Part shown: positions 1 through 64,000 of the stretch, piece by piece
Layout of the letters: each line of letters starts with the position of its first letter
Position numbering within the stretch: position 1 is the stretch's first letter
NCBI GenBank assembly: GCA_963932905.1
Contig: CAWVRN010000017.1
Coordinates: 1 to 64,000, forward strand
Length of the DNA stretch: 64,000 nt
Source: an uncultured Bdellovibrio sp.
GTDB lineage: Bacteria; Bdellovibrionota; Bdellovibrionia; Bdellovibrionales; Bdellovibrionaceae
Direction of reading: 5' to 3'
Program-made: the position numbers and the translations under genes
The notes under the pieces: generated by a model
Databases searched by the model: none
Seen by the model: only the letters and a program-made list of their open reading frames with translations
What the model was told of the DNA's origin: nothing

Positions 1-2
1 AA

Positions 3-239
3 TATAAAGGTCGAGCAAGCGCCATTGTGGGTCAAGGTGAGTTGAAGAAGGTTGGGTTTGACCCGTTGTTTGCGATTAACCATACGTGCGCGACTTTAAG
101 AGCTAGGACTTGTAGATTGATCCGAAGAACTTGGTGCACTACGAAGAAGCCGGAAATGCTTAATTTACATTTGGCGATAGTGTGTCTTCATCATAACTTG
201 AATTTAAAGAAATTAAATCTCCCCTTAGCTGCAGCCTAA
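3..239 (+). mobile_element. 3' end of IS1-like (DDE) transposase, 5'-truncated by window edge
   Basis: Frame open from position 3 (YKGRASAIVGQGELKKVGFDPLFAINHTCATLRARTCRLIRRTWCTTKK). LR..xxRLxRRTxCxxK resembles the C-terminal motif of IS1-family InsB transposases. No terminal inverted repeat identified. Confidence 0.55.
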
Positions 240-250
240 GGGGCCAGTTC

Positions 251-1111
251 TTAGGGTTTAACAGCGATCGTTTGTCCCAATTGGGCAAACGTTTCTATTC
301 CTTGCGCTGAATAGCTTAGAATTTTTTCTTGAAATACCATTTTAGTATTTAGAAATACAACGGCTGTAGATCCACCGAATTCGAAATACCCGCATTCATC
401 ACCCTTATTAAAACGAGTTCCCGTTTTGTGAGTAATTTGGATCGACCCAATGTAGGTTGCACCAATTAGAACGATGTATGCACGGGCATGGTTGTCGAAT
501 TCTAGTTCTAGAACTGTCCTTTTATTTCGAATGAACAGTTTGGAATCATGCTTAAGTGTCACTGGATTTATCGAATATAATTTACCACCAATCGTTTTTG
601 CGAATTTTAAAATACCGGAAAAGGGAAAGTGGAAACGGTGATATTCTTTAGGTGACAAGCGAACAACCATGCTTTGCTTGATTTCAAATGTAGGTTCGAA
701 CTGTAGTAATTCGTTGGCGGTCGAAGTGATTCCTTTGATGGGAAGAGTCGCATCTGTTGAAACTAAATAGTATCCTTCGGCAAGCGCCGAAAAATTATTT
801 TCACCTTTCGAAAATGGACGGGACGTCGGTTTAAAGTTTCGAATAAAATAGTCGTTTAAAGATTTATAGTTTTCGTTAATATAGTCATCGTCCACAATAT
901 CGAATTCTCTTCTAAAACCTGCTATTTTGCTATGGCTCATTGGTGACTTAAGATATTTTGAAACCACTTGGCTAAATATTGGAAATGAAATTGCATAGTT
1001 AACAAGTTTACCAAGTGAGTTAGTGAAAAGCCAATCTGCGATGGCATCACGTTGAATTTTGAGTGGTACAAGCTCATCCGTGGATAAATTGTAGAAACTA
1101 GATTTTTTCAT
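251..1111 (-). CDS. psd: Phosphatidylserine decarboxylase family (pyruvoyl-dependent) proenzyme
   Basis: SLNDYFIR, LSPKEYHRFHFP, IGATYIGSI and the GYFEFGGST self-cleavage motif. Overlaps the upstream ORF by 14 nt. Confidence 0.88.
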   Translation of the reverse strand: MKKSSFYNLSTDELVPLKIQRDAIADWLFTNSLGKLVNYAISFPIFSQVVSKYLKSPMSHSKIAGFRREFDIVDDDYINENYKSLNDYFIRNFKPTSRPFSKGENNFSALAEGYYLVSTDATLPIKGITSTANELLQFEPTFEIKQSMVVRLSPKEYHRFHFPFSGILKFAKTIGGKLYSINPVTLKHDSKLFIRNKRTVLELEFDNHARAYIVLIGATYIGSIQITHKTGTRFNKGDECGYFEFGGSTAVVFLNTKMVFQEKILSYSAQGIETFAQLGQTIAVKP

Positions 1112-2009
1112 ATAGTTTAATCCTATAGGAACCAGTCATTTCGTTTTCAAATAGTTTAGTATTGTGAGTGTTTTCTTTTAACTGATCACTCACTAGGTGA
1201 ATTTCATCAATATAGGACCTAAATAGTATCTGACCTCGAGACGTTAAGGCGCGAGGTACCACATTTATCATTTTCATTTTTTCGACGGGGTTTAAATAAT
1301 TTATGACATTTGAATAAGAAATGAAATCTAATTCGTTTTTCTTGCTGGCTAGAAACTCGTTAATATCTTGGTGTATGTAGTGGATTTTAATATTCGGAAG
1401 ATTGTTTTTGGCTTGTTGCCAAGTGTGTTCAGAAATTAATTCTGAAAATGCTTCAAGTGTTTCAGCGCGGCCCTTGATCAGCTGCTGCCAAAAGAAATTT
1501 TTTCGGTAGTCTGTTCTCATCAGTTTGTGAAATGATAACTTGATATAATCGTGATAGTTAATATCGGTTGATCGGTCTTTCCTGGCCTGTTTTAAAATAT
1601 AGGAATATATTTTTACAAATAAAGGCCATCTTTTTAATGTGGTAAGATCCACGGTTCCTCGGAATTGTGAACCAAAGAAAAGGCGCAGCAGTCGAGCCCT
1701 CGTTTGATAACTCCGTTCATGACGGCCTCTATACAGCGGACTGGTTACGGAGGTGGGATTGACTTTATCAATGAAGCTCTGATAGTCGGGTTCGTGTAAC
1801 AAGCGTAGAACTGACTTCACTTGATCCATTTGAAGCAGAGACTGATCGACAATATAGATTGTTTGGATATGATCTGCAGATAGCAATGGCAGCACACGAT
1901 AACCACTTCCAGCAATGCTGGCCACAGTCTTCGCTGTGTTCGGCAAAACAGAACGTTCGCACCTAGGATCTTCATTTAAGAAAGAATACTTCAGATTATT
2001 TTTTTTCAT
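1098..2009 (-). CDS. DUF3419/BtaA-family SAM-dependent 3-amino-3-carboxypropyl transferase-like protein
   Basis: N-terminal YSFLNEDP, then VASIAGSG..VLPLL, VDQSLLQ and YSNVINYL follow the BtaA/DUF3419 motif order. Confidence 0.72.
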   Translation of the reverse strand: MKKNNLKYSFLNEDPRCERSVLPNTAKTVASIAGSGYRVLPLLSADHIQTIYIVDQSLLQMDQVKSVLRLLHEPDYQSFIDKVNPTSVTSPLYRGRHERSYQTRARLLRLFFGSQFRGTVDLTTLKRWPLFVKIYSYILKQARKDRSTDINYHDYIKLSFHKLMRTDYRKNFFWQQLIKGRAETLEAFSELISEHTWQQAKNNLPNIKIHYIHQDINEFLASKKNELDFISYSNVINYLNPVEKMKMINVVPRALTSRGQILFRSYIDEIHLVSDQLKENTHNTKLFENEMTGSYRIKLYEKI

Positions 2010-4224
2010 TTTCCACCGACTGGTTACTAAATGACCTTAAAATCCAGACATCACCAAACAGAGTCGCGATTAATCCAAAGAACATCAATAATCCAAACGT
2101 TTTTGGCGGCGAGAAATACGAAAATAAAAATAACAAAGCCGAAAGTGACATAATGGCTAAGCAAACCGTCGCACCGCCGGCCAGCTCACCAAGTCCTTTT
2201 GAAATACCTTTGTTTTTATCAACGAGCAAAAAATTAATGGCGTTGTCGCCGGCAAGACCAACCAAGATACTAGCAAACACACTGGTCAGGAAGTTAAGGG
2301 GCATTTGAAATACGATCACTACCAAAAACATCAGTGCTGGCCCCCAGAAGGACGATAAGATGATAGGAATAATTTGATTTCCAGCGTTTACGGCTAGGCA
2401 GATCCAAACGATAATGAGGCTTACGTGAATAATGCTTACAAAGAAACTCTCGTAAAGTGTTTTAGGAACTAGTGATAGCAAGTCCAAATGTTTGACTAGC
2501 CCAGAAATCACTTGGCACTTTTCAATTTTGCAAAAGTCTCGAAGGGTGTTCACTGCCAGGCCTACACCGGCAACCTCAAGACTGTCAATATAGACAAGAA
2601 TTCGGCGACGGCCCGTAGCATCTTCATAACGCTTGTACGACTCATCGGAACCCCATTCAATTTTGACCAGCGGTTTTACGTCGTCGGGAATATTCTTGTT
2701 TAGTTCATCTAATGCTAAAATTCCGCTTTCGATATTTTTAACAAACTTATACTTTGATATTTTGTCGATGGCCTGTCTGACTTGATCATCATTAATTCCC
2801 ACATCAAAAATAATACTCGTCGAGGACTGCCAAGACCGTGTTTCTGAAATGTAGTCAACGGTTTGTCTAAGTTGTTTATCTCGCGAGAAAATGGAATAGA
2901 AATGTTCATTCGTGTTTACGAAATAGGCTCCAAATATTGCGAAAACATAAACTAAAAGCAGAATCTTGCTTTTTTTAAATGATAAATTGCTAATCTGAAT
3001 TTTATTTGCCCAGCGAATGCCGAATGCCTTGCTAGATTTAACCCAAGAGCCTTTCATTTTAAACAATGAATGAATCGCCGGGGTGTAACAGAAAAGAATA
3101 ACCCATTCCAAAATAGATCCAATCGCCGCCCATAACCCCAATTTTTGAATAGATGCCAAATCTGAAACGGTGAGTGAAATAAATCCTACGGCCGTTGTTA
3201 ACGATGTCATAGCGCTGGGTAAAATCAAACGACGATGTGCTTTTCTAAATCCATCTTTGAGCATCAAAGTAGAAACGAAAATAAAATCTTCTAGTGCCGC
3301 TACACCAAGAATCATAAATAAACTATCTGATAGGGCATCTGACGTGGAACCAAACATCGCTTTAAGTGCCATCAATAACGAGTAACCTAAAATTAAATTC
3401 GTGTTGTAAATTAACCCAGATAACCAAGTTCCAAATGACAATCGACAAAGCACGATCAGCATCAGGCAAAATACCAAATTGATCCATTGGGTGGTATCTA
3501 TCCCATAAAGAACTTCAGAAATGTATTCCGCATTGCCGACGTAGGAAAATTGAATTGTCTGTCCAAATTTCTTTGCAAGGCGGTGCTTGATGTCGTCTAG
3601 AGCCACAGGATTAAAGCTGCCATATTTAAAGTTTTCGGTTTCTTCAAACGAAAGATTGATAACTATATCATTTGAACGGCCAACAAATATTTTCCCCCAC
3701 AATGAAGATTTTAAATTGTCTAGTGAGATCACTTTATCGGACGGGTTTTTGCAATCCAGTTGGATATAGCGGGGATAGAAAAGAATCTTGTCCTCAAATT
3801 TTGCTTCACGAATACTAAAACTAGAACTGACCGAATGTATGTTTAAATGATTAGCTAAATCGTAATTTACATAGCCTCGCAATGCACACAGCTGTGATTC
3901 CGTCCATTGCGTATTTTTACTTCGTGCGAGAATGGTGACACTTGGTTTTTCTTCGAAATGTTCTTTCAGATCTTGGTAGGCTTGCGCGCTAGGTAATCCG
4001 CGTGCATCCATGTCATCGGCAGAGAGTTCGATTTTTAATTTGCCGATGTTAAAATAAATTATCAAAAGCACGGCGATAATCGAACCAGCCCAAAGGACGG
4101 GATGACGAATCGCATTTCTGTGAGTCAGTAGCAATACGTAATGTATCCAGCGCAGACTTTTTCGCGAAATGGAATAGAGGGGAGATAGGCTAGTGACCTT
4201 ACTTTGGCCAGGTGGTTTCTGCAT
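1996..4224 (-). CDS. MMPL/RND-superfamily membrane transporter
   Basis: Two repeats of 1 TM + soluble domain + 5 TM. Motifs GVAALEDFIF, TSLTTAVGFISL and GLAGDNAINF. Exact start codon uncertain. Confidence 0.85.
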   Translation of the reverse strand: MQKPPGQSKVTSLSPLYSISRKSLRWIHYVLLLTHRNAIRHPVLWAGSIIAVLLIIYFNIGKLKIELSADDMDARGLPSAQAYQDLKEHFEEKPSVTILARSKNTQWTESQLCALRGYVNYDLANHLNIHSVSSSFSIREAKFEDKILFYPRYIQLDCKNPSDKVISLDNLKSSLWGKIFVGRSNDIVINLSFEETENFKYGSFNPVALDDIKHRLAKKFGQTIQFSYVGNAEYISEVLYGIDTTQWINLVFCLMLIVLCRLSFGTWLSGLIYNTNLILGYSLLMALKAMFGSTSDALSDSLFMILGVAALEDFIFVSTLMLKDGFRKAHRRLILPSAMTSLTTAVGFISLTVSDLASIQKLGLWAAIGSILEWVILFCYTPAIHSLFKMKGSWVKSSKAFGIRWANKIQISNLSFKKSKILLLVYVFAIFGAYFVNTNEHFYSIFSRDKQLRQTVDYISETRSWQSSTSIIFDVGINDDQVRQAIDKISKYKFVKNIESGILALDELNKNIPDDVKPLVKIEWGSDESYKRYEDATGRRRILVYIDSLEVAGVGLAVNTLRDFCKIEKCQVISGLVKHLDLLSLVPKTLYESFFVSIIHVSLIIVWICLAVNAGNQIIPIILSSFWGPALMFLVVIVFQMPLNFLTSVFASILVGLAGDNAINFLLVDKNKGISKGLGELAGGATVCLAIMSLSALLFLFSYFSPPKTFGLLMFFGLIATLFGDVWILRSFSNQSVENEKK

Positions 4225-4261
4225 TAATTGAAGTCTAATTTATATTGTGAGACAATCAACA

Positions 4262-4302
4262 AAGAACCCCTTCATAAATTCATCATTTATGAAGGGGTTC
4301 TT
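4262..4302. repeat. Perfect 18-bp inverted repeat with 5-nt loop (hairpin, operator or terminator)
   Basis: AAGAACCCCTTCATAAAT-tcatc-ATTTATGAAGGGGTTCTT between divergent genes. Confidence 0.85.
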
Positions 4303-4394
4303 ATATAATGCGTTAATAATTCTGATGTTGAACGTTTTATAAAATATTGGTCGTATTGTTATGTACATTAATAAAAGTCACAGGAGAAAATTTT

Positions 4395-6005
4395 ATGAAC
4401 AAGCTTATTAGTTTGATAGCTGTGTTGTCGTTTTTCGCAGTAGCGAATTCAGCACCGACGAAAGAAAGATGGCCCACAAAATATGAACCAATGGTGGCTA
4501 TGCCTGAAGCGTATACTGTTGCGCCAATTTCATACGAACAGTCTTTAAAAATGGCTGAAGAAGCAAAGAATACTCAAGTTCGCAAAATTGCTGGCGTTGC
4601 GGATGAAACGGGAATGTCGAAAGAACTTGTAGAACTTCGTAATGCGTTAAACAAACTAGGTTATGATGATAATGGGAAAAAACTACCGAAAGCGGAATTA
4701 TATAAGGCTGCAAACAAGCTTCACAAAATTCTGTTAGATGCCAAGGCGAAAGCCGAAACGGCTGAAAATGATTTCAAATTTGTAGTAGCTCATTTGGCTC
4801 CAATGGCGGCTTATCGTAGTATTGTATATCGTATGATTCCTGTTCTTCAACCGTCTCAAGCATTAAGACAATCGATTGTAGATACAATCCAAGATTCATA
4901 TGCTGATATGAAATTATTTTTTCCAGATTCAGAATGGGAAGTGGGGTTCGCGTACATAACAGAACCTTTTTCTGCTTCAAAAGTTGAAGGCGTCGATATC
5001 CCTGCTTCTGCTGATCAATTCAAAAATGAAAGTGAAGTTCAAGCCTACTTAACCGGTAGAATTGCGAATGAAGCTCAGTGGGCTAGCGCGATTTTGTCTA
5101 AGATTAATGTTCCAGCTGACAAGCCACTTGTATTAGATAACCGTCTGATTTACGGAAAAATGGCTTTCAGTAATAAAGCAGATACTGATCGCTATACATG
5201 GGTTAGACAGTATGACGTAACAGCCGCACGTGGTCGCATAGAAAAACAACTCTATTCAATTCGAATCAATGCAGTTTACAACATTCAAAAATCAGCACAG
5301 TTGGCTTCGGAAGTCGCAGCCCTTTACGGGATCGAAGTCGCAAAGGCGAAAATTGCAGGCCTGATTAAAAAAGACGTAATGGCACCAACTCGTAAAGACC
5401 GTATTTCTATTGTTATGCACAGAGAATTCGCGGATTCGTTCGTTAAAAATCCAGATGCTCAAAAGCATTTAGAAGCGGCTATCACTCATCTGCAAAACAG
5501 TGTGGCGCTAAACTACTCTGCTTGGTTAGCGTACTCTAAAGTAACTGATGCCGCATTAAATGCGATCATCGATCCTGCATTTTTCAAAGCTAGAATTCCA
5601 GAAACTGAAAAAGGTTTTAAAAATGCAATTGGCCTGGTCTACGGAAAACAAGATACGGTTACTAGTGTAATTACTGGTAAAACAGTAAAAATTAATTTCC
5701 GCCAGTTCTTATTAACTAGTTTGCCTCACGATAGCAAAAATATGTTGCCAACTATCTTCGATGATAAAGGGCCACGTTACTTAACTCGTGATGGTATGAA
5801 ATATCGTGACTACGCCTGGGGACGTGCGATTGGTTGGGATTCTGCTATCTACCAAAATTTGTTCCCAGAATTAAAAGATATCATTAACGATCCAAAACAA
5901 GGCAAACAAGTCGCCGACCTCGAAGTGAATGATTACATGAAGACCTTCACTGAAAGCCGTGGTGGAACTCAAATCGCAGATTTTTTACTGGGCTACGTTC
6001 GCTAG
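4395..6005 (+). CDS. Secreted hypothetical protein
   Basis: AGGAG RBS before ATG 4395 (preferred to TTG 4347). Sec signal peptide MNKLISLIAVLSFFAVANSA. No family recognised. Confidence 0.75.
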   Translation: MNKLISLIAVLSFFAVANSAPTKERWPTKYEPMVAMPEAYTVAPISYEQSLKMAEEAKNTQVRKIAGVADETGMSKELVELRNALNKLGYDDNGKKLPKAELYKAANKLHKILLDAKAKAETAENDFKFVVAHLAPMAAYRSIVYRMIPVLQPSQALRQSIVDTIQDSYADMKLFFPDSEWEVGFAYITEPFSASKVEGVDIPASADQFKNESEVQAYLTGRIANEAQWASAILSKINVPADKPLVLDNRLIYGKMAFSNKADTDRYTWVRQYDVTAARGRIEKQLYSIRINAVYNIQKSAQLASEVAALYGIEVAKAKIAGLIKKDVMAPTRKDRISIVMHREFADSFVKNPDAQKHLEAAITHLQNSVALNYSAWLAYSKVTDAALNAIIDPAFFKARIPETEKGFKNAIGLVYGKQDTVTSVITGKTVKINFRQFLLTSLPHDSKNMLPTIFDDKGPRYLTRDGMKYRDYAWGRAIGWDSAIYQNLFPELKDIINDPKQGKQVADLEVNDYMKTFTESRGGTQIADFLLGYVR

Positions 6006-6011
6006 TCTGAA

Positions 6012-7595
6012 GTGACTAAGGATCTAAATCTTCTCGTTGCTCTTGAGATCGAAAGAATCAAGAGCAAAACGCAGAATAAAAAATACATTTTAACGGATAC
6101 TATGATCGGAGAATCGTTGGTGACCCCAACGATTCTTACGTTTAGCCTATTCGAATTAGGTCTTTACAATGGAAACTCGATCGCACAAGCGATGGAATGG
6201 TTGGGTTTTCCGTTCTATCACAAGCCAACTGAGCCCGCAGCATTCATGCTTTTGTTTGGGCGCCCCTACGTAAATGTGTCTTCATATACACAAGCGTCTT
6301 TGCCTTATTGGCCGATAAAATTTTCAACTAATCACCAAGTAGAAATGTCGATCAAACCGTCGATTCTATTATTGTGGCCGCTGATGTTGTATCAATCGGG
6401 AAGGATTCTGTATCATCTGCGACAATTTATTCTAAGTGCAGAATCTAAATGGGCATCAATGAAAATGGACTGTCCGCGCGCGATTTTGGAAACTGAAAAC
6501 TTGGGAACGAGTGCGCAAAAGATGGAGCAGTCTTTAAAAAATAGTCAGAAATTTTTTGCCTTTCACGTGGCTACCGATTTTTGTTTTGGTGGTATCCAGG
6601 TTCTGTTAAAGGGCCTACATAAAATATTGAAGGCTCCTCACGATATCAATGTTTGGGATCCTAATTATCAAGATATGCCTTTGATTCAGTTTCACTTAGA
6701 TTTATGGAAACTCAGCCATAATCAAATTTCTAGAGAGTCTTTTATCGCTAAACACGGTTGCCGTAGTCATAAAGATTGGGAAATATCGGCACCTAGATTT
6801 TATGAATCGTCCTCGCAGCTGGATGAATTGTTAAAAAGCTTAAAAGAGAAAGATAGTTTTGAGATTGTTTTTAAAAATCAACAGGTAGAAAAAGCTAAAC
6901 GACAAGATGAAATTAGGAATTATTTGAATCGAAAAACATCAATTTTAAAAAATTGGTATCTGAAGCTTGGACAAAGCTATGCGAAAATTTTTGTTTTACG
7001 TGAAGATTCCAAACGGCTTTGTTTTGAATGGATAGCATTGTTTCGGCGTGTAGTTATAAATATTCAGCGCGAAAATCATTGGGGTGATATCGTATATCAC
7101 TTGTCCATTGATGAATTAGAATCTGCAGTGCTTGAAACCGACCGTATTAAGTTAGCGTCTTTATTTCAAATGGCTCAAGAGCGTAAGGATGCTGCGGATC
7201 GGTTGATTGCCGTAAAGCTTCCGTCCGCAGTCGACACGAGCCGCTTGAACGAGCTTTTCAATTTAGAAACTTCCTCACAGATTGATGAACTTGTTTGCTT
7301 GTCTCCGGGGGTTGCGGAAGGGGATGTCATCGTAGTGAATTCGGCCGCCGATTGTACCTCAATTCAAGCTAATCATATTGTGGTGACGCGATTTGTGGAT
7401 CCCCAGTATATTCCTTTCATGATCAAGGCTCGCGGTTGGATTCTTGAACAAGGCAGTTTGCTGGGGCATTCTTCTATATTGGCTCGCGAGGCGCTGATTC
7501 CAGTTGTATCCAGCTATCGCAATGCCACCGAGACATTTAAGCAAGGATCGCGTGTGCAGTTGGATGCGAACGTTGGCGTAGTCCGTCAAGTCTAA
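6012..7595 (+). CDS. PEP-utilising enzyme mobile (phospho-His swivel) domain protein, RPH/PPS-like, no ATP-grasp domain
   Basis: C-terminal SPGVAEG...EQGSLLGHSSILAREALIPVV...LDANVG. Central HGCRSHKDWEISAPRF resembles the helical substrate domain of rifampin-phosphotransferase-like proteins. Confidence 0.8.
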   Translation: MTKDLNLLVALEIERIKSKTQNKKYILTDTMIGESLVTPTILTFSLFELGLYNGNSIAQAMEWLGFPFYHKPTEPAAFMLLFGRPYVNVSSYTQASLPYWPIKFSTNHQVEMSIKPSILLLWPLMLYQSGRILYHLRQFILSAESKWASMKMDCPRAILETENLGTSAQKMEQSLKNSQKFFAFHVATDFCFGGIQVLLKGLHKILKAPHDINVWDPNYQDMPLIQFHLDLWKLSHNQISRESFIAKHGCRSHKDWEISAPRFYESSSQLDELLKSLKEKDSFEIVFKNQQVEKAKRQDEIRNYLNRKTSILKNWYLKLGQSYAKIFVLREDSKRLCFEWIALFRRVVINIQRENHWGDIVYHLSIDELESAVLETDRIKLASLFQMAQERKDAADRLIAVKLPSAVDTSRLNELFNLETSSQIDELVCLSPGVAEGDVIVVNSAADCTSIQANHIVVTRFVDPQYIPFMIKARGWILEQGSLLGHSSILAREALIPVVSSYRNATETFKQGSRVQLDANVGVVRQV

Positions 7596-7613
7596 GGTCT
7601 AGATCTGAAATCG

Positions 7614-7629
7614 TGGCATTGATCCTGCT
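7614..7629 (+). promoter_or_regulatory. Putative sigma-54 (-24/-12) promoter
   Basis: TGGCAT-TGATC-CTGCT, with exact GG-N10-GC spacing, upstream of an AGGAG RBS and the ORF at 7655. Confidence 0.55.
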
Positions 7630-7654
7630 CCTGTTCTGAACTACACAGGAGCGC

Positions 7655-8146
7655 GTGATGTACATAGACTTCCCTAATTATAACGAAGGTCCAGTCGCTG
7701 CGTTGATGCGATTGAAAAGCATGAGCCTAGCGGAATCAAAAAATGATTTCAGAAAACGACACGTTCGTGTTGAGCTTTCTTTTCTTGCCGACAAACAACG
7801 TTGGCAAATGGTGTTTTATAAAAATCAGCAAATGATTTTTCTGAAAACATTTTCGAAAACATGTCGTTCATCGATCGGTCATTGGTTCCGGACTTATAAC
7901 TTGGAATTGGACCAAGAGTCCCAAGTAAAAATTCCATGGAAGTCGCTAGAGAGCGGGGAAAAATGGGTGGTCGAGGCTTATGTGAATCGACGTTACTGGA
8001 GTTTACTAGAGTTGCCTCCAGAGCTTTCTCTGTGCCAAATAATCAAATGGCCAGAGAATAGAAAACCGCGTCCGAGAAGGAACCTTTTTGAATGCGAAGA
8101 TATGGGAAAAGTAATTCCGCTCCCGATCGTAAAAAAGCGACGTTAA
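7655..8146 (+). CDS. Hypothetical protein
   Basis: 163-aa ORF with AGGAG RBS. No recognised family. Confidence 0.6.
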   Translation: MMYIDFPNYNEGPVAALMRLKSMSLAESKNDFRKRHVRVELSFLADKQRWQMVFYKNQQMIFLKTFSKTCRSSIGHWFRTYNLELDQESQVKIPWKSLESGEKWVVEAYVNRRYWSLLELPPELSLCQIIKWPENRKPRPRRNLFECEDMGKVIPLPIVKKRR

Positions 8147-9456
8147 ATTTTAATTGCTTCAATAGTGTGTGAATGTTTCGGTTTCAACACTACGCTGATA
8201 CTGGGAGTTAGATCGATGGAATCACAACGCAAGTTAAAATTACGAAGAAGCTGGTATAGTATCCATTTTCCTTCCATCAAAGCCAGTTGACTACCGATGC
8301 AGGATCGTGGGCCAGCAGAAAACGGAAAGAAGGCTTTTTTGTTATAGTCTTTTTCAAAACGTTCAGGAATAAATGAATTAGGTTGGTCCCAATACTTGGC
8401 GCTGCGATGAGTGACGTACGGACATAAATTAATCGTACTGGCAGCGTCAATGCCGTAGCCCATAATTGAATCAGGTCCCACAGAATCACGCGAGATCATC
8501 CAAACGGGTGGATACAAACGCAATGATTCTTTTAAAATATTTTCTAACACTGTTAGCTTTGATAGATCGGCGTAATCTGAAACTTCAATCGAGCGTGCAA
8601 ATTCAGCAGCTTCTTTTAATTTATTCGGATGCTGAAGAAGCAGAAGCAGTGTCCAGCTAAGCATATTTGCGGATGTTTCATGTCCCGCCATAACAAAAGT
8701 GATCAGTTGGTCTTTTATAATTGAATCACTGATTTCGTTTGGATTTTTTATTTGTTCTTGAAGAAGTGTTTCTAAATAGTCTTGATGTTGCCCCAAATTT
8801 TCTTTTCGTTGACGAATAATATCTAACATCAATTTATCGATTAATGTTTTATATGAATTAAATTTTTTACCATTGCTGGTAACGTAGTACTCGTCCCAGT
8901 CAATAAATGCTTCCATTCGTCGATTCATAAATGAAACGCAGTATTCAAAAGCTGGCGATAGAACTTCTGTCTGTGATGATAAATCTAAATGGAACATGGT
9001 TTGGCTGATGATTGATAACGTAATTTCAATCATCTGCGATTGCAGATCCATTGATTGCTTCCGAGCAATTTGTAGAACCGTGGCTTCGGTTACTTTCTTA
9101 ATTGTATTGAAATAGTCCTTCATCGCGGGAGGCGAAAAACCGGGTTGGGCAGCTTTGCGTTGCTGCTGCCATAGTTGGCCTTCTGCCGTAACTAAACCCG
9201 AACCTAAAAATGTCTTTAGTTTTTCATAGCGTTTGCTTTTTGTATAATTCTTACTGTTGCCAACAAGGATATGTTGAATTGCGTCCGGGTCATAACAAAT
9301 ATAGCGAAATGATTGTCCTTTTTGAAACCTAACAAAGCCACCATATTTTTCGTGCATAGACTGGAACGTGCCAAGTGGATCGCGAATCAATTGCGGTATA
9401 ATGCCAACAAAAGGTAGACTATTCGGGCCCGGGGGCGCAAGATTAGGGGACATCAA
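8143..9456 (-). CDS. Cytochrome P450
   Basis: I-helix AGHETSA, ExxR (ESLRLYPP), FIPERF and heme motif FPFSAGPRSCIG. Confidence 0.95.
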   Translation of the reverse strand: MMSPNLAPPGPNSLPFVGIIPQLIRDPLGTFQSMHEKYGGFVRFQKGQSFRYICYDPDAIQHILVGNSKNYTKSKRYEKLKTFLGSGLVTAEGQLWQQQRKAAQPGFSPPAMKDYFNTIKKVTEATVLQIARKQSMDLQSQMIEITLSIISQTMFHLDLSSQTEVLSPAFEYCVSFMNRRMEAFIDWDEYYVTSNGKKFNSYKTLIDKLMLDIIRQRKENLGQHQDYLETLLQEQIKNPNEISDSIIKDQLITFVMAGHETSANMLSWTLLLLLQHPNKLKEAAEFARSIEVSDYADLSKLTVLENILKESLRLYPPVWMISRDSVGPDSIMGYGIDAASTINLCPYVTHRSAKYWDQPNSFIPERFEKDYNKKAFFPFSAGPRSCIGSQLALMEGKWILYQLLRNFNLRCDSIDLTPSISVVLKPKHSHTIEAIKI

Positions 9457-9473
9457 TTAGGATTGTAATCAAT

Positions 9474-10238
9474 ATGGATTTGAAAGACAAAACTATTATT
9501 ATTTTTGGCGCCTCGAGCGGAATAGGTGAGGCTTTAGCGGTTGAACTCTCAAAACACAATCGAGTGTGTACGTTCAGCCGTCGTCCATTTCCTAAGCCCA
9601 ATGACAATATTCTGCCTTTTCAAGGTGATGTTACGAAGAAACAAGATATTAAGAATGCAGTGGATATGTGTAAAAGCAAATGGGCTGTGCTAGATGGATT
9701 TATTTACAGTGTTGGCCAGGCCCAAATCACAGACTTTAATAATTTCAAAGCCGATGATGTTAAAGCCTTAATGGACACAAATTTTTTTGGATTTCTAAAT
9801 AGTTTAGAGTGTGTACTGCCAGATTTAATTCAGCAGAAGAGCGGCGTTATTGCTGTGGTTTCTGCGTTGATGTTGAATCGAAGTCTTCCTAATGGCGCTT
9901 CTTACTTTGGAACAAAAGCAGCAATGCATGTTTTTTTTGAAGGCCTGCGTATGGATTTACAGAATAGAGGAATCGAATTTTTTGAAATTCGGCCTGGTTT
10001 AGTGGACACACCAATGTCACGCAGTATGGATGTCAAGTCAGACAAAATGTGGAGCAGCGAAAGAGCCGCGCAGTATATTGTAAAACAAATGAAAAAGAAC
10101 GAAACCGATATCTCATTTCCTTTGGATTTAAAAATTTTAACTCAGTCATTGAATGTATTACCAGATTCTACTTATTTTAAATTGATCAAATCCCAAATGG
10201 ATAAAAATTTTAGAAACCGACCTAAATTAGAATCCTAA
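9474..10238 (+). CDS. Classical SDR oxidoreductase
   Basis: GASSGIG, YxxxK (YFGTK), PGLVDT. Confidence 0.9.
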   Translation: MDLKDKTIIIFGASSGIGEALAVELSKHNRVCTFSRRPFPKPNDNILPFQGDVTKKQDIKNAVDMCKSKWAVLDGFIYSVGQAQITDFNNFKADDVKALMDTNFFGFLNSLECVLPDLIQQKSGVIAVVSALMLNRSLPNGASYFGTKAAMHVFFEGLRMDLQNRGIEFFEIRPGLVDTPMSRSMDVKSDKMWSSERAAQYIVKQMKKNETDISFPLDLKILTQSLNVLPDSTYFKLIKSQMDKNFRNRPKLES

Positions 10239-11270
10239 GTCTTTTCCTAATTTAAGAAATGTATTTAAATACCCGACTTGATCATCGGCACGATGGCGAT
10301 AAAGGTTTCTCGCAATAGAAGCATCGTAGGAAATCATTTTTCCCTTATTGTTTTTAAGTCGTAATTCGCTCGTCGCTGTAACATCACCAATAAAAACCAA
10401 GTTTTGAAATTCTTTGGTGTACTGATTTTCAAAATCTAAGCTGAGTTGAGCTGGAACACAAAATATTAATTCGTAATCGCCAAATTCGCCCGCCAGCAAT
10501 GACCACGGCGTGATTTGATATTTTGATTTGGCATCAGAAGCCAACGGGTGAAGCAAATTTTCTAAAGGTAACGAGCATTCTATGCCTTTGCCATTTACGC
10601 GAACCAAAAGATCTAGCGAGTTTAAAAAACCGTCGCTAGAATCAATCATGCAATTGGCAAATCGATTTATAATTTGGGATTCTTTTAGGCGCGCCTCGGC
10701 CAAATAGTCTTTCTCGTTAGCAAGGGACTTGGATTTATTAAACCAGCGTTCAGCCACTAAAGCATTTCCTTTGCCTGGTTTTCCCGTCGAATAGATCTTG
10801 TCACCTGCGTTCATACCTATTCTTGAAAGGGGTTTGGCCGTTGAATGTCCAAGGACTGTCAGATGAATACTAAAACTTTGGCCAGAGGCTGTGTCGCCGC
10901 CAAATAAAAAAAGTCCATGCTTTTGCGCAACATCATTAACGCCAGCTAATACATTTTGAATGAATTCGTTGTCTTGGTTGCGTCCGATGATCAGGCCTTG
11001 CAAAAACCCTTTGGGCCAGACCCCAACAGCGGCAAGGTCACTCAGAGCTGTTTCCAGCGCATGTTGACCAAGCTGGCGGGCATTTGAAATCAAATTCCAC
11101 GATTGTTCGTCGCCGACGATGTCTAAACTAAATGCAAGAAAACTCGTTTCCGAAAGTTGTAAAATTTCAGCGTCACTATGAAAAAATGCATGCGTTTGTT
11201 TTGGACTTCGCGGAAGGGATTGAATCAGTTTTTGCAGACTTGAGAACTCATCTAATTGTGTAAGTTTCAT
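10227..11270 (-). CDS. ThiL-like (PurM/AIR synthase superfamily) ATP-dependent kinase, paralog 1
   Basis: LSDLAAVG, GGDT, GDKIYSTG, IDSSDG, GDYEL. The canonical GDD reads HSD, so the substrate is uncertain. Confidence 0.8.
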   Translation of the reverse strand: MKLTQLDEFSSLQKLIQSLPRSPKQTHAFFHSDAEILQLSETSFLAFSLDIVGDEQSWNLISNARQLGQHALETALSDLAAVGVWPKGFLQGLIIGRNQDNEFIQNVLAGVNDVAQKHGLFLFGGDTASGQSFSIHLTVLGHSTAKPLSRIGMNAGDKIYSTGKPGKGNALVAERWFNKSKSLANEKDYLAEARLKESQIINRFANCMIDSSDGFLNSLDLLVRVNGKGIECSLPLENLLHPLASDAKSKYQITPWSLLAGEFGDYELIFCVPAQLSLDFENQYTKEFQNLVFIGDVTATSELRLKNNKGKMISYDASIARNLYRHRADDQVGYLNTFLKLGKDLGF

Positions 11271-11272
11271 CG

Positions 11273-12190
11273 CTAGTCCGTTCCTAGCGCTGTCATCAGT
11301 TTTAGTTTTTTAGCCACGCATTCTATCTGAAACTCTTTCCCAAAATAAATTTCGCCATCTAACTCCAGCGGAATAGCCTGTTCTGTTCTAATTGATATTG
11401 ATTTATCTTTGAATTCGACGTGAGTCGGTGAATTGAATTCATTCTTTAGTGTTAAATTGTAAAACACTTTCAGCGTATGCATGGGGCCAAGGTCATCGAA
11501 CAAATGAAAATCAAGAAGTCCACTTTGCAATGAATTACCGCGCTCAAAAAAATAGTCGCCGGTATAGTGTTTAGCTTTTAAAAATTGAATATTTAAATAT
11601 TTTTTATCAGCTAGGCCTGCGACGGAAATTCTGACCGGTGTGTATTTGAATAAGCTTTTTATGAATATGTAATTATTGGCAGCTTCGGTAGATAAGCGTT
11701 TTAGCAACTGAGTCATGCCACCTTTTTTATTAAAGAGCAAATTTCCCAATGCTAGAAAACCAAGTGAACCGTTGGCAGAAAAATATTTGGTATGCTGGGT
11801 TCCGTCTTCTGTTTTAAAAAAGACTTTGCCCACATCAACACTGGATTCATTGTTTTCATCTGCAATGTAGGGAACGTTGTTTTCTTTTTTAGCTGATGAA
11901 ATCGATTTCAAAAAACTGCACGAACTACCAAGTCCAACCACTCCAAGTCGCACACGTTCGAAATCTATATCGTTTTGAAAAACTGAGTTCAATGTGTGAT
12001 GAATAGTGCCATCACCACCACCGATAATTAAAGAATTATGAGTTTGAATATACGCACGCATTTTGGGAGTCAATTCATCAGGCGGCAGAACTACAGGTTC
12101 AAGGTGCGAAAGGGCCGAACGGACCTTGTTCCATTTGGACATCGAATTCTGGCCGAAAGAGTCTTGATTGATAAATATTTTAGACGTCAT
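11273..12190 (-). CDS. Diacylglycerol/sphingosine kinase family lipid kinase
   Basis: GGGDGTIH, GLGSSCSF, ELDGE. Confidence 0.85.
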   Translation of the reverse strand: MTSKIFINQDSFGQNSMSKWNKVRSALSHLEPVVLPPDELTPKMRAYIQTHNSLIIGGGDGTIHHTLNSVFQNDIDFERVRLGVVGLGSSCSFLKSISSAKKENNVPYIADENNESSVDVGKVFFKTEDGTQHTKYFSANGSLGFLALGNLLFNKKGGMTQLLKRLSTEAANNYIFIKSLFKYTPVRISVAGLADKKYLNIQFLKAKHYTGDYFFERGNSLQSGLLDFHLFDDLGPMHTLKVFYNLTLKNEFNSPTHVEFKDKSISIRTEQAIPLELDGEIYFGKEFQIECVAKKLKLMTALGTD

Positions 12191-12776
12191 CGGAAAACAG
12201 TCGGGCCTTCACAAGTATTTGCTCAAAAACTTTGGTCGCTTCTAAATCGCCATTAATTTGAACTACATTTTCCAATTGAGAGACATAGTGTTCTAAATTC
12301 TCTTTGTAGACATCTAATTTATCCCAGAATAATTTTTCGTAGGAAGATAAATTAGTTTTCCGCTGTTTTACGGTGTCCGTTGAGCATTTTAAATATATGG
12401 TTTTATCGGGATATTTAAAATGTGTTTCCATTGCAAACCACAAAGACAGTGGACTACCCAGAGTCTGTTCACTGGCTGCGTATTTGGGAAGCCCAGCATT
12501 GAATATAACCAGGTCATACGCAGAGAAATCAATGCGTTTTTCACTTTCCATCAGCATGGACTGTAAAAACAAAGATCGCGCCTGAGGTGTCGTTTTGGTA
12601 AGGAAAATATCCAATGTGTTTTTCATTTCCATTTGTGGAATAGATGAAAATAATTTCAAGCTATCCCAAATTGAATAGGCCAATACGGTTTTATTTTTAG
12701 ATTTACCGTAATTTATAATATTCTGAATTTGAGTGTCCTTACCCGATCCGTCTAGACCTGTAATTACCCACTTCAT
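12180..12776 (-). CDS. Thymidylate-kinase-like P-loop kinase (divergent)
   Basis: ITGLDGSGKDTQ, PDKTIYL, INGD. The canonical DR motif is absent. Confidence 0.7.
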   Translation of the reverse strand: MKWVITGLDGSGKDTQIQNIINYGKSKNKTVLAYSIWDSLKLFSSIPQMEMKNTLDIFLTKTTPQARSLFLQSMLMESEKRIDFSAYDLVIFNAGLPKYAASEQTLGSPLSLWFAMETHFKYPDKTIYLKCSTDTVKQRKTNLSSYEKLFWDKLDVYKENLEHYVSQLENVVQINGDLEATKVFEQILVKARLFSDDV

Positions 12777-14053
12777 TATGCATATCTCTCGTAAGTCGAT
12801 TTCAAAATGTCTACCGCATCTTGAATATCCTTAGGTGTATGAGTTGCCATTAGTGACACTCGAAAACGTTCGCCGCCCTTAGGAACACCCGGAGGTTCAA
12901 TAGGATTTACGAAAAGCCCATTTTCATGAAGCTTTTGCGATAATATACGAAAACTTTCTGGCGTTGGTGGGAAAACGGGAATGATCGCGCTGCCGGTGCG
13001 TGTGTACTTAATGCCGGCTTTATCTAAGTAGTCGTAAAATAGTTTAATATTCGTATGCAATTTATCTACACGTTCTGTAGAACGTTCTAAAATATCAAGG
13101 CAAGCTAAAATAACGGCCATAGATACGGGAGACAAAGACGCGGTGAAAAAATAAGGACGTGAGAAGAATCTTAAAAAGTTCACAGTGTTTTTGTCAGCAG
13201 CAAAGAAACCACCGGTGATTGAGAAGGCTTTTGAGAAAGTTCCCATGGCGTATTGCAAACGCTGAGTGATCCCCACTTCTTCAGCCATTCCGCGACCTTT
13301 ACCCATAACACCAGTGCCATGAGCGTCATCGATCACATATTTAGCGTTGTACTTTTCGCAGACATCAGAGATTTCTTTGACTGGCGCTAATTCGCCGTTC
13401 ATTGAATAGACCCCTTGAGTCGTCACCCAAAGGTCACGATTAGCATCTTTATCACGATATTTTTTTAGCATTTTTTCTAAATCATCGGGATCGTTGTGAT
13501 TGAAACGAAATGCTGTTTTGCGGCCGAGTTTGATTCCATCGACAACCGATGCGTGTGAAATTTCGTCAAAAAACAATACCGCGTTGTCAGATACTAGCGT
13601 TGTAACCCATGTTAAACTTGTCATGTAACCAGATGGTAGAATAATACAGTCTTCTTTGCCTTTGAAGTGGGCAAGACGTTCTTCCACGGTTCTGTGCAGT
13701 TTTGAAGTGCCATTGAGTAACATCGGGCCGCCCATGCCTAGGCCTTGGGTATCGATAGCTTGTTTAGCACGTTCTTTCACTTCGGGATCGTTGGCAAAAC
13801 CAAGATAGTTGTTCGAACCCATCATGATCATATCGATCGTCTTTCCAGAAATAGGATCTTTAACTAATACACGACGATCCACCGGTGATAAAATTTCGCG
13901 ATGATATAAAAGTTTGCCTTCATTGTAGAGTGGGCGGAAATAACTTTCGAAAAAATTAACATCCGCGTCGATCTGCCCTTTAAACTGGCTGGCTAAAGTT
14001 AATAAGTTAACCGCATCTGACGTATTGTCGTTCCAAGTTCCTGATTTATCCAT
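12776..14053 (-). CDS. PLP-dependent alpha-oxoamine synthase, serine palmitoyltransferase-like
   Basis: MMGSNNYLG, SHAS, GVYSMNG, DDAHG, GTFSKA (PLP lysine), FTASL. Family is certain; SPT versus BioF/KBL is inferred from context. Confidence 0.8.
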   Translation of the reverse strand: MDKSGTWNDNTSDAVNLLTLASQFKGQIDADVNFFESYFRPLYNEGKLLYHREILSPVDRRVLVKDPISGKTIDMIMMGSNNYLGFANDPEVKERAKQAIDTQGLGMGGPMLLNGTSKLHRTVEERLAHFKGKEDCIILPSGYMTSLTWVTTLVSDNAVLFFDEISHASVVDGIKLGRKTAFRFNHNDPDDLEKMLKKYRDKDANRDLWVTTQGVYSMNGELAPVKEISDVCEKYNAKYVIDDAHGTGVMGKGRGMAEEVGITQRLQYAMGTFSKAFSITGGFFAADKNTVNFLRFFSRPYFFTASLSPVSMAVILACLDILERSTERVDKLHTNIKLFYDYLDKAGIKYTRTGSAIIPVFPPTPESFRILSQKLHENGLFVNPIEPPGVPKGGERFRVSLMATHTPKDIQDAVDILKSTYERYA

Positions 14054-14104
14054 CTTTAAAGGGTAAAATTTTTATCTAGGATTGCCTAGTTTTTTTCAAA
14101 CAAA

Positions 14105-15118
14105 TTACCGCGTTAAGTTAGGGCGGGTCCACGAATTCTGCTGATACCAACGATAGGTCAAAGATATGGTTTCATTTAAATTGTGCTTGTACGAAAAACC
14201 CGTGTCCGCGATGAAATGAGAGGTGTCAAATACCCAGTACGGCGCCATCATTTCACCTAGCTTGTTTACATTTTTGTTAGTCTTTTTCCCAGTTAAAGCC
14301 TCTTTGAGGTCAAAGTATTTCAAATACAAAAATGTAATAGTAGGATTCAAGAAAAGTATTTTTAGCGAGCGACCTAGAAACAGTTCGATCGCTGTTTTCA
14401 TTTGATTCCAATCAGCTGCGTTAGGGTACGCGATATGATAGATTTTATTCTTTTGTTCAGAAAATAATGCGGTTTCAATGGCTCGTACCAGATCTTGGAT
14501 ATAAATAAACTGAAATACTTTTTTCTTTTGCCCTAAGATAGGAAACTTACCTGTATCGGCTGTTTGAAAAATCTCAAGAAATGTTTTGTCTTCGGGGCCC
14601 AGGATAGGGGCGGGTCGGAACACAAGTGATGGTAAAGACGAATTTAAAACTTCTTTTTCTGCCATCAGTTTAGTTTCACCGTAAAAAGAAATCGGCTTTG
14701 CAATCGCGGACGGTGGAAGTTTGTTCTCTGCTGAATCGCTAGGACCCAAGGCACTTTGCGACGAAAGAAAAATTAATTTCTTTAAACCTTTTGGTAATTG
14801 AACAAGTAGCTGTTGAGTGATTTTGAAATTTGACAAAAGGTAGTTATCATATTTTGCCCCGAGCATGGTTCCTGCACAATGAACGGCGTATTCGACGGCG
14901 GGTAACGGTTCAAGTAATTGACCCAGATCAGAAAATTCACCAGCTAATATTTTAAGATTCGTGGAATCTTGATTGCCCCATTTTTGTTTAAAGAATTCAA
15001 CTTGTCCCGGCAGCATAAATGCATACACAGTAAATTTTTTGCTTAAAGAACGGCATAGGTGGGTTCCTACAAAACCATCAGCGCCGGTTACTAAAATAGT
15101 TGTTTCTCTTGCGTTCAT
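14105..15118 (-). CDS. NAD-dependent epimerase/dehydratase (extended SDR)
   Basis: TGADGFVG, HCAG, SSQSA, YGETK. Confidence 0.88.
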   Translation of the reverse strand: MNARETTILVTGADGFVGTHLCRSLSKKFTVYAFMLPGQVEFFKQKWGNQDSTNLKILAGEFSDLGQLLEPLPAVEYAVHCAGTMLGAKYDNYLLSNFKITQQLLVQLPKGLKKLIFLSSQSALGPSDSAENKLPPSAIAKPISFYGETKLMAEKEVLNSSLPSLVFRPAPILGPEDKTFLEIFQTADTGKFPILGQKKKVFQFIYIQDLVRAIETALFSEQKNKIYHIAYPNAADWNQMKTAIELFLGRSLKILFLNPTITFLYLKYFDLKEALTGKKTNKNVNKLGEMMAPYWVFDTSHFIADTGFSYKHNLNETISLTYRWYQQNSWTRPNLTR

Positions 15119-15141
15119 TCTGATTTATCGTTTCACATTAT

Positions 15142-15834
15142 ATGACGTCCTTCAATGATAATTACGATTACATTCTGTTAGACCTTGATGGCACACTTGT
15201 CGACTCTCCGAAAAAAAAGTTTTTGCTTTACAATACGCTTGGGCTGTTCAAAAGATTTCGTAAGGTTTTCGGTTTATTGAAAACCGTCCCGGTTGTTAGC
15301 CGGGCGATTGCGGCCATGTTAAAAAATAGTAGTTCGACGGGGCTAACCAATTATTCAGTATTGGTGGCTACCTGCCATAGGGAGTCCAGCACGCCCGAAG
15401 AAATCATTCGTCATGAATTGGATCTATACTATCACAATGACTTTCTAGCCTGGGAAAAATTGTTTACTGCCGTACCAAATGCACTTGAGTTTGTGAAACA
15501 AGCAAAGGTTCGAGGAAAGAAAATGTATATTTGGACGAATCCTATTTGGCCCGAATTCAATGTGAAAAAACGCTTAGAGTGGGCAGGCTTTGATACAAAT
15601 GATTTTGAGGGTTTCACGCACTCACAAAATGCTATTGGATGCAAACCTAACGTTGAATATTATGCCTATTCTTTAAAATTGTTTAATTTAGATCCCAGTC
15701 GCTGCGTGCTGATTGGAGATAGCGAATACAAGGATGGGCCGGCTCGAAAAGTAGGAATCCATACGTTTATTCTTTCATCTGACAAAGCACAGTCTTGGAC
15801 TGACTTAACGGAAAAACTTGTCTTAGGGAACTAA
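15142..15834 (+). CDS. HAD-superfamily hydrolase (phosphatase)
   Basis: DLDGTL, WTNP, CKP, IGDSEYKD motifs I-IV. Confidence 0.9.
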   Translation: MTSFNDNYDYILLDLDGTLVDSPKKKFLLYNTLGLFKRFRKVFGLLKTVPVVSRAIAAMLKNSSSTGLTNYSVLVATCHRESSTPEEIIRHELDLYYHNDFLAWEKLFTAVPNALEFVKQAKVRGKKMYIWTNPIWPEFNVKKRLEWAGFDTNDFEGFTHSQNAIGCKPNVEYYAYSLKLFNLDPSRCVLIGDSEYKDGPARKVGIHTFILSSDKAQSWTDLTEKLVLGN

Positions 15835-16869
15835 TTGGCTAGGCAGTGAAGCAGACCACTGTTGCTGAGACTGCAAATAAAACGCGGGATCTTTGATATC
15901 GGCTAGCAAGTTTCGGACGGGGGATAAATCCACCGATTGTCCGTTGATATGCAAATTTGGTAGCGACGAATCCATCTGGCCAATATTTAGAAATCCGAAA
16001 TTATTTTTTCTCATTTCAGTTTCAAAATCTTTTTGTTGAGCCCGCGGGACAGTGAATAGCAATTCGAATTCGCCCAAATGAATACTGGCAAATAGTATCA
16101 GTGGAACGTTTAACTGATTAGCAATTTGCACGGCGAGTGGATGAAAATGGGACGACGTTAGTTTTAAATTTACCTTTGACTGATTGATAGAGCACAAGAA
16201 ATCAAGTGCGGCTAACAATGCATCGCTAGTATCAATGCAAGCCGACGCATAGCGAGCGATGATTTGTGCTTCGTTAATTCGTGCCTTAGGTTGAAAACTA
16301 CGCTCGATTTTCGCTGCCATTTCTGCTGATTTTGATTTTATGACAAAGTTCGCAAAACCCGTGGCAACGCCCATGCCCACGGGGCCAGTTAAATAAACTA
16401 GGTCGCCATCATTCGTGCCTTTGCGTGAAAGTTGAATCGATTTATCACGTTGTCCAATCGCTGTGCAGGAAACCAGAAAGTTAGTAGAATCATTTGTGTC
16501 ACCGCCCAATAAATATGTTTGGTGTGCCTTAAGTGAATCTTGTGTCCCTTGCCAAAATTTTTTAGCAAAGTCTTCGCTGGTGAATTCCGGCTGACTTAGG
16601 CCAATCAATACGCCCAGAGGTTGGGCGGCAACGGCCGCTAAGTCGGACAAACTAGATACTGTGTTGATCCATCCGATGATATAGGGATCTGAGATAAGTT
16701 TCCATTCCAGTTCTTCACACAGAATGTCACTTGTGATGGCAATATCGTGTTCTAATCCGAGATCTAAAATTTCACTGTCTGTTTCGTAAATTTTATTTTT
16801 CTGATAAGGTGCACGCTTGAATAACGAAACCAGCTGGGTAATTCTTTCGATCTCGGTAATATTATTCAC
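15823..16869 (-). CDS. ThiL-like (PurM/AIR synthase superfamily) kinase, paralog 2
   Basis: TSDIL, LSDLAAV, GGDT, GDLVYLTG, IDTSDA, GEFEL. Overlaps the upstream gene by 4 nt. Confidence 0.8.
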   Translation of the reverse strand: MNNITEIERITQLVSLFKRAPYQKNKIYETDSEILDLGLEHDIAITSDILCEELEWKLISDPYIIGWINTVSSLSDLAAVAAQPLGVLIGLSQPEFTSEDFAKKFWQGTQDSLKAHQTYLLGGDTNDSTNFLVSCTAIGQRDKSIQLSRKGTNDGDLVYLTGPVGMGVATGFANFVIKSKSAEMAAKIERSFQPKARINEAQIIARYASACIDTSDALLAALDFLCSINQSKVNLKLTSSHFHPLAVQIANQLNVPLILFASIHLGEFELLFTVPRAQQKDFETEMRKNNFGFLNIGQMDSSLPNLHINGQSVDLSPVRNLLADIKDPAFYLQSQQQWSASLPSQLVP

Positions 16870-18398
16870 GACAGTCTCTTGATTTTGCCTTTATTGGCGT
16901 CGACTTCGATCAAATCACCATTTTTAATTGTTTTCAAGCCGTTGATCTGAAGCACGCAAGGTATTTGTAGTTCGCGCGCAATAATAGCTCCGTGACTCAA
17001 TAGTCCGCCAGATTCTGATAAGATAGCTTTACCTTTAACAAAGGCGGCGTGAAAATTTGGTGATGGTGTTTGGCATAACACAACACAATTATCAGGACAG
17101 TTTAATAGTGAATTATAGTCGGTGACCCAGAACGCTGGCCCTTGTGCTTTACCTGAACTTGCTACAGTTCCAATCCATTCTGAACGCAATTCACCTGATA
17201 CCAACACGGAATCATCTTTTGTTGTGTAAAAAAGAGTCTCACGATGATCTAAGTTATCTTCGGCAACATTTTCGTCGGCCCGAGGTTTGACGTACGATTT
17301 TCTAGTGAGAATAATATTTTGAATTTCTTGTTTGCTTGGTATTTTTTCTGCGATCAAGTCAGTTTGAAAGCGAACAATTTCGTCCAACGTCAGATAGAAT
17401 AAATCTTCTTTGTTTGTCAGCAATCCGTTTTGAATCCATTCGTCTGCTATCTTATGCAATAAATTGCGAACATTTGGAAACTGATACGAAGCATAGAAGC
17501 GATGCTGTTCGTCGCAAGACACTAATTGAACAAACTGAAAAGCCATTGGGTTAGAATCATTTAAAGGTGCAGACGCGTTGTCTGTGGTAGGCAATTCACG
17601 CTGGTGACTGTTTATCATAGCGCTAATGAGTTTGGGTTGTTCCGAAAATGTAGGCTGGGCGATATCCCAGCTTAAAGACAAATGACCGATACCTTTCATC
17701 ACAAAAGAATTCACAGCATCGGGATCGGATAATACGGCAACTTCTTGTATAAGGTGGCTGATATGCTTACCAATTTGAAATGGACTATGAGATGTCAGGT
17801 TTTGTATCGATATGGGTTCGGACTGCCAGGTGGCTATTTTTTCCAAAAAAACCTTCAGAAGGTTTTTGTAAAAATAAATCGAAAAATCCAGGCGATTGTA
17901 CGCACAGCCATCCGCCTCGATTTTATCCAACAAGGATTTAAAGTTAGGATCTGTTGGCGTCCATGTCAGTGCCGCAATTGTATTTTCTTTGAAGTGTTTT
18001 AAATGCGAAGGCAGTTCTTTTTTCCAATCTTGGATGACGATTTGAATCTTAGGTTGGATTTCTTTTCTGTAAACACGTTTCAACCACCGTGTTTTGAATT
18101 TCTCTTTACGACGAAAATCTACGCAAGTAACAAGAGCGTATAGAAAAAGGCGAGCAAGCAGAGCTGACAATGGTAACAAAGCAAAATAGTAAACGGGCAG
18201 ACGCCTGAAGAAATCTTTGCTAGAATAGAGGTAGCCATCAATCCAGCGCGTAATTTCGTCATTTCGAAGTCGTCGCAAATAAAATTCAGATTTAATCGCC
18301 TCAAGGTTGGTGGTCAATGCCGATTGCAGGACACTCCAGCCCAGCGGTGAAATTGCATCAGGAAAACGTTCTTTAGATTCGTCACGGGTCCAGATCAC
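16866..18398 (-). CDS. PEP-utilising enzyme mobile (phospho-His swivel) domain protein, RPH/PPS-like, no ATP-grasp domain
   Basis: Begins directly with WTRDESKERFPDAISPLGWS. C-terminal GTVASSGKAQG...ESGGLLSHGAIIARELQIPCV...VDANKG. Confidence 0.82.
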   Translation of the reverse strand: MIWTRDESKERFPDAISPLGWSVLQSALTTNLEAIKSEFYLRRLRNDEITRWIDGYLYSSKDFFRRLPVYYFALLPLSALLARLFLYALVTCVDFRRKEKFKTRWLKRVYRKEIQPKIQIVIQDWKKELPSHLKHFKENTIAALTWTPTDPNFKSLLDKIEADGCAYNRLDFSIYFYKNLLKVFLEKIATWQSEPISIQNLTSHSPFQIGKHISHLIQEVAVLSDPDAVNSFVMKGIGHLSLSWDIAQPTFSEQPKLISAMINSHQRELPTTDNASAPLNDSNPMAFQFVQLVSCDEQHRFYASYQFPNVRNLLHKIADEWIQNGLLTNKEDLFYLTLDEIVRFQTDLIAEKIPSKQEIQNIILTRKSYVKPRADENVAEDNLDHRETLFYTTKDDSVLVSGELRSEWIGTVASSGKAQGPAFWVTDYNSLLNCPDNCVVLCQTPSPNFHAAFVKGKAILSESGGLLSHGAIIARELQIPCVLQINGLKTIKNGDLIEVDANKGKIKRLS

Positions 18399-18405
18399 AT
18401 TATCC

Positions 18406-19803
18406 TCATTCCAGCTTCGTTTTAATTTGCTCGATAGAATCTACTGGCAAATTCAGCGATTTAATTTTTGCGGTTAATGTTTTAGGGAAAGGTGTCAATG
18501 TGCCAAAGGTGACTACGCTGAATAGAAATTTAACCATCGATTTCGCCAAGTCATAATGATGTTTGGCAATTAGCAGCCAGTGCAGTTTCCAGCCCAAATC
18601 AAAAGCAAAAACCCGCGACAACAAGTAGGGAGTTTTCCAATATGCTATGGCCAACTGAATTAGACTGGTACTGTCATCTAGGCTTTGCATAAAAATGACG
18701 TCTTTCTTTTTGGGCCAGATAAAGTGTTTCCACATTTTAAAAAGAAAGTAGGCTTTTTCGTAAAACATGTCGGCAAGTGAAAACAAGGCGTAGTTTTTTT
18801 CGATACGACTGGTTTGAGTGCTGCGTGATCGCACTAAATAGTAGAGTTCGCGACAACGATATTGCGTATCTGTCACCACAAATGGATCCACGTTTGGTTT
18901 CAATACTGAAATCCACTCTTGTAATTGGGGATCAGGTTGTATGCGATTCATTAAACACAAATTGCGATAAACGGGATCGTAAGCCTTTGTTGTTTGAACC
19001 AGTTTTAAAAAGTCAGTCGACGATATTCTATTTTTTTTAGTACGGAACCAATTGATGGGGTCACACAACTCTTTAAGACCTGTTTTGTAATAAGCTAAGT
19101 GAACCACAAGATGGAAAAAGAAATAGAGATCATTCAGTCGAAAACAGGGGATTCCCAAGTAGGAATGGGGTACAGTGTGGCTCCATAACGCTGTTTCGTC
19201 GATTTTTATTTTCGAAAGTGGAGTCATGATATTCCAGTGAGTTCCTAAAACACAATCCATCGTGCGCGTGAAGAAAGGTGGCCAATGATGCGAAAATTTT
19301 TCTTGCTTGCGATAATTACTGCCGCCAAGGCTAGCGGCGCATTCCAGGTTCAGGTCTTTGTAAATGACATCCAGCTGATCAAGTGACGACGTCTTAACTA
19401 GAAAATCCACATCGTTCATTTTTTTGTAGAATACGGAACCATACAGCGATTCCGCCAGCGCTTGCCCTTTCAGGATGACGAATGGAATATGATTTTCATA
19501 AATTTTTGAAAAAATAGTTTTAGCTTCCGCGTTTCTTAGCGCGTTCTGCTGACTGATTTTATCATAAGTAGATTTTAATTCAGAAAGTATTGAATCTGGA
19601 ATCTGAAGTCCATGTTTTAAGATATTTAAGTACACCAAGCTTTCGCAGGCGTTCAGCTGGACAAGGTGTAACCAAAAGTTCCACTGTTTGTTTTCTTGGA
19701 TGATGAACACAAGTGAATTCAGTCGCGAAAATTCATCAGCAGAAAGAGAAATCAAATTCAGTAAACAAATCGATTCGGCGACTTCATTTTTGTGCTTGAG
19801 CAT
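18406..19803 (-). CDS. Nucleotidyltransferase family protein (NTP_transf_5-like, Pol-beta fold)
   Basis: ILKGQALAESLY...MNDVDFLV and a downstream HW motif. Confidence 0.78.
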   Translation of the reverse strand: MLKHKNEVAESICLLNLISLSADEFSRLNSLVFIIQENKQWNFWLHLVQLNACESLVYLNILKHGLQIPDSILSELKSTYDKISQQNALRNAEAKTIFSKIYENHIPFVILKGQALAESLYGSVFYKKMNDVDFLVKTSSLDQLDVIYKDLNLECAASLGGSNYRKQEKFSHHWPPFFTRTMDCVLGTHWNIMTPLSKIKIDETALWSHTVPHSYLGIPCFRLNDLYFFFHLVVHLAYYKTGLKELCDPINWFRTKKNRISSTDFLKLVQTTKAYDPVYRNLCLMNRIQPDPQLQEWISVLKPNVDPFVVTDTQYRCRELYYLVRSRSTQTSRIEKNYALFSLADMFYEKAYFLFKMWKHFIWPKKKDVIFMQSLDDSTSLIQLAIAYWKTPYLLSRVFAFDLGWKLHWLLIAKHHYDLAKSMVKFLFSVVTFGTLTPFPKTLTAKIKSLNLPVDSIEQIKTKLE

Positions 19804-20584
19804 GGTCTACTTTCAGTATTTGATCGTTATCTTTTTCAAATCGTGTTTTAAAAACCCAGTCCCAAATACACAGCACTTTACCAAAATTATGGAACATGCT
19901 TTCGTTTTGGTGGTGCCAGCGATGTAATTCTGATGTGTTAAAAAATTTATTAATAAACATCGTACTGTGTCTGAAATTCACATGAATCAAAATTCCAGTC
20001 ACCCCACTTAAGGTAACGAACAAGTACTGCACTTGCGGACTGACAGAAAAAATCAATAAAGGCAAAAGGTAGAAAAACGCACTGAGAAATATATCCACAA
20101 CGTGAAACGTCGCGGAGTTATTCCAGTAAACGGTTGCATATTGATGGTGATATTTGTGGATTTTCCATATCAGATCAGATTTGTGACCTAGATAGTGATA
20201 GGCGTAGTAAAACAATTCCGCAATAATCAAGATGCAAAATGTTTGAACTATCGGGTTCCAGTGATGGGGCCATAGAAAACCAAGCATCGGTACCTGTGCA
20301 TTTCTAAGGTGGGTTCCGATGATATCGATAGCGAGAGAAATCAAGGGTAATTGGATAAAAGTAAAATAACTATCCCACACGAATTGCTTAGTGAACATTT
20401 TAAATCGTCGATCAAAGGGAAGATAAATCTCCAAGATAAATGCAGTCAGCATGCTGCCAATGATTAGGATCAAAGAGAGTTGCTGAAGTTCGGTCGTATT
20501 CAATCGGTCGTAAGTAAGGAAAATAGGCACGACGAAAAAAAGCAGAAACAGCGGGTATATAGCATGATGGATAATTCGGCCCAT
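19784..20584 (-). CDS. Fatty-acid hydroxylase / sterol desaturase family di-iron membrane enzyme
   Basis: His boxes HYLGH, HKYHH, IHVN, HRWHH, plus NFG...WDWVFKT and TM helices. Confidence 0.9.
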   Translation of the reverse strand: MGRIIHHAIYPLFLLFFVVPIFLTYDRLNTTELQQLSLILIIGSMLTAFILEIYLPFDRRFKMFTKQFVWDSYFTFIQLPLISLAIDIIGTHLRNAQVPMLGFLWPHHWNPIVQTFCILIIAELFYYAYHYLGHKSDLIWKIHKYHHQYATVYWNNSATFHVVDIFLSAFFYLLPLLIFSVSPQVQYLFVTLSGVTGILIHVNFRHSTMFINKFFNTSELHRWHHQNESMFHNFGKVLCIWDWVFKTRFEKDNDQILKVDHAQAQK

Positions 20585-20671
20585 GCACTAATATCATTTT
20601 TCCGTATCAAATATGTCAACGATTTGCGTCGACAGCATGGGTGTTAATGTCCCTTGATATGCCGGATAAGT

Positions 20672-21074
20672 GAGTCTCTAAACGAGACGCCCAAGTTAAA
20701 CTCAATTGCCATAAGGAAGGAATTCGACCTCAAGAAAAGTTTAGAATATCGAAGATAAGCCTAAAGTCCAGCCAGGTTCTTCCGAAAGGATATCACGACC
20801 AACGCGCGTCGGTCGAGGCAAAGAACCTGACTAACGAAAGGAGTTAGGATGCCAGGGAAACCTGATATCTGACGAGTCTCAAAGAAAAAGATCATGAAAC
20901 AAAAAAAATGATTTGGAGGCTCTGAATGCGAACGTATTTTAGAAGTAAAGCAGACAAACAAAACCTGATCCTGGAGTTATTAGAATTATCAGATCACCCG
21001 GAGACAGGCCCGCCTTAGCGGTACAAATAATAAAATGCTAAATTAGAAAAGCTTTGAGGAATCAAGGCTTTTTT
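20672..21074 (+). ncRNA. Candidate large structured ncRNA (family not recognised)
   Basis: About 10 nested helices, GAAA loops, G-U pairs that favour the + strand, A-rich linkers, no credible ORF, and a 3' intrinsic terminator. The 5' boundary is approximate. Confidence 0.6.
21047..21074 (+). terminator. Intrinsic terminator (possibly bidirectional)
   Basis: AAAAGCTTTGA-GGAA-TCAAGGC-TTTTTT. Confidence 0.8.
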
Positions 21075-21197
21075 AATTTTTAATTTGAATTGCCGTGATT
21101 GTCATTTTGAAAAAGGTGAATCCAATCTGGCCGGTTGTTGTAGTGAAGATAGTTTTATAAAAGCCAGAGGTCCCTTGGGATCAACATTCTGGAAATT

Positions 21198-21668
21198 TTA
21201 TTTTGTGACCCCGCGAAGTTTCAATGACAAACCCTTCAGAAAATAGCGCAAAACTTGATCCCCACATTTGCGATAATTGGGATGATCTTTTTTTCGCATA
21301 AAGGCGCTTAGCTCGGGTCGCCCAATTTTGTAATTAGCGGATTCAATCAAAGAGTGAATGTCATCTTCCTTAAGTTCGAAGGCGACACGAAGTTTTTTCA
21401 AAATTGTATTGTTGGTAATAGGGATCTCAAATGGCATGGGCGGTTTTGATTCGTCCTTTCCTCGTTTGAAATAAATCAAACCATCTAGAAAATGGGCCAT
21501 AATTTCATCTTCACAATAAATAGCGTCGGGATCTTCTTCTGATTTTTGCATTCGGATGATATCAGCGAGTGCCACGGTTCCGCCAGATAGGGCGACAATG
21601 TCGACTAGTTTTTGATCGGAAACTTTCAGGATGTAGCGAATACTGCGAAGGACATCATTGTTAATCAT
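21198..21668 (-). CDS. yehS: YehS/DUF1456 family protein
   Basis: MINNDVLRSIRY, FLDGLI..KRG, NNTILKKLRVAF, YRKCGDQVLRYFLKGL. ATG 21668 preferred as start. Confidence 0.88.
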   Translation of the reverse strand: MINNDVLRSIRYILKVSDQKLVDIVALSGGTVALADIIRMQKSEEDPDAIYCEDEIMAHFLDGLIYFKRGKDESKPPMPFEIPITNNTILKKLRVAFELKEDDIHSLIESANYKIGRPELSAFMRKKDHPNYRKCGDQVLRYFLKGLSLKLRGVTK

Positions 21669-21731
21669 GCGTGCGAACGTATCAGAGTTTTCAAATCGAA
21701 AACAGTTCTTTGTTTTCCCCACAAAGATTGA

Positions 21732-22385
21732 CTACAAAATATTTTCAAAAAAAGCACCGCGATTAAGTTTTTTATCATGAATTTGGATTTCTAGAATCCA
21801 GCGATTTCCGGCGATTGATTCCGGTACTTTCCTTAAGTCGCCGCGATAGTGGATTTGGTGAGGAAAGTCGCCTACGCGATGACCACTTGCGCCTTCGGTG
21901 ATAAAATCATAGCCCAGTTTTTCGGCTTCTGTGATGGCAAATTGGTAAAGAGCCTGACCAGATAAGTTTTCTTGGCTCCATTTAGCTTTCACTTGGTCAA
22001 ATAGAAGTTTAGAGCTGTCGCGTAAACGGCCGAGATCGGGGTCGTTGCCAACGACAAAAGTTTGTCCATAATCGCACTCGTGTTCAGCAATGATGGGTCC
22101 TAAATCCAGAAAGAAAATGTCATTTTTTTGCAGAATGACATTGGGCTCAGAGGCTTCAGAGTAGGTTTTTAGGGTGTTCGTGCCAAAACGGATTTTAGGT
22201 GGATGCCAGTTCTTACCGAAACCGTGTTTCGAGAGTGTCGCTTTAGTGATTTCGCCGGCCTCTTTTTCAGTCATCCCGGGGCCTATTTCTTGAGCAATTT
22301 TTTGAATACAGGCCGCTAAAAGTTTTTGTCCTGAAATCAATTTTTCTAAAGAGAATTTGTCGCCGTTGTTTTCTATAGCCAGCAT
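21732..22385 (-). CDS. M24-family metallopeptidase (single pita-bread domain)
   Basis: Metal-ligand pattern DLGP, DYGQT, GHRVGDFPH, LEI, FEN. Confidence 0.8.
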   Translation of the reverse strand: MLAIENNGDKFSLEKLISGQKLLAACIQKIAQEIGPGMTEKEAGEITKATLSKHGFGKNWHPPKIRFGTNTLKTYSEASEPNVILQKNDIFFLDLGPIIAEHECDYGQTFVVGNDPDLGRLRDSSKLLFDQVKAKWSQENLSGQALYQFAITEAEKLGYDFITEGASGHRVGDFPHQIHYRGDLRKVPESIAGNRWILEIQIHDKKLNRGAFFENIL

Positions 22386-22460
22386 GCCATTTCCTATCTT
22401 TTATTTGACCCAATTTAGCCTTAAGGAGTACGGTAGGTCATCTAAAAACAAGGAATTATT

Positions 22461-23969
22461 ATGAAAAAACATTTGGTAAGAGTGTATCCGTCTAAAGAGA
22501 AATTAGATCGTAAAGATCAACTAGCTTGGAAAATGGCTGAAGTGGCCACTGATCCTGTGGCATTAGATTCTGCTTCTGTTGAAATGGTGATCAACCGATT
22601 GATCGATAACGCCTCAGTAGCTATTGCATCGGCGAATCGTCGTCCGGTCGCTTCAGCTCGTTCAATGGCTCTTTGTCACCCACGCACGGGTGGCGCGACT
22701 GTTTTCGGGATGCCAAATGATCAAAAATTTTCTCCAGAATGGGCAGCCTGGGCGAACGGCACTGCAGTTCGTGAATTAGATTATCATGACACGTTCCTTG
22801 CGGCTGATTACTCGCACCCAGGTGATAACATTCCACCGATATTGGCCGTAGCTCAACAGCTGGGTAAAAACGGTAAAGATTTAGCTCGCGGTATTATGAC
22901 TGGTTACGAATTACACGTAAATTTAGTTAAAGGTATCTGCTTACATAAACACAAAAAAGATCATATTGCTCATTTGTGCCCAGCCGCTGCGGCAGGTATC
23001 GGAACACTACTAGGCTTATCAACGGAAGTTGTGTATCAAGCGATTCAACAAGCGGTTCACGTTTCTTTCAACACTCGTCAATCTCGTAAAGGTGAAATTT
23101 CATCTTGGAAAGCCTACGCTCCGGCCCACGCTGGTAAGTTAGCGGTAGAAGCGGTTGATCGTTGCATGCGCGGTGAAGGTGCGCCGTCACCTATATACGA
23201 AGGTGAAGATTCAGTGATTGCTTACATGCTGGATGGAAAAGACGGTAAATACGAAGTGCCATTGCCAGAAGCGGGCGAAGCTAAAAAAGCAATCCTAGAC
23301 ACGTACACTAAAGAACACTCTGCGGAATACCAATCACAAGCCTTGATCGATTTAGCTTTCCGTATGAAACAAAAAATCACTAACTTTGATGACATCACTG
23401 GAATTCATATTCACACATCTCATCACACCCACTACGTTATCGGTACGGGCGCGAACGATCCGCAAAAAATGGATCCAAAAGCGTCTCGCGAAACTCTTGA
23501 TCACTCGATCATGTACATCTTCGCGGTGGCTTTACAAGATGGTTTCTGGCATCACGTGAAATCATACGCTCCCGAGCGTGCAAATCGTCCAGACACAGTG
23601 GCTTTATGGCATAAAATCACAACCTCAGAAGATCCTAAATGGACAGAAATGTACCATGCGCAAGATCCCGACAAGAAACGTTTCGGTGGCCGTGTTGAAA
23701 TCACGTTCAAAAACGGAACTAAACTAGTTGATGAGTTGGGCGTAGCAAACGCGCATCCAGCGGGTGCAAAACCATTCAAACGCGCGGACTACATCCGTAA
23801 GTTTGATATGCTGACAGAAGAAATCATCACTAAAGACGAACGCAATCGTTTCATTTCATTGTGTGAAAACTTATTGGATTTAAAACCAGAACAAGTTCAA
23901 CAATTGAATGTTCAAATTCCAATCGACAAACTAGTGCCAAACAAACGCGACACCAAAGGGATTTTCTAA
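22461..23969 (+). CDS. prpD: 2-methylcitrate dehydratase (MmgE/PrpD)
   Basis: [33 protein letters not shown]; lies next to prpB and prpC. Confidence 0.93.
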
Positions 23970-24865
23970 TGTTATTTCCAGAAATCACCGCCAGCAACAA
24001 ACGCGCACAATTTCGTGACAAACTTAAATCGGGCAAACTTTTGGTCATGCCCGGTGCTTTTTCACCATTATCAGCAATGTTAATCGAAAAGAAAAAGTTC
24101 GATGGCGTTTATATTTCTGGTTCGGTGATGTCTAACGATCTTGGCTACCCAGATATCGGTCTAACGACATTATCTGAAGTCGCAACTCGTGGTCGCCAAA
24201 TTGCTCGCGCGGTTTCGATTCCAAGTTTGATTGATATCGACACAGGATTTGGCGAGCCTATGAATGTGACTCGCACAGTTCAGGAAATGATCGAAATGGG
24301 CATCTGTGGTGGACATTTAGAAGATCAGATGAATCCCAAACGCTGCGGTCATTTGGACAATAAATCCTTAGTTAGCACAGAAGACATGGTTAAAAAAATT
24401 CAAGCGGCTGATCGTGGTAAAAAACTAGATCCTGGGTTTTTGATCATGGCTCGAACGGACGCACGTGCTTCTGAAGGCTTAGACGCGGCGATTGCTCGTG
24501 CGAAAGCCTACGTTGATGCCGGTGCGGAAGCGATTTTCCCAGAAGCATTACAAGACGCAAAAGAATTCGAAGCCTTCCGTAAAGCCATCAAAGTTCCGTT
24601 GCTTGCGAACATGACGGAATTTGGAAAATCAAGATTGTTAACTCAAAAAGAATTATCTGATTTGGGTTTCAACATCGTGATCTACCCGGTGACGACTCTT
24701 CGTTTGGCGATGAAAGCAGTGGATGTAGGTTTAGATCAAATCATCAAAGATGGAACTCAAGAGAACATCGTGCCGAACATGCAAACGCGTAAAGAGCTTT
24801 ATGATCTGACTCGTTACGAAGACTACAACGATTTTGATAAAAGTATTTTTAATTTTAAAATTTAG
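23969..24865 (+). CDS. prpB: Methylisocitrate lyase
   Basis: DIDTGFG, KRCGHL, ANMTEFGK. Confidence 0.95.
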   Translation: MLFPEITASNKRAQFRDKLKSGKLLVMPGAFSPLSAMLIEKKKFDGVYISGSVMSNDLGYPDIGLTTLSEVATRGRQIARAVSIPSLIDIDTGFGEPMNVTRTVQEMIEMGICGGHLEDQMNPKRCGHLDNKSLVSTEDMVKKIQAADRGKKLDPGFLIMARTDARASEGLDAAIARAKAYVDAGAEAIFPEALQDAKEFEAFRKAIKVPLLANMTEFGKSRLLTQKELSDLGFNIVIYPVTTLRLAMKAVDVGLDQIIKDGTQENIVPNMQTRKELYDLTRYEDYNDFDKSIFNFKI

Positions 24866-24873
24866 GAGGAAGA

Positions 24874-26049
24874 ATGAGCTCGCAAGATAATTATGTGAAT
24901 CCCGATTACGTACCTGAACCAGAAAAGGTGAATACCAAAAAAGGCTTAGAAGGTTCTGTTATTGATACAAGTAGCGTTTCTAAAGTTAACCCGGACACTA
25001 ACTCACTTATCTATCGCGGTTACCCAGTTCAAGATTTGGCAGAAAACTGCCGTTTCGAAGAAGTGGCTTATTTAATGTACAAAGGCGAATTGCCAACAGC
25101 GGCTCAATTAGCTGAGTTTGAAAAATTAGAAAGATCATACCGTGATATTTCTAAGGACAGCTTGAATGTTATCAAGGCTCTACCGAAAAAATGTCATCCG
25201 ATGGATTCTATCCGTACGGGTGTTAGCTTTTTAGGTTGTGAGGATGAGCGAATCTGGGATGCGACTCCAGCAACCAATTATGACAAAGCCGTTCGTTTGT
25301 TAGCGAAAATTCCAACGATGGTCGCTGCCGATTTCCGTTTCAAAAAAGGTTTGGATTTCATTCCTCCAAATAAAGATTTATCACTGGCGGAAAACTTCTT
25401 CCATATGTGCTTTGGAAAAGTGCCTCAAAAAGAAGTGGTCAAGGCATTTGATGTTTCGTTGATTCTATATGCTGAACACTCTTTCAATGCTTCGACATTC
25501 ACTTCACGTGTTGTGACGTCAACTGAAAGTGATATCTATTCTGCGACTGTGGCTGGTATTGGTGCTTTAAAAGGACCTTTACATGGTGGCGCGAATGAAA
25601 TGGTTATGCATATGATGAAAGAAATCGCTGATCCGGCAAAAGCAGAACAGTGGATGTTAGATGCTTTGGCTAACAAACGTAAAGTGATGGGCTTCGGTCA
25701 TCGCGTTTATAAAAAAGGTGATTCGCGCGTTCCAACGATGCGCAAATATGCTCAGCTTATGGCTGATGTGACTGGTGAATCAAAATGGATGCGTATGTAT
25801 GACAGCTTAGAAAAAGTTATGGTCGAGAAAAAGAAAATCTACCCTAACTTAGATTTCCCGGCGGGACCTGCGTACTTTATGATGGGTTTTGAGATCGATT
25901 TCTTCACTCCTATCTTTGTTATGGCTCGTACGACGGGTTGGTCAGCTCACATCATGGAACAAGCGGCAAATAACCGCATCATCCGTCCGTTAAGCGAATA
26001 CATCGGTGCTGCCCAAAGAAAAGTGACGCCGATTTCTGAACGTCGCTAA
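24874..26049 (+). CDS. prpC: 2-methylcitrate synthase / citrate synthase
   Basis: YAEHSFNAST, GPLHGGANE, GFGHRVY, PNLDF. Confidence 0.92.
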   Translation: MSSQDNYVNPDYVPEPEKVNTKKGLEGSVIDTSSVSKVNPDTNSLIYRGYPVQDLAENCRFEEVAYLMYKGELPTAAQLAEFEKLERSYRDISKDSLNVIKALPKKCHPMDSIRTGVSFLGCEDERIWDATPATNYDKAVRLLAKIPTMVAADFRFKKGLDFIPPNKDLSLAENFFHMCFGKVPQKEVVKAFDVSLILYAEHSFNASTFTSRVVTSTESDIYSATVAGIGALKGPLHGGANEMVMHMMKEIADPAKAEQWMLDALANKRKVMGFGHRVYKKGDSRVPTMRKYAQLMADVTGESKWMRMYDSLEKVMVEKKKIYPNLDFPAGPAYFMMGFEIDFFTPIFVMARTTGWSAHIMEQAANNRIIRPLSEYIGAAQRKVTPISERR

Positions 26050-26077
26050 TTATTTTATTTATTCCTATTGCAATACC

Positions 26078-26102
26078 AAGAGAGCCTTTCGAGGGCTCTC
26101 TT
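26078..26102 (+). terminator. Hairpin after the prp operon (probable terminator)
   Basis: AAGAGAGCCTT-TCG-AGGGCTCTCTT. Confidence 0.7.
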
Positions 26103-26125
26103 AAATTCCACTCGAGGTTGTAGTC

Positions 26126-27247
26126 ATGAAATTGAAATTTCAACTGTTACTAGTTTTGTTATTCGCGTTGAGCTGTCAATCGACGTCAAAGTCGACCACT
26201 GGCGATGCTGTTAAAAAAGACGAGGCGGCGGCAAAGAACCAAGAACCAAAACGACCAAAAAGTAATGAAATTACTCCTCGAGGTGTTGACGTCGCTGTGG
26301 CGCCGGAAACCGTGGCATTCGGTTCTTGCGCTCACCAAGATAAACCGCAGCCGTTGTGGGATGTGATAGCCAAGGATGAACCTGAACTATTTATTTTCTC
26401 TGGGGACAACGTCTATGCCTCGGCTCCAGAAACAAAGCCCATTGGGGCACAGTACAAAAAGTTAAATTTAATTCCTGAGTTTCGAAAATTCCGTGAACAC
26501 ATTCCGATCCTGGCAACTTGGGATGACCACGATTACGGTGTTAATGACGCCGGTGCAGACAACCCCGAAAAAGAAGAAGCTAGAAAAGAATTCCTGAGCC
26601 AATGGACCTATGTCAAAGACTCACTGTCGATGGGACAGAAAGGTGTCTATCATTCTAAAATTCTAGGTGGTGTGAAAAAGAAATCACCAACTCTACAAAT
26701 CATCATGTTAGATACTCGTTGGTTTCGATCGCCTTTGAAGAAAATTGAAGACCCTGCTAATCCAAACAAGAAATTTGGTCCAACGGATGACAAGAAAGCC
26801 ACCATCCTGGGCGAAGAACAATGGGCTTGGTTAGAGCGCCAATTAAGGAAGCCAGCTGATGTGCGGGTGGTTGTTTCTAGTATTCAGTTCGTAGCGGAAG
26901 AGCATGGGTTTGAAAAGTGGGCTAATTTTCCTCAGGAGAAAGAACGCTTTTTAAATCTTTTACGTCGTGTCGGTCCTAAAAATCTTTTTATCATCAGTGG
27001 TGATCGCCATAAGGGAACGATTGCTAAACAGGAAGTAAAAGGATGGGGAACTTTATATGATATCACAGCCAGTGGAATAAATCGTGTGGCCGAAACCGAA
27101 GATACCGATAAATCCTATATCGGAACTCCTGCGAGAACTGAAAATTTTGGTTTGATGAAAATTAACTGGGCACATAAAAAAATTGATGTTCAATTGAGAG
27201 ATGCTTCAAATAAAATATTAAATAATGTGGAAATGAGAATTCGATGA
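26126..27247 (+). CDS. phoD: PhoD-family alkaline phosphatase/phosphodiesterase, lipoprotein
   Basis: Lipobox ALSC, FGSC, GDNVY, WDDHDY, LDTR, SGDRH. Confidence 0.88.
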   Translation: MKLKFQLLLVLLFALSCQSTSKSTTGDAVKKDEAAAKNQEPKRPKSNEITPRGVDVAVAPETVAFGSCAHQDKPQPLWDVIAKDEPELFIFSGDNVYASAPETKPIGAQYKKLNLIPEFRKFREHIPILATWDDHDYGVNDAGADNPEKEEARKEFLSQWTYVKDSLSMGQKGVYHSKILGGVKKKSPTLQIIMLDTRWFRSPLKKIEDPANPNKKFGPTDDKKATILGEEQWAWLERQLRKPADVRVVVSSIQFVAEEHGFEKWANFPQEKERFLNLLRRVGPKNLFIISGDRHKGTIAKQEVKGWGTLYDITASGINRVAETEDTDKSYIGTPARTENFGLMKINWAHKKIDVQLRDASNKILNNVEMRIR

Positions 27248-27528
27248 TTGTCTGGCGAGGCTATGGCATTTTAGGATTATTGCTACTGGGAATAGCTTCT
27301 TATTTAGTTGAGAAATTTGGACCAGAATACTCTGCATCTTTAGAAATGAGTAAGCTGAGTCAGACTTTGTTTTTGGGGGCTATCTTGATGATCCCATTTT
27401 CGGTTTGGGATTTTCTTCGCTACAGAAAAGAAAAACGAGTGGCGCACTCGATTTTCTTTGTGCCTGTCTTTGTGTTTCCGATTGTGCTAGCCTTTCTAGG
27501 CTATGTGTATATTACCTATAAAAAATAG
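27244..27528 (+). CDS. Small membrane protein
   Basis: Three hydrophobic segments; ATGA overlap with phoD. Confidence 0.65.
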   Translation: MIVWRGYGILGLLLLGIASYLVEKFGPEYSASLEMSKLSQTLFLGAILMIPFSVWDFLRYRKEKRVAHSIFFVPVFVFPIVLAFLGYVYITYKK

Positions 27529-27532
27529 GGGA

Positions 27533-27814
27533 TTATTCTAAAAGTAGAATTCCGACTTTTTGGATATTCTCTTCAAGAACTTTGGACCAAGCGACTTCGG
27601 CTTTCATAATTTCTAGAGGGCCGATTTTGATTTTTACTTTCGTCCCTTTTTTAATAATTTCATTGTCGGCGAACACAATCGCGCAACCTGAATAGGATTC
27701 GTTTAAAATAATTGCGGTGATTGTGGGTTTGAATTCGCGTCCGGTTGCTTTTAGATCGATAAGAGCAACGGCCTGTGGATCTGGTTGGTAGCGTAGGAAT
27801 TTTCTGTCAGACAT
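27533..27814 (-). CDS. Stand-alone PilZ-domain protein (putative c-di-GMP receptor)
   Basis: RxxxR (RKFLR) and NxSxxG (NESYSG); GAGG RBS. Confidence 0.72.
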   Translation of the reverse strand: MSDRKFLRYQPDPQAVALIDLKATGREFKPTITAIILNESYSGCAIVFADNEIIKKGTKVKIKIGPLEIMKAEVAWSKVLEENIQKVGILLLE

Positions 27815-27875
27815 AAAACCTCAGAACTAAAAAAGGATGTTTAAAACTCTGTATATAGGTTAGTCTAAATGCCAG

Positions 27876-28607
27876 ATGAAGCAATCTATTCAAAACTATC
27901 CCGATGGGCTCAATACAAAAGTCATAGCGATACCAATTTTGGATGATAATTATGTTTACGTACTGACGGATGATAGTAAAAAAGCATTTATCGTTGATCC
28001 GGGGCTTGCAGAACCTGTGATAGAAGTTATTGATGAACTGGGTCTAAAGCCAAACTACCTTTTGATTACTCATTCACATAACGATCATATTGGAGGCGTT
28101 CGTGAAATTACGGATCGCTATTCAGGGATCAAGAAAATCGATTTTACAAACAGCACGGTGGAGCGGCAATCCTTTGAATGGAATTGTCATTCATTCGAAG
28201 TGTTCAGAACTCCAGGCCACTGGCATGATCATATTTGCTTTTTTGAACGCCAGAATAAAATTCTATTCTGTGGCGATATTCTTTTCAGGTTTGGGTGCGG
28301 ACGTATTTTTGATGGCACTTTTGATCAGTTGTACCAAAGTTTACAAAAAATTAAAAATCTACCAGATGATACGGATGTTTACTGTACACATGAGTATACC
28401 AAAGCCAACCTGGCCTTTTGTCTGAAACAAAAATTGGTTAAAACGACTGACTTCACAACGGATGAAAAGCAGAAAATGGATTCAGTTCCCAGTTTACCCG
28501 TGCCTTTATCTGTAGAAAAGAAATATAATCCCTTTATAAAGGCCGAATCGCTAGAAGAATTTACTCGGCTGAGAACATTGAGGAATTCGTTTCGTTATGA
28601 AAAATAA
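27876..28607 (+). CDS. gloB: Hydroxyacylglutathione hydrolase (glyoxalase II)
   Basis: DNYVY, THSHNDH, TPGH, GDILFRFGCGR, HEYT, NPF. Confidence 0.9.
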   Translation: MKQSIQNYPDGLNTKVIAIPILDDNYVYVLTDDSKKAFIVDPGLAEPVIEVIDELGLKPNYLLITHSHNDHIGGVREITDRYSGIKKIDFTNSTVERQSFEWNCHSFEVFRTPGHWHDHICFFERQNKILFCGDILFRFGCGRIFDGTFDQLYQSLQKIKNLPDDTDVYCTHEYTKANLAFCLKQKLVKTTDFTTDEKQKMDSVPSLPVPLSVEKKYNPFIKAESLEEFTRLRTLRNSFRYEK

Positions 28608-29001
28608 TATTCGGAAAAGTATCTTTAAAAAAATTCTACTTGTGTTCGTCTTGTTTGTAATCCCGACTACGTACTATTGGTATGAAAAAGTTTTCGCCAT
28701 TTCTGAATTTCAACGTGTTGGCCAGGTTAAATTTCCAATGGGTGTCTATGTAGAGTCGTGGGAAGAGACCGGCTTCACCTTACATGGTCAATTTAAAATC
28801 GAAGAAAACCAGATTGAACAATTTAAGGCGGACAATCAATTGCAGCCGGCGGTAGAAGGTGCAAAAACGATCTATGTATTAAATAGATGTTATAACGATC
28901 GCCACAATCAGATTGACCTTAAATTTGATACGACAACATTGATTGCCGATATTAAATTAGAAACTACGGATTTTGCGGGCGATCCAATCTGTGATTTGTA
29001 A
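28597..29001 (+). CDS. Hypothetical membrane-anchored protein
   Basis: 134-aa ORF with an N-terminal TM segment, overlapping the gloB end. Confidence 0.6.
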   Translation: MKNNIRKSIFKKILLVFVLFVIPTTYYWYEKVFAISEFQRVGQVKFPMGVYVESWEETGFTLHGQFKIEENQIEQFKADNQLQPAVEGAKTIYVLNRCYNDRHNQIDLKFDTTTLIADIKLETTDFAGDPICDL

Positions 29002-29367
29002 TTACTTTGCGGGGCGAGTCCAAATAAACATCATCACCAGAACAAACGAAATCGTAAAGCCGATTTTTCCAAACATAGGTATGTAAGGTTTGGGATAAAT
29101 AAACAATGCACTGATCGACATCATCGTTGTGGCCATCAATTTGTATTTTGTGCGAATAACACCTTTAGCATTCCATTCTTTGATTGGTGGTCCAAAAATC
29201 CGGTGGTTCAATAACCAGGAATGCATTTTCTCTGACCCTTTGGAAAAACAAATCGCTGTCAGAATCAGGAAGGGTGTTGTTGGCAGCAGTGGAACAACGA
29301 TTCCAATCACCCCAATCACCAAAAACAACCAGCCAAGAAATAAATAAAATATGCGACTCATGTACAC
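29002..29367 (-). CDS. ybaN: YbaN/DUF454 family inner-membrane protein
   Basis: GIVVPLLPTTPFLIL..CFSKGS...WLLNH.IFGP. Confidence 0.88.
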   Translation of the reverse strand: MYMSRIFYLFLGWLFLVIGVIGIVVPLLPTTPFLILTAICFSKGSEKMHSWLLNHRIFGPPIKEWNAKGVIRTKYKLMATTMMSISALFIYPKPYIPMFGKIGFTISFVLVMMFIWTRPAK

Positions 29368-29497
29368 CTAGTATTTAGTCAATAAAGCCCCAATAGACAA
29401 CCGAGAGTTCAAATATTTAATAATTATTTGATCCCGAAGGCTCTCATCACTATGTCGATGGAAGTTGGAGTGAGCGAATCTGAATTGTTCGCCAAGG

Positions 29498-30349
29498 TTA
29501 TACTGATTCTGACTTGATTTGCTTTTTAGCTTTCGACCAGAAAGCTTCTTTCTGGTCGTCGGTCAGTGTGTTCCAATCTTGATTTTCACTTTCGACAATT
29601 TTCATCATCGTATTGAAACGATTTTCAAATTTACGATTAGCTTTTCTAAGGGCGGCTTCTGGTTCTATATTTTGATGTCGAGCCCACTGGCTCAATGAAA
29701 ATAGCACATCGCCAAATTCGTCTTCCAGTGCATCGTGCAGTTTTTGTATTTCCTCGGTTGGCGCATTTTTCGAGTTATCTATTTTCTTTTTTTCGACTTG
29801 AAGTTCGTTAATTTCTTCCCAAACTTTTTTTAGCACATCATCAGAATTCGCCCAATCGAACTGCAGTTTTTGCGATTTAACACCAATTTTATGAGCACGC
29901 TGTAAGGCCGGCAGGTGAGTTGGAAAATCAAACGGACCCGCCGATTTTTTAGGTGAGTTTTTCTTTTCAGCACGTTTAATTTCTTCCCAGTTTTTCCAAA
30001 CATCATCGATGCCAGAGACCTTGGTGTCCGAAAAAACATGCGGGTGTCGTCTAACAAGCTTTTCGTTAATGTTGGCTATAACGTCCTGAATTTTAAAGGC
30101 GTTACGTTCTTCTGCCAAAGCCGCATGGAGTGCGACTTGAAATAAAACATCCCCGAGCTCGTCCTTGACCAAAGCATCGTTACCAGACTCGACGGCGTCG
30201 ACGAATTCGTAAACTTCTTCAATCGCATAGGGAGTCAGTGTTTGGTGAGTTTGCTCGCGGTCCCAAGGGCACCCTTCTGGACCACGCAGTGATCTAACGA
30301 TTTGCATTAGTGATTCGAAAAGGTTAAAATTATCAGGAGGTTGCGGCAT
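29498..30349 (-). CDS. mazG: Nucleoside triphosphate pyrophosphohydrolase MazG
   Basis: GCPWDREQT, EEVYE, ELGDVL, RRHPHVF, second EFGDVLF repeat. Start at 30349 or 30385. Confidence 0.95.
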   Translation of the reverse strand: MPQPPDNFNLFESLMQIVRSLRGPEGCPWDREQTHQTLTPYAIEEVYEFVDAVESGNDALVKDELGDVLFQVALHAALAEERNAFKIQDVIANINEKLVRRHPHVFSDTKVSGIDDVWKNWEEIKRAEKKNSPKKSAGPFDFPTHLPALQRAHKIGVKSQKLQFDWANSDDVLKKVWEEINELQVEKKKIDNSKNAPTEEIQKLHDALEDEFGDVLFSLSQWARHQNIEPEAALRKANRKFENRFNTMMKIVESENQDWNTLTDDQKEAFWSKAKKQIKSESV

Positions 30350-30439
30350 ATAAATTAGACTCGATTTGGGCCCAGATTTGTCCATTTTCAGAGAAAGTTC
30401 AATATAAATCTAAGGCATTTATGCCGAAGTGTTTAACGT

Positions 30440-32896
30440 ATGGGGAATGACCAAAATAACGAAGGCGGAAATCGCGTTACGCGTTTGAATGATCGCATCA
30501 AAGATGCCGTATCATCCAAAGCCCATTCTAAACGCCAAAACTACGAAGACCCTAGTCACAAGTATCTAGACTGGGTTCACCAATTAGGTTTAGAGAAAAC
30601 TATTTTCGGCCGCTACCTGAACTGGCTAGAAACTACATTTTCTGTTCGTAAAGTTTTTACCGTTTTATTATTCTGTTTAGTTCTATCCTACCTAATTTTC
30701 TTTCAAATCAAAATTCCACACACTTTCAAAGTCGGTGATGCTGCCTCGGTCGATATCGTATCGCCGTTGACTTTCGAAATGGTGGACGAGGTAACGACGG
30801 AAGAAAAACGCTTAAAAGCAGAATCTAATATTCCTGTTGTTTTTGACTACGACACCAATGTTTTTGATCGATTGGCGGGTAATGTCTATCGTTCGTTCCG
30901 ATACATGCGTAATCAAATGCGCGATTTGAATTGGCCACGAAGTTATACAGCTCAGCAAAAACTGATCAAGGACCTATTTACTCATAAAGCTATTTTCGAA
31001 AAAGAACTGGGTGTATCGTTAGCCGACTATTTGTTTGAGTGGTTGATTGAACACCGTTTTCATCCTCGTATCGAAAACTCATTGGTTAGAAACCTGGATC
31101 TTTGGTATGCTAAAAAAATTGCGGAATCCCCAGATCGATTTATTCCAGCTCACCAAGAAGAAGTGATCGCGCGCGTAGTTCATAAGTCCAACTCGGGTCG
31201 TGAGTTCACGATTTCCAAAAAAGATATTCTAGATTTGCAAAATCCAGATCATTTTCAATTCATTGATAAAAAAGTTCTAGAAAAAATGGACGAATCAGAT
31301 CGGGCGAATCTATTGTATCTGGCCCGAGCTTTGATTATCCCAAATCTAACCTTGAACAAGCAAGAATTAGCGTCGCGAAAAACTACAGCGCGTGAATCGA
31401 TTTCTCCGGTGTTAATTACGATTAAACGAAATCAAGTTCTGGTAGCCAAAAGCCACCGTGTTCAGCCGTTCGATATGGCGGTGTTAAAACAAATAGAAAG
31501 CATTCAGTCAGATAAAAAGAAAGATTTCATGGCGCTTGCCATGGCGTTGTTGTTGTCGGTAACAGTACTGGTATTCAGTTCTTACATCCGTCGATTCACG
31601 CAAAATAAAATTAAATTTGAAACTAAAGATATCTCGGTAATGATGATCATCATCTTGGGTGTGATCGTGCTGACGAAATTCTATATGTTCATTGCAGATG
31701 CGGCCTTTATTTCAAAGTGGGGCAGTTACTTTACGCATTCAGTATTCTTGTTCGCAGCACCAGTGGCTGCGGGTCCAATGATTGTTGGTTTGATTATTTC
31801 TTCGGGTGAATTGGTTTGGCTGTTCACGGCGTTCCTGTCGTTAAGCTTAGCTATCATGGAAGATTTTAATTTTATGTTTGTGATCGTCAGCTTGGTGGGT
31901 GGTATCGCAGCGGCGCGCGGAGTTTTAAACTGTAAAAAACGAAATGATATTTATTGGGCGGGGGTTCGTACCGGTATTATCAATGCATTATTAGTAGCGT
32001 TCTTGATGCTCATCGCAAAAATTGAACAGGACGAAGCCTTAACGGAAGTTTATTTCGCGATCCCAGCGGCATTTCTAGGTGGTATCTTTAGTTCATTGAT
32101 CACGATGATGGTAATCCCGCTTGTGGAATCATTATTCAATTATACGACGGATGTGAAACTTTTAGAATTATCTAATCTGAATCATCCGCTGCTAAAACAA
32201 ATGTTGATTCAGGCGCCAGGTACCTATCATCACTCGATGATGGTCGGTAGCATGGTCGAAGCCGCGGCTGAAGAAATTGGCGCGAACCCATTACTTGCCA
32301 AAGTGATGAGTTACTATCATGACATCGGTAAAATGGAGCACGCACGTTATTTCATCGAGAATCAAAAACCAGGTCAAAACGCTCATGATTCGATTTCACC
32401 ATTTATGAGTAAAACCCTGCTTGTGGCTCATGTGAAAGATGGTGTCGAGATGGGTATGAAGCATAAATTGGGTAAACCCATCATCGACGGCATTGTTCAA
32501 CATCATGGTACAACGTTAATTTCTTTCTTTTATAATAAAGCCCTAGACCTTCGCGAAGAAGGTGATGCCGAGATTTCAGAAGAAGAGTTTCGTTATCCGG
32601 GCCCGAAACCACAGTTCAGGGAATCAGCTCTGGTGATGCTGGCCGATAGCATCGAAGCCGCAGCGCGATCGTTGGACGAGCCGACGCCAACTCGATTGCA
32701 AAATATCGTACGTAATATTATTCAAAGAAAATTTACAGACGGTCAGTTGGATGAATGTAATTTAACGCTAAAAGATCTATCTAAGGTCGAGCAAGCCTTT
32801 GTCAAAATACTTTTGGGTATATATCATCAAAGAATAGATTACCCTAAAAGCGCAGGCGGTGGATTAGGGTATATTTCACAGTCACAGACTAAATAG
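30440..32896 (+). CDS. 7TM-HD (HDIG) membrane phosphohydrolase, PgpH/YqfF-like
   Basis: Extracytoplasmic domain plus 7 TM; APGTYHHS, YHDIGK, QHHGT, FRYPGPKP, ADSIEAA. Confidence 0.92.
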   Translation: MGNDQNNEGGNRVTRLNDRIKDAVSSKAHSKRQNYEDPSHKYLDWVHQLGLEKTIFGRYLNWLETTFSVRKVFTVLLFCLVLSYLIFFQIKIPHTFKVGDAASVDIVSPLTFEMVDEVTTEEKRLKAESNIPVVFDYDTNVFDRLAGNVYRSFRYMRNQMRDLNWPRSYTAQQKLIKDLFTHKAIFEKELGVSLADYLFEWLIEHRFHPRIENSLVRNLDLWYAKKIAESPDRFIPAHQEEVIARVVHKSNSGREFTISKKDILDLQNPDHFQFIDKKVLEKMDESDRANLLYLARALIIPNLTLNKQELASRKTTARESISPVLITIKRNQVLVAKSHRVQPFDMAVLKQIESIQSDKKKDFMALAMALLLSVTVLVFSSYIRRFTQNKIKFETKDISVMMIIILGVIVLTKFYMFIADAAFISKWGSYFTHSVFLFAAPVAAGPMIVGLIISSGELVWLFTAFLSLSLAIMEDFNFMFVIVSLVGGIAAARGVLNCKKRNDIYWAGVRTGIINALLVAFLMLIAKIEQDEALTEVYFAIPAAFLGGIFSSLITMMVIPLVESLFNYTTDVKLLELSNLNHPLLKQMLIQAPGTYHHSMMVGSMVEAAAEEIGANPLLAKVMSYYHDIGKMEHARYFIENQKPGQNAHDSISPFMSKTLLVAHVKDGVEMGMKHKLGKPIIDGIVQHHGTTLISFFYNKALDLREEGDAEISEEEFRYPGPKPQFRESALVMLADSIEAAARSLDEPTPTRLQNIVRNIIQRKFTDGQLDECNLTLKDLSKVEQAFVKILLGIYHQRIDYPKSAGGGLGYISQSQTK

Positions 32897-32902
32897 GGCC
32901 GT

Positions 32903-33607
32903 ATGAAATTAAATATCATTAATGATTCGGGAATGGATTTATCCGAAGATGCTTTAAACAAATGGATGAAAGGCATCGCGGTCGAACTTCAAAAAAAGAA
33001 AATCATCGACAACGAAAAAAAGGCTCTCGAAGTGTCTCTGGTTTTTCTAAATGAAAATGATGCAAAAAAATTGAATTGGAATTATCGCTGCAAAGACTAT
33101 CCAACGGATATTTTAAGTTTCGGCTCTGATGATCCTACGTCAATGGGTGAGCTTGTTCTGTGTCCGCAAGTGATATCTCGTCAGGCGAAAGAACACGGTC
33201 TGAGTTTAGAAGATGAACTTGGCTACATCGTTCTTCACGGCGTGTTGCACCTGTTAGGGTACGATCATGAAAAAAGCAAAGTCGACGAAGAATTAATGAT
33301 GTCGATTCAAGACGAAGTTTTTGAAAACCTAAGAAATCCAAAAGCAGCTAAAAAAGGCAAAGGCACGGCTGAAGCGCCTAAAAAAAATCTGACTGTGAAA
33401 AAAGCGGCGATTGCTAAACCGGCGGCTAAGGCAGCAGTCAAAGAAACTAAATTATCTAAACCGGCAGCGAAATCTAAGATGAAGGAAGTTAAACAAGCGG
33501 CCAAGTCAGTTGCGAAGGCCGCGTCCAAACCTGCAGCCAAAACTAAGGTAAAAGAAACAAAAGCGGCTCCCAAAACGGAACCAGCTAAAAAACAGAAAAA
33601 GAAATAG
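32903..33607 (+). CDS. ybeY: rRNA maturation RNase YbeY with a Lys/Ala-rich C-terminal extension
   Basis: PTDILSF and HGVLHLLGYDH; tail with AKPAAK repeats. Confidence 0.92.
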   Translation: MKLNIINDSGMDLSEDALNKWMKGIAVELQKKKIIDNEKKALEVSLVFLNENDAKKLNWNYRCKDYPTDILSFGSDDPTSMGELVLCPQVISRQAKEHGLSLEDELGYIVLHGVLHLLGYDHEKSKVDEELMMSIQDEVFENLRNPKAAKKGKGTAEAPKKNLTVKKAAIAKPAAKAAVKETKLSKPAAKSKMKEVKQAAKSVAKAASKPAAKTKVKETKAAPKTEPAKKQKKK

Positions 33608-33621
33608 TTCAAAAAAAACAG

Positions 33622-33648
33622 AGCTGAAATTCTAAGCGGATTTCAGTT
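33622..33648 (+). terminator. Hairpin after ybeY
   Basis: AGCTGAAATTC-taagc-GGATTTCAGTT with a weak U-tract. Confidence 0.4.
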
Positions 33649-33730
33649 GTGACTCGCGTCTGTGTATTGTGACTGGCGTCAGATTCATAATACTTTTGTC
33701 AGGAACAAAATCCTTCAGTACCGTATACCA

Positions 33731-34853
33731 ATGTCTTTAGTTACAGAAGCGATTGAAATAAAACGTAAAATTGTAGAACTTGAAAGCCTCGGAAGCGAAC
33801 TCCGGGGGTATCTTTGACTTAGACAAAAAGAAAAAACGTCTCGACGAAGTCAATTTAGCGGCGGAAAACCCAGCTTTATGGGACAAGCCCGATGAAATGC
33901 AGAAAATCAATAAAGAGAAATCGCTACTGATTCGAGCCATCGAAGAGTGGGAAACGTACGACAAAAAACTTAAAGATGCTAAAACTTTGCTTGAAATGAG
34001 CGAAGAAGCGCAAGATGAACCGACCTTCCAAGAAGCCAAAAACGAAATTATCCAGATTGAAGAGTTAGGAAAAGGACTAGAGTTAAAGCGTGTGTTGAAT
34101 GGTGAGTTAGATCCAAACAACACCTATCTTTCCATCAATTCAGGCGCTGGAGGAACGGAATCGTGCGACTGGGCCGAAATGTTACTTCGCATGTATTTAA
34201 AATACTGTGATCGACAGGGGTTTAAATACGAATTGATTGATCGTAATGATGGTGATGAGGCTGGATTAAAATCATGCACCATCTTAGTAGAGGGTGCTTA
34301 TGCGTATGGGTACCTAAAGGCCGAAAGCGGTGTTCATCGTCTTGTGCGTATTTCGCCCTTTGATAGCAATGCTAGACGGCATACATCGTTTGCATCGGTT
34401 TTTGTCTGGGCCGAAATCGACGATGAAATTAATATCGAAGTTAAGCCGGACGATTTAAAAGTGGAAACATTCCGCGCCAGCGGTGCCGGCGGTCAGCACG
34501 TTAACCGTACGGATTCAGCCGTTCGTATGTACCATTTGCCATCGGGAATTATTGTTCAGTGCCAAACGCAACGTTCACAAATTCAGAATCGTGAAAAAGC
34601 TTTGAAGATGTTAAAAGCACAATTGTACGAACGCGAAGTGGAAAAACGAAACAAAGAAAAAGATGAAATGAATGCGCAAAAAAAAGCGGTTGAATGGGGA
34701 TCTCAAATTCGATCGTACGTTATGCATCCGTATCAAATGGTGAAAGACCATCGTACACTGCATGAAACCAGTCAGGTCCAAGACGTGATGAATGGTGACC
34801 TACAAGGTTTCGTGATGGCGTACCTAAAATCATTAAAGGTTGCGCCTCAATGA
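33731..34853 (+). CDS. prfB: Peptide chain release factor 2; join(33731..33814,33816..34853) via programmed +1 frameshift
   Basis: ATG 33731 reads MSLVTEAIEIKRKIVELESLGSELRGYL then CTT-TGA-C. The +1 frame carries SPF and GGQ. Confidence 0.96.
33803..33818 (+). promoter_or_regulatory. prfB +1 frameshift site (internal SD + CTT TGA C)
   Basis: CGGGGGTATCTTTGAC. Confidence 0.93.
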
Positions 34854-36118
34854 TAAAAAATCAGTTGAAGCCATTTTTGAGAAATCCATTGGTGTTTATC
34901 GCTTGGAAATTGTTGTTCACGCGAAAGTTTATTCTAGAGGGTTCAACCCCGCTGAGTTTGCTTGGTTTGGTCCTGGGTGTCGCCTGCCTGCTGGTTTCCA
35001 TGGCCGTCATGAGCGGTTTTGAAGCAACCTTGAAGAAAACCATGACGGATGTCACGGGCCATATTCAGGTGATCGATAAAAACAAATCGAAGCCATTTTG
35101 GAAAGATTTTGAAAATGAACTTAAAACTATTGAGCCAAAGCTAGAATCGACGACTCGGTTTGTGTACATTGAATCAGTATTAGCCAGTCAGGGCCAAATC
35201 GTTGGTATTTTACTTCAAGGTATCGACAGCGATCGCTATAAAAATATCATCAATCTGAATCAACGTTTGGTTGAAGGCGTGAACGATATTAGTCCTATTT
35301 CGGAAGGAAAAACAAGAATTCCACAGGCCATGATTGGTAAAGGTATTGCTCGTCGCCTAAATATTAAAGTCGGTGACAAGATCAATGTGGTTGTTCCGAT
35401 CAGTGACTCAGTAGATCCTTCGATTTTTAAACCTCAAGCGGCCGAATTTAAAGTTTCAGGTATTTTGGATTTAGGAAAGTACGAATGGAATGAGCGCCTC
35501 ATAATTACCGATATTACTTCGGCGCAAAAATTAGCGGCTATCGGTGATCGATACACAGGATTGATTATTAAGCTAAGTGATGATCGAGATGTGCGTGGGT
35601 CTGCGTTCCGCATGGCTCAAAAATTAGGTCCGCAGTATTTGATTCGTGACTGGCGCGACGTAAATGAAAACTTGTTCGATGCCGTGGAAATCGAACGCGT
35701 CGTTATCTTTTTCGTAATTTTAATTATCGTTATTGTGGCGGCGTTCAATATTTCGTCTACACTTTATGTAGGTGTGGTTCAGCGAAACAGCGATATTGCT
35801 ATATTGAAAACTCTCGGTGTTTCAAAAAAACAAATTTTAAAAATATTCACCTTGCAGGGATTGTTTTTGGGACTCATGGGTGTCGCCATGGGGCTGGTCT
35901 TGGGTTTTTTTCTATGTCAGGGTTTTATGATCCTGCAGAATCAATTTGAGTTAATTCCAGGCTCTGTTTATAAAATTGATAATATCATGATCAAAATTCG
36001 ATTGATTGATGTCTTTGCCATCACTTTGGCAACGTTAGTGATTTCGTTTTTTGCGACGCTGGCTCCAGCGCTGCGTAGTTCACGATTGAGTGTAGTGGAA
36101 GGACTTCGCTATGGGTAA
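34850..36118 (+). CDS. lolC: Lipoprotein-releasing ABC permease LolC/E
   Basis: MAVMSGF, AAFNISSTL, DIAILKTLG, EGLRY; upstream of lolD. Confidence 0.88.
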   Translation: MIKNQLKPFLRNPLVFIAWKLLFTRKFILEGSTPLSLLGLVLGVACLLVSMAVMSGFEATLKKTMTDVTGHIQVIDKNKSKPFWKDFENELKTIEPKLESTTRFVYIESVLASQGQIVGILLQGIDSDRYKNIINLNQRLVEGVNDISPISEGKTRIPQAMIGKGIARRLNIKVGDKINVVVPISDSVDPSIFKPQAAEFKVSGILDLGKYEWNERLIITDITSAQKLAAIGDRYTGLIIKLSDDRDVRGSAFRMAQKLGPQYLIRDWRDVNENLFDAVEIERVVIFFVILIIVIVAAFNISSTLYVGVVQRNSDIAILKTLGVSKKQILKIFTLQGLFLGLMGVAMGLVLGFFLCQGFMILQNQFELIPGSVYKIDNIMIKIRLIDVFAITLATLVISFFATLAPALRSSRLSVVEGLRYG

Positions 36119-36788
36119 TGTATTACTTTCAGCTCGCAATATTTTTAAAAGTTATCCGCAAGGAAGTGGAACGTTAGATATCCTTAAAGGAGTCAGTCTA
36201 GATATTCAAGAAGGCGAAGCTATGGGTATCGTTGGCAGCAGCGGATCGGGTAAATCGACTTTATTGCAAATTTTAGGGACGTTGGATTACCCGCAGTCCG
36301 GGGAATTAATTTACTTGGAAAAGAACCTTTTTCAACTGGACGACGAACAACTGTCGCTTTTTCGCAACCAAACCATTGGCTTTGTGTTCCAATTCCATCA
36401 TTTGTTAAGTGAATTGTCGGCTTTAGAAAACGTACTTTTACCCTGCCGAATTGCCAACCAAGATATCGGGATTGCGACTCGTCAGGCGGAGGAGCTTTTG
36501 GCATTTTTGGGCTTAGGAGATCGCTTGAATCATTACCCGAATCAGCTCTCTGGTGGGGAATTACAGCGGGTGGCGATTGCTCGTGCGCTAGTCAGACAGC
36601 CGCGAATTTTGTTCGCCGATGAACCAACGGGAAACTTGGATTCCATGAATAGCTACAAGATTCAGGAGTTGTTTTTCAAGATTCGCGAGCAGCTAAAGAT
36701 CGCCATTGTGGTGGTGACCCATGACCTGCATTTTGCCCAGAAATTTCCTCGAATTATGCATTTAAAAGACGGTCGTTGGGCTGAATAA
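36111..36788 (+). CDS. lolD: Lipoprotein-releasing ABC ATPase LolD
   Basis: [31 protein letters not shown]. Confidence 0.92.
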
Positions 36789-36854
36789 TCCCCTTCTAAC
36801 ACGCCGCTTTTTTGGTTGTGACTCAACACGGAAAGGCCCTAATATCCTCAGCAC

Positions 36855-39317
36855 ATGACACGATTTAACACAACATTGACCTGCTTTTTTTTGAGTCTGA
36901 TTTTTTCCGTAAATCCGTCATTGGCGCAACAAAACACGCCAACTAAAAAAGCAAAACCAGCTGCAAAAACGGCGGCCAAAACGGCGTCTAAGAAAAATTC
37001 AAATCTAAAAAAAGTAGATTCTGTATCTTTAGGTGAAACGGTTGTTGTTAGTGACATCAAAGTCGACGGTCAAAAGAAAATAGAAAAAGATTCTATCACA
37101 AGCCGATTGAAAATGAAGAAAGGTCAAAGCTATTCTTCAACTGATTTCAAAACGACGGTTCGTGAAGACATTGCGACTTTATTCAAAACTGGTTTTTTCT
37201 CGAACGTTGAAGTTTATCTTGAAAGTGTAGGCAGCGACAAAGTTGTCCAATTCAAAGTTAAAGAAAAACCATCGGTCAGTGAAATCGTTTGGGATGGTGT
37301 TTCTGAAGACGTTAAAAAAGAAGAACTAAATGATGCCCTTGGTATCAAATCTTACGAAATCCTGAACATCACTAAGCTAAAAGAAGGCCAAGAGAAAGTT
37401 CAAAAATTCTACGAAGACAAAGGTTATTTTTTAGCTAAAATCGATTACGCGATCGAAGACGTAGTTAAAGACGAAACCGTTCGTATCAAAGTGACTGTTA
37501 AACAAAACGACCGAGTGAAAGTAAAAAAGATCACCTTCCTAGGTAACAAAAAAGTGCCATCATCACAATTGATCATCGATCAGTTAGTGGCAGAAGAAGG
37601 ATACTTCACTGGTTTGTCTGGTTCTGGTCAGTTCAAGCAAGATATGTTTGAGCGTTGGATTCAGGGTATTCGTTTTATTTATTTCAATAAAGGTTTCATC
37701 CAAGCTAAAATTGACCGTCCTCAGGTGACCGTAACGCCAGATAAAAAAGGCATCTACATCACGATCAACATCGACGAAGGTGAATCATTTGATGTTGGAG
37801 ATATCGAATTCTCGGGCGACGTATTGTTCTCGCGCCAAGAATTGCTTGATGTCATGAAACTGGATGAAAACAAAGTATTCGCCTACGATGTTTTGCAAAA
37901 AGACTTAGCAGACCTTCAAGCGAAATACGGGGATTTGGGTTATGCATTTGCCAACGTAAATCCACAATGGAAGGTAAAAGAAGCGGAACGTAAAGTCGAC
38001 ATCGTGTTCGATTTTGATAAAGGCACAAAAGTGTACTTCGGGCGGATCAACGTTGTTTCTAATACGAAAACACGCGATAAAGTTGTTCGTCGTGAATTGA
38101 AAATCAAAGAGGGCGAACTGTATAATGAAACTCGTCGTCGCTTATCATTAGAGAACATTCAGCGGTTGGGTTTCTTTGATGAAGTGAACTTTAAAACGTC
38201 GACGCCTCCAGATAAATTAGACATCCTTAATATCGACATCACCGTAAAAGAACGTAACACGGGGCAAATCCAATTGGGTGCTGGTTATGGTTCGGCTCAA
38301 GGTTTCACATTGCAAGGTAGTGTTCAGCAGACCAACTTTATGGGGCGTGGACAAAACTTAGGGGTCAGCTTAAATTTAGCGTCTCAGTATTCGGTATATG
38401 ACTTCACATTCACAGAGCCTTATTTCCGCGATTCATTGTGGTCACTGGGTTTCCGCGTATTCCGCAGTGAGAATACTGGTCGTCTGGATTACAACGAAAC
38501 GCGTACGGGGGGATCGTTGTTCCTGGGGTACCCACTTGGTGACTACTTACGATTGAACACTAGCTACACCTACACAGCGACTAAATTAACGAATGTTGTG
38601 GATGCGGCTGGAAATAACATTACCGATTACGACTTGTTCCCGCTGCAAACAGCGCAAGGGGACTCTGGTTTGTTAGGTGTTAGTTTAGATTACGACACTC
38701 GTAATGATCGTTTCCGCCCAACTAAAGGTATTTATGCCCGTTTGGGTTATTCTTTAACAGGTCCATTTGGTGGAAATTTAGAATACTATAAAGGAAATGC
38801 AGATTTCCGTTTCTTTAAAACATTGTTCTGGGATGTCGTATTCAGAAACTCGATTTCGTACGCGCGTATCGAATCAACAAATCCTGATCGCCTGCCGCCA
38901 TTCAATGAATTGTACTTGCTGGGTGGACCGTACAGCTTGCGTGGTTACCGTTATGGCCGTGTCGGACGACAAGTTAAATCGACTAAAATTGAAAATGAAT
39001 TAAAAGCTATTGTTCCACCAGTCAGCGATATCGAAGAAAAATCGAAACGTTATTACGGTGGTGCTCAACAGCTTATGTATCAAGGTGAATTATTATTCCC
39101 ATTGATTCGTGAAGCACAAATGTACGGCGTAGCTTTCTACGATGTGGGTCAGGCCGAGGATACTATCACTGATGATCGATTGTTTGCCGATACCGGCTTT
39201 GGTATTCGATGGTTCTCGCCAATCGGTCCGCTGCGTTTTGAGTGGGGTTTCCCTTTAAATCGTGAGTATTTACATGAAGCGGTCGTATTCGAATTTTCTA
39301 TCGGTACCCCATTTTAG
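36855..39317 (+). CDS. bamA: Outer-membrane protein assembly factor BamA
   Basis: Signal peptide, POTRA repeats, LRGY, WFSPIGPL, C-terminal Phe. Confidence 0.96.
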   Translation: MTRFNTTLTCFFLSLIFSVNPSLAQQNTPTKKAKPAAKTAAKTASKKNSNLKKVDSVSLGETVVVSDIKVDGQKKIEKDSITSRLKMKKGQSYSSTDFKTTVREDIATLFKTGFFSNVEVYLESVGSDKVVQFKVKEKPSVSEIVWDGVSEDVKKEELNDALGIKSYEILNITKLKEGQEKVQKFYEDKGYFLAKIDYAIEDVVKDETVRIKVTVKQNDRVKVKKITFLGNKKVPSSQLIIDQLVAEEGYFTGLSGSGQFKQDMFERWIQGIRFIYFNKGFIQAKIDRPQVTVTPDKKGIYITINIDEGESFDVGDIEFSGDVLFSRQELLDVMKLDENKVFAYDVLQKDLADLQAKYGDLGYAFANVNPQWKVKEAERKVDIVFDFDKGTKVYFGRINVVSNTKTRDKVVRRELKIKEGELYNETRRRLSLENIQRLGFFDEVNFKTSTPPDKLDILNIDITVKERNTGQIQLGAGYGSAQGFTLQGSVQQTNFMGRGQNLGVSLNLASQYSVYDFTFTEPYFRDSLWSLGFRVFRSENTGRLDYNETRTGGSLFLGYPLGDYLRLNTSYTYTATKLTNVVDAAGNNITDYDLFPLQTAQGDSGLLGVSLDYDTRNDRFRPTKGIYARLGYSLTGPFGGNLEYYKGNADFRFFKTLFWDVVFRNSISYARIESTNPDRLPPFNELYLLGGPYSLRGYRYGRVGRQVKSTKIENELKAIVPPVSDIEEKSKRYYGGAQQLMYQGELLFPLIREAQMYGVAFYDVGQAEDTITDDRLFADTGFGIRWFSPIGPLRFEWGFPLNREYLHEAVVFEFSIGTPF

Positions 39318-39386
39318 GGTTAGACACGGGTAGTTTTTTAAACTAGGCTTATATTTAATTCAGTGCATGAAAAATAGGAGAAATAA

Positions 39387-39893
39387 ATGACAAAGTCATT
39401 ATTATCATTGGTAGCCGTAGTTGGTTTTTCATTTAGTACATACGCCGCAGAATTCAAAGCGGGTGTTGTTAATTTGCAAAAAGCAATTCAATCAACTTCA
39501 GCTGGAAAAAAAGCTAAAACAGAATTAGAAGCTGATTTCGAGAAAAAGAAAAAAGACCTGCAAAAGAAAGAGGGCGACCTAAAGAAAATGCAGGAAGATA
39601 TCGAGAAAAAGAAAAGCGTTCTTTCCGAAGAAGTTTTAGCTAAGAAACAAGACGAATTCCGCGAAGAAATGATGAAGTTTCAACAAGTAGTTCAAAAGAA
39701 CCAAGGTGAAATTCAAAAGAAAGAACAAGAATTGACTCAACCAATTTTAGAGAAAATGAAAAAAATCATCGAGAAAATGTCTAAAGATAAAGGCTACTCA
39801 ATGGTTCTTGAAAACACAGCTATGGTTCTATACGTAGAATCTGCTCACGACTTAACTGACGAAGTTGTTAAGGCATTTGAAAAAGAAAAATAA
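39387..39893 (+). CDS. skp: Skp/OmpH periplasmic chaperone
   Basis: Signal peptide, coiled coil, DLTDEV; follows bamA. Confidence 0.92.
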   Translation: MTKSLLSLVAVVGFSFSTYAAEFKAGVVNLQKAIQSTSAGKKAKTELEADFEKKKKDLQKKEGDLKKMQEDIEKKKSVLSEEVLAKKQDEFREEMMKFQQVVQKNQGEIQKKEQELTQPILEKMKKIIEKMSKDKGYSMVLENTAMVLYVESAHDLTDEVVKAFEKEK

Positions 39894-39895
39894 AT

Positions 39896-40708
39896 ATGAA
39901 AGTACATCCCTCAAGTATCCTAAGTCCCGATGTGGAATTAGGACCTGATGTTGAAATTGGTCCCTATTGCTTAATCCAAGGAAAAGTTAAAATTGGAAAA
40001 GGGACCATTATCGAAGGTCACGCGACAGTAGGCTCTCGGTACGGTGTGATCGAACTTGGTGAAAATAATCACATTTTTCCCGGCGCCGTTATCGGTGGTC
40101 CTCCTCAGGACATCACTTACAAATCCGAACCAACTCAATTGATCATTGGTAACAACAATACATTTCGTGAATTTTCTACTGTTAACTTAGCGACAAGTAA
40201 AGGTGATGGAAAAACAGAAATGGGTAATAACTGTTATATGATGGCCTACACTCACGTGGGTCATGATTGCAAAATCGGGAACAATGTTATCATTGCCAAT
40301 GACACCCATATTGGTGGTCACTGTATCATTGAAGACAGCGTAACGATTGGTGGTGTGTGTGCGTTTAATCAATTCACTCGCGTTGGTAAAAATGCATTCA
40401 TCGCAGGTAGTTCAGTTATCAACAAAGACATTCTGCCGTATAGCCGCGCGCAAGGAACTTATGCCCTAGTTCGAGCCACTAATAAAGTTGGTTTGGCTAG
40501 AAAAGGTTTTTCTAAAGAAGAAGTGAGCAACGTTCACAAGGCCATTCGTATTTTCATTATGGGCAGCAATACTTTGGATGAAGCGTACGAGCGTATTGCC
40601 AAAGAATGTGCACCATCAGAAAATATCAATTACTTGATACAATTCGTAAAACAATCAAAACGTGGAATTGCGATTGCTAGAGGAAATAGTTCTGAATTAG
40701 AGGATTAG
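39896..40708 (+). CDS. lpxA: Acyl-ACP--UDP-N-acetylglucosamine acyltransferase
   Basis: Hexapeptide repeats, GGPPQD, HVGHDC. Confidence 0.93.
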   Translation: MKVHPSSILSPDVELGPDVEIGPYCLIQGKVKIGKGTIIEGHATVGSRYGVIELGENNHIFPGAVIGGPPQDITYKSEPTQLIIGNNNTFREFSTVNLATSKGDGKTEMGNNCYMMAYTHVGHDCKIGNNVIIANDTHIGGHCIIEDSVTIGGVCAFNQFTRVGKNAFIAGSSVINKDILPYSRAQGTYALVRATNKVGLARKGFSKEEVSNVHKAIRIFIMGSNTLDEAYERIAKECAPSENINYLIQFVKQSKRGIAIARGNSSELED

Positions 40709-40710
40709 AA

Positions 40711-41661
40711 ATGAAAAAATTACGAGCCGCAGTGGTTGGCGTAGGTTACCTTGGTAATTTTCACGCGCAGAAATACAAAAACAATCCCCACTGCGAATTG
40801 GTGGGTGTCTGTGATGCCAGCCAAGAGCAAGCTCAGAAAATTGCGACCGCCTTGGGTACAACAGCGTACACGAATCCTAAAGATCTAATTGGTAAAGTTG
40901 ACCTGGTCACAATCGCAACATCAACTCGTTTTCACTATGAACTAGCGATGATGTTTGTTGATGCGGGCATTCCGGTGAACGTTGAAAAACCAATGACGGC
41001 GACACTGGAACAGGCTGAAAAATTATTTGAAGCCAGCGAAAAGAAAAAATCATTCTTAACAGTCGGTCATATTGAACGCTTCAATCCATCCATCAACGAA
41101 GTCATTAAGCAAATGAAAGGCGAAACTAATCATTTTGAATTAACTCGTTGGGCTCCGTTTAACTTACGTGGTTCCGATGTTTCTGTTGTTTTTGACTTAA
41201 TGATTCACGATATAGATTTGATGTTCTGGTTATGCGACAACGCAAAAGTGACGAATCATTCAGCTCATGGCGATGTCATCGTTTCTAAAGAACCTGATTC
41301 CGTGACTGGCCATTTTGACTTGGCTTTATCGAATGGAACAAAAAAATCAGTTTACATGTCGATCAATCGCGCTAGCGGTAAAGGCGTTCGTCAGTTAAAA
41401 GCCTACGGCACAAAGAAAACGATCATGGCAAATACCGGAACTCACGATGTCGAGATGTATGAATTCAACGCCGGCGCTGAAAAAGTCGAAGATAAAATTA
41501 AAACAACGAACTGGTCAGTAGCCAAAGTGGATGCGCTTCAAGAAGAAACGAATCATTTCGTTGATTGTATTTTGAATAGTAAAAAATCATTGATCACGGC
41601 CGAAGATGGTCTGCGCGCTATGATCTGGGCCGATAAAATCGATAAACAAATCAGAAAATGA
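40711..41661 (+). CDS. Gfo/Idh/MocA oxidoreductase, probable UDP-GlcNAc 3-dehydrogenase (GnnA-like)
   Basis: GVGYLGNFHAQKY, VEKP, GHIERFNP, DLMIHDID; located between lpxA and lpxB. Confidence 0.8.
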   Translation: MKKLRAAVVGVGYLGNFHAQKYKNNPHCELVGVCDASQEQAQKIATALGTTAYTNPKDLIGKVDLVTIATSTRFHYELAMMFVDAGIPVNVEKPMTATLEQAEKLFEASEKKKSFLTVGHIERFNPSINEVIKQMKGETNHFELTRWAPFNLRGSDVSVVFDLMIHDIDLMFWLCDNAKVTNHSAHGDVIVSKEPDSVTGHFDLALSNGTKKSVYMSINRASGKGVRQLKAYGTKKTIMANTGTHDVEMYEFNAGAEKVEDKIKTTNWSVAKVDALQEETNHFVDCILNSKKSLITAEDGLRAMIWADKIDKQIRK

Positions 41662-42815
41662 ATAAAACATCGGTATTGATCATTTCCGCAGAGGCTTCTT
41701 CTGTTCTGTATGCTCAGCGAATTCTTGAGTTATGGAAGAAGAATGGCACTGAGGTCGATGCCTATGGAGTTGGTTCCAATGACATGGAAAAATTGGGATT
41801 TCGCAGATTTGGTCGTTCGGAAGACATGGCCGTCGTGGGTATGGCCGAAGTCATCAGACATTACAGCGCTATCAAAAAAGTTTTTTATGATGTCTTAGCT
41901 GAAATTGATAGAAACCCGCCAAAAGTAGCCGTACTTCTAGACTATCCGGGATTTAACTTAAGATTAGCCAAAGAATTAAAACAAAGAAATATTCCCGTCG
42001 TGTATTACATTGCGCCTCAGGTGTGGGCGTGGAAGCAAAAACGAGTACATAAAATTAAAGCCTATTGTGATAAAGTGTTGTTGCTATTCCCATTCGAGAT
42101 AGATTTTTTCAAAAAACATGAAGTGCCATTTGAATTTGTCGGAAATCCTTTATTGGATGAATTGAAGCCAGAATGGACCGATGAAAAATGGATCATGAGC
42201 GAGCGACGTCGTTGTGGAATTCAAGACAATGAAATTGTATTGGGGATTATGCCGGGTTCGCGTCACGGGGAACTACAGCAAATGTTTCCAATGCTTCTTG
42301 AGGTAGCTCGCCGACTAAGTCACAAAGTTTCTAATTTGAAAATTATGATTCTGTGTGCCCCAAGCTTTGAAAAAGAAGAACTGATGCCATATCTGGAAAA
42401 TTTCAAAGTTAATTTTATCCTGATGAAAACCGAGCCTTTCAAGATGATTTCGATGACGGACATGATCTTAGGATCGTCTGGTACGGCAACATTGATGGTG
42501 GGCTTGGTAGAAAAACCAATGGTAACCATGTATAAAATGAAGTGGTTGTCAGGTGTCCTTGCAAAGTGGATGGTTAAAGGAATTAAGTATTTTAATTTGT
42601 GCAATATGATTTTGGACGAAGAAGTCAGTCCCGAACGGTTTCAAGAACGGGCGACAGCGGATGAAATGGAACGTTTAGTATTTGAATTGATTTCCAATCC
42701 TGAAGTTTATGCAACTCAAAAACGTAAATTAAAAGAAGTTAGAAATCGTTTGGGCCAAAGTGGTGTTACGGAACGGGTCGTTCGCATACTTAATTCCTAC
42801 ATCGAGTCTAAGTGA
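41658..42815 (+). CDS. lpxB: Lipid-A-disaccharide synthase
   Basis: DYPGFN, PQVWAW, PGSR, SGTATL. Confidence 0.95.
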   Translation: MNKTSVLIISAEASSVLYAQRILELWKKNGTEVDAYGVGSNDMEKLGFRRFGRSEDMAVVGMAEVIRHYSAIKKVFYDVLAEIDRNPPKVAVLLDYPGFNLRLAKELKQRNIPVVYYIAPQVWAWKQKRVHKIKAYCDKVLLLFPFEIDFFKKHEVPFEFVGNPLLDELKPEWTDEKWIMSERRRCGIQDNEIVLGIMPGSRHGELQQMFPMLLEVARRLSHKVSNLKIMILCAPSFEKEELMPYLENFKVNFILMKTEPFKMISMTDMILGSSGTATLMVGLVEKPMVTMYKMKWLSGVLAKWMVKGIKYFNLCNMILDEEVSPERFQERATADEMERLVFELISNPEVYATQKRKLKEVRNRLGQSGVTERVVRILNSYIESK

Positions 42816-43951
42816 TGAAAAAAACGACGGAGCCTAAATTAACATCTTCGGAATTGTTTCCAGATATTGAAGCGGACCGAAAATATTTCTTTTTGATCTT
42901 GTGGCTGCTGAGCCTAATTTCCTATATCTATCGAGCTTTGGTCACTTTGAATTTTTGGATCTATAAAAAGGGTTTTAAGAAAGTTACGACCTTGTCGGTA
43001 CCAGTTGTGAGTGTAGGTAATTTAACTGTTGGTGGTACAGGGAAAACGCCAATTTTAATTTACCTTGCTAACTTGATGAAACTAAGTGGTAAACGAGTCG
43101 GTATCGTGAGTCGTAACTATAAATCCTCAACAAAAGAAATTGTGAAAGTCAATCCTGGTAGTAGTTCTGAAGTTTCAGATGGAATGTTATTTGGTGATGA
43201 ACCACTTTTGATTTATCAGCAAACGGGTGTACCTGTGTATGTTGGACCACGAAAAGTCGATACGGCCAAAGAATTGGTTAGGACTGAAAAAATTGACACT
43301 GTATTAATTGATGATGGATTTCAACATTTACCACTTAAAAAAAATTGTAATATTTTGCTTTGTGATGTGACTCAAATGGATGAATCAAATCATTTACTTC
43401 CCCGCGGTCGGTATCGTGAGCCATTTAGTGGCTATAGCAAGGCCAATATTATTTTTTGGACGAAAACAAATTTCATTCCCTCTGCAAGATTAGAAGAATT
43501 AAAAAAAATGGTTTCATTCGATGGCCTGCAAGTGGATTGGAAATTTGATTTAACGAAAGTGGAATTTCCAAATTTTCCCAATTTAAACTTTGATGTTCGA
43601 CAAAGATTTATAAATCCGGGTAAAAATGAATTTGCGTCTATTCGTCGTTTTGTTTTAGTGTCTGCGATTGCAAGACCTGAATATTTTAAAAAGATAGTTC
43701 AAGATCTGAATCCTAAAGTAGAGCTCGTCGAAAAGAAATTTCGAGATCACCATCCGTATTCTAAAGACGACTTAAAGACTATTCTAAACAAGCCTGTCAA
43801 TTTCCATCACTTTTTGACGACGGAAAAGGATTATACCAAACTTAAAGATATATGGCCAAGCGATGTTCCATTGGGTATTGTTAAATGGGAACCACGTCCT
43901 AATGTGGACGACCAAAAACTATATGAAATTGTTACTTCGTTTTTGCACTAA
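42812..43951 (+). CDS. lpxK: Tetraacyldisaccharide 4'-kinase
   Basis: VGNLTVGGTGKTP, GDEP, DDGFQH, TTEKD. Confidence 0.93.
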   Translation: MMKKTTEPKLTSSELFPDIEADRKYFFLILWLLSLISYIYRALVTLNFWIYKKGFKKVTTLSVPVVSVGNLTVGGTGKTPILIYLANLMKLSGKRVGIVSRNYKSSTKEIVKVNPGSSSEVSDGMLFGDEPLLIYQQTGVPVYVGPRKVDTAKELVRTEKIDTVLIDDGFQHLPLKKNCNILLCDVTQMDESNHLLPRGRYREPFSGYSKANIIFWTKTNFIPSARLEELKKMVSFDGLQVDWKFDLTKVEFPNFPNLNFDVRQRFINPGKNEFASIRRFVLVSAIARPEYFKKIVQDLNPKVELVEKKFRDHHPYSKDDLKTILNKPVNFHHFLTTEKDYTKLKDIWPSDVPLGIVKWEPRPNVDDQKLYEIVTSFLH

Positions 43952-44807
43952 TATCATTTCTGGGTTTTGCTACCTGATTGGGTGGCGAGCTAGTCGTTGG
44001 CTATTTGGCCTTCTTGGTATTTTATGGTTCGATATTTTGCGTATTCGAAGAAGAGACGTTGTTAGTCATATCGGTATTGTTTTTCCTAATTTGACCGAAA
44101 CCGAAAAAATAAAAATGGGCCGTCGAAGCATGCGTTTGCAAACGGGTGCCTTGGCCGATTTATTTTACATGCCTTACATGAATAAAGCATGGCGTGATAA
44201 GTACATTGTTTTTGAAGGTACAGAACACGTGGCCAGCGCACGCACTTTAGGCAAAGGTGTTTTGTTGTTGGGAATGCATATCGGAAGCGGTGATTTGGCC
44301 GCTAACATGATCACTGCAGAATTGGGTAACTTTCATTTGATTACGAAGTTAATGAAAAACAAGGTGCTGAACGATTTTTGGTTTTCGTTACGCGCCTATT
44401 ACGGCGTTAAGCATATAGAGCCTCATGGTGAGAAGACGCCATTTCAAATTTTGAAGGCGCTTAAATCCAATGGTTTAGTGGTGTTTGTACTGGATCAGTT
44501 CATGGGAAAACCATACGGTATTGAAACGACATTCTTTGATCGAAAAACGGGGACAGCCCAAGGTCTAGCTGTTTTTCATTTAAAAACGAAGGCTCCTGTC
44601 GTGCCGGTTTATTGTTACGAAGCCCCAGATGGCCGTGTTCACATAGTGTTTGAAGCCCCGTTGGTCTTGTCTGGCTTGGTATCGGATGGCAAAGAAGACA
44701 CGGTGGCGCGATTGACTCAATATTTTTGTAGTGTCACTGAAAGGATTATCCGAAAGCATCCAGAACATTGGATGTGGCTTCACAGACGATGGAAAAAATT
44801 TGAGTGA
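43923..44807 (+). CDS. lpxL: Lipid A lauroyl-type acyltransferase (LpxL/HtrB family)
   Basis: HxxxxD (HIGSGD), LDQ, PEHWMWLHRRWK. ATG 43923 preferred as start. Confidence 0.85.
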   Translation: MKLLLRFCTNIISGFCYLIGWRASRWLFGLLGILWFDILRIRRRDVVSHIGIVFPNLTETEKIKMGRRSMRLQTGALADLFYMPYMNKAWRDKYIVFEGTEHVASARTLGKGVLLLGMHIGSGDLAANMITAELGNFHLITKLMKNKVLNDFWFSLRAYYGVKHIEPHGEKTPFQILKALKSNGLVVFVLDQFMGKPYGIETTFFDRKTGTAQGLAVFHLKTKAPVVPVYCYEAPDGRVHIVFEAPLVLSGLVSDGKEDTVARLTQYFCSVTERIIRKHPEHWMWLHRRWKKFE

Positions 44808-44839
44808 TTACTGTCGGCAGATGATATTTAATAGAATCT

Positions 44840-45958
44840 GTGACCCGATTAGTACCTTTTTACCTTATACTGTTATTTTCTACCTATTTCTTAGGTAGTT
44901 GTACGTCTTCTTACTTAAAACTCGATCGAAAAGAAGAAGAGTTTAAAAAAAATGTCGAGTTCGATGAAAAAGTTAAAATTAAGGAACTTCCAGATACGTC
45001 ATCTGATGTAGCTGATATTCCTTCTGGTCCGCTGTTCTCAAAAGATGAATCTACAAAGACACCAGATAAGGTAGCGGCCAAAACTGGAGACGACAAGTCA
45101 AAGGCATCAGTAGCGAAAAAAGGAAAAAAGACTAAAAAAACTAAAGCCGAAAAAGCGGCCGAGAAAAAAGCAGAAGAAGCAGCTAAGACTGAAGTTCCTC
45201 CAGCAGCCGAACCAGAAATCGAAGACAAAGAAGGAATGGCTGGACGTCGTCCAGTTAAAGATCCTTTCCGTGTTGGTGAAGAAGTGATTCATGAGTTGCA
45301 TTACTTCAAAGTAGCCGCTGGTGAATTGCGATTAAAAGTGGGTCCGTTTGTTGAGGTCAATGGTCGTAAGTCATACACCTTCACCACTGAACTTGAATCT
45401 TCAAGTATGTTCTCTTCGTTTTATAGTGTAAAAGATTCGGCGACTACGTACGTGGATTATCTACAATTTGTTCCGCATGTGTTTACTTTAACGGTAAAGG
45501 AATCGGGTCAAATTAAGGACGCCAAAGGCTTGTTCGATATTCAGAATAATAAAGCTACTTACTGGGAAAAGAAATTCACTAAAAAGAACGGTGAAGAAGA
45601 ACAAAGGAAAGAATGGGAAATTCCGCCGTTTTCACAAAATGTATACAGCGCTGCTTATTACATGCGTTTATTCAAGTGGGAAATCGGCAAAGAATACTCG
45701 TTCCGCGTGGCTGATGCCGGCGAGAATATAGTTTTCAAGGGCAAAGCGATTCGCAAAGAAAAACTCGACACTGAAATCGGTGAATTCAATGCTATCGTGA
45801 TTAAACCAGAAATCTCGGTGAAGGGGATCTTTAAACCAATCGGCGATATTTATTTCTGGCTAAGTGATGACGAGCACAAATATATTCTTCGTATTGAATC
45901 TAGTATTAAGATTGGAACGATTGTTTCTGAAGTTATTAAGATAAATCCTGGTAAATAG
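44840..45958 (+). CDS. DUF3108-like lipoprotein
   Basis: Lipobox LGSC, Lys-rich linker, PFRVGE...YFKVAAG...FWLSDD...IKIG pattern. Confidence 0.7.
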   Translation: MTRLVPFYLILLFSTYFLGSCTSSYLKLDRKEEEFKKNVEFDEKVKIKELPDTSSDVADIPSGPLFSKDESTKTPDKVAAKTGDDKSKASVAKKGKKTKKTKAEKAAEKKAEEAAKTEVPPAAEPEIEDKEGMAGRRPVKDPFRVGEEVIHELHYFKVAAGELRLKVGPFVEVNGRKSYTFTTELESSSMFSSFYSVKDSATTYVDYLQFVPHVFTLTVKESGQIKDAKGLFDIQNNKATYWEKKFTKKNGEEEQRKEWEIPPFSQNVYSAAYYMRLFKWEIGKEYSFRVADAGENIVFKGKAIRKEKLDTEIGEFNAIVIKPEISVKGIFKPIGDIYFWLSDDEHKYILRIESSIKIGTIVSEVIKINPGK

Positions 45959-46089
45959 TCTTACTTAGCAGCCGATTCAAGTATGGATTTTATATTCGCT
46001 ACATGAGCATTTCCAATAAGTAAAACAACGTCAGGACCCGGGTAAATTAAATATAGATCTCTAAAAAGTTTAGACTGTTCGGGGCAAAA

Positions 46090-46326
46090 TTTGTTTTGGG
46101 TGATCAGACTTCTTTCTTTCAAATCTACAATCCAAGCTCGGTCTTCCTTTTGGGGTTTGGCATTTAAAGACATCAAAAAAATGAGTTCCGCAGACAGGCG
46201 TTCAGCGCGGGCGAGGACTGCCGAGGCTTTTTTGATGTCTTTAAATGCCAAACCCCAAAAGGAAGATCCCCGGTTCAACTCAAAACTAGATTTGGAAGAA
46301 AGAAGTCTGATCCCCCGAAATACAAA
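46090..46326. repeat. Long nested inverted-repeat element (REP/MITE-like)
   Basis: Perfect 39-bp IR 46142-46180/46228-46266; 25/26-bp IR 46102-46127/46287-46312; imperfect pairing out to about 46090/46326. Confidence 0.88.
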
Positions 46327-46350
46327 CTCGGGGGTTTTAAAAACTCAAGA

Positions 46351-47475
46351 TTAGAATAAATAGCGGCGGAATGAAACGCTGGAAATTAACCCCAGACCCA
46401 ACATCGTGGTCAACATACTCGACCCACCATACGACAACAAAGGCAAAGGAACCCCAACAATTGGCAATAGCCCGATAACCATTCCCACATTCACAAACAT
46501 ATGCCAGAAGATGTAACTAAGGACACCGACGGCAATGAGGGCTCCGAACTTATCCCGTGCTTGATACGCGATCCTTAATACTAAGAAGAACAAAATACAG
46601 AATAAACCAATCGTTGTGATACTGCCTACAAACCCGTGCTCTTCGCTTAATACTGAATAGATAAAGTCAGTGTGGCGTTCCGGTAAGAATTCTAGCTGTG
46701 ACTGCGTTCCTTTACGAAAACCTTTGCCAAAGAATTGTCCCGAACCTACGGCGTATCTAGATTGTAAGGCATTGTATCCTGTTTTTCGTGGATCGTTTTC
46801 TGGTGATAAAAATGTTAATACGCGATTCTTTTGGTAGTCATGTAGAATGTACTCCCATGCAATCGGTAAGGAAATTGAAATTAATACGAGTGCGCCTACG
46901 ATGATATGCTTTTTTACTTTTGTGAACAAGATCATTGAGCCGCTGATCGCAATGATCATCATGGCGGTCCCTAGATCGGGTTGCTTCATGATCAGCGCGA
47001 AAGGAATCAATACCAAGATTAAGGGTGCGAGTAGTTCTCTAAAACCCATCCCCTGTCCCAATGAGTTTCTTTGTGCAAGAACTTTAGCCAATAACATAAT
47101 CAAGGCCAGCTTCATCGTTTCAGACGGTTGATAGCGAAAAAAACCAAAATCGATCCAGCGCTGGGCGCCTAGCGCAATCTTGCCGAAGAAATCCACATAG
47201 AGGATAGCAAGCAAATTAAAGAAATAAACGACATAACAAATTCTAGAAACGATTGCATAATCTAAAAGAGTAGATATGAAAAAGATACTCCAGCCGGAAA
47301 CCAACCAGACGATCTGATTAATAAACAGTGATTCGACTTCTTTTGAATTCGGTCCGTGAGTGGCGCTGTATAGATTAATAAGGCCGATCACGTTTAAAGC
47401 CAAGATAACTAGAATGATATTCCAATCTAAACGACGGACGAGCGTTTTTTCTTCTAATGAAATTGATAAATCCAT
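46351..47475 (-). CDS. rodA: Rod shape-determining protein RodA
   Basis: GAQRWI, QPSE, QPDLGT, LPERHTDF, PLLSYGGSS. Confidence 0.95.
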   Translation of the reverse strand: MDLSISLEEKTLVRRLDWNIILVILALNVIGLINLYSATHGPNSKEVESLFINQIVWLVSGWSIFFISTLLDYAIVSRICYVVYFFNLLAILYVDFFGKIALGAQRWIDFGFFRYQPSETMKLALIMLLAKVLAQRNSLGQGMGFRELLAPLILVLIPFALIMKQPDLGTAMMIIAISGSMILFTKVKKHIIVGALVLISISLPIAWEYILHDYQKNRVLTFLSPENDPRKTGYNALQSRYAVGSGQFFGKGFRKGTQSQLEFLPERHTDFIYSVLSEEHGFVGSITTIGLFCILFFLVLRIAYQARDKFGALIAVGVLSYIFWHMFVNVGMVIGLLPIVGVPLPLLSYGGSSMLTTMLGLGLISSVSFRRYLF

Positions 47476-47476
47476 C

Positions 47477-49471
47477 TTACTCTCCGTCCTGAAGCGGAAC
47501 AGGCTCGGCAGTCGGCGCTGCTTTTGCTTTTTTAGTTTTCATTGCTTTGAGGCCTTCCTCAATAACTTCCGGATGATATTTTTGGAAATAGGCTTGGATT
47601 ACGTCGCGAACAATCGGCGCCGCACCCGTATTACCATGGCACGAATGTTCTGCTAGAACTCCGACCGTGATTTCTGGATTGATGGGCGGTGCAAACGCTA
47701 CGAACCAGCCGTGATGGCGCATGTGAATTGGTTTCGACATACAATTCGAATAAATTTGGTCCGCCGAGAAATTCATAACCTGCGACGTTCCTGTTTTTCC
47801 CGCCATTTCGACGCCTGGTATTTTCCAGAACCGAGCTGTACCTCGATCGCCGTTCGCCACGCGCCTCATACCTTCACGAACGATGGAGAATGTTTTTTCA
47901 GAAATTTTCACACCGTTAGGCTGCGTTTGCGAAACATCACGCAGTATTTGCGGGAAGTTTTCCTTTAATACTTTACCATCTTGATCCAATATTTTTTGAA
48001 TCACATAAGGCTTCACTACTTTGCCGTTTAAGCCGATCGTATTGTATGCCACTACCATTTGCATCAGAGTAGTATTGACGAAACCTTGACCAATCGCTGT
48101 ACTTAAGTTTTCACCTTCTTGCCATTCTTCACCACGATTTTGTTTTTTCCAAGCTGAGTTCGGCATAATGCCTGGGACTTCGCGGGCAAGTTCAATTCCT
48201 GTTTTCTGTCCGATACCTAGTAAGGAAATGTAGTCATACATTTTCTCGATACCGAGTTTGATACCCAGTTGATAGAAGAACACGTTTGAGCTGCGTTCAA
48301 TCGCATCATAAACGTTGACGTAACCTTGACCACCCTTTTGATGGTCATGGTAGGGACGACGACCAAAGTAAAATACACCCGGAGCATAGACCAATTGTGT
48401 ATCTGTGATTTTCTTTTCTTCAAGAGCCGCCAACGCTACAAGAGGTTTGAACGTCGAACCCGGCGAATGATGATCTTGAATAACTTTATTTCTAAGTGGT
48501 TTGAACGGGTCGTTGATTAACGTGCTCCATGTTTGCGAAGAAATTGCTGTCGCAAATTCGTTCGGGTCAAACGATGGTTCTGATAACCACGCTAAAATTT
48601 GTCCATCTGATTTCATGGCAACAACAGCGCCGATACGTTTTAAATCTGTGAATGATTTATGTGCGGCTTCTTGGATATCGCGATCGATCGTCAACACCGC
48701 ATTGTTACCATGAGAGGCTTCCTGATCCGTAATTTTGTCACCGATAATATTTGGATTACGCAAACTGGTTTCACGGCCATGGGCATCGACTTGAATAAAG
48801 CTAACACCATCTTGCCCGCGAACTTCGCGTTCTAGATTTTCCTCTAAGCCACTTTTTCCAATGATATCACCTTGTTCGAATTTCAAAACGCCTTTGTAAA
48901 GTTCATTTAGCAAAGGTAATTGTTTTTTGGAAATTTCGCTCACATAACCAAACAGCTGCGCGCCATTTTGTTTAAGTGGGTAGTGACGAATAATCGTTTC
49001 GCGAATTTCTAATCCCGGTGTGTCCAGGTTAATGCGTTTTAAACGAAAAACTTCTTCACGAGTTAAATTTTCTTTCAAACGAATCGTAGCGAAGGGTCCA
49101 TTTACACGACGACTGCGTTGTACACGAGTCACGATTTTGTCGGGCTCCATTCCTAAGATCGGCGCCAGGCGAACGGCCATCTCGTCAAGGTTAACAATGT
49201 ACTGTGGAGTTAGAATTGCTTCAAAGCCAGGAAGATTTTGCACTAATGATTTGCCATGACGATCTAATAAAAGGCCGCGAGGTGCCGGAATCTTAACTTG
49301 CTTGATCCTGTTCTTTTCCGAGAAATCGCGCAGTTCAGAACCAGAAATAATTTGTAGGTACCAAAGGCGCAGCGAGAACACGATAAATGTCGTGATAACA
49401 ACGGCGTATATATATTTATATCGGCCCCAATACTCTTTCGATTCGTCGGGGTTACTTACGTAATCAGCCAT
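47477..49471 (-). CDS. mrdA: Penicillin-binding protein 2
   Basis: SxxK (STFK), SxN (SSN), KTG (KTGT). Confidence 0.95.
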   Translation of the reverse strand: MADYVSNPDESKEYWGRYKYIYAVVITTFIVFSLRLWYLQIISGSELRDFSEKNRIKQVKIPAPRGLLLDRHGKSLVQNLPGFEAILTPQYIVNLDEMAVRLAPILGMEPDKIVTRVQRSRRVNGPFATIRLKENLTREEVFRLKRINLDTPGLEIRETIIRHYPLKQNGAQLFGYVSEISKKQLPLLNELYKGVLKFEQGDIIGKSGLEENLEREVRGQDGVSFIQVDAHGRETSLRNPNIIGDKITDQEASHGNNAVLTIDRDIQEAAHKSFTDLKRIGAVVAMKSDGQILAWLSEPSFDPNEFATAISSQTWSTLINDPFKPLRNKVIQDHHSPGSTFKPLVALAALEEKKITDTQLVYAPGVFYFGRRPYHDHQKGGQGYVNVYDAIERSSNVFFYQLGIKLGIEKMYDYISLLGIGQKTGIELAREVPGIMPNSAWKKQNRGEEWQEGENLSTAIGQGFVNTTLMQMVVAYNTIGLNGKVVKPYVIQKILDQDGKVLKENFPQILRDVSQTQPNGVKISEKTFSIVREGMRRVANGDRGTARFWKIPGVEMAGKTGTSQVMNFSADQIYSNCMSKPIHMRHHGWFVAFAPPINPEITVGVLAEHSCHGNTGAAPIVRDVIQAYFQKYHPEVIEEGLKAMKTKKAKAAPTAEPVPLQDGE

Positions 49472-50003
49472 TCAACTCTCCGTGAACTTCAGATGGCATT
49501 TCAGGCTTAAACAAAATATCTAAACGTTTAATGACCGGGTAGGTATAATAAGCAATTAATGTAGTCGATAAAATTTGGAACAATCGATCCCAGATTAAGA
49601 ACGGTGAAAAGTGCGGTTCAAATAAATAAGAATTTACCAAGTACATCACGTTAAACAGAGTCATAGAAACACCGGTGATCAATGTGAAATAAGCGGCTCC
49701 GGGCCAGTAAACGCGATTCTTAACAATATAAAGAAGAATGTAATTAAACAGGCATGTCAGCATTAGAATACCCAAAGCGGCGTAACTGAATAGTGAATAG
49801 ATAAAAATCGAAGAGTAGCAATATATCACTGATTTCCAATCCTCTTTATCCAATCCAAAATAAACAAACAGGATAAAACAAAGAAAAGGCGATGCTAGCG
49901 ATCCAAAGACTTGATACCAAACTACGGTTTGAAAACTACATAGAATGTAGGTCAGGATAAAAAAGATCAGACCGTGAATGATCCGTAATCGTGATAATTT
50001 CAA
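49464..50003 (-). CDS. mreD: MreD-like membrane protein
   Basis: Fully hydrophobic 179 aa between mreC and mrdA; call based mainly on position. Confidence 0.65.
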   Translation of the reverse strand: MKLSRLRIIHGLIFFILTYILCSFQTVVWYQVFGSLASPFLCFILFVYFGLDKEDWKSVIYCYSSIFIYSLFSYAALGILMLTCLFNYILLYIVKNRVYWPGAAYFTLITGVSMTLFNVMYLVNSYLFEPHFSPFLIWDRLFQILSTTLIAYYTYPVIKRLDILFKPEMPSEVHGELNG

Positions 50004-50860
50004 TTCTTAACCTCTGTTGGAACTACGACTTCTGACATATCTTGGTTCTTCGCATTTAGAACCACAAAAACTTCTTCCACCTTGTCAGGATCAACCAGCG
50101 GCTTTAAATCGACTTTTAATGAGACGCTGATTTGTTTTTTTTCTGCTGATTCAACGATGGCAATAGGAAACCCTTTCGGGAAAATATTATCCAAACCACC
50201 AGTCACAACTAAATCACCGGGGCGAACATCTTCGGTGCGTTCTACGTATTTCAGAACCGCGCCAGTTTTGCCTTTGCCTTCGACGATACCGTGCGCGCGA
50301 CTTCGCTGAATAACGCCGTCGATTACGGCATAACGATCTGTCATAAGTAAAATGTGTGATGTTTTTTGAAGTGGTTTAAATACGTAACCTAAAGCGCCTT
50401 GTAAAGTCATGACAGCTTGGCCTTCTTTTAAGCCATCCACAGTGCCTTTATTGATCGTGATCGTGCTGTGATCAGGAATTAGATCGCGAGCGATAACTTG
50501 CGCTGCTAACAGATCCATTTTTGTAGATTCACGAAAGGTAAGAAGTTGTTTGAGTCGCGCATTTTCTTGATTGATTTCATCGAATTTTAGGAGGCGAGTC
50601 GCTAATTCTTGATTTTGATTTTTTAAACTTTCATTTTGTTTCTTTATTTGTATCAAGTTGAGATACTGACCAGTGGTGCTTTTTACGCCCGCACTGTAGT
50701 TGTAAAAAAAATCTTGAAAGTGTCCGGCTAACCATGAAAATGGTTGTTTAAACCATTCCGAATCGTTTTGTTTTTCTTCCATGTTAATGGTGATCAAAGG
50801 CATGACCAGAACGAAAACAAAGAAAATCAGTTTTTTTAGATTTATATTTAAAAAATTCAA
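50000..50860 (-). CDS. mreC: Rod shape-determining protein MreC
   Basis: ENARLKQLL, TINKG, TGGLDNIFPKGFP. AGGAG RBS before TTG 50860 preferred to 50986. Confidence 0.92.
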   Translation of the reverse strand: MNFLNINLKKLIFFVFVLVMPLITINMEEKQNDSEWFKQPFSWLAGHFQDFFYNYSAGVKSTTGQYLNLIQIKKQNESLKNQNQELATRLLKFDEINQENARLKQLLTFRESTKMDLLAAQVIARDLIPDHSTITINKGTVDGLKEGQAVMTLQGALGYVFKPLQKTSHILLMTDRYAVIDGVIQRSRAHGIVEGKGKTGAVLKYVERTEDVRPGDLVVTGGLDNIFPKGFPIAIVESAEKKQISVSLKVDLKPLVDPDKVEEVFVVLNAKNQDMSEVVVPTEVKN

Positions 50861-51045
50861 AAATGGGCTCCTAAAAGTGCGTACAATAAGTCTAAATGAA
50901 CACCGGAACCCGAGCAACACATAATAAGACGGTATTGGCACACCACTTCTTAAGAAAGTCCGCCGAAGTTTTGACTTGAAAACCACTTAAAAAAAAGGTG
51001 TTATTTAAGCTTCGATTTGAACTCGATCAACAAAGAGAGAAAACT

Positions 51046-52638
51046 ATGGATACAAGAAAAGGCCGCGAAAATCGTGATAAACAGAATACTGAAGCTACGA
51101 ACGATGTGATTCCGCAAGGTAGTTCGACCTTTGATCAGGTCAAAGGCTTGATACAGTCAAGAGACCGCACTAAGAAAATCATCGGGACATTGTTATTTGG
51201 TCTGCCGATCATAGTCGTTTTCGTGTTTTTTGGTCTGCCTAGCGACCGTAACAATATGAGTGGTGCTTCGAATGCGGCTCGAGTGAACCGTACGTTCATT
51301 TCAATTGCTGATTTTGCTCAGGAAGAACAACGTATCCAGAAAATGCAAGAATACTATGCACAGATGTTTGGTCAGCCCATCACTTTCGACCCAGAGCGAC
51401 AAAGAGCGATGCGCCGCCAAGCGGTCGAGTCATTGGTGCAGTTAGAGCTACTATCGCAAGCGACCGAGAAGGAAAATATCTTAGTTTCTGATAAAGAAAT
51501 CCTAAGCTTCATTCAGGACATGAACGAATTCAAAAAAGATGGTCAATTCCAACCTTCATATTATTTCCAATTGCTAGAAGCGAACCGGTTGTCGCCAACC
51601 AGCTTTGAAAGCAAAATCAAAAAACAAGTTCAAACACAACGCACTCGCCAGTTGTTTGAATCTGTTTCTCGTCCATCTCAGCTGGAAGTGGATAAGTTAA
51701 ATGAACTCAGCCGCCAGCAATGGAACATTCAGTTCGTAAAACTGGATCGTGAAGAGCAAGGCAAGAAAGTGGCGGTGTCTGATGGGGAAATCGCAGAACA
51801 TTTAGCTAAGGATGAATTTAAAAAACGTGTGAACAGTTATTTTGAAGCAAACCGTTCAAAGTACGATGCTCCTGAAAAAGTATCTGCACAAGTTATCGTG
51901 GCTAACTTTACGCCTGGAAATGCCGCGACGGAAAAGAAAGCCATGGATAAAATTATGGACGTTCAAGCTAAGGCCGCGACGGAAGACTTCGGAGCATTGG
52001 CTCAGAAGTATTCGGACGATGTGGGCACTAAAAACAAAAAAGGTGACCTAGGTTACTTTGCTCGTGGTGAAAAAGAAGTGGCTTTAGAGAACGCCGCATT
52101 CTCATTAGAGGTAGGTAAGGTTTCGGCTCCAGTTAAGGGTTTTTCGTCCTACCAACTTGTGAAATTGACAGATCGTAAGGCGGCGACAAAAGCTGAATTG
52201 GCATCAGTGGAAAGAAAAATCGCAGCGGAATTGTTAGGTAAAGATAAATTTGAATCTCTACAAGCTCAGTTAGCAGAAAGTTTAAAATCTGGCCAAGTAG
52301 AAGCGGTAAATGCGGCTTTGAAAAGTATGGGGCTAAATTGGGAAGAAACTGGTTTCTTCAGTTTGGATGCCGCGCAAATTCCTAAATTGATGGAAAAAGA
52401 ATTGAAAATGGCGGCATTAGAATTGACTCCGAAAAGTACGCTTTCAAAACAATTAGTGACAGTTAGAAACTTGCACTATGTTTTACATTTGAAAGATACA
52501 AAAACAGTCGAGCTAGATAAAAATAGAAATGAAGCGAAATCGATGACTCAACAGGCTTCGAATCAATTGCAAGACGACTGGATCCAGCAATTCAGAAGTA
52601 CAAGCAACGTTCAAATTAATCCAATGGTACTTGAGTAA
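51046..52638 (+). CDS. ppiD: PpiD-like membrane-anchored parvulin chaperone (SurA N-terminal domain)
   Basis: TM anchor, SurA_N-like region, FGALAQKYSDD..GDLGYF rotamase motif. ATG 51046 preferred. Confidence 0.82.
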   Translation: MDTRKGRENRDKQNTEATNDVIPQGSSTFDQVKGLIQSRDRTKKIIGTLLFGLPIIVVFVFFGLPSDRNNMSGASNAARVNRTFISIADFAQEEQRIQKMQEYYAQMFGQPITFDPERQRAMRRQAVESLVQLELLSQATEKENILVSDKEILSFIQDMNEFKKDGQFQPSYYFQLLEANRLSPTSFESKIKKQVQTQRTRQLFESVSRPSQLEVDKLNELSRQQWNIQFVKLDREEQGKKVAVSDGEIAEHLAKDEFKKRVNSYFEANRSKYDAPEKVSAQVIVANFTPGNAATEKKAMDKIMDVQAKAATEDFGALAQKYSDDVGTKNKKGDLGYFARGEKEVALENAAFSLEVGKVSAPVKGFSSYQLVKLTDRKAATKAELASVERKIAAELLGKDKFESLQAQLAESLKSGQVEAVNAALKSMGLNWEETGFFSLDAAQIPKLMEKELKMAALELTPKSTLSKQLVTVRNLHYVLHLKDTKTVELDKNRNEAKSMTQQASNQLQDDWIQQFRSTSNVQINPMVLE

Positions 52639-52643
52639 TACTT

Positions 52644-53219
52644 ATGGCAAACACCCAGCCGACGTTTTTAAGACGGTTCGAGGTGTTTGCCCGTATTTCT
52701 AACGGCAAGTCCGCCGTCATTTTAGAACAAGTTCAAATTACTTTAGGTTTTGCCGGTCCCGTTGATAGGGAATCGGGGATGGTGCTGAATCTGACGGATG
52801 TCGACGAGTGGATTCGGCAATTTAAAACCGCGACAAATAAGAAATCCTATGCCAGTCGCTGGGCCCTTTGCCGTTCAGTCGTCGCAAAATTTAAATCGTT
52901 AATTGATCGTAAAGAATTCGTTGAAGTTCGTTTTAAATTCCATAACTTTGAAGTAATGTACAAGAACTCTGACGTGTTTATTAAATGGCATCAGCACTCC
53001 GTAGTCAGCACTGACCAGATCAGATGGCTGTCTCCGGTGGCGTTGCAACTTCAATGTAAAACAAAAAAATGGCCGCCGGTAAGTCCTGCGGTCGAATCTA
53101 AAATCATAAAAAGTCTAAAAACTATTCGATTGGGTAAGCAGAAATGGTCTGTGTCAGGGACTGCATTCTGTAGCTTTGAATACGTTGATCCAAACTTAGG
53201 TATCACGGTTTTTATTTAG
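52644..53219 (+). CDS. Degenerate PTPS/QueD-like (T-fold) protein
   Basis: GPVDRESGMVLNLTDV matches the PTPS GxxDxxxGMVxNLxD motif, but the Cys/HGH metal site is absent. Confidence 0.55.
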   Translation: MANTQPTFLRRFEVFARISNGKSAVILEQVQITLGFAGPVDRESGMVLNLTDVDEWIRQFKTATNKKSYASRWALCRSVVAKFKSLIDRKEFVEVRFKFHNFEVMYKNSDVFIKWHQHSVVSTDQIRWLSPVALQLQCKTKKWPPVSPAVESKIIKSLKTIRLGKQKWSVSGTAFCSFEYVDPNLGITVFI

Positions 53220-53255
53220 TCTGAGCACCTAACAATGTGGGTATTTCGATATAAA

Positions 53256-53699
53256 TTATTTTAAAATAAATTTATTAGAGAACGCTTCAGGAAGTAAATC
53301 TTTGAAAAGCATCTTTTTGAATTCTTTGCGATTATTTCCAAAAAACACGACGGTTTTAGGCGAGCAGAATTCGGACATCACCTGACGGCATAGTCCACAT
53401 GGTGGCCATTGATCTTTTTCACTCGATACGACAACCACCGCTTGCAGAGGCAATGTCATGTTGTGTGAAATACCTTTCCAAATAGCCACGCGTTCCGCGC
53501 AGACAGTGCCACCATACGATGAATTTTCAACATTACAGCCGGTATATTCAAAGCCTTTGGCGTCAAGGATTGTAGATCCAATGTGAAAACCAGAATAAGG
53601 GGCATAGGCATTTTTTTGAACTGCGTATGCACTTTCGATCATTGATTTAAGAATCGGGTTTTTAACTTGCGAGTATTTAAATTTTTTAGCACTGATCAT
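53256..53699 (-). CDS. cdd: Cytidine deaminase (tetrameric type)
   Basis: AYAPYS, GCNVEN, CAER, PCGLCRQ. Confidence 0.95.
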   Translation of the reverse strand: MISAKKFKYSQVKNPILKSMIESAYAVQKNAYAPYSGFHIGSTILDAKGFEYTGCNVENSSYGGTVCAERVAIWKGISHNMTLPLQAVVVVSSEKDQWPPCGLCRQVMSEFCSPKTVVFFGNNRKEFKKMLFKDLLPEAFSNKFILK

Positions 53700-54298
53700 T
53701 TTATTCCATCCAAAAAAGGAATTGCAATATTCAGTGAATTGAAAACTTTGGCAAGGGATAAAAGCGGTAATCCTTGAATCGCGGTAAAATCTTCGGTCTT
53801 TAACGAGTCCACCAATTGAATCCCATGTTTTTCGATTTTATACGAACCGGCGCAATCCAGAGGCTGGTCTAATTTCACATAGGCCGTGATTTGTTCGAAG
53901 GATAGGGGTTTTAAGGTGATTTGAGTGATATTTAAAATGTCGATGCCTTTCAGGCCATCGAAAACTGTGCAGGCGGTCACAAGTTCGTGGGTTTTGCCCT
54001 GCATTCTTAGGAGTTGAGCGATAGCTTTTTCTTCGGTTCCTGGTTTGCCTAAAATATCACCTTCGAAAGCAACCAATTGATCTCCCGAAATAGTGATGGT
54101 GTCGGGTTTTGCGATCGAGGCGCCTTTTTCATAACTTAGCTTTTGGGCAATGGCGTGAGGATGCTTTAGAGCCGCTACGATTTGATGTTTAACACTGTCT
54201 TCGTCAAACATTGGTTTAACGCCTTTAAAGGGAATCCCTAGGGTCGCCAGTTGCTGGTGACGGTACGGAGAAGTACTGGCTAAAACGATTTTCTTCAT
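53696..54298 (-). CDS. maf: Maf-family nucleotide pyrophosphatase, YceF-subtype signature
   Basis: LASTSPYR, GDQ, GKP, AGSYKIE. The aromatic/Q/E signature fits the YceF type. Confidence 0.9.
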   Translation of the reverse strand: MKKIVLASTSPYRHQQLATLGIPFKGVKPMFDEDSVKHQIVAALKHPHAIAQKLSYEKGASIAKPDTITISGDQLVAFEGDILGKPGTEEKAIAQLLRMQGKTHELVTACTVFDGLKGIDILNITQITLKPLSFEQITAYVKLDQPLDCAGSYKIEKHGIQLVDSLKTEDFTAIQGLPLLSLAKVFNSLNIAIPFLDGIK

Positions 54299-54313
54299 GC
54301 TATAACCCATCAC

Positions 54314-55192
54314 ATGATCACGGTCGACGCAATTAAAAAATCCTCAGACACTGACCAGATTCCACTAAAATGGGTTGGTATGGAAAACGTCGTATTGCCC
54401 GTTTCTTGTGAATGGAATAATCAAAAAACCAATCTTATTTGTGATTTCGATATTTTTGTGAATCTGGTGAATCCGTCAAAAGGTATTCACATGTCACGGT
54501 TGTACGAATTATTGATCCAGTACACGCAGACAGAAACGCTGGCGTTGTCGGGTGTTCGTCGACTGCTAACAGCCTTCATACAATCACAAAATGGGTTAAG
54601 TACTGAGGCAAAAATTTCGCTTTCATTGGTCATGCCAGTGACTGAGAAAACTTTAAAATCTGAAAAATTTTATTTTAAAACTGTACCGGTCTATTTTGAT
54701 TTTATTTTGGCGAATGGATTTGTCAAAACAGAAGTGAAATTTAAATTGGACTATTCAAGCACCTGCCCTCAATCGGCAGCCCTGGCTCATCAGTTGACGA
54801 TTGGAGAGTTTGAAAAACAAAGTGGGGTAAAAACAGCCGCAGAGTTGACCCAATGGTATTCCCAACGTGGATTTATTGCGACTCCGCATGCTCAGCGAAG
54901 CGAATTGAGTTTAACGGCTGTGGTGACAGAGGAATTTGACCTTTCGGAATTTGCCGCTTTGTTTCAAGGTGTCGAGCAATGTTTAGGGACACCCACGCAA
55001 GGAATCGTGAAGCGGGAAGATGAGCAGGAATTTGCGCGTTTGAATGCAAGCAATTTGATGTTTTGCGAAGATGCGGCTCGCAAGTTGACCGTATTTCTAA
55101 AGCGATCGTCAGATTTGGTTTCCGGTCAGGGCAAAGTCAGTCATTTTGAATCGCTACACTCCCATAACGCCGTCGCGTATTTTGATTTTTAG
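54314..55192 (+). CDS. folE2: GTP cyclohydrolase I type IB
   Basis: KGIHMSRL, STCP, TPHAQRS, FCEDAAR, HFESLHSHNA. Confidence 0.93.
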   Translation: MITVDAIKKSSDTDQIPLKWVGMENVVLPVSCEWNNQKTNLICDFDIFVNLVNPSKGIHMSRLYELLIQYTQTETLALSGVRRLLTAFIQSQNGLSTEAKISLSLVMPVTEKTLKSEKFYFKTVPVYFDFILANGFVKTEVKFKLDYSSTCPQSAALAHQLTIGEFEKQSGVKTAAELTQWYSQRGFIATPHAQRSELSLTAVVTEEFDLSEFAALFQGVEQCLGTPTQGIVKREDEQEFARLNASNLMFCEDAARKLTVFLKRSSDLVSGQGKVSHFESLHSHNAVAYFDF

Positions 55193-55259
55193 TTAGGGAA
55201 AACTGACTCATCGACTAATCAACAATAGGAAAATTTGACAATCACTCTCGACTGCAACA

Positions 55260-55274
55260 ATGTTGATTCAACAT
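55260..55274. promoter_or_regulatory. Palindromic operator candidate upstream of the ABC operon
   Basis: Perfect 7-1-7 ATGTTGA-T-TCAACAT just downstream of TTGACA (55235-55240). Confidence 0.55.
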
Positions 55275-55306
55275 ATTGAACTATCCATTGACGAATCGGA
55301 GGTCAT

Positions 55307-55987
55307 TTGCAGCCAATCATTCTTGAAAATGTAAAAAAGAACTACCAGCTTGATAAAGTCACCGTCTCGGCGTTGAAGGGTGTAGATCTTAAAATTGATG
55401 CCGGTGAATTCACCGTTATCGCTGGTCCCAGCGGTTCCGGTAAAACGACAATTTTAAATTTAATTGGCTGTGTGGATACTGCGTCTGAAGGAAAAGTCGT
55501 TGTCGGTGGGCAGGAAACCGGCAAGCTCAGCGAAAAGCAATTGACGGATTTGAGACTGCACACCATCGGTTTTATTTTTCAATCCTTTAATTTAATTCCT
55601 GTTTTGAACGTGGTGGATAATGTTGAATTTCCGTTGTTGTTGCAAAATAAGCTTTCCCCGAATGAACGTCGCAATCAAGTGATGCGATTTATCGAGCGTG
55701 TTGGCTTAAGCCAGTATGCGCATCATCGTCCTAGCGAATTATCAGGCGGTCAGCGGCAAAGGGTTGCGATCGCACGAGCTCTCGTAACGCGACCTCAAAT
55801 TGTTTTGGCTGATGAACCTACCGCTAATTTGGATTCAGTGACTGGGCAAAATATTATCGATTTAATGAAAGAGATCAATACTTCGGAAAAAACGACATTC
55901 CTATTTTCTACGCACGATCATTCTATTATGAATCAAGCACGACGAATTATTCGTTTGCATGACGGCCGTATCCAGGAAAAAGCATGA
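55307..55987 (+). CDS. ABC transporter ATP-binding protein (LolD/MacB type)
   Basis: GPSGSGKT, LSGGQ, DEPTANLD; GGAGG RBS with TTG start. Confidence 0.93.
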   Translation: MQPIILENVKKNYQLDKVTVSALKGVDLKIDAGEFTVIAGPSGSGKTTILNLIGCVDTASEGKVVVGGQETGKLSEKQLTDLRLHTIGFIFQSFNLIPVLNVVDNVEFPLLLQNKLSPNERRNQVMRFIERVGLSQYAHHRPSELSGGQRQRVAIARALVTRPQIVLADEPTANLDSVTGQNIIDLMKEINTSEKTTFLFSTHDHSIMNQARRIIRLHDGRIQEKA

Positions 55988-58053
55988 CACATTGGATGGT
56001 ATTAAAAATTGCGGCTCGCAATGTTTTCTTACACCGAATGCGAACATTGGTAGTGGGTTCTATTTTGACTTTTGGCGCCTTCTTGGCGGTACTGGGGCAC
56101 TCGTTTGTCGATGGTATTTCTAAAGGAATGGAGCATAGCACAACTCAAAGTATTACGGGCGATTTGCAAGTTTATAGCGAAAATGCGAAAGATCAATTGT
56201 CGGTCTTTGGAAATATGGATGGCTCCCCGGTGGATGTCGGTCACATGCCCAGTTTTTCAAAAACTCAAAAAGAATTGGCAACACATTCGCAAGTGGCTTC
56301 GGTGGTACCGATGGGTACCAGCTTTGCGCAAGTGAGCCCCGGAAATATCCTTGATCATTTCCTAGAAAAACTTCGTAAAACGTATAAGGACCCTAAAAGA
56401 AATACGGTGGATTTGGAATCACAGAAACGTCGTGTGCGCTTTTTGGTCCAGGAAATTCAGAAAAACTTAGAAGGTAAATTCGAAGAAATTGGAATTCTGT
56501 CGGCTGCAGATGCCGCGCAAGCAAAGGTAAACTTGGAAAAAGTTTCGAGAGATGATTTCTGGAATGATTTTGATCCCAACTACGAAGACAAGATTGAGTT
56601 TTTGGCCAACAAGATCGCGCCATTAATTTTTGACGACAATATGATTTTCTTTAGCTATGTGGGAACCGATCCTCAATTATTTAAAGAAAAATTTCCTCAA
56701 TTTGAAATCGTCAAAGGGGAAATGATTCCTCCAGGGACGCGTGGCTTTTTATTTCATGACTATTTTTATGAAAACATGGTCAAACACCGTATCGCGCGGC
56801 GTTTGGATCAAATTAAAAAGAAAATGAAAGATGACAACCTAACGATCGCAGGCAGTAAAGAGATACAAGATCAGATCAAAGCCAATGTTGAACAATCCGC
56901 GGAAATTTATTTGCAACTGGGGCCGGCGGAAACAGAGACTTTGTCTGCAAAACTAAACACCCTGCTGGGAACGAACGAAAAAGACTTCCGTGCTTTATTA
57001 AAAAATTATCTAGATATGAAAGACGACAATTTTCACGCACGCTACGATTTCTTCTATAAAGAGATTGCACCGCACGTGATTCTCCATCGTGTGCAGATTG
57101 GTGATGTATTGCCATTGTCGGCGTTCACTAAAGGCGGCTCTTCTACGGCAGTAAATATAAAAGTTTATGGTACATTTCGATTCAAGAGCTTTGAAAATTC
57201 TCCGCTTGCGGGAAACTTCAGTTTAATGGATTTAGTGTCACTGCGTGAACTCTATGGTTTCTTGACGGATGAGCGCCGCGAACAAAATAAAGAAATCGAA
57301 GCCGAAATGGGACTGAGTGATGTTGGGCGTGATTCCATTGAGGATCTGTTCTCGGGCGCAGCCACGGAAACTGAAACCAAAAAAGTAGCGCCAACTAAAA
57401 AAGTAGATCTGAGCTTTACCAAAAGAGTAGTGGGATCTAACTACTCTTCCGAAGAGCTTAACAACGGCATCTACCTCCATGCGGCGGTCTTTCTAAAGGA
57501 CAAAGCTAAGCTAAGTTCCGTGTTGGAAGATTTAAATGAAATGTCTAAACGCGAGAAACTAGGTTGGAAAGCGGTTTCTTGGCAGGATGCCGCCGGTATG
57601 ATCGGTCAAATGACGTTCATGATGAAAGCGATCTTAAATATTTTCATCGGAATTTCTTTGTTGTTGGCTGGATTCATGATTATGAATTCGCTACTCATGG
57701 CCGCGATGGATCGCAAGCAAGAAATCGGCACGATGAGAGCCATCGGTGCGCACGGCCAATTTATTTATCGTTTATTCTTTTATGAAACATTGTTTATCAG
57801 TCTTTTGTTTGGAGGCATCGGTGTGATTCTAGGTTCGCTGGTTGTCTTATTGATTGGGAAAACAGGAATTCCGGCCAAAGGCGACGTAGCTACATTTTTC
57901 TTTTCCGGACCCAGGTTGTTTCTGCATTTAAATCCAAGCTTAGTTTTCATTGTCATTGCCATCATGATGGTAATAGCCATTTTAGCAACCCAGTATCCGG
58001 CTTGGAAGGCTATGAAAATTTCACCACTTCAAGCGATGCAAAAGAGAGAATAA
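55984..58053 (+). CDS. FtsX/LolE-like ABC permease with enlarged periplasmic domain
   Basis: IAARN..., EIGTMRAIG, ISPLQAM; 4-TM topology. Confidence 0.88.
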   Translation: MTHWMVLKIAARNVFLHRMRTLVVGSILTFGAFLAVLGHSFVDGISKGMEHSTTQSITGDLQVYSENAKDQLSVFGNMDGSPVDVGHMPSFSKTQKELATHSQVASVVPMGTSFAQVSPGNILDHFLEKLRKTYKDPKRNTVDLESQKRRVRFLVQEIQKNLEGKFEEIGILSAADAAQAKVNLEKVSRDDFWNDFDPNYEDKIEFLANKIAPLIFDDNMIFFSYVGTDPQLFKEKFPQFEIVKGEMIPPGTRGFLFHDYFYENMVKHRIARRLDQIKKKMKDDNLTIAGSKEIQDQIKANVEQSAEIYLQLGPAETETLSAKLNTLLGTNEKDFRALLKNYLDMKDDNFHARYDFFYKEIAPHVILHRVQIGDVLPLSAFTKGGSSTAVNIKVYGTFRFKSFENSPLAGNFSLMDLVSLRELYGFLTDERREQNKEIEAEMGLSDVGRDSIEDLFSGAATETETKKVAPTKKVDLSFTKRVVGSNYSSEELNNGIYLHAAVFLKDKAKLSSVLEDLNEMSKREKLGWKAVSWQDAAGMIGQMTFMMKAILNIFIGISLLLAGFMIMNSLLMAAMDRKQEIGTMRAIGAHGQFIYRLFFYETLFISLLFGGIGVILGSLVVLLIGKTGIPAKGDVATFFFSGPRLFLHLNPSLVFIVIAIMMVIAILATQYPAWKAMKISPLQAMQKRE

Positions 58054-58054
58054 T

Positions 58055-59377
58055 ATGAATGTTTATTTTATTATTGCTTTAAGAAATATTATTCAACGAC
58101 GTGTGCGTAGTTTGATGCTTGCCGGTTCGATCGTTGCGGTTTCCGTTATTTTTTCGTTGCTTCTAGCGCTTGTAAATGGCGTGCAAAAAACAATGGTGGG
58201 AAATGGAACGGCCTTGATGACGGGGCACTTGAATATTGCGGGGTTTTATAAAATCAGTCAAAGTTCGGCAAACCCTCAGGTGACAAAATATCCACCACTG
58301 ATAAAATACGCGAAAGAAAAAATTCCCGAAGCGGAGATCATTGTGGATCGCGTGAAGGCCTACGGAAAGGTGATCTCGGAAACGGACTCTACAATGATTC
58401 CTATGTGGGGCGTCGGCATGGAACAAGAACAAAATGTTTTAGGCCGTCTCGAGGTTGTGGACTCAAAAGATCCAAATCACAGAAGTGATCTTAACAAGCT
58501 TAGCGAACGTGGCACCATTGCACTATTTGAGGTGCATGCTAAAAAATTGAAAGTGAGTGTCGGCGACATGGTGACGGTGTCTTTACCGACCTACCGAAAC
58601 ATGAATAATACAAAAGACGTCAAGGTCGTAGCGATTTTGAAAGACGTCGGGATGATGTCGCAGTTCAACGCCTACCTAAATTCTCATGACGTGCGAGAAC
58701 TTTATCAAAACAAACAGGACTCAACCGGACAAATCATGATTTATCTGAAAGATTTAACTCAGTTGCAAGCTGTTGAAGCGCGTATGCGCAAAGACCTGAG
58801 TGAAATGGGTTATATTTTGATGGACAAAGAAGCGAACCCCTTTTGGATGAAATTTGATCGCGTGGCCGGAGAATCTTGGACGGGGCAGAAATTAGACATC
58901 ACAACCTGGGAAGATGAAACATCATTTTTGAAATGGGTAGTGAGTTTACTGGGTGCTTTGACATTTATTCTGACGATTGTTCTGTCTATTATCATCGTAA
59001 TGGGTTTAATCAACGCACTTTGGATGTCCGTTAAGGAAAGAACCACAGAAATTGGAACTCTACGTGCCATAGGCATGCAGAAATCAAAGGTGTTATGGAT
59101 GTTCATGCTAGAGTCGATGATTCTATCAGTGTCTTCAACATTCGTGGGTCTGATATTAGCGGCCATCATTAGTGGCGTATTAAACGCGGCAGCGATTCCG
59201 TTAGAAAATGATGCATTTAAAATGTTCTTGATGACGAATAATCTGTCTTTTAATTTCGGTGGTGCCCAAGCCCTAATAACGTTCTTTTCGTTAGTTATCT
59301 TTTTCACGATTGGTTCCCTGATTCCGGCATTTCAGGCAGCGAAGTTAAGTCCCATCGTGGCCATCAATCAGTCTTAA
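58055..59377 (+). CDS. FtsX/LolE-like ABC permease
   Basis: IALRN, ERTTEIGTLRAIG, LSPIVAI. Confidence 0.9.
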   Translation: MNVYFIIALRNIIQRRVRSLMLAGSIVAVSVIFSLLLALVNGVQKTMVGNGTALMTGHLNIAGFYKISQSSANPQVTKYPPLIKYAKEKIPEAEIIVDRVKAYGKVISETDSTMIPMWGVGMEQEQNVLGRLEVVDSKDPNHRSDLNKLSERGTIALFEVHAKKLKVSVGDMVTVSLPTYRNMNNTKDVKVVAILKDVGMMSQFNAYLNSHDVRELYQNKQDSTGQIMIYLKDLTQLQAVEARMRKDLSEMGYILMDKEANPFWMKFDRVAGESWTGQKLDITTWEDETSFLKWVVSLLGALTFILTIVLSIIIVMGLINALWMSVKERTTEIGTLRAIGMQKSKVLWMFMLESMILSVSSTFVGLILAAIISGVLNAAAIPLENDAFKMFLMTNNLSFNFGGAQALITFFSLVIFFTIGSLIPAFQAAKLSPIVAINQS

Positions 59378-59387
59378 GGAGTATTAT

Positions 59388-60182
59388 ATGACAAAATCGG
59401 TATTAAAAATTTTAGTGTCCATCGCGTTGCTTCCTTGCCTTACATGGGCAGAAAAAGAAAAGAAAGAAGAGCTCAGTCAGGGGCAAGCTGATGAAATCAT
59501 TAAGTTGGTGGATGATCGTCAGCGCAATTCAGGCGATTACAAATCTTTGGTATTCGTAAAAGAGACAGAGAAAAATAAAGAGCCCCGATTGTTCCAGGCG
59601 ATGGTGTATCGACGTGATGATGATGATAAATTTATGATTTTATTCACCAAACCGAAAGAAGAAGCCGGTAAAGCTTATTTGAAAATCGATAAGAATCTTT
59701 GGAACTACGATCCGGGAACGGGCAAGTGGGAAAGGCGCACAGAGCGCGAAAAATTAGCTGGTACCAATTCACGTCGTAGCGATTTTGACGAATCTAGACT
59801 TACCGTTGAATACACCACCAAATATGAAGGTTCAGACAAGCTAGGTACCTATAAAGTGTACAAATTTAAACTGACGGCTAAGGAGGGCGTTGATGTGGCC
59901 TATCCGATTTTAAGTTTATGGGTGGATCAAGCCGACAAGAATATTTTAAAACGTGAAGAGTACGCCTTGAGCGGAAAATTAATGCGCTCTTCATTTTATC
60001 CGAAATGGAATAAGAAATTCAGCGAGTCAAAAAAAGGTGATGTTTGGATTCCAGAGGAGATTCGCATTTTTGACGAATTGGAAAAGGGTAATTCTACCAT
60101 TGTTCTAATTAAAGAAACCGATCTGGGAAAGTTAGAAGAGAACATGTTCACGAAAGCATGGATTGAAAGTAAGAGTAAGTAA
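59388..60182 (+). CDS. LolA-like outer-membrane lipoprotein-sorting protein
   Basis: Signal peptide; F..P..EAGKAYL, NLWNYDP, LAGTN..RSDF; operon context. Confidence 0.8.
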   Translation: MTKSVLKILVSIALLPCLTWAEKEKKEELSQGQADEIIKLVDDRQRNSGDYKSLVFVKETEKNKEPRLFQAMVYRRDDDDKFMILFTKPKEEAGKAYLKIDKNLWNYDPGTGKWERRTEREKLAGTNSRRSDFDESRLTVEYTTKYEGSDKLGTYKVYKFKLTAKEGVDVAYPILSLWVDQADKNILKREEYALSGKLMRSSFYPKWNKKFSESKKGDVWIPEEIRIFDELEKGNSTIVLIKETDLGKLEENMFTKAWIESKSK

Positions 60183-61402
60183 TGACAAAGATGTTAAAAT
60201 CACTAATCGTAGTTTTTTTGCTGGCTTCCATAGCTCGAACAGAGGAGTTTCCTGGCGAGACACCAACAACAGCGATTGAAGATGAGTTTGAAAAAGGTTT
60301 TTCAAAAAACAAAGGAATGCGTGACGAAGACCATCGTTTTGTCGAAGGTGACCGTTTGAAAATTGGTGGTTACCTACAAGCCGAATGGATGGCGTATCAG
60401 TTGGAAAATTCGGCCACACAAGATTTTATTACCAGCCCCATGACTTTAGAACTGTACATGGACGCGCAGCTCAGAAATGATGTTCGTGCTTTTTTTAAAG
60501 GTCGTTTGCTGCATGATGCTTCCGTGGATGAATCAGTTCCGTCTCCGTTTACTGGCGCACCTCAAAAGCAAAACAGTAGTGTTCTGGATGAAATGAAAAT
60601 CAGTTTTCACACTCAGAGAAAAATATTTTGGACTATCGGTCGCCAGAAAATCAAATGGGGAGCTTCGAAATTTTGGAATCCGACAGATTTCCTGAATATG
60701 CAAAAGCGCGATTTCTTGCGCCAGGAAGATTTGCGATCTGGTGTTTCTATGGTGAAGGCCCATATTCCGTGGAAAGATGCGAATTTCTATATTTTAGGAG
60801 TGAACGAAGCGGCCAGTGAAAGCAGTCAAAACGGTTTAGGTGGACGCTTCGAATTGCCGTTCCAAACCGCTGAGTGGTCCGTTTCTAGTTATAGTCGCAA
60901 AGGTCAGAAAACTAAATTAGGCTCTGATATTTCATTCGCTATGGGCGATTTCGACGTTTATTTTGAAGGCGCTCAGACTGATTTCGCGACGGACAAAAGT
61001 GCCAGTGGTGGTTTGTCGTATGAATTTAAATATAACGATGAAGATACGGCGATGTTAGGTGTCGAAGGATTCTGGCAAGAAAATGGAGTGGACGATAAGG
61101 CCAGCTATATGGCTTTGGTGACTTCTGGAAAGTTTGTTCCTTTCTATGTGGGCAAGTCCTACACAGCGGCCTCACTCTATATGTTGAAGCCAGGCTCATG
61201 GAACAATTCGAACGTGTTGTTTTTCGCTATGTCCAACAATAATGATCGTAGTCAGTACTATCGAGTAACTTGGATTTACACCGGGGCTTCGGATTTACAA
61301 TGGACCGTGGCTTTGGGGGGGCGTACCGGCGCAACGGGTTCAGAAATGAAGTTATTCAACCAAACATATGATGGTTGGGTGCAAATGCGAGTTGCTTTTT
61401 AG
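60182..61402 (+). CDS. Putative outer-membrane beta-barrel protein
   Basis: Signal peptide, IGRQKIKWG...NPTD, amphipathic strands, C-terminal Phe. Confidence 0.75.
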   Translation: MTKMLKSLIVVFLLASIARTEEFPGETPTTAIEDEFEKGFSKNKGMRDEDHRFVEGDRLKIGGYLQAEWMAYQLENSATQDFITSPMTLELYMDAQLRNDVRAFFKGRLLHDASVDESVPSPFTGAPQKQNSSVLDEMKISFHTQRKIFWTIGRQKIKWGASKFWNPTDFLNMQKRDFLRQEDLRSGVSMVKAHIPWKDANFYILGVNEAASESSQNGLGGRFELPFQTAEWSVSSYSRKGQKTKLGSDISFAMGDFDVYFEGAQTDFATDKSASGGLSYEFKYNDEDTAMLGVEGFWQENGVDDKASYMALVTSGKFVPFYVGKSYTAASLYMLKPGSWNNSNVLFFAMSNNNDRSQYYRVTWIYTGASDLQWTVALGGRTGATGSEMKLFNQTYDGWVQMRVAF

Positions 61403-61469
61403 AATCAGCGTGGTGGCGGCAGAGATTGGCCGTTATGGTCTTTTAACGCGTAGTTTGAGAAATTCTAAT

Positions 61470-61489
61470 TGAAAATGATTATCATTTCA
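61470..61489. promoter_or_regulatory. Fur box
   Basis: TGAAAAT-G-ATTATCA (13/14 match to TGATAAT-n-ATTATCA) overlapping the perfect palindrome AAATGAT-T-ATCATTT, about 30 nt upstream of fur. Confidence 0.8.
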
Positions 61490-61519
61490 GGTATTCCCCC
61501 ATGCAGGGAGAGTTCAACT

Positions 61520-62026
61520 ATGTTTAACCATTCAAACCGTCAAAGTGAAACCGTACTGCCAATTCCATCGAGCAATGAAACCAGTTATTTTGACGAAAGC
61601 TGGACGGAAGAAGATTTAAAACAAATCATTCGCAAGATGAATTTGAAAGTCACACCTCAACGCATTTTGATTTTACAAACTTTGCACGAAGGCCGAGTTC
61701 ATATCACAGCGCAAGAGCTTTATGAGAAAGTGCAGAAAATCAATTCTGATGTGGGGTTCGCTACTGTTTATCGATTCCTAAAAGGTATGGCCGAAGCCCG
61801 TGTAGTGACAGAGTTGCGCATGGGATCTATGCCAACACGCTATGAATTAACTCCGAAGAAACATCATGATCATATGACGTGCACAGCGTGCGGGAAAATC
61901 GTTGAATTTCAGAACAAAAACATAGAAGATCATCAAGAAAAAGTGGCCAAGCAATACGGCTTCAAGCTGACTCATCACGTTCTTGAACTCTATGGAATTT
62001 GTACTTCATGCCAGATGAAAAAATAA
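61520..62026 (+). CDS. fur: Fur-family transcriptional regulator
   Basis: TPQR, ATVYR, HHDH, CTACG, CTSC. ATG 61520 after GGAG preferred. Confidence 0.9.
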   Translation: MFNHSNRQSETVLPIPSSNETSYFDESWTEEDLKQIIRKMNLKVTPQRILILQTLHEGRVHITAQELYEKVQKINSDVGFATVYRFLKGMAEARVVTELRMGSMPTRYELTPKKHHDHMTCTACGKIVEFQNKNIEDHQEKVAKQYGFKLTHHVLELYGICTSCQMKK

Positions 62027-64000
62027 ATGACTTTATAATCATTAAAAATGCGCGCGAACATAATCTCAAAGAAATTGATATCAAGATTCCGCGCAATAAA
62101 ATTACGGTTTTAACTGGACTTAGTGGCTCAGGAAAATCGTCGTTGGCATTTGACACCATTTATGCCGAAGGACAACGTCGTTACATCGATAGTTTGTCAT
62201 CGTATGCAAAGAATTTCTTAGATCAATTGAAGAAACCAGAATTAGATTCCATCACGGGTTTATCGCCGGCGCTTGCCATTGATCAAAAGTCAGCCGGAAC
62301 AAATCCTCGTTCTACAGTGGGCACTATAACTGAAATTTACGACTACCTTCGTTTGCTTTTTGCCAAAGTCGGCGTACCCGAATGTCCGACCCATCATATT
62401 CCTGTTGAATCACAAACACCGCAGGACATGTTAGAAGGTGTGCTTCGTTTAGGGGAAGGTTCAAAGGTTTTTATTTTAGCTCCGATGGCGCAAAATAAAA
62501 AAGGCGAGTTTTTGGCTGAATTTCAAAAATGGTTTAAGAAGGGATTCATCAAAGCCAAAGTTGATGGCGAGTTTATCGAGTTAGATAAAGCGAAAAAATT
62601 AACGAAAACTAAAGCTCATAATATTGATCTGGTTGTGGATCAGGTCATCGTTAAAGATAGCGTAAAGACGCGTATTGCGGAAAGTTTAAATACCGCGATT
62701 CAAATGGCCGATGGTCAAGTGATCATTGAAACGACTCAAGGTAAACGGACTTTGTTTTCATTAAAGTCATCGTGTCCAGTCTGTGGCTTTGCCTTCCCGG
62801 AATTAGAACCGCGTTTATTTAGCTTCAATAATCCGCGTGGTTATTGTGAAACGTGTAAAGGTCTTGGGACTTTAGATTTCATTGAAGAAGAAGTGTACGC
62901 TGATGGTGATGAAGGATCTCGAAAATTAGAAAAAGTTAAATACGTTTTGAAAAACCAATCCCAATCCGAAGACGACGAAGAAAATTCATTCGAGCCAGAG
63001 ATTCAAGATTGCCCGGACTGCCATGGTGGACGATTAAAACCTGAAAGTCTGAATGTCAAAATCACAGACAAAAATATTGTTGAACTAGCGAACCTAAATT
63101 TAACGGAGCTGAAAACGTGGCTTGATAATTATGCTCAAGGTAAAAAGTTAAAAGAGCGCGAGAAGTATTTAGCCGATAAAATCATCGCGCAAATTCAATC
63201 GCGTATTCAGTACTTGTTGCAGGTGGGTACCGGTTACTTGAGTCTGAATCGCACAGCTCGAACTTTGTCGGGTGGTGAATCTCAGCGTATTCGTTTAGCG
63301 ACGCAAGTGGGATCTTCGTTAATTGGAATCCTGTACGTGATGGATGAACCAAGCATCGGTCTTCATCCGCGCGATCATCATCGTTTATTAAAAGTAATTG
63401 AAGAACTACGGGATCGAGGCAATACGGTTCTGCTTGTCGAGCATGACGAAGACACAATTCGTGCGTCTGATTTTGTGGTCGATCTAGGTCCCGGCGCTGG
63501 TAAATATGGCGGCGAGATTTTAGCGCAAGGAACGCCAGCAGAAATCGAGAAAAATAAAAATTCAATCACGGGGCAGTATCTGAGCGGTGCGAAGAGCGTA
63601 CCAATGCCAGCAAAGCGTCGTCCTGGTAACGGTAAGTTTATCGAAATCAAGGGTGCTCGTGGCAATAATTTAAAAAATGTCGATGCAAAAATCCCGTTGG
63701 GGTTGTTCCTGTGTGTGACGGGTGTTTCTGGAAGCGGAAAAAGTACGCTGATCATGGATACGCTCTACAAACATTTAGCGGCCAAGTTTTATAAAGCACA
63801 AGTCAAGGCATCGCCATTTGATTCCATCACGGGACTAGAGCATATCGATAAAGTGATCGAGATCGACCAAAAGCCGATCGGTCGTACGCCTCGTTCAACG
63901 CCAGCGACCTATGTTGGATTGTTGCCTTTGATTCGAGATCTTTACGCGCAAATTCCGGAATCAAAACTGCGTGGTTATGGTCCGGGCCGTTTTAGCTTTA
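62008..64000 (+). CDS. uvrA: Excinuclease ABC subunit A, 3'-truncated by window edge (absent from the ORF track)
   Basis: ATG 62008: MPDEKINDFIIIKNAREHNLK...TGLSGSGKSSLAFDTIYAEGQRRY; LSGGESQRIRLATQ, DEPSIGLH, TGVSGSGKS. Confidence 0.96.
   Translation, partial: MPDEKINDFIIIKNAREHNLKEIDIKIPRNKITVLTGLSGSGKSSLAFDTIYAEGQRRYIDSLSSYAKNFLDQLKKPELDSITGLSPALAIDQKSAGTNPRSTVGTITEIYDYLRLLFAKVGVPECPTHHIPVESQTPQDMLEGVLRLGEGSKVFILAPMAQNKKGEFLAEFQKWFKKGFIKAKVDGEFIELDKAKKLTKTKAHNIDLVVDQVIVKDSVKTRIAESLNTAIQMADGQVIIETTQGKRTLFSLKSSCPVCGFAFPELEPRLFSFNNPRGYCETCKGLGTLDFIEEEVYADGDEGSRKLEKVKYVLKNQSQSEDDEENSFEPEIQDCPDCHGGRLKPESLNVKITDKNIVELANLNLTELKTWLDNYAQGKKLKEREKYLADKIIAQIQSRIQYLLQVGTGYLSLNRTARTLSGGESQRIRLATQVGSSLIGILYVMDEPSIGLHPRDHHRLLKVIEELRDRGNTVLLVEHDEDTIRASDFVVDLGPGAGKYGGEILAQGTPAEIEKNKNSITGQYLSGAKSVPMPAKRRPGNGKFIEIKGARGNNLKNVDAKIPLGLFLCVTGVSGSGKSTLIMDTLYKHLAAKFYKAQVKASPFDSITGLEHIDKVIEIDQKPIGRTPRSTPATYVGLLPLIRDLYAQIPESKLRGYGPGRFSF

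Follow-up and report, generated by a model that had tools for sequence, protein, structure and literature searches.

The window, a 64,000-nucleotide stretch of DNA from an uncultured Bdellovibrio sp., contains at positions 251-20584 an island of tightly packed genes whose coordinates abut or overlap, an arrangement that may couple their translation. All 18 ORFs of this region are in place and intact, Pfam and NCBIfam profile searches returned for 16 of them the family that the initial annotation had named, and the catalytic motifs are intact in each of the nine enzymes checked. The gene list of that annotation and its description of a dense island were thus confirmed and its interpretation is supported in part, whereas the extent was larger than it could have seen from the window. 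Because the window begins at the contig end, the left edge is truncated, and the island continues on contig C7 of the same genome (G000:C7:53-5788), where three genes encode a methyltransferase, a TamH/PigE-like reductase-aminotransferase and a full-length PigC-like dikinase. The full island is therefore 251-20584 plus these three genes. Homologues of the TamH/PigC-like module in locus L024 match PigE with 347 bits and PigC with 300 bits, and the copies under study (C7:694-5788) are 41-42% identical to them; in genome G060 the module is contiguous with the phosphatidylserine decarboxylase (PSD) gene.

The island contains an alpha-oxoamine synthase (AOS) gene (12776-14053, minus strand), the only one in the genome. 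It is overlapped by a gene for a thymidylate-kinase (TMK)-like P-loop kinase (12180-12776, minus), which also overlaps the next gene, encoding a lipid kinase of the DAGK/YegS family (11273-12190, minus; PF00781, 34.9 bits; YegS models; GGDGT motif). The DAGK gene lies at most 3 kb from the AOS gene in 13 of 13 close loci having flanks of at least 3 kb. The TMK-like protein has the P-loop GLDGSGKDT and matches thymidylate kinases in the PDB (E 1e-3); the assignment is weak, since its own PF02223 score, 24.2 bits, is under the cut-off of 27, but the orthologues in L013 and L197 score higher (34 and 42 bits). Two AIRS/ThiL-like ATP-dependent enzymes are encoded on the minus strand, A at 10227-11270 (PF00586, 60 bits; thiL, 134.8 bits) and B, here AIRS_B, at 15823-16869 (61.7 and 160 bits), the thiL cut-off being 184; further AIRS proteins are encoded elsewhere in the genome. 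A HAD-IA phosphatase (15142-15834, plus; PF00702, 43.1 bits; DLDGT motif) completes this group.

The NTP_transf_5 nucleotidyltransferase, NTP5 (18406-19803, minus; PF14907, 98.3 bits), has an invariant KG...NDxD motif, and the folds nearest to its AF2 model (pLDDT 91) are ANT(2'')-Ia, LnuA and TM1012, so that the predicted fold appears to resemble small-molecule O-nucleotidylyltransferases. In all loci for which gene order was read, its gene lies immediately upstream of that for the dikinase. The island's counterpart of that dikinase, the PEP-utilizers swivel-His protein PEPut_B (16866-18398, minus; PF00391, 61.3 bits; GGLLSHGAI motif), corresponds to the dikinase of other phyla minus the PPDK_N ATP-grasp domain; over its whole length it can be aligned with the PPDK_N-fused proteins of L013 and L021, starting at about their residue 290 and reaching their ends, and only 15 loci yielded a member of its family. 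Swivel-His protein A (6012-7595, plus; PF00391, 55.6 bits; His kept in GSLLGHSS) likewise lacks the ATP-grasp domain and corresponds approximately to the C-terminal two-thirds of RPH/PigC; the NCBIfam PigC, RedH and PEP-synthase-like models align with it only by their C-terminal parts.

These short forms raise the somewhat doubtful possibility of a two-component dikinase of a kind not described before, in which the ThiL/SelD-like AIRS_B would supply ATP-dependent phosphoryl transfer to the swivel His of PEPut_B. The retained His, the absence of about 290 N-terminal residues, a 4-base overlap between the two genes and the fact that NCBIfam names SelD, an AIRS-family member, a dikinase are consistent with this idea, as is the distribution among the 72 loci with a PEPut_B-like match: 51 have a long form and no AIRS gene, 14 a short form with AIRS, and 3 a short form without it. 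However, AIRS also accompanies the long form in 4 loci, the short forms are confined to Bdellovibrionota-type loci while 40 of the long forms come from Nocardia, and the association is therefore largely phylogenetic. AIRS_B is 30-37% identical to the AIRS protein encoded beside the AOS in FCB-group loci. Furthermore, an AIRS gene adjoins the AOS gene in FCB-group loci that lack any PEP-utilizers gene, and the short proteins could be charged in trans by the PigC-like dikinase of C7, which belongs to the same island, or by other PPDK_N proteins of the genome.

The remaining genes supply the lipid-type tailoring enzymes, the PSD-like protein and the exporter that the initial annotation had listed. 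The PSD-like pyruvoyl enzyme (251-1111, minus; PF02666, 134.6 bits; GGST self-cleavage motif; NF001941, 205.7 bits, below the 371 cut-off) is an extra paralogue, a second, higher-scoring PSD being encoded on contig C26. The gene of the DUF3419 (BtaA-like, SAM-dependent) protein (1098-2009, minus; PF11899, 57.7 bits) overlaps both the PSD gene and the RND gene, and a DUF3419 gene also adjoins the AOS module in the Niabella locus L093. The putative membrane exporter (1996-4224, minus), called an MMPL protein in the initial annotation, has many hydrophobic segments and weak matches to the RND superfamily (HpnN, 32.3 bits; HAE3, 26.6 bits), but its MMPL score, 16.9 bits, is below the cut-off of 20.5, so that the RND assignment, made from sub-threshold scores, is weak; RND genes also occur in L013 and L004. 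Two ORFs had been left unnamed. One (4395-6005, plus; longest ORF starting at 4347) encodes a secreted, mostly helical protein of 536 aa with a signal peptide; it belongs to no family and is a conserved cluster member, with homologues bearing signal peptides in L013, L030 and L004; its AF2 model (pLDDT 65) gave no Foldseek match at E<=0.001, the best VIA Z being 7.6. The other (7655-8146, plus) encodes a 163-aa protein with no Pfam or NCBIfam match and with orthologues only in the closest relatives, L002, L003, L007/L016 and L020. Oxidative enzymes are represented by a cytochrome P450 (8143-9456, minus; PF00067, 264.8 bits; haem motif FSAGPRSCIG) and an OlsE-like membrane fatty-acid hydroxylase (19784-20584, minus; PF04116, 82.1 bits) with hydrophobic segments and three His boxes, which scores 89.3 bits on the OlsE model, below 475. 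Two reductases are candidates for keto reduction, a classical SDR (9474-10238, plus; PF00106, 117.2 bits; YxxxK) with 74.5 bits on the 3-ketodihydrosphingosine reductase model (cut-off 400), and an extended, epimerase/OleD/HpnA-like SDR (14105-15118, minus; PF01370, 76 bits; GxxGxxG and YxxxK; OleD models, 54.3 and 50.7 bits).

The AOS was assigned by NCBIfam scores, a maximum-likelihood tree and its substrate loop. It scores almost alike on the SPT-CFB, BioF and KBL models (323.6, 321.6 and 319.1 bits), below the cut-off each time, and misses all three serine palmitoyltransferase (SPT) models (323.6/640, 314.3/500 and 241/670 bits, score/cut-off). In the tree it falls inside a 30-row clade (support 100/100) whose sister is the validated SPT group (98/91); KBL (100/100) and BioF fall elsewhere. 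The SPT-like synthase of the initial annotation is therefore neither a BioF nor a KBL and does group with the SPTs, but it is not a canonical SPT. The PLP-binding Lys, the His and the Asp are all conserved; the substrate loop, GMGGPMLL, has Pro-Met at the position of the Ser-Arg of SPT and is unlike that of any characterised AOS compared. A loop of the form G[GA]P[PMQ]LLNG is common to the clade, including the copies from Nocardia and Legionella.

Gene content and gene order are shared with L002, L003, L007/L016 and L020, and for the most part with L004, so that the grouping is more than chance and the island, as had been proposed, is one conserved biosynthetic unit. A divergent version in L013/L022, with an AOS of 58% identity, has the RND, TMK-like, DAGK, SDR, dikinase, secreted-protein, NTP5, HAD and extended SDR genes. 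Genes of the island also co-occur in other phyla: a core of AOS, NTP5, RPH/PigC-type phospho-His dikinase, HAD, TMK-like kinase, DAGK-like kinase and SDR recurs as an operon in Nocardia, Legionella, Acidobacteriota and other loci, with the order AOS-NTP5-dikinase-HAD-TMK-DAGK in L163, L166 and L203. All 41 Nocardia loci have AOS, NTP5, DAGK and HAD genes, 40 have the dikinase, 40 a P450 and 37 the SDR. A smaller module of AOS, ThiL-like and DAGK genes is found in Ignavibacteriota, Bacteroidota and Chlorobiaceae. The combination is thus not peculiar to this island; no description of the cluster was found in the literature searched, in agreement with the earlier view that it is not a described pathway.

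Based on the gene content, intact motifs, synteny, AOS phylogeny and cross-phylum core, we tentatively read the island as a single gene cluster whose product would be a specialised amino-lipid, sphingoid in type and phosphorylated, made otherwise than by the known ceramide pathway; each chemical step below is one that we infer. The AOS would catalyse the committed step, condensing an amino acid, not necessarily serine, with a fatty acyl thioester to give a long-chain alpha-amino ketone, which the SDR, the extended SDR or both would reduce to a 2-amino-3-hydroxy base. The DAGK-family and TMK-like kinases may then phosphorylate the base stepwise, from hydroxyl to phosphate to diphosphate, and the ThiL-like proteins may add or extend phosphoanhydride bonds. 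The ANT-like NTP5 and the adjacent RPH/PigC-type phospho-His enzyme would activate a hydroxyl or phosphate so that a head group can be coupled, with the HAD phosphatase trimming the product afterwards; for the five enzymes that use ATP, the roles are guessed from the chemistry of their families. Lineage-specific decoration may follow, in which the chains would be hydroxylated by the fatty-acid hydroxylase and P450, the TamH-like reductase-aminotransferase and PigC-like dikinase would provide a second alkyl chain in the form of an amine and join it on, replacing ceramide synthase, and the BtaA-like protein and PSD-like decarboxylase would make an amino head group; the C7 methyltransferase would be a further decorating enzyme. 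Finally, the RND pump and the secreted helical protein would export the product.

A lipid is suggested by the OlsE-like hydroxylase, the YegS/DAGK kinase, the OleD/HpnA-like and KDS-reductase-like SDRs, the PSD paralogue and the HpnN/MMPL-like pump. Variable anionic decorations encoded in relatives are also in keeping with the amino-lipid reading: L021, L023 and L030 carry genes for PAPS synthesis and a sulfotransferase, and L013 has a true PEP mutase (332 bits against a cut-off of 319.6). On a rather unlikely alternative, the product would be a diffusible metabolite instead of a membrane lipid, namely an antibiotic, a signal or a prey- or host-directed amino-alcohol, secreted by the RND pump, with the kinases, nucleotidyltransferase and phosphatase forming a pro-drug or self-protection/activation cycle. 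Natural-product chemistry on small molecules is the usual setting of ANT-like and RPH-like folds and of PigC- and PigE-like enzymes, and here NTP5 is folded like the antibiotic-modifying ANT(2'') and LnuA, while the dikinase resembles PDB entries 5fbs and 5hv1, which we take to be rifampin phosphotransferase. Further support is provided by a Teredinibacter locus within the AOS clade, with KS, ACP, P450, ACAD and methyltransferase genes, and by the TetR and ABC-2 transporter genes that adjoin the operon in Nocardia L173. The distribution is patchy: of 301 Bdellovibrionota genomes sampled, only 4 have an orthologue of at least 52% identity, and G046 of the same genus lacks it, a pattern more in keeping with a dispensable specialised metabolite than with a core membrane lipid. 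Accessory modules also differ widely. On the other hand, the hydroxylase, the PSD paralogue, the BtaA-like protein, the pump and the PLD-like phosphatidyltransferases carried by relatives indicate a membrane-resident lipid. These readings are not fully distinct, since a specialised lipid could answer to either description.

It seems improbable that the island instead serves a ceramide-based pathway, a sphingolipid route of the kind that the initial annotation had in view, with the AOS as SPT, the extended SDR as a CerR-like enzyme, the DAGK as a CpgB-like ceramide kinase and the other genes elaborating ceramide phosphate with a new head group. The position of the AOS clade as sister to validated SPTs, the Sphingobacterium SPT as best PDB match (231.8 bits), the fatty-acid hydroxylase and PSD, and a DAGK_cat gene adjoining a validated SPT in the alphaproteobacterial locus L147 would agree with it, but the AOS forms its own clade with an altered loop and fails every SPT model. 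Moreover, G351 (Bacteriovoracaceae) and G350 (Chlorobiaceae) have, besides the cluster copy, an additional, more SPT-like AOS (496 and 488 bits), and the same core occurs across the 41 loci of Nocardia, a genus for which we know of no report of sphingolipids. No N-acyltransferase turned up in the island, nor an ACP there among the scanned ORFs, and the window showed neither an ACP nor an acyl-activating gene. No ceramide synthase was found either; a weaker point is that two unnamed neighbours of an alphaproteobacterial SPT in L146, presumed by synteny only to be bCerS or CpgC and CerR, have no match in G000.

The amino-lipid reading, if true, would provide a route to a phosphorylated sphingosine-like lipid other than the known bacterial ceramide pathway, with a core that recurs across several phyla. 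The Nocardia operon differs from the island in having an AMP-binding gene at the position where the latter has no acyl-activating gene. Among described systems, CpgB is a ceramide kinase (PMC12275187) and Bacteriovorax stolpii makes phosphonosphingolipids (PMC8942020), both of which would favour a ceramide; however, the Ppm family of the B. stolpii phosphonolipid cluster is a different one, GCF 761 (PMC8942020). The Caulobacter CPG head-group enzymes are of other families (PMC11324152).

The region between 251 and 20584 holds 18 ORFs, each 160 aa or longer and with hardly any DNA between them, and the gene list that the initial annotation had drawn up from the sequence was borne out by Pfam and NCBIfam. 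It comprises an alpha-oxoamine synthase (AOS, 12776-14053), a short-chain and an extended SDR, a P450, a DAGK-family kinase, a HAD phosphatase, an OlsE-like fatty-acid hydroxylase and a phosphatidylserine decarboxylase (PSD). It also has a DUF3419/BtaA-like protein, an NTP_transf_5 protein (18406-19803) and two PEP-utilizers swivel-domain proteins (PF00391), one of them, here PEPut_B, at 16866-18398. The set is completed by two AIRS/ThiL-like proteins (one at 15823-16869), a TMK-like P-loop kinase (12180-12776), an RND-type exporter with weak scores, and two proteins of no family, one of 163 aa and one of 536 aa with a signal peptide (4395-6005). Catalytic motifs are intact in all nine island enzymes inspected. 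For the 536-aa protein, the ESM Atlas returned unnamed clusters alone, Foldseek found nothing at E ≤ 0.001, and the best VIA-wide Z (7.6, on helical repeats) lies in the noise range for helical models. A kinship with the PLD-like proteins of the related loci L021 and L024 was considered and rejected, as no relationship was found; the HKD/PLD motif is absent from all window proteins.

The window starts at a contig end of an assembly of 4.55 Mb in 58 contigs. In the relative G060, where the region lies on a single contig, the genes beyond PSD encode a methyltransferase, a TamH/PigE-like aminotransferase-reductase and a PigC-like dikinase, and the same three genes open contig C7 of the Bdellovibrio assembly (C7:1-5788): the methyltransferase at C7:53-697 (77% identical to the G060 gene), the aminotransferase-reductase at C7:694-3297 (80%) and the dikinase at C7:3287-5788 (42% identical to the full-length dikinase of L024). 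The island therefore measures about 26 kb and is divided by an assembly gap between C7 and the window's contig, C17. The 78-aa ORF end at the left edge (3-239) matches no family and resembles neither the methyltransferase nor the TamH-like proteins of relatives. To the right, 21198-26049 encodes a DUF1456 protein, a short M24-family peptidase-like ORF and a methylcitrate-cycle set (PrpD, PrpB and a citrate-synthase family protein); PrpD is 94-97% identical in relatives, indicating a stable insertion site. The gene at 23969-24865 was rejected as a PEP mutase, because it is methylisocitrate lyase, PrpB (420 bits, cut-off 354); it adjoins PrpD and citrate synthase and has no phosphonate connection. 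Besides PrpB, the sole PEP_mutase-family match in the genome is weak (54 bits, contig C3), and no true PEP mutase (Ppm) was found in it. Outside the island the window carries housekeeping genes (those of the methylcitrate cycle, BamA, Skp, LpxA/B/K, MreC, PBP2, RodA and Lol-type genes). Among public sequences, the nearest relatives of the window are MAGs that bear the labels Bdellovibrio, Bdellovibrionaceae and Pseudobdellovibrionaceae.

The AOS is the only one detected in the genome. It reaches none of the three serine palmitoyltransferase (SPT) models, with 323.6 bits on NF047600 (SPT-CFB, cut-off 640), 314.3 on NF047599 (500) and 241.0 on NF047603 (670), nor those for BioF (321.6 against 426.45) and KBL (319.1 against 460). 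A tree of 54 AOS sequences was built with references labelled by NCBIfam cut-offs: L106, L116, L117 and L118 for SPT; L096, L097, L102 and E. coli Kbl for KBL; E. coli BioF; and L011 for ALAS. Eight rows were left out, namely the duplicates L098-L101 and L105, L009 for a stop codon, and L010 and L012, AOS of 348 and 374 aa, because they are distant (28-29% identity). In the careful maximum-likelihood tree the window AOS falls in a separate clade of 30 rows (support 100/100) that is sister to the SPT group (98/91) and apart from KBL (100/100) and BioF/ALAS; a quick tree agrees on this placement. The grouping with BioF or KBL that would have told against an SPT-like enzyme was thus not seen in this tree. 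The proposal of a sphingolipid or amino-lipid island with an SPT-like AOS holds in this respect, but the enzyme cannot be counted as a member of the validated SPT clade, outside which it falls.

The PLP-binding Lys and the active-site His and Asp are kept, as TFSK, SHAS and DDAH align with K244, H138, D210 and H213 of Sphingobacterium multivorum SPT, whose roles are described in PMC10196870. The difference lies in the substrate loop, where the window has G-P-M (GMGGPMLL), SPT has GSRF and KBL has SVRF; according to the same source, the S. multivorum loop touches the substrate (Gly80-Ser81, with Gly80-Ser81-Arg82 as the serine carboxylate contact). The clade has a loop of its own, G[GA]P[PMQ]LLNG. 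A second, far more SPT-like AOS was observed at L094 (G351:C112, Bacteriovoracaceae; 496 bits on NF047600) and at L095 (G350:C9, Chlorobiaceae; 488 bits), in genomes that also hold a cluster-type copy. A clade member also occurs in a natural-product-like locus of Teredinibacter waterburyi (L041:4754-15181), next to genes for an esterase, RidA, a methyltransferase, ACAD, SDR, ACP, P450 and a ketosynthase; the kinase and nucleotidyltransferase genes of the cluster are all absent from that locus.

The island is one conserved unit. Gene content and order are the same in the related loci L002, L003, L007/L016 and L020, and mostly so in L004. Among these close relatives AOS identity is 90-95% and that of neighbouring cluster proteins 49-91%, indicating unusually strong constraint on one cluster enzyme. 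A distant version (L013/L022, AOS identity 58%) retains the RND pump, AOS, TMK-like kinase, DAGK, SDR, dikinase, secreted protein, NTP_transf_5, HAD and extended SDR. At its edge L013 carries a true PEP mutase (261-1244; 332.2 bits against the TIGR02320 cut-off of 319.55), which points to a phosphonate form of the product, the contig ending at this gene. Other Bdellovibrionota versions contain extra modules: PAPS-synthesis genes with a sulfotransferase, acyl-CoA dehydrogenases, PLD-like transferases, a PigE/TamH-like fusion protein, and a PigC-like dikinase of full length. Among sampled Bdellovibrionota the cluster is rare: an AOS match of at least 52% identity was found in only four of 301 genomes (the present one, G008, G209 and G333), and one of at least 59% in four of the 61 genomes of the family sample (the present one, G060, G008 and G014), where the same-genus genome G046 gave none.

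Outside this phylum, a core of the island recurs as an operon. An alignment search with NTP_transf_5 gave 83 relatives; 80 loci were retained, and 79 of them examined (L150-L228; L028 was left out). In Nocardia, NTP_transf_5 is accompanied by AOS, DAGK and HAD in 41 of 41 loci, by a PEPut_B-type dikinase and a P450 in 40 each, and by an SDR in 37. The Nocardia set (L171-L227; e.g., L178:2404-11579) reads P450, full-length dikinase, AOS, NTP_transf_5, HAD, DAGK and SDR; near the operon, L173 also encodes an AMP-binding protein, a TetR protein and an ABC-2 transporter. The order AOS, NTP_transf_5, dikinase, HAD, TMK-like kinase and DAGK is found in four Legionella-type loci and in loci of Acidobacteriota, Planctomycetales, Deltaproteobacteria and Riflebacteria, whose AOS has the clade loop and is nearest to the FCB-type copies. 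The set that defines the core operon, i.e., an AOS with the G[GA]P[PMQ]LLNG loop together with NTP_transf_5, a PEPut_B-type protein, HAD and DAGK, is present in the window as in Nocardia, Legionella, Acidobacteriota and Deltaproteobacteria loci. Apparent TMK-DAGK, PEPut-HAD and AOS-NTP_transf_5 fusions in L161 (Planctomycetales) were rejected as artefacts of over-extended ORFs in high-GC DNA, in which BLASTP detected neither a TMK-like nor a PEPut_B-like segment.

AIRS is encoded no more than 3 kb from the AOS in 11 of 13 loci whose AOS is at least 50% identical, in 27 of 39 at 40-49% and in none of four below 40% (flanks of at least 3 kb; five duplicate loci dropped). MAGs of Ignavibacteriota, Bacteroidota and Chlorobiaceae share a further operon, SDR-UbiA-DAGK-AIRS-AOS-B12-radical-SAM, located at about 6000-12700 in L032, L033, L049, L057, L062, L065 and L076, often with a response regulator after it. 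No description of this operon was found in the literature covered, nor was one of the island cluster, a coverage that lay outside subscription journals and supplements.

Both window swivel proteins keep the catalytic His (GSLLGHSS and GGLLSHGA; 55.6 and 61.3 bits on PF00391), and neither has a Pfam match to the PPDK_N domain (PF01326), which is present in homologues from L013, L021, L197 and L173. PEPut_B corresponds to the full-length L013/L021 enzymes minus about 290 N-terminal residues, the rest aligning end to end. Its family, marked by an N-terminal W[TS]REESKER motif, was found in only 15 loci, nearly all labelled Bdellovibrionota, and in every locus with gene order inspected a PEPut_B-type gene lies directly downstream of NTP_transf_5. 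The form of the dikinase was set against the presence of AIRS in 72 loci with a usable match, one more at a contig edge being dropped: 51 have the long form and no AIRS, 14 the short form with AIRS, four the long form with AIRS, and three the short form alone. This pattern is suggestive, yet for the most part it follows phylogeny, as Nocardia supplies 40 of the long forms. A strict rule that AIRS replaces PPDK_N was rejected in view of the four loci with both, the FCB-group loci with AIRS but no dikinase, and the full-length dikinase on C7. Both AIRS proteins miss the ThiL cut-off (134.8 and 160.0 bits against 184.15 for TIGR01379), and the genome has further AIRS genes at other sites.

As for the other enzymes, NTP_transf_5 has a confidently predicted structure (pLDDT 91), with a modelled core similar to that of ANT(2'')-Ia, LnuA and TM1012, which are small-molecule O-nucleotidylyltransferases (E 3e-3 to 2e-2). 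PSD scores 134.6 bits on PF02666 (cut-off 22) and has the GGST motif with the Gly-Ser cleavage site at 245-248, and it misses the equivalog cut-off (205.7 bits against 371). The TMK-like kinase resembles thymidylate kinase in fold only, with 24.2 bits against the Pfam gathering score of 27; in its P-loop (GLDGSGKDT) an Asp follows the Lys, a position at which P-loop kinases usually have Ser or Thr.

On the likeliest reading, the cluster makes a phosphorylated, specialised amino-lipid of sphingoid type by a pathway that is uncharacterised and whose core is shared across phyla. We put this reading forward tentatively, at a little short of an even chance, and take every chemical step in it from family chemistry. 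That the product is instead a diffusible metabolite, which would suit a nucleotidyltransferase core of small-molecule type better than the OlsE-like fatty-acid hydroxylase and the PSD, appears rather unlikely. A true ceramide pathway is a poorer prospect and quite improbable: the AOS is the sister of SPT and keeps its catalytic residues, but it stands outside the SPT clade with a different substrate loop.

The sphingoid-type amino-lipid can be developed into a bolder proposal, doubtful when all its parts are taken jointly, in which sphingoid lipids other than ceramides would come from a hitherto unrecognised pathway, present in six or more phyla, with a fixed headgroup set, a second chain added by TamH/PigC and a two-component dikinase. 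Here the fixed set (DAGK-like kinase, TMK-like kinase, ANT-like nucleotidyltransferase, phospho-His dikinase and HAD) would convert the 1-hydroxyl into a di- or polyphosphate or a nucleotide-linked ester. In Bdellovibrionota, the TamH/PigC-type pair would join the second chain as an amine, replacing the ceramide synthase, and the ThiL/SelD-like proteins might charge the truncated dikinases, forming a new kind of two-component dikinase.

If true, this would be a second bacterial route to sphingoid-type lipids, independent of Spt-bCerS-CerR, with its own AOS subfamily and unusual phosphoryl and nucleotidyl headgroup machinery. Because the core operon occurs in cultured genera, with Nocardia as a tractable one (41 of 41 loci), ordinary genetics and lipidomics can reveal the product, and the search needs no culture of a Bdellovibrio-like organism. 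The G[GA]P[PMQ]LLNG loop, as a marker of the clade, is also relevant to metagenomic counts of "Spt-like" genes taken as evidence for sphingolipids (e.g., PMC11334938), in which members of this clade may have been miscounted.

Among known systems, BtaA is the betaine-lipid headgroup enzyme, and the island recalls betaine-lipid and PSD chemistry in encoding DUF3419 and a pyruvoyl-type PSD in overlapping genes; unlike those systems, the window lacks the BtaB methyltransferase partner and a PS synthase, and the lipid acceptor would not be diacylglycerol. The sulfonolipid (capnine) route likewise uses an AOS outside the SPT family proper, cysteate-C-fatty acyltransferase, to turn an anionic amino acid into a sphingoid-like base. 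However, the island AOS matches the capnine-route structure PDB 28eh much more weakly (164.6 bits) than SPT (231.8), the window showed no gene for cysteate synthesis, and the sulfur genes of relatives, being for PAPS synthesis and a sulfotransferase, imply O-sulfation.

In the tambjamine/prodiginine tail module, TamH/PigE is a reductase-aminotransferase and TamQ/PigC the condensing enzyme. Similarly, a fused class-III aminotransferase and NAD-binding domain adjoins a full-length PigC-like dikinase in C7, G060, L139 and L145, where the acceptor would be the AOS-derived carbonyl. Unlike in those pathways, genes for the pyrrole part were not seen in the loci scanned, and the scores are far under the equivalog cut-offs (347 against 850 bits for the TamH/PigE type, 300 against 1300 for PigC). 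The swivel proteins share a central domain, a swivel phospho-His domain and the catalytic His with three-domain dikinases such as rifampin phosphotransferase (which we take PDB 5fbs and 5hv1 to be), PigC and PEP-synthase-like enzymes; they differ in lacking the PPDK_N ATP-grasp domain and in the place of the PEPut_B-type gene directly 3' of NTP_transf_5 in the loci inspected. Li and Horsman (PMC8942020) describe a Ppm family (GCF 540) with PEP mutase flanked by thymidylate-kinase-like and PF14907 genes; going by that description, L013/L022 have the same pairing beside a true Ppm, unlike the window's genome.

The closest comparison is with the Caulobacter ceramide (di)phosphoglycerate pathway (CpgA-D), for which PMC11324152 and PMC12275187 list Spt, ACP, CerR, bCerS, acyl-ACP synthetase and the ceramide kinase CpgB, together with CDS-like, CDP-alcohol-transferase-like and CofC-like proteins, a cytidylyltransferase and LptF/G paralogues. 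This layout was seen in an alphaproteobacterial locus with a validated SPT. For the island AOS, counterparts of bCerS, ACP and acyl-ACP synthetase were not detected: none of the 18 ORFs matches PP-binding (ACP) or AMP-binding families in Pfam (a scan of ORFs of 80 aa or more), and the SPT neighbours in L146 (387 and 336 aa, assigned as bCerS/CpgC and CerR by synteny alone) were unmatched in the genome at E ≤ 0.01 in a search without a positive control. Both systems, as far as those sources describe the Caulobacter one, begin with an SPT-related AOS and have a DAGK-family lipid kinase, a nucleotidyltransferase and dedicated export genes. They part in the AOS, which in the island forms a separate clade below the SPT cut-offs, and in the headgroup enzymes, which are NTP_transf_5, RPH/PigC-like dikinase, ThiL-like, TMK-like and HAD proteins in the island and belong to other families (CDS-like, CDP-alcohol-transferase-like, CofC-like and cytidylyltransferase) in Caulobacter. 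Export, too, is assigned to an RND pump in the island and to LptF/G paralogues in the Caulobacter-type system.

Follow-up and report, generated by a model that had tools for sequence, protein, structure and literature searches.

BtaA transfers a 3-amino-3-carboxypropyl group from SAM to diacylglycerol, and BtaB then N-methylates the product to DGTS. What does a BtaA-like protein do when its gene is coupled to that of a PSD-like decarboxylase, and not to that of a methyltransferase? This question is raised by a locus at the start of contig CAWVRN010000017.1 (C17) in the assembly GCA_963932905.1 from an uncultured Bdellovibrio sp. The window, i.e., the whole stretch of DNA that was analysed, is 64,000 nt long (positions 1–64,000, forward strand). 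The original prediction described a gene order of MMPL, DUF3419/BtaA and PSD-like with 14-nt overlaps, and three open reading frames on the minus strand match it exactly (Table 1). Both junctions, RND/DUF3419 and DUF3419/PSD, overlap by 14 nt from the ORF coordinates, and the three genes form one operon, a rare one, in this Bdellovibrio-type bacterium.

Table 1. Features of the locus, with positions counted in the window.
Feature	Length	Positions	Strand	Remarks
Repeat end		1..253		probably insertion sequence; contig break at position 1
PSD-like gene (P0003)	286 aa	251..1111	minus	PF02666
DUF3419/BtaA-like gene (P0002)	303 aa	1098..2009	minus	PF11899
RND/MMPL-like gene	742 aa	1996..4224	minus	first gene of the operon
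Divergent intergenic region		4225..4346		between the trio and the 552-aa gene; holds inverted repeat
552-aa protein gene	552 aa	4347..6005	plus	family-less; signal-peptide-like N-terminus; divergent from the trio
527-aa protein gene	527 aa	6012..7595	plus	PEP-utilising mobile (phospho-histidine) domain
163-aa protein gene	163 aa	7655..8146	plus	family-less; end of the divergent operon

The three genes were found in the same order in the window and at the loci L008–L011 and L042 (in L042, the RND gene is cut by the contig end), and therefore the arrangement is not due to chance. For the genomes G455, G461 and G469, the check covered the adjacency of the DUF3419 and PSD genes. Five genomes (G000, G400, G455, G461 and G469) and the contigs of L009, L011 and L042 contain the PSD paralog. 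Wherever it was found, the DUF3419 gene adjoins it, in 7 of 7 genomes or contigs, which correspond to about seven independent cases, with L008 apparently matching G469, L009 apparently matching G461, and L010 apparently identical to G400. In the family sample, 5 of the 10 genomes of the genus carry the paralog, and it was found in none of the 111 other genomes. The proteins from the orthologous loci are 51–74% (DUF3419) and 76–90% (RND-like) identical. In a genus-mate, G280, the DUF3419 gene and the PSD paralog are both missing, and the lipid-type genes of the neighbourhood are retained together with a divergent RND gene. Tailoring by the DUF3419–PSD pair is therefore optional, and the function of the RND protein may lie with the larger gene island and not with the product of the pair. 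We found no published description of such a pairing.

The DUF3419 protein, P0002, scored 57.7 bits against PF11899 (cut-off, 28.2), covering only the model positions 7–83 and 206–349, and is about 100 residues shorter than the canonical forms. Its subfamily is rare, with three representatives at E<=1e-30 among 1.84 billion. The AlphaFold2 model of P0002 (mean pLDDT, 94.3) has a confidently predicted SAM-binding Rossmann fold of the class I SAM-methyltransferase type, with Z scores of 11–12.5 to many methyltransferases in the structure comparison, and the top matches were ordinary methyltransferases, including PE N-methyltransferase and NodS. The modelled fold is compatible with methyl as well as aminocarboxypropyl transfer and does not discriminate between them. 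To our knowledge, BtaA is the sole characterised DUF3419 protein, and aminocarboxypropyl transfer to oxygen is the sole known activity of the family. We propose that P0002 is a 3-amino-3-carboxypropyl transferase, with methyl as the other group that it might transfer.

The PSD-like protein, P0003, scored 134.6 bits against PF02666 (PS_Dcarbxylase; cut-off, 22), and was under the cut-off of every NCBIfam PSD equivalog (best, 205.7 vs 371). P0003 has retained the GGST cleavage motif as well as the HRFH histidines. Comparison with the residue roles in E. coli PSD (PMC7952604) showed that the acidic pair aiding self-cleavage, D90 and D142, is Glu at both positions in P0003, and that the lipid-phosphate-binding positions, Y137 and S166, are Arg and Ser, respectively. 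The argument from this phosphate site is weak, because the housekeeping PSD of the same genome is without the Ser166 equivalent. The P0003 model (pLDDT, 89.3) retains the N-terminal helices, and its best structural match was E. coli PSD, over about 250 columns with a TM of 0.74 on the target, as compared with 0.44–0.49 for the soluble-substrate relatives, PsiD and Aspergillus arginine decarboxylase. From the motifs and the model, P0003 looks active and of the lipid type, and it is a proposed decarboxylase of a homoserine-type head group. The original prediction had considered that P0003 might be the only Psd of the genome. This is not the case, as contig C26 carries a second PSD with a higher PF02666 score (194.7 bits), which passes TIGR00163 (199 vs 111.75). 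PssA (134.6 vs 107) and PgsA (153 vs 109) are also above their cut-offs, and these three genes are on contigs other than C17. The predicted lack of a phosphatidylserine synthase in the window held as well, as no CDP-alcohol-type PssA was found on C17. Judged from these sequence matches, P0003 is surplus to PE synthesis.

The two domains are also joined in a single polypeptide. P0023 (613 aa), a distant fusion protein represented by one sequence and one cluster, contains DUF3419 followed by PS_Dcarbxylase, matching the operon order, and aligns with the full lengths of P0002 (29% identity) and P0003 (37% identity). In the DUF3419 tree (62 rows), the window clade, P0022 and the N-terminal half of P0023 formed one clade with an SH-aLRT of 99, and in the PSD tree (15 rows), the C-terminal half of P0023 was sister to the window clade with a support of 98/98; each tree is a small sample taken from search hits. 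A plasmid of Deefgea piscis has a 360-aa DUF3419 gene and, 15 nt on, a 129-aa AdoMet_dc (SpeD-type) gene, and thus a DUF3419 gene is directly beside a pyruvoyl-dependent decarboxylase gene there, too. However, the Deefgea decarboxylase has another fold and its neighbours are typical of small-molecule pathways. This pair, from one locus, is a non-homologous parallel, and its SpeD could just produce decarboxy-SAM.

We propose a pathway in which an aminocarboxypropyl group from SAM is transferred to a membrane lipid, decarboxylated to an aminopropyl head group and exported, and we give this reading about an even chance of being correct. The DUF3419 protein would bind SAM and move the 3-amino-3-carboxypropyl group, as BtaA does, to an oxygen of a membrane lipid, which may belong to a lipid phosphate or to a hydroxyl group, as in diacylglycerol or ceramide-like lipids, to yield a homoserine-type head group. 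The membrane-associated PSD-like enzyme would then form a pyruvoyl Schiff base with the new alpha-amino acid and release CO2, leaving a 3-aminopropyl (propanolamine-type) head group. Removal of the product from the inner membrane would be the task of the RND/MMPL-like protein, perhaps assisted by the secreted 552-aa protein. A pyruvoyl decarboxylase requires a free alpha-amino acid, and aminocarboxypropyl transfer yields exactly this, whereas methyl transfer does not. Transfer followed by decarboxylation, as originally predicted, is backed by the fusion, the sister positions in the trees, the Deefgea SpeD locus and the decarboxylation of phosphatidylhomoserine described below, while we infer the transferred group, the acceptor and the order of the steps, and also the export.

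The two enzymatic steps have counterparts in known systems. P0002 belongs to the same PF11899 family as BtaA and has a predicted SAM-binding Rossmann fold, and the proposed first step, on a lipid oxygen, would be identical. Unlike BtaA, P0002 matches only two parts of the family model, forms a separate rare clade and has a decarboxylase as its partner, and its pathway would be expected to yield an aminopropyl head group in place of trimethylhomoserine. P0003 shares with Psd the decarboxylase family, the self-cleaving GST motif, the catalytic histidines and the fold. According to PMC12221286, phosphatidylhomoserine is converted in E. coli in vivo to phosphatidylpropanolamine, which the authors ascribed to Psd; this side reaction gives the proposed type of product. 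In the PssA/Psd route, the amino acid of the head group is free serine or homoserine introduced by PssA, whereas it would come here from SAM by way of the DUF3419 protein. P0003 also differs in being a second copy, in the Glu at both acidic positions, and in its scores below the NCBIfam cut-offs. The analogy with microcin C maturation, which the original prediction had drawn, is apt: PMC10491745 describes aminopropylation of a phosphate by MccD and MccE through aminocarboxypropyl transfer from SAM to the phosphate oxygen and subsequent decarboxylation. On the other hand, BtaA is not homologous to MccD according to this review, the decarboxylase domain of MccE is PLP-based and not pyruvoyl-dependent, and its substrate is a peptidyl-nucleotide and not a lipid. 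The resemblance is one of mechanism only.

The RND-like protein is a membrane transporter of the RND superfamily (MMPL/HpnN-like, HAE3-like) with weak matches. Because its MMPL Pfam score (16.9 bits) is under the cut-off of 20.5, the assignment leans also on HpnN (32 bits) and HAE3 (27 bits), both far under their cut-offs, on the RND-like hydropathy (roughly twelve hydrophobic segments, arranged as two blocks, and two long intervening loops), and on the G280 homologue, which is 26% identical and reaches 36.4 bits for MMPL. No match was obtained from PDB sequence searches with this protein. It probably exports or flips the lipid product. Just upstream of its start, there is an 18-bp perfect inverted repeat (4262–4302, minus strand), and the surrounding intergenic region hardly varies between the orthologous loci (5 of 5), in contrast to their DUF3419 proteins, with one pair of the stem showing a compensatory change and one pair changed to U-G. 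The genome contains one copy of the repeat, none was found in the region of G280, and an Rfam scan of the intergenic region gave no family at threshold. The repeat may serve as a leader hairpin or an operator. In the divergent operon, the 552-aa protein had no Pfam or NCBIfam match and hit unnamed clusters only in the Atlas search, the best two being mostly from Bdellovibrionota. Its gene is present at all trio loci, and a 595-aa homologue (22% identity) adjoins the divergent RND gene in G280. The 552-aa protein might act together with the RND protein in the periplasm. Its assignment as a PigC-like relative was rejected (hhalign probability, 1.6%). The 527-aa protein has PF00391 at 55.6 bits, its central part resembles PigC and PEP synthase, with matches of the NCBIfam PEP-synthase and PigC models to residues 242–525 only, and it contains no recognisable ATP-grasp domain; the 163-aa protein had no Pfam or NCBIfam family match. 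Both genes travel with the trio, the former in the orthologous loci and the latter conserved in L008–L011 and G400, and neither was found in the syntenic region of G280.

The absence of a BtaB-type methyltransferase, noted in the original prediction, is true inside the window, where no ORF of at least 100 aa reached the cut-off of a methyltransferase family. It is partly an artefact, because position 1 of the window is the end of C17, inside a multi-copy repeat. The first 30 nt of the window also begin contig C25, and the 15-nt terminal motif of the repeat has 17 copies in the genome, among them C17:238 and C7:40, and many of these copies are close to a contig end. The repeat, probably an insertion sequence, borders the last few codons of the PSD-like gene, and it is inserted between the convergent 3' ends of this gene and a methyltransferase gene and caused the contig break. 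In relatives without the insertion, the PSD gene is directly followed by a Methyltransf_11 gene (214–219 aa) on the other strand, and the two share a 10-nt overlap at their 3' ends; in the source genome, this gene is at the start of contig C7, just past the end of C17. Its position would allow for DGTS synthesis, with the DUF3419 protein as BtaA, the methyltransferase as BtaB, and the PSD gene as an unrelated neighbour. However, the methyltransferase gene is convergent and belongs to a PigC-like/PigE-like operon, where it overlaps the PigE-like gene by 4 nt, and G280, although devoid of the pair, retains it at 65% identity. Therefore, it is probably not a dedicated BtaB. P0023, moreover, joins DUF3419 to PSD and not to a methyltransferase, and we consider DGTS synthesis extremely improbable.

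More weight is given to the reverse logic, in which the PSD paralog turns a serine-type head group, for example that of a sphingoid or ceramide phosphoserine from the products of neighbouring genes, into an ethanolamine type, and the DUF3419 protein then alkylates the amine with methyl or aminocarboxypropyl. P0003 retains all residues for PS-type chemistry and is most like E. coli PSD, the fold of P0002 resembles small-molecule and PE N-methyltransferases, and lipid-type genes for a serine-palmitoyltransferase/BioF-like oxoamine synthase, an NAD reductase, a YegS-like lipid kinase and a fatty-acid hydroxylase are close by. Nevertheless, this reading is unlikely, as the operon and the cassette are without a serine-installing enzyme, the sole PssA is elsewhere and of the housekeeping type, G280 has these lipid genes but not the pair, the fusion-tight coupling is less directly accounted for, and the only DUF3419 activity that we know of is on oxygen. 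The pair might also act on a soluble metabolite, e.g., by aminopropylation of an amine or acid, and the RND protein would then export the polyamine-like or opine-like product. In the adjacent operons, there are genes for PigE-like (aminotransferase + reductase) and PigC-like enzymes, which are typical of small-molecule pathways, and other DUF3419 genes occur in small-molecule-type clusters with iron oxygenases and GNATs, but the transporter is, weakly, of the MMPL/HpnN lipid-export type and the P0003 model has the helices and the long match of the E. coli lipid enzyme, which makes a soluble substrate quite improbable. The aminopropyl lipid could, finally, be reached in the opposite order, if SAM itself is the substrate of the PSD-like enzyme and the resulting decarboxy-SAM serves the DUF3419 protein as the aminopropyl donor. 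Enzymes of the PSD family can use free amino acids, as in the PsiD and Aspergillus arginine decarboxylase structures, the Deefgea locus couples DUF3419 with a SpeD-type enzyme, and a reversed MccD/MccE sequence is stated as not excluded in PMC10491745. On the other hand, AdoMet_dc and spermidine-synthase regions are already present in one open frame on contig C18, and therefore decarboxy-SAM should be available; P0003 is also structurally closer to the lipid enzyme than to the soluble-substrate relatives. We regard this order as very improbable. If the preferred reading, transfer followed by decarboxylation on a lipid, is true, the product of the pair would be a 3-aminopropyl head group on a membrane lipid, and an undescribed one.

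Consecutive genes of the trio, i.e., the RND/MMPL-like gene, the DUF3419/BtaA-like gene (product P0002) and the PSD-like gene (product P0003), overlap by 14 nt at both junctions, and the downstream ATG lies within the final codons of the upstream gene. The gene order and overlaps of the original prediction were confirmed by the ORF coordinates listed in the table. The operon partner of P0002 is the PSD-like gene, and not a BtaB N-methyltransferase, the partner expected of a BtaA. Position 1 of the window is the first base of contig C17. The PSD-like gene closes the trio operon in four related genomes and stands there tail to tail with a convergent three-gene operon; in the window's own genome this operon was found at the start of contig C7. 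A multi-copy repeat ends at both contig ends, which correspond to the convergent 3' ends of the PSD-like and methyltransferase genes; its 15-base terminal motif has 17 copies in the genome, many of them close to contig ends. The repeat between these two genes is probably an insertion sequence, and this element broke the assembly between C17 and C7. P0003 is two residues shorter than its orthologues and differs from them in its last few residues. Because C17 ends in the repeat and the methyltransferase is on C7, the earlier premise that a methyltransferase is absent was an edge effect: it is correct for the window, where no ORF of at least 100 aa scored above the cut-off of a methyltransferase family, but not for the locus, in which a Methyltransf_11 gene lies just past the contig end. 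This gene belongs to the convergent operon and is kept in another genome of the genus, G280, which has no DUF3419 gene in the syntenic region; the methyltransferase is independent of the DUF3419-PSD pair.

Features of the trio locus and of the loci compared with it (window positions unless a contig or locus is named)
Feature	Position	Strand	Size or content
RND/MMPL-like gene	1996-4224	minus	742 aa
DUF3419/BtaA-like gene (P0002)	1098-2009	minus	303 aa
PSD-like gene (P0003)	251-1111	minus	286 aa
End of multi-copy repeat	1-253		
Divergent intergenic region	4225-4346		122 nt
Inverted repeat	4262-4302	minus	18 bp, perfect
Divergent operon	4347-8146	plus	552-aa, 527-aa and 163-aa genes
Lipid-type island (1)	8143-20584		serine-palmitoyltransferase/BioF-like oxoamine synthase, NAD epimerase-family reductase, YegS-like lipid kinase, fatty-acid hydroxylase
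Lipid-type island (2)	8143-20584		two ThiL-like AIRS kinases, P450, SDR, dTMP-kinase-like protein
Lipid-type island (3)	8143-20584		HAD hydrolase, PEP-utiliser protein(s), NTP_transf_5 protein
Convergent operon, protein 1			811 aa, PigC/PEP-synthase-like
Convergent operon, protein 2			867 aa, aminotransferase plus reductase, PigE-like
Convergent operon, protein 3			219 aa, Methyltransf_11
Convergent operon, own genome	C7:53-5788; in locus L008, 9756-15440		
SpeD-SpeE frame, own genome	C18:57632-58759		436 aa
Extra PSD-like gene, locus L044 (G441:C8:135500-151500)	L044:7273-8397		
Deefgea piscis cluster (NZ_CP054144.1)	L047:6255-10106		

The convergent operon on C7 encodes a PigC/RedH-like PEP-synthase-type enzyme, a PigE-like aminotransferase-reductase fusion in reversed order and a UbiE-like methyltransferase. 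Such enzymes are known from prodigiosin chemistry; here they occur in a predatory bacterium, and no other prodigiosin genes were seen near the operon. Around the trio there is also a conserved island of lipid-type genes, which may make a sphingoid-like or amino-lipid scaffold. The remainder of the window carries ordinary envelope genes (BamA, Skp, LpxA/B/K, MreC, PBP2, RodA and Lol-like). By its named relatives, the organism falls among Bdellovibrio-type bacteria.

G280 keeps the lipid-type island (57-90% identity) and the methyltransferase/PigE-like/PigC-like operon (65-67%). The middle section differs, with a homologue of the 552-aa protein (22% identity), an RND gene (26%) and unrelated small genes, and the syntenic region contains no DUF3419 gene, PSD paralog, 527-aa gene or 163-aa gene. 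The pair is thus an optional cassette for tailoring, as G280 keeps the island without it. What both locus variants have in common, the RND protein and the secreted 552-aa protein, looks like the export part. In the genus-mates G349 and G449, no match to the oxoamine synthase and only weak PigE-like matches were obtained. An Atlas search with the 552-aa protein returned unnamed clusters only. The idea that the 552-aa protein supplies the ATP-grasp half lacking in the 527-aa PEP-utiliser was dropped, with an hhalign probability of 1.6% against PigC-like proteins.

P0002 scored 57.7 bits against DUF3419 (PF11899; cut-off 28.2), and it matches the 385-position model only at 7-83 and 206-349, i.e., not over its full length; most relatives in the profile search have the canonical size of 350-410 aa. 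In the AlphaFold2 model (pLDDT 94.3), a helical domain of ~150 residues is inserted behind the second strand of a class I SAM-dependent methyltransferase fold. Z scores of 11-12.5 were obtained against many small-molecule SAM methyltransferases, Foldseek matches were weak (TM 0.3-0.4), and a PDB sequence search gave no match. In an alignment of 89 sequences, little or no variation was seen in the glycine-rich loop AGSG and at the acidic residue D55. The model confirms P0002 as a predicted SAM-binding protein, with a fold that does not discriminate which SAM group moves.

P0003 matched PS_Dcarbxylase (PF02666) at 134.6 bits (cut-off 22) and fell below all of the NCBIfam PSD equivalog cut-offs (best 205.7 against 371; TIGR00163 107.1 against 111.75). 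The top structural match of its AlphaFold2 model (pLDDT 89.3) was E. coli PSD, with a TM of 0.74 on the target and an rmsd of ~3 Å over ~250 columns, while the soluble-substrate relatives PsiD and Aspergillus arginine decarboxylase gave lower values (TM 0.44-0.49). In E. coli PSD, G-S-T is the self-cleavage motif, H144 and H147 are catalytic, and D90 and D142 are acidic residues of the cleavage triad that assist self-cleavage (PMC7952604). P0003 keeps GGST (246-249) and HRFH (158-161), both invariant across the paralog clade. The equivalents of D90 and D142 are Glu (E112 and E156) in this clade and in P0023, a DUF3419-PSD fusion protein, but Asp in the housekeeping PSD. Locus L044, from a further genome of this family, holds an extra PSD-like gene of another kind, which has Glu at the D90 position as well. 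There is no DUF3419 gene at this locus, where the neighbours are two PigC-like PEP-utiliser genes and genes for a fatty-acid desaturase, an amidohydrolase, a CarS-like protein and an AurF-like di-iron oxygenase.

The original prediction depended on P0003 not being the only Psd of the genome, and on this point it held. A second PSD on contig C26 scored 194.7 bits and passed TIGR00163 with 199.1, and PssA (134.6 against a cut-off of 107) and PgsA (153 against 109) are encoded on contigs other than C17, so that both a housekeeping psd and a pssA exist apart from the trio. A PSD match was obtained in 92 of the 120 other genomes of the family sample; apart from the four paralog carriers, these stay at or below 119 bits against P0003, as does the housekeeping PSD on C26. 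As judged from these scores, P0003 is an extra PSD copy and not the PE-forming enzyme of its own genome.

The RND-like protein scored below the family cut-offs (MMPL, 16.9 against 20.5; HpnN, 32 against 752; HAE3, 27 against 352), and PDB sequence searches gave no match. Its hydropathy profile, with ~12 hydrophobic segments that fall into two blocks and two long loops in between, agrees with a twelve-helix topology, and E312, D313 and D660 lie inside hydrophobic segments and do not vary among the five homologues. The G280 homologue, at 26% identity, gave 36.4 bits against MMPL, above the cut-off. Because the hydropathy pattern is RND-like and the G280 counterpart passes, the first gene is accepted as a predicted distant RND-superfamily transporter of the lipid-export type, with export itself a prediction. 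The earlier MMPL call stands as distant membership of this superfamily, but not as a direct match, which was sub-threshold.

The trio was found in identical order in the window and in five other loci (L008-L011 and L042, with the RND gene cut by the contig end in L042). In the family sample of 121 genomes, the PSD paralog (>400 bits) is present in 5 of the 10 genomes of the window's genus and in none of the 111 others, and DUF3419 adjoins it in all five carriers. Some DUF3419 gene occurs in 106 of the 401 genomes of the phylum sample; all except those of the window's own genome and G400 are of another type, ~368 aa long, and none of those at loci L013-L041, from other Bdellovibrionota, has a PSD gene within its ~1.5 kb of flank. 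When 1.84 billion representatives were searched exhaustively with a profile, 301 relatives were obtained at E<=0.001 and only three at E<=1e-30, namely the cluster of the window's own protein, P0022 (325 aa) and P0023. A metagenome scan gave at least one locus. P0023, a 613-aa protein on a 608-kb JGI contig and the sole member of its cluster, consists of DUF3419 followed by PS_Dcarbxylase, and its alignments with P0002 (29% identity) and P0003 (37%) run from end to end. In a search for further fusions, which gave six proteins, P0023 alone combined the two domains. In the DUF3419 tree (62 rows), eight window-type proteins, P0022 and the N-terminal half of P0023 form one clade (SH-aLRT 99). In the PSD tree (15 rows), the C-terminal half of P0023 is sister to the window clade (support 98/98) and the housekeeping PSD falls elsewhere. 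The two trees, which are small and have rows drawn from search hits, agree and suggest that the DUF3419 and PSD-like genes have long travelled together.

The divergent intergenic region is almost invariant in all five loci compared, whose proteins are 51-90% identical (51-74% for the DUF3419 proteins), and it is single-copy in the window's own genome. In the inverted repeat within it, one base pair has changed in a compensatory way, and two changes lead to U-G. An Rfam search of the region gave no family above threshold. A leader RNA is one possible role of the region, and an operator for a regulator another.

A second pairing of DUF3419 with a decarboxylase was found by tblastn of plasmids using a canonical-length DUF3419 protein as the query. 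A Deefgea piscis plasmid carries a 360-aa DUF3419 gene and, just after it, a 129-aa AdoMet_dc (SpeD-type) gene. Because the SpeD-type enzyme is a pyruvoyl decarboxylase of another fold, this is a non-homologous version of the pairing. The other genes of this cluster code for a haem-oxygenase-like iron enzyme, an ABM monooxygenase and a serine hydrolase, and transposases flank the cluster. The iron enzyme and DUF3419 recur on a plasmid of Xylella fastidiosa (L048), where their companions are an Asp/Asn hydroxylase and a GNAT. No true btaA-btaB operon was found in the plasmid collection. In the literature searched on DUF3419, on BtaA with phosphatidylserine decarboxylase and on the Bdellovibrio lipidome, no description of the pairing was found. 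MccD/MccE aminopropylate a phosphate, and a review lists BtaA among the aminocarboxypropyl transferases and describes it as not homologous to MccD (PMC10491745). The decarboxylase domain of MccE is PLP-dependent, whereas PSD is a pyruvoyl enzyme, and the likeness to MccD/MccE is an analogy of mechanism only.

In the proposed pathway, the DUF3419 protein would put a homoserine-type head group, derived from SAM, on a lipid, the PSD-like enzyme would take off the carboxyl group, and the transporter would export the resulting aminopropyl lipid. This is the most economical reading of the trio, and one on which we are evenly divided. The same product would arise in the opposite order, if SAM were decarboxylated before the transfer. 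This route is less likely, because a SpeD-SpeE gene is already present in the genome. That gene, on contig C18, holds AdoMet decarboxylase and spermidine synthase regions in one frame and is an apparent fusion. Transfer from SAM followed by decarboxylation, the interpretation of the original prediction, is plausible and better supported now than when it was put forward. A chemical precedent is described in E. coli, which makes phosphatidylhomoserine that is decarboxylated to phosphatidylpropanolamine, a step ascribed by the authors to Psd (PMC12221286). That study reports ions diagnostic of propanolamine at m/z 154.03 and 210.05. Tyr137 of E. coli PSD binds the lipid phosphate, and Arg occupies that position in 15% of PSDs (PMC7952604). 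P0003 has Arg there and keeps Ser166. The two residues at the phosphate site hint at a head group that may be linked through phosphate, as in phosphatidylhomoserine, but only weakly, since Ser166 has no equivalent in the housekeeping PSD.

We propose, tentatively and with slightly more doubt than confidence, that DUF3419 combined with a pyruvoyl decarboxylase, a PSD-like one at this locus and a SpeD-like one elsewhere, is a portable module for aminopropylation. In the window's Bdellovibrio genus, this module would build a propanolamine-type (3-aminopropyl) head group from SAM, and its own RND system would export the product; the acceptor may be either the phosphate of a lipid or a sphingoid-type lipid that the genes nearby produce. 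To our knowledge, aminopropyl/propanolamine lipids have so far been known only as a trace side product of E. coli, and if this is true, the trio would be the first case of a genetically encoded route to them. Most of bacterial head-group chemistry is considered mapped already; a head group derived from SAM and then decarboxylated would add a new lipid class. For the DUF3419 family, which is large and has hardly been characterised, it would supply a first function for one of the branches, and it would add another PSD-family enzyme recruited to a new substrate. Predatory bacteria of the Bdellovibrio type remodel their own envelopes and those of their prey, and therefore a strain-variable, exported and positively charged lipid could matter for their surface properties.

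Follow-up and report, generated by a model that had tools for sequence, protein, structure and literature searches.

Comparative sequence analysis indicates that the stretch at positions 20672-21074 of the window (the whole 64,000-nt piece of DNA analyzed here) holds a real stand-alone transcript, which we read as a micro-protein mRNA with a leader-peptide gate, and as neither a large non-coding RNA nor merRNA. The explanation that best accounts for the evidence jointly, and that we consider probable, is a monocistronic small mRNA of ~285 nt with a sigma-28 (FliA)-type promoter, which encodes a 30-residue peptide behind a leader gate and is a homologue of the Bdellovibrio bacteriovorus RNA APsRNA5. 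The proposed mRNA would span ~20796-21079 on the + strand, from this promoter to an intrinsic terminator. A first-pass annotation had described the stretch as a structured non-coding RNA of ~400 nt, new or lineage-specific and possibly ligand-binding like merRNA, a reading that we now regard as very improbable for the reasons given below.

Extent of the transcription unit

Comparison of eight species of the genus directly sets the limits of the unit. Conservation begins at the -35 box and ends at the terminator, in an element that is only ~77% identical overall among the genus species and of which the window's own genome has one copy. Beyond the genus, blastn with the element returned chance-level matches of 25-30 nt only.

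The sigma-28 (FliA)-type promoter (20762-20787, + strand) consists of a -35 box TAAAG (20762-20766), a 15-nt spacer and a -10 box CCGAAA (20782-20787), with both boxes 100% invariant and the spacer 33% invariant among the eight species. The pattern TAAAG-N15-CCGAWA matches once in the 64-kb window, against 0.12 matches expected by chance. The published attack-phase promoter consensus of B. bacteriovorus is TTAAG-N16-CCGATA, with CCGATA where the window's -10 box reads CCGAAA, and we found T[ACT]AA-N16-CCGA[AT]N upstream of 45 of 47 distinct loci in the family. The genome encodes a FliA orthologue (281.7 bits against a cut-off of 189.6), on which transcription in this organism would depend; the published table that lists APsRNA5 carries no FliA promoter flag for it (PMC3627812). 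Immediately 5' of the -35 box there is a second candidate for a sigma-28 -10 box, (A)GATAAG. Its distance from any -35-like TCAA/TAAA, judged by eye, ranges from 16 to 18 across species, and for this reason we did not accept it as the main promoter.

We place the putative transcript start at ~20796 by analogy, because the printed 5' end of APsRNA5 sits 7 nt past its -10 box GCCGATAA in both G070 and L079. A transcript beginning there would open with a 5'-terminal hairpin, CGACC..GGTCG (20796-20815, + strand), which is present in the minimum free energy (MFE) fold. A hairpin of other sequence occupies the equivalent place in other species, and L146 shows compensatory changes. The size of ~400 nt proposed earlier does not hold, because the promoter takes up ~35 nt of the supposed RNA and ~90 nt more precede it. 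The 5' part (20672-20757, 86 nt), to which we assign no strand, is a spacer that is 9% invariant among the eight species and is shared with a divergent minus-strand gene. At the other end, the terminator described by the first-pass annotation was recovered as a hairpin with an 18-bp stem and a T run at 21040-21079 (+ strand, terminator-like on both strands). Among the eight species, 68% of the terminator columns never change, with conservation ending directly past them, and a T5+ run lies at most 130 nt downstream in 46 of the 47 family loci.

The element is also present in RNA libraries. Four runs, from four studies, each yielded one contig of 191-221 nt within 20817-21038 with 0-1 differences, starting at 20817-20831, ~20-35 nt downstream of the proposed +1; such contigs reveal neither ends nor strand, and DNA may occur in RNA libraries. 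Cover in these four runs was zero at 20300-20816 and 21040-21400, a lack of cover that is uninformative.

The genes on both sides, FA_hydroxylase (19784-20584) and DUF1456 (21198-21722), lie on the minus strand, and annotation confirms the earlier statement that no + strand gene lies downstream of the element. The call of a stand-alone + strand unit is likewise borne out by a promoter and a terminator of its own and by conservation. We find it hardly credible that the element instead belongs to the minus strand, as a riboswitch or 5' leader of the FA_hydroxylase gene placed between that gene and the minus-strand terminator upstream of it: the region does lie upstream of that gene's start, the terminator reads both ways and the minus strand of 20660-21080 folds with a z-score of -2.60, but the promoter boxes, both SDs, both frames and the wobble pattern all read on the + strand. 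Further against this, the element is unchanged in structure where neighboring genes differ, the strand mapped for the published homologue is that of its small open reading frame (sORF), and a predicted sigma-70-like promoter site (20619-20590, minus strand) lies nearer the gene. The neighbors FA_hydroxylase, DUF1456, M24 peptidase and PrpD are common only within the genus, in varying order, and no neighbor gene is shared with the Bdellovibrio loci, so the neighborhood offers no functional hint.

Folding and known RNA families

The ten complementary segment pairs named in the first-pass annotation are all present, and the region 20660-21080 (+ strand) indeed folds better than shuffled sequences, at -108.9 kcal/mol and with z -3.84 relative to 100 dinucleotide shuffles. 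For 20796-21079 the fold reached z -5.68, falling to only -2.84 once the terminator was removed. The overall fold proposed earlier did not survive comparison between species, with most of its helices lacking covariation support. RNAalifold on the 5' UTR of nine species gave -6.5 kcal/mol with a covariation term of ~0. For the 9-bp helix CAGGTTCTT/AAGAACCTG, whose 5' arm falls within the promoter spacer, only 53% of cells are paired, and the supposed TCC-GAAA-GGA hairpin coincides with the -10 box. In the hairpin at the upstream open reading frame (uORF), 7 of 8 pairs never vary; in the long-range GTCTC/GAGAC pairing 4 of 5 never vary, and the varying pair is broken in two species. Most of these helices are invariant because codons, an SD or the promoter overlie them, and the others are not kept.

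ARAGORN found 0 genes and Rfam gave 0 matches, in agreement with the earlier exclusion of tmRNA, RNase P, SRP RNA and tRNA. With Rfam 15 at its gathering thresholds the whole window gave 0 matches, and a scan of 20500-21250 at E<=10 returned merely terminator-like chance matches, with no c-di-GMP, 6S or other family. We set aside merRNA or another c-di-GMP riboswitch because no match appeared even at E<=10. The kinship to Bdellovibrio attack-phase RNA that had been raised holds for APsRNA5 and fails for merRNA. The transcript merRNA comes from the same bacterial family and resembles the window RNA in standing alone, in its length and as an abundant RNA of the attack phase (PMC3627812), but the window has no c-di-GMP riboswitch match, and merRNA is reported without a conserved ORF whereas the window RNA has two.

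The two z-scores of the full region and the proposed unit, several GNRA-like loops and the publication of the homologue as a small RNA (sRNA) would suit a large structured non-coding RNA. Set against this are the weaker z-score without the terminator, the covariation term near zero, an unconserved 5' quarter, the lack of an Rfam match and the codon-periodic substitutions described below. On the sequences compared, the coding pattern and the helix comparison have already largely refuted this reading. We also rejected a CsrA sponge, as GGA motifs were not evidently enriched in what was a by-eye count only.

A predicted 30-codon coding frame

The best-conserved parts of the transcript are two SD-preceded frames, at odds with its earlier description as non-coding. 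The longer of these, the sORF MRTYFRSKADKQNLILELLELSDHPETGPP (20926-21018, + strand), has 30 codons, an SD GGAGG and a TAG stop, and its peptide ends ...ELLELSDHPETGPP. Its length is identical in 8/8 species, with synonymous changes between them, and its start lies exactly 30 codons ahead of the ..GPP end in 13/13 loci of type B, all of which carry the uORF described below. Among 48 distinct sORF homologues the in-frame pN/pS is 0.49, compared with off-frame values of 0.97 and 1.13, and codon position 3 has an entropy of 1.24 where the other positions have 0.80 and 0.70. In the T, G, P and P codons the third base has an entropy of 1.6-1.9 bits, and the invariance of E-T-G-P-P at codon positions 1-2 arises partly by construction, because the search pattern fixed them. 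This comparison shows a frame that evolves like a protein gene, and we predict that the sORF is coding and would be translated in this organism.

The peptide is basic at its N-terminus, contains one predicted helix and closes with the invariant tail ...E-L-x4-E-T-G-P-P. AlphaFold2 places the helix at residues 8-22 (pLDDT 82). Most of the conservation falls on the last 14 residues, and the N-terminal half differs between type A (Bdellovibrio proper) and type B, while holding a basic, helix-compatible pattern within each type. Searches of Pfam and NCBIfam with the 30-aa peptide gave no match. A profile search of 1.84 billion representative proteins gave four matches, nameless or labeled "hypothetical protein"; all four are 30-32 aa, so the peptide has no longer relative among them. 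In the ESM Atlas the best score for the peptide was 0.87, under the level counted as meaningful. A type I toxin mRNA was rejected: the peptide is charged and hydrophilic, with a single soluble-looking predicted helix, and is no small hydrophobic membrane peptide.

A different use of the frame, which we consider doubtful, is that it is not made for its product, and that ..E-L-x4-E-T-G-P-P stalls the ribosome at Pro-Pro or at termination. Such an abundant arrest-peptide RNA would sense or hold translation capacity, in the form of EF-P, release factors and Pro-tRNA, in the non-growing attack phase. Pro-Pro ahead of a stop is a slow-termination context, and a sORF conserved in its C-terminal 14 residues, together with a uORF likewise conserved only at its last residues, would fit. 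However, there is no downstream gene for a stall to regulate, and the stop is not fixed beside PP, because 8/47 family loci (for example ETGPPVG, ETGPPH and ETGPPN) run 1-7 codons past it. The N-terminal halves, moreover, keep their pattern per type, as a real small protein would. An arrest peptide of the SecM/TnaC/ApdA type was rejected on the lack of a downstream + strand gene and on a terminator that begins 22 nt past the stop codon. We favor a small mRNA whose peptide would itself be the product.

A candidate leader-peptide gate

The second frame is a uORF of 7 codons (20849-20872, + strand) that runs from ATG to TGA behind the SD AAGGAG (20838-20843) and encodes the peptide MPGKPDI. An SD-preceded uORF of 5-7 codons ending in [DE]-I-stop is present in 13/13 type-B loci, with three Pro codon variants. 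Two further metagenome loci carry a MAVPPEI uORF, and the layout is kept in L133 and L142. In the loci compared, the leader consensus is x-x-[R/P]-P-[D/E]-I-stop, and the module is found in the genus and a few other lineages.

An anti-SD, GAGTCTC (20874-20880, + strand), starts about 1-2 nt past the uORF stop. In the MFE fold it pairs with 20916-20922, an arm that, with the sORF SD GGAGG (20915-20919), occupies 20915-20922 on the + strand. The MFE fold joins the bases right after the uORF stop to the sORF SD in 12/13 type-B loci. The duplex has an energy of -9.5 to -14.7 kcal/mol in 10/10 genus species, equaled by 0-3.6% of shuffles, and at its central position different species have a U.G, a U-A or a C-G pair. 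In three loci outside the genus the duplex is no better than shuffles (0.11, 0.26, 0.63), and in L133 it is marginal (0.07); chance pairing of any CCUC with an SD is expected because the SD is purine-rich. We scored this helix sequence by sequence because RNAalifold gave a weak consensus and MAFFT misaligned the SD by one column. Next to the anti-SD, an A-rich stretch AAAGAAAAAGATC (20881-20893, + strand) is invariant in 13/13 columns among the eight species and is unpaired in the MFE fold.

We propose that a ribosome reading or terminating on the uORF would cover the anti-SD, which begins ~2 nt past the stop. Covering the anti-SD would free the sORF SD, and the sORF would then be translated only in step with translation of, or pausing on, the uORF. 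The conservation of the last uORF residues suggests that the nascent leader peptide sets the ribosome dwell time. Because the type A loci have no uORF, the family as a whole does not need the gate.

Relation to APsRNA5

Judged from its peptide and layout, the window RNA is a homologue of APsRNA5, a published attack-phase-specific sRNA of B. bacteriovorus. In strain HD100 APsRNA5 is 176 nt long, with 388,842 RPKM in attack phase and a 5295-fold attack/growth ratio (Karunker et al. 2013, PMC3627812). Of the intergenic RNAs specific to attack phase, only merRNA is more abundant than APsRNA5, which was published as a non-coding sRNA, with no mention of an ORF in the section covered (PMC3627812).

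A profile of the peptide from the window's genus matched frames of 28-33 codons with an ETGPP end in further genera of this family, including Bdellovibrio genomes. One pattern match, G070:605513-605544(-), falls within the published APsRNA5 coordinates, 605,441-605,617(-). The printed APsRNA5 sequence includes the sORF frame, and the G070 stretch at those coordinates and on that strand agrees with it by eye; the identical peptide is encoded in L079, a named B. bacteriovorus record. A degenerate peptide pattern was found in 27/53 family genomes against 4/347 others in the phylum, with 2 matches for a reversed control pattern. In the genome collection 32/42 matches lie within the family, 31 of those labeled Bdellovibrio-like. 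The family loci thus share a peptide core of 28-33 residues, nearly all behind the FliA-type promoter (45/47, as above).

APsRNA5 also has the layout of the window RNA: a promoter of the same kind, with -10 GCCGATAA, is followed by a 5' hairpin, then by an SD and a frame of 29 codons that ends ..RELALLTETGPP, and finally by a terminator, and the unit stands alone without a downstream gene. The window version differs in the N-terminal half of its peptide and is ~110 nt longer because of the uORF and anti-SD leader. By homology to APsRNA5, the window transcript would be made in the motile, non-growing attack phase.

The peptide mRNA may in addition act in trans, as an sRNA that pairs with other RNAs or binds protein, through its invariant single-stranded stretches, AAAGAAAAAGAUC and the 3' UTR ahead of the terminator, a dual function that is compatible with our preferred explanation and that we consider possible but rather unlikely. 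The invariance of 20881-20893, and of 57% of the 3' UTR though the species are only ~77% identical, hints at such an extra RNA-level role. The Bdellovibrio homologue is extremely abundant, next after merRNA in the published table, and a terminator with a U tail is typical of Hfq-type sRNAs. However, the invariant stretches are not common to type A and type B loci, and they are equally explicable as ribosome standby or RNase sites of an mRNA.

Discussion

In leader-peptide attenuation, as at ermC, cat-86 and cmlA, ribosome occupancy of the leader decides whether an SD-hiding helix forms. The window shares with these systems a short SD-preceded leader frame that is conserved in its last residues, and its predicted SD-sequestering helix overlaps the expected footprint of the leader ribosome. 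It differs from them in having a single two-strand anti-SD:SD helix, not a four-segment switch, and in a regulated frame of 30 codons. In SD unmasking at rpmI-rplT and in MS2 coat-replicase coupling, translation of the upstream frame opens a structure in which the ribosome-binding site of the next frame is hidden. There the upstream frame is a real protein gene, whereas in the window it has 5-7 codons and a conserved C-terminal motif and lies ~52 nt from the next start. SgrS/SgrT, RNAIII/delta-haemolysin and SR1/SR1P are dual-function sRNAs with a small ORF. They resemble the window RNA family as transcripts first called sRNAs that carry a conserved small ORF, but the family has no sequence relation to them.

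One speculative extension, which we think improbable, is that both frames act as nascent-peptide sensors and not as protein genes, in which the uORF and the ETGPP tail would each pause the ribosome at or close to termination. One of the most abundant attack-phase RNAs would then gauge, or hold, translation capacity in two stages. If this were true, such a gauge of EF-P, release factors and prolyl-tRNA in the hunting phase would parallel the proposed storage of c-di-GMP by merRNA.

Under the small-mRNA explanation that we prefer, the locus would provide a compact natural example of a leader-uORF gate ahead of a micro-protein gene. APsRNA5, in print as an uncharacterized sRNA since 2013, belongs to a peptide-core family found across the Bdellovibrio family, and experiments on it should seek the peptide and not only RNA targets. 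In G070, three further attack-phase sRNAs of the list hold complete SD-preceded frames at their published coordinates, and other listed "attack-phase sRNAs" of these predators may, with due caution, turn out to be small mRNAs.

Limits of the conserved unit

The first-pass annotation placed a large structured non-coding RNA of about 400 nt at 20672-21074 (+), between two minus-strand genes, which our analysis identified as an OlsE-like FA_hydroxylase gene (19784-20584) and a DUF1456 gene (21198-21722). We recovered all of its complementary segment pairs and confirmed the orientation of both neighbors. Positions 20660-21080 (+) fold to -108.9 kcal/mol, better than 100 dinucleotide shuffles (z -3.84; minus strand, -2.60), and an 18-bp hairpin with a T run at 21040-21079 looks like a terminator on either strand. 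ARAGORN found no tRNA or tmRNA gene, in agreement with the annotation, and Rfam 15 gave no match at gathering thresholds in the whole window and only terminator look-alikes at E<=10 across 20500-21250. The base observation thus stands, unexplained by curated RNA families.

The conserved unit differs from this annotation: it starts at a promoter and holds two reading frames. It is present once in its own genome; of the nine further species in the genus, seven gave a blastn match (76-89% identity), and there was nothing convincing among 51 genomes outside the genus. Conservation in an eight-species alignment is sharply bounded: only 9% of columns are invariant over the first 86 nt of the proposed RNA (20672-20757), which removes its 5' boundary, compared to 100% in a TAAAG box (20762-20766, +), 33% in the 15 nt that follow (20767-20781), 100% in a CCGAAA box (20782-20787, +), and 0% past the terminator (21080-21120).

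Judged by sequence, the two boxes are composed and spaced as in a sigma-28 (FliA) promoter; for Bdellovibrio bacteriovorus, the attack-phase promoter consensus given by Karunker et al. 2013 is TTAAG-N16-CCGATA (PMC3627812). TAAAG-N15-CCGAWA occurs a single time in the 64-kb window, at the element (0.12 expected), and the genome encodes a FliA orthologue scoring above the curated cut-off. Because they fall in this promoter, two annotated helix segments are reassigned: TCC-GAAA-GGA is the -10 box, and the 9-bp helix CAGGTTCTT/AAGAACCTG, of which just 53% of cells are paired across species, has promoter spacer as its 5' arm.

An AAAG(G)TCCAGCC block (window 20752-20772) is kept both in the short form of Bdellovibrio proper (type A: promoter, hairpin, SD, sORF, terminator) and in the window's genus, but in a different register, running into the -10 box in type A (..TCCAGCCGATAAG) and beginning at the -35 box in the window's genus, with GATAAGCC before it. 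This looks like a rearrangement of the promoter region. The FA_hydroxylase gene is itself preceded by a minus-strand sigma-70-like site (TTGACA-18-GATATT, 20619-20590), which gives the 613-nt gap a pair of divergent promoters. The first annotated hairpin, GTCTC/GAGAC (20674-20688), has no T run in the window; its equivalents in two sister species (loci L018 and L019) belong to a complete terminator, GGGCGTCTC..GGGACGCCC then T8, separated from the FA_hydroxylase gene by ~600 nt more DNA. The window hairpin looks like a terminator remnant.

A conserved 30-codon reading frame

Preceded by a GGAGG SD 6 nt upstream, a 30-codon sORF, MRTYFRSKADKQNLILELLELSDHPETGPP, occupies 20926-21018 (+). Its length is identical in 8/8 species, and within the invariant ..ELLEL....PETGPP the Leu, Pro, Gly and Thr codons vary synonymously. 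A peptide profile retrieved 28-33-codon frames ending ..E[LI][RL]EL-x4-ETGPP from other genera of the same family, for example MAKSKVVRHEYILSQEIRELSLHRETGPP in the large genus g9; the profile count (43 of 182 genomes at E<=0.1) includes some chance matches inside long ORFs. Over the last 21 codons of 48 distinct homologues, many of them retrieved by a pattern in which the last five codons are fixed at positions 1-2, the first, second and third codon positions had entropies of 0.80, 0.70 and 1.24, and pN/pS was 0.49 in frame versus 0.97 and 1.13 in the other frames. Wobble entropy of the last five codons, which the pattern does not impose, is near-maximal (1.6-1.9 bits).

The peptide matched nothing in Pfam or NCBIfam, and 1.84 billion representative proteins yielded only four relatives, of 30-32 residues and unnamed or "hypothetical". 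In the AlphaFold2 prediction (mean pLDDT 82), residues 8-22 form a single helix and the tail is less confident. Conservation is concentrated in the last 14 residues, ending in Pro-Pro; given this pattern, a bolder and less likely alternative is that the peptide, like the uORF leader, may act on the ribosome making it.

A degenerate sORF-tail pattern matched 27 of 53 sampled genomes of the window's own family (3/3 in genus g1, 22/26 in g9, 2/2 in g20) and 4 of 347 in the rest of the phylum (reversed control pattern, 2). Among species-representative genomes, 32 of 42 exact-pattern matches were family members and the other 10 chance; in metagenome contigs, 13 of 23 matches were family members. 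The labels of 31 of the 32 are Bdellovibrio, Bdellovibrionaceae, Pseudobdellovibrionaceae or Bdellovibrionia; one member sits on a Bacillota-labelled contig. That MAG record (L060) holds a typical family locus, with sigma-28 motif, MAKFTVRHEHQRNMELRELTAMRETGPP and terminator, and an upstream gene resembling those at Bdellovibrio loci; its contig was probably assigned to the wrong bin. Of 47 distinct family loci, 45 are preceded by the motif T[ACT]AA-N16-CCGA[AT]N and 46 are followed by a T run within 130 nt. Neighboring genes are shared between loci only within the genus.

Part of the element is found in 24 public runs, 11 on record as RNA. Four RNA runs, each of a different study (metatranscriptomes of sludge, rhizosphere and seawater plus one organism-labelled run), gave one 191-221-nt contig apiece, from 20817, 20819 or 20831 to 21010-21038 with 0-1 differences; these contigs speak to presence in RNA libraries and say nothing of ends, strand or level.

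Homology to the published RNA APsRNA5

Karunker et al. 2013 printed eight attack-phase "sRNAs" of B. bacteriovorus (Fig S1). In Table 2 of that paper, APsRNA5 spans 605,441-605,617 on the minus strand (176 nt), ranks next after the c-di-GMP RNA merRNA, and is 5295-fold higher in attack phase (388,842 RPKM) than in growth phase (73 RPKM) (PMC3627812). By eye, a 5' hairpin, GAAAGGAGCC, ATG, a 29-codon frame ending ..RELALLTETGPP, and a terminator can be read in the printed sequence. A record carrying the name B. bacteriovorus (L079) encodes the identical peptide. The genome matching the published coordinates (G070) has a sORF-tail match at 605513-605544 (minus), and its sequence at those published coordinates agrees with the printed one from base 17 onward. 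In both, the printed 5' end lies 7 nt past GCCGATAA, with TCAA at N16 before it, and this mapped start supports the promoter assignment, although Table 2 flags no FliA promoter for APsRNA5 (PMC3627812).

At the 5' end, the printed sequence extends 16 nt beyond the coordinates of Table 2 (PMC3627812). At the coordinates of APsRNA2, APsRNA6 and APsRNA7 (loci L152, L155 and L156), G070 carries complete SD-preceded frames of 15-17, 89 and 73 codons, and these RNAs may be small mRNAs too.

A leader with a uORF and an anti-SD

Between promoter and sORF, the window's element carries an SD, AAGGAG (20838-20843, +), and a 7-codon uORF, MPGKPDI-stop (20849-20872, +). One base past its stop, the anti-SD GAGTCTC (20874-20880, +) is complementary to GAGGCTC in the sORF SD region (20916-20922, +). 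All 13 loci with this leader (type B; 10 species of the genus, two of genus g14, one of g60) have an SD-preceded uORF of 5-7 codons ending [D/E]-I-stop: MPGKPDI at five, MPGRPDI at three, and MPSRPDI, MASRPDI, MAQRPDI, MRPDI and VSSPPEI at one each, with proline codons varying between CCT, CCG and CCA. The uORF motif occurs in 12 of 47 distinct family loci, and MAVPPEI is also found at two metagenome loci whose sORF peptides resemble the Bdellovibrio type.

In minimum free energy folds from uORF stop to sORF start, the anti-SD pairs with the sORF SD at 12/13 loci. The duplex reaches -9.5 to -14.7 kcal/mol in 10/10 species of the genus, values attained by 0-3.6% of shuffles, and is no better than shuffles at three loci of other genera (0.11, 0.26, 0.63); the fractions at the metagenome loci L133 and L142 were 0.07 and 0.033. 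Its central pair is U.G in four species of the genus, U-A in two and C-G in two, and the remaining two have a shorter, 5-bp duplex. The anti-SD doubles as the 5' arm of the annotated long-range helix GTCTC/GAGAC, whose GAGAC arm is the Glu-Thr codons of the sORF. Since that helix is mismatched (C.A) in exactly the two species where SD pairing is perfect, the SD is the better-supported partner.

The inferred transcript (20796-21079) has a z of -5.68, only -2.84 without the terminator, and the RNAalifold covariation term of the 5' UTR is ~0. It is therefore an RNA with local, functional hairpins but without a large conserved architecture. A hairpin at the inferred +1 (20796-20815, +), replaced in other species by one of unrelated sequence and showing compensatory changes in one metagenome variant, fits a stabilizing 5' stem-loop. 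Species of the genus retain the hairpin over the uORF, although 7/8 of its pairs never vary. AAAGAAAAAGATC (20881-20893) is invariant across eight species and unpaired in the minimum free energy fold; in view of such invariant non-coding stretches, a less likely alternative is that the RNA may have a dual mRNA/sRNA role.

Many type A loci (for example L079, L075, L029, L031, L041 and L062) carry TTGGTGA and an A-rich run between sORF stop and terminator; the window's genus lacks this and has AATAAAATGCTAAATTAG conserved at about 21027-21045 instead.

Discussion

Our proposal for this small mRNA is that FliA would drive its transcription in the motile attack phase. The ribosome footprint covers ~15 nt downstream of the P site, and a ribosome with its A site on the uORF stop (20870-20872) would shield the anti-SD at 20874-20880. 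While it is parked there the sORF SD would be free, and once it leaves the helix would re-form, so sORF output would be coupled to uORF translation. The conserved last uORF residues suggest that the nascent leader peptide may set the dwell time.

In the literature searched, outside subscription journals, APsRNA5 is named only in the 2013 paper (PMC3627812). Among the matches listed, none on Bdellovibrio small proteins or sORFs was a Bdellovibrio paper and none on merRNA or Bdellovibrio sRNAs concerned APsRNA5 by title; the available part of a 2025 promoter toolbox paper mentions neither "APsRNA" nor "small RNA" (PMC12622784). Within that scope, the interpretation as coding, the family and the uORF gate seem not to have been described before. 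The RNA itself is already known from one species, and the proposed mechanism is of known kinds, matching leader-peptide control and SD sequestration. For Bdellovibrio biology the result is a useful correction; it is not a new RNA class.
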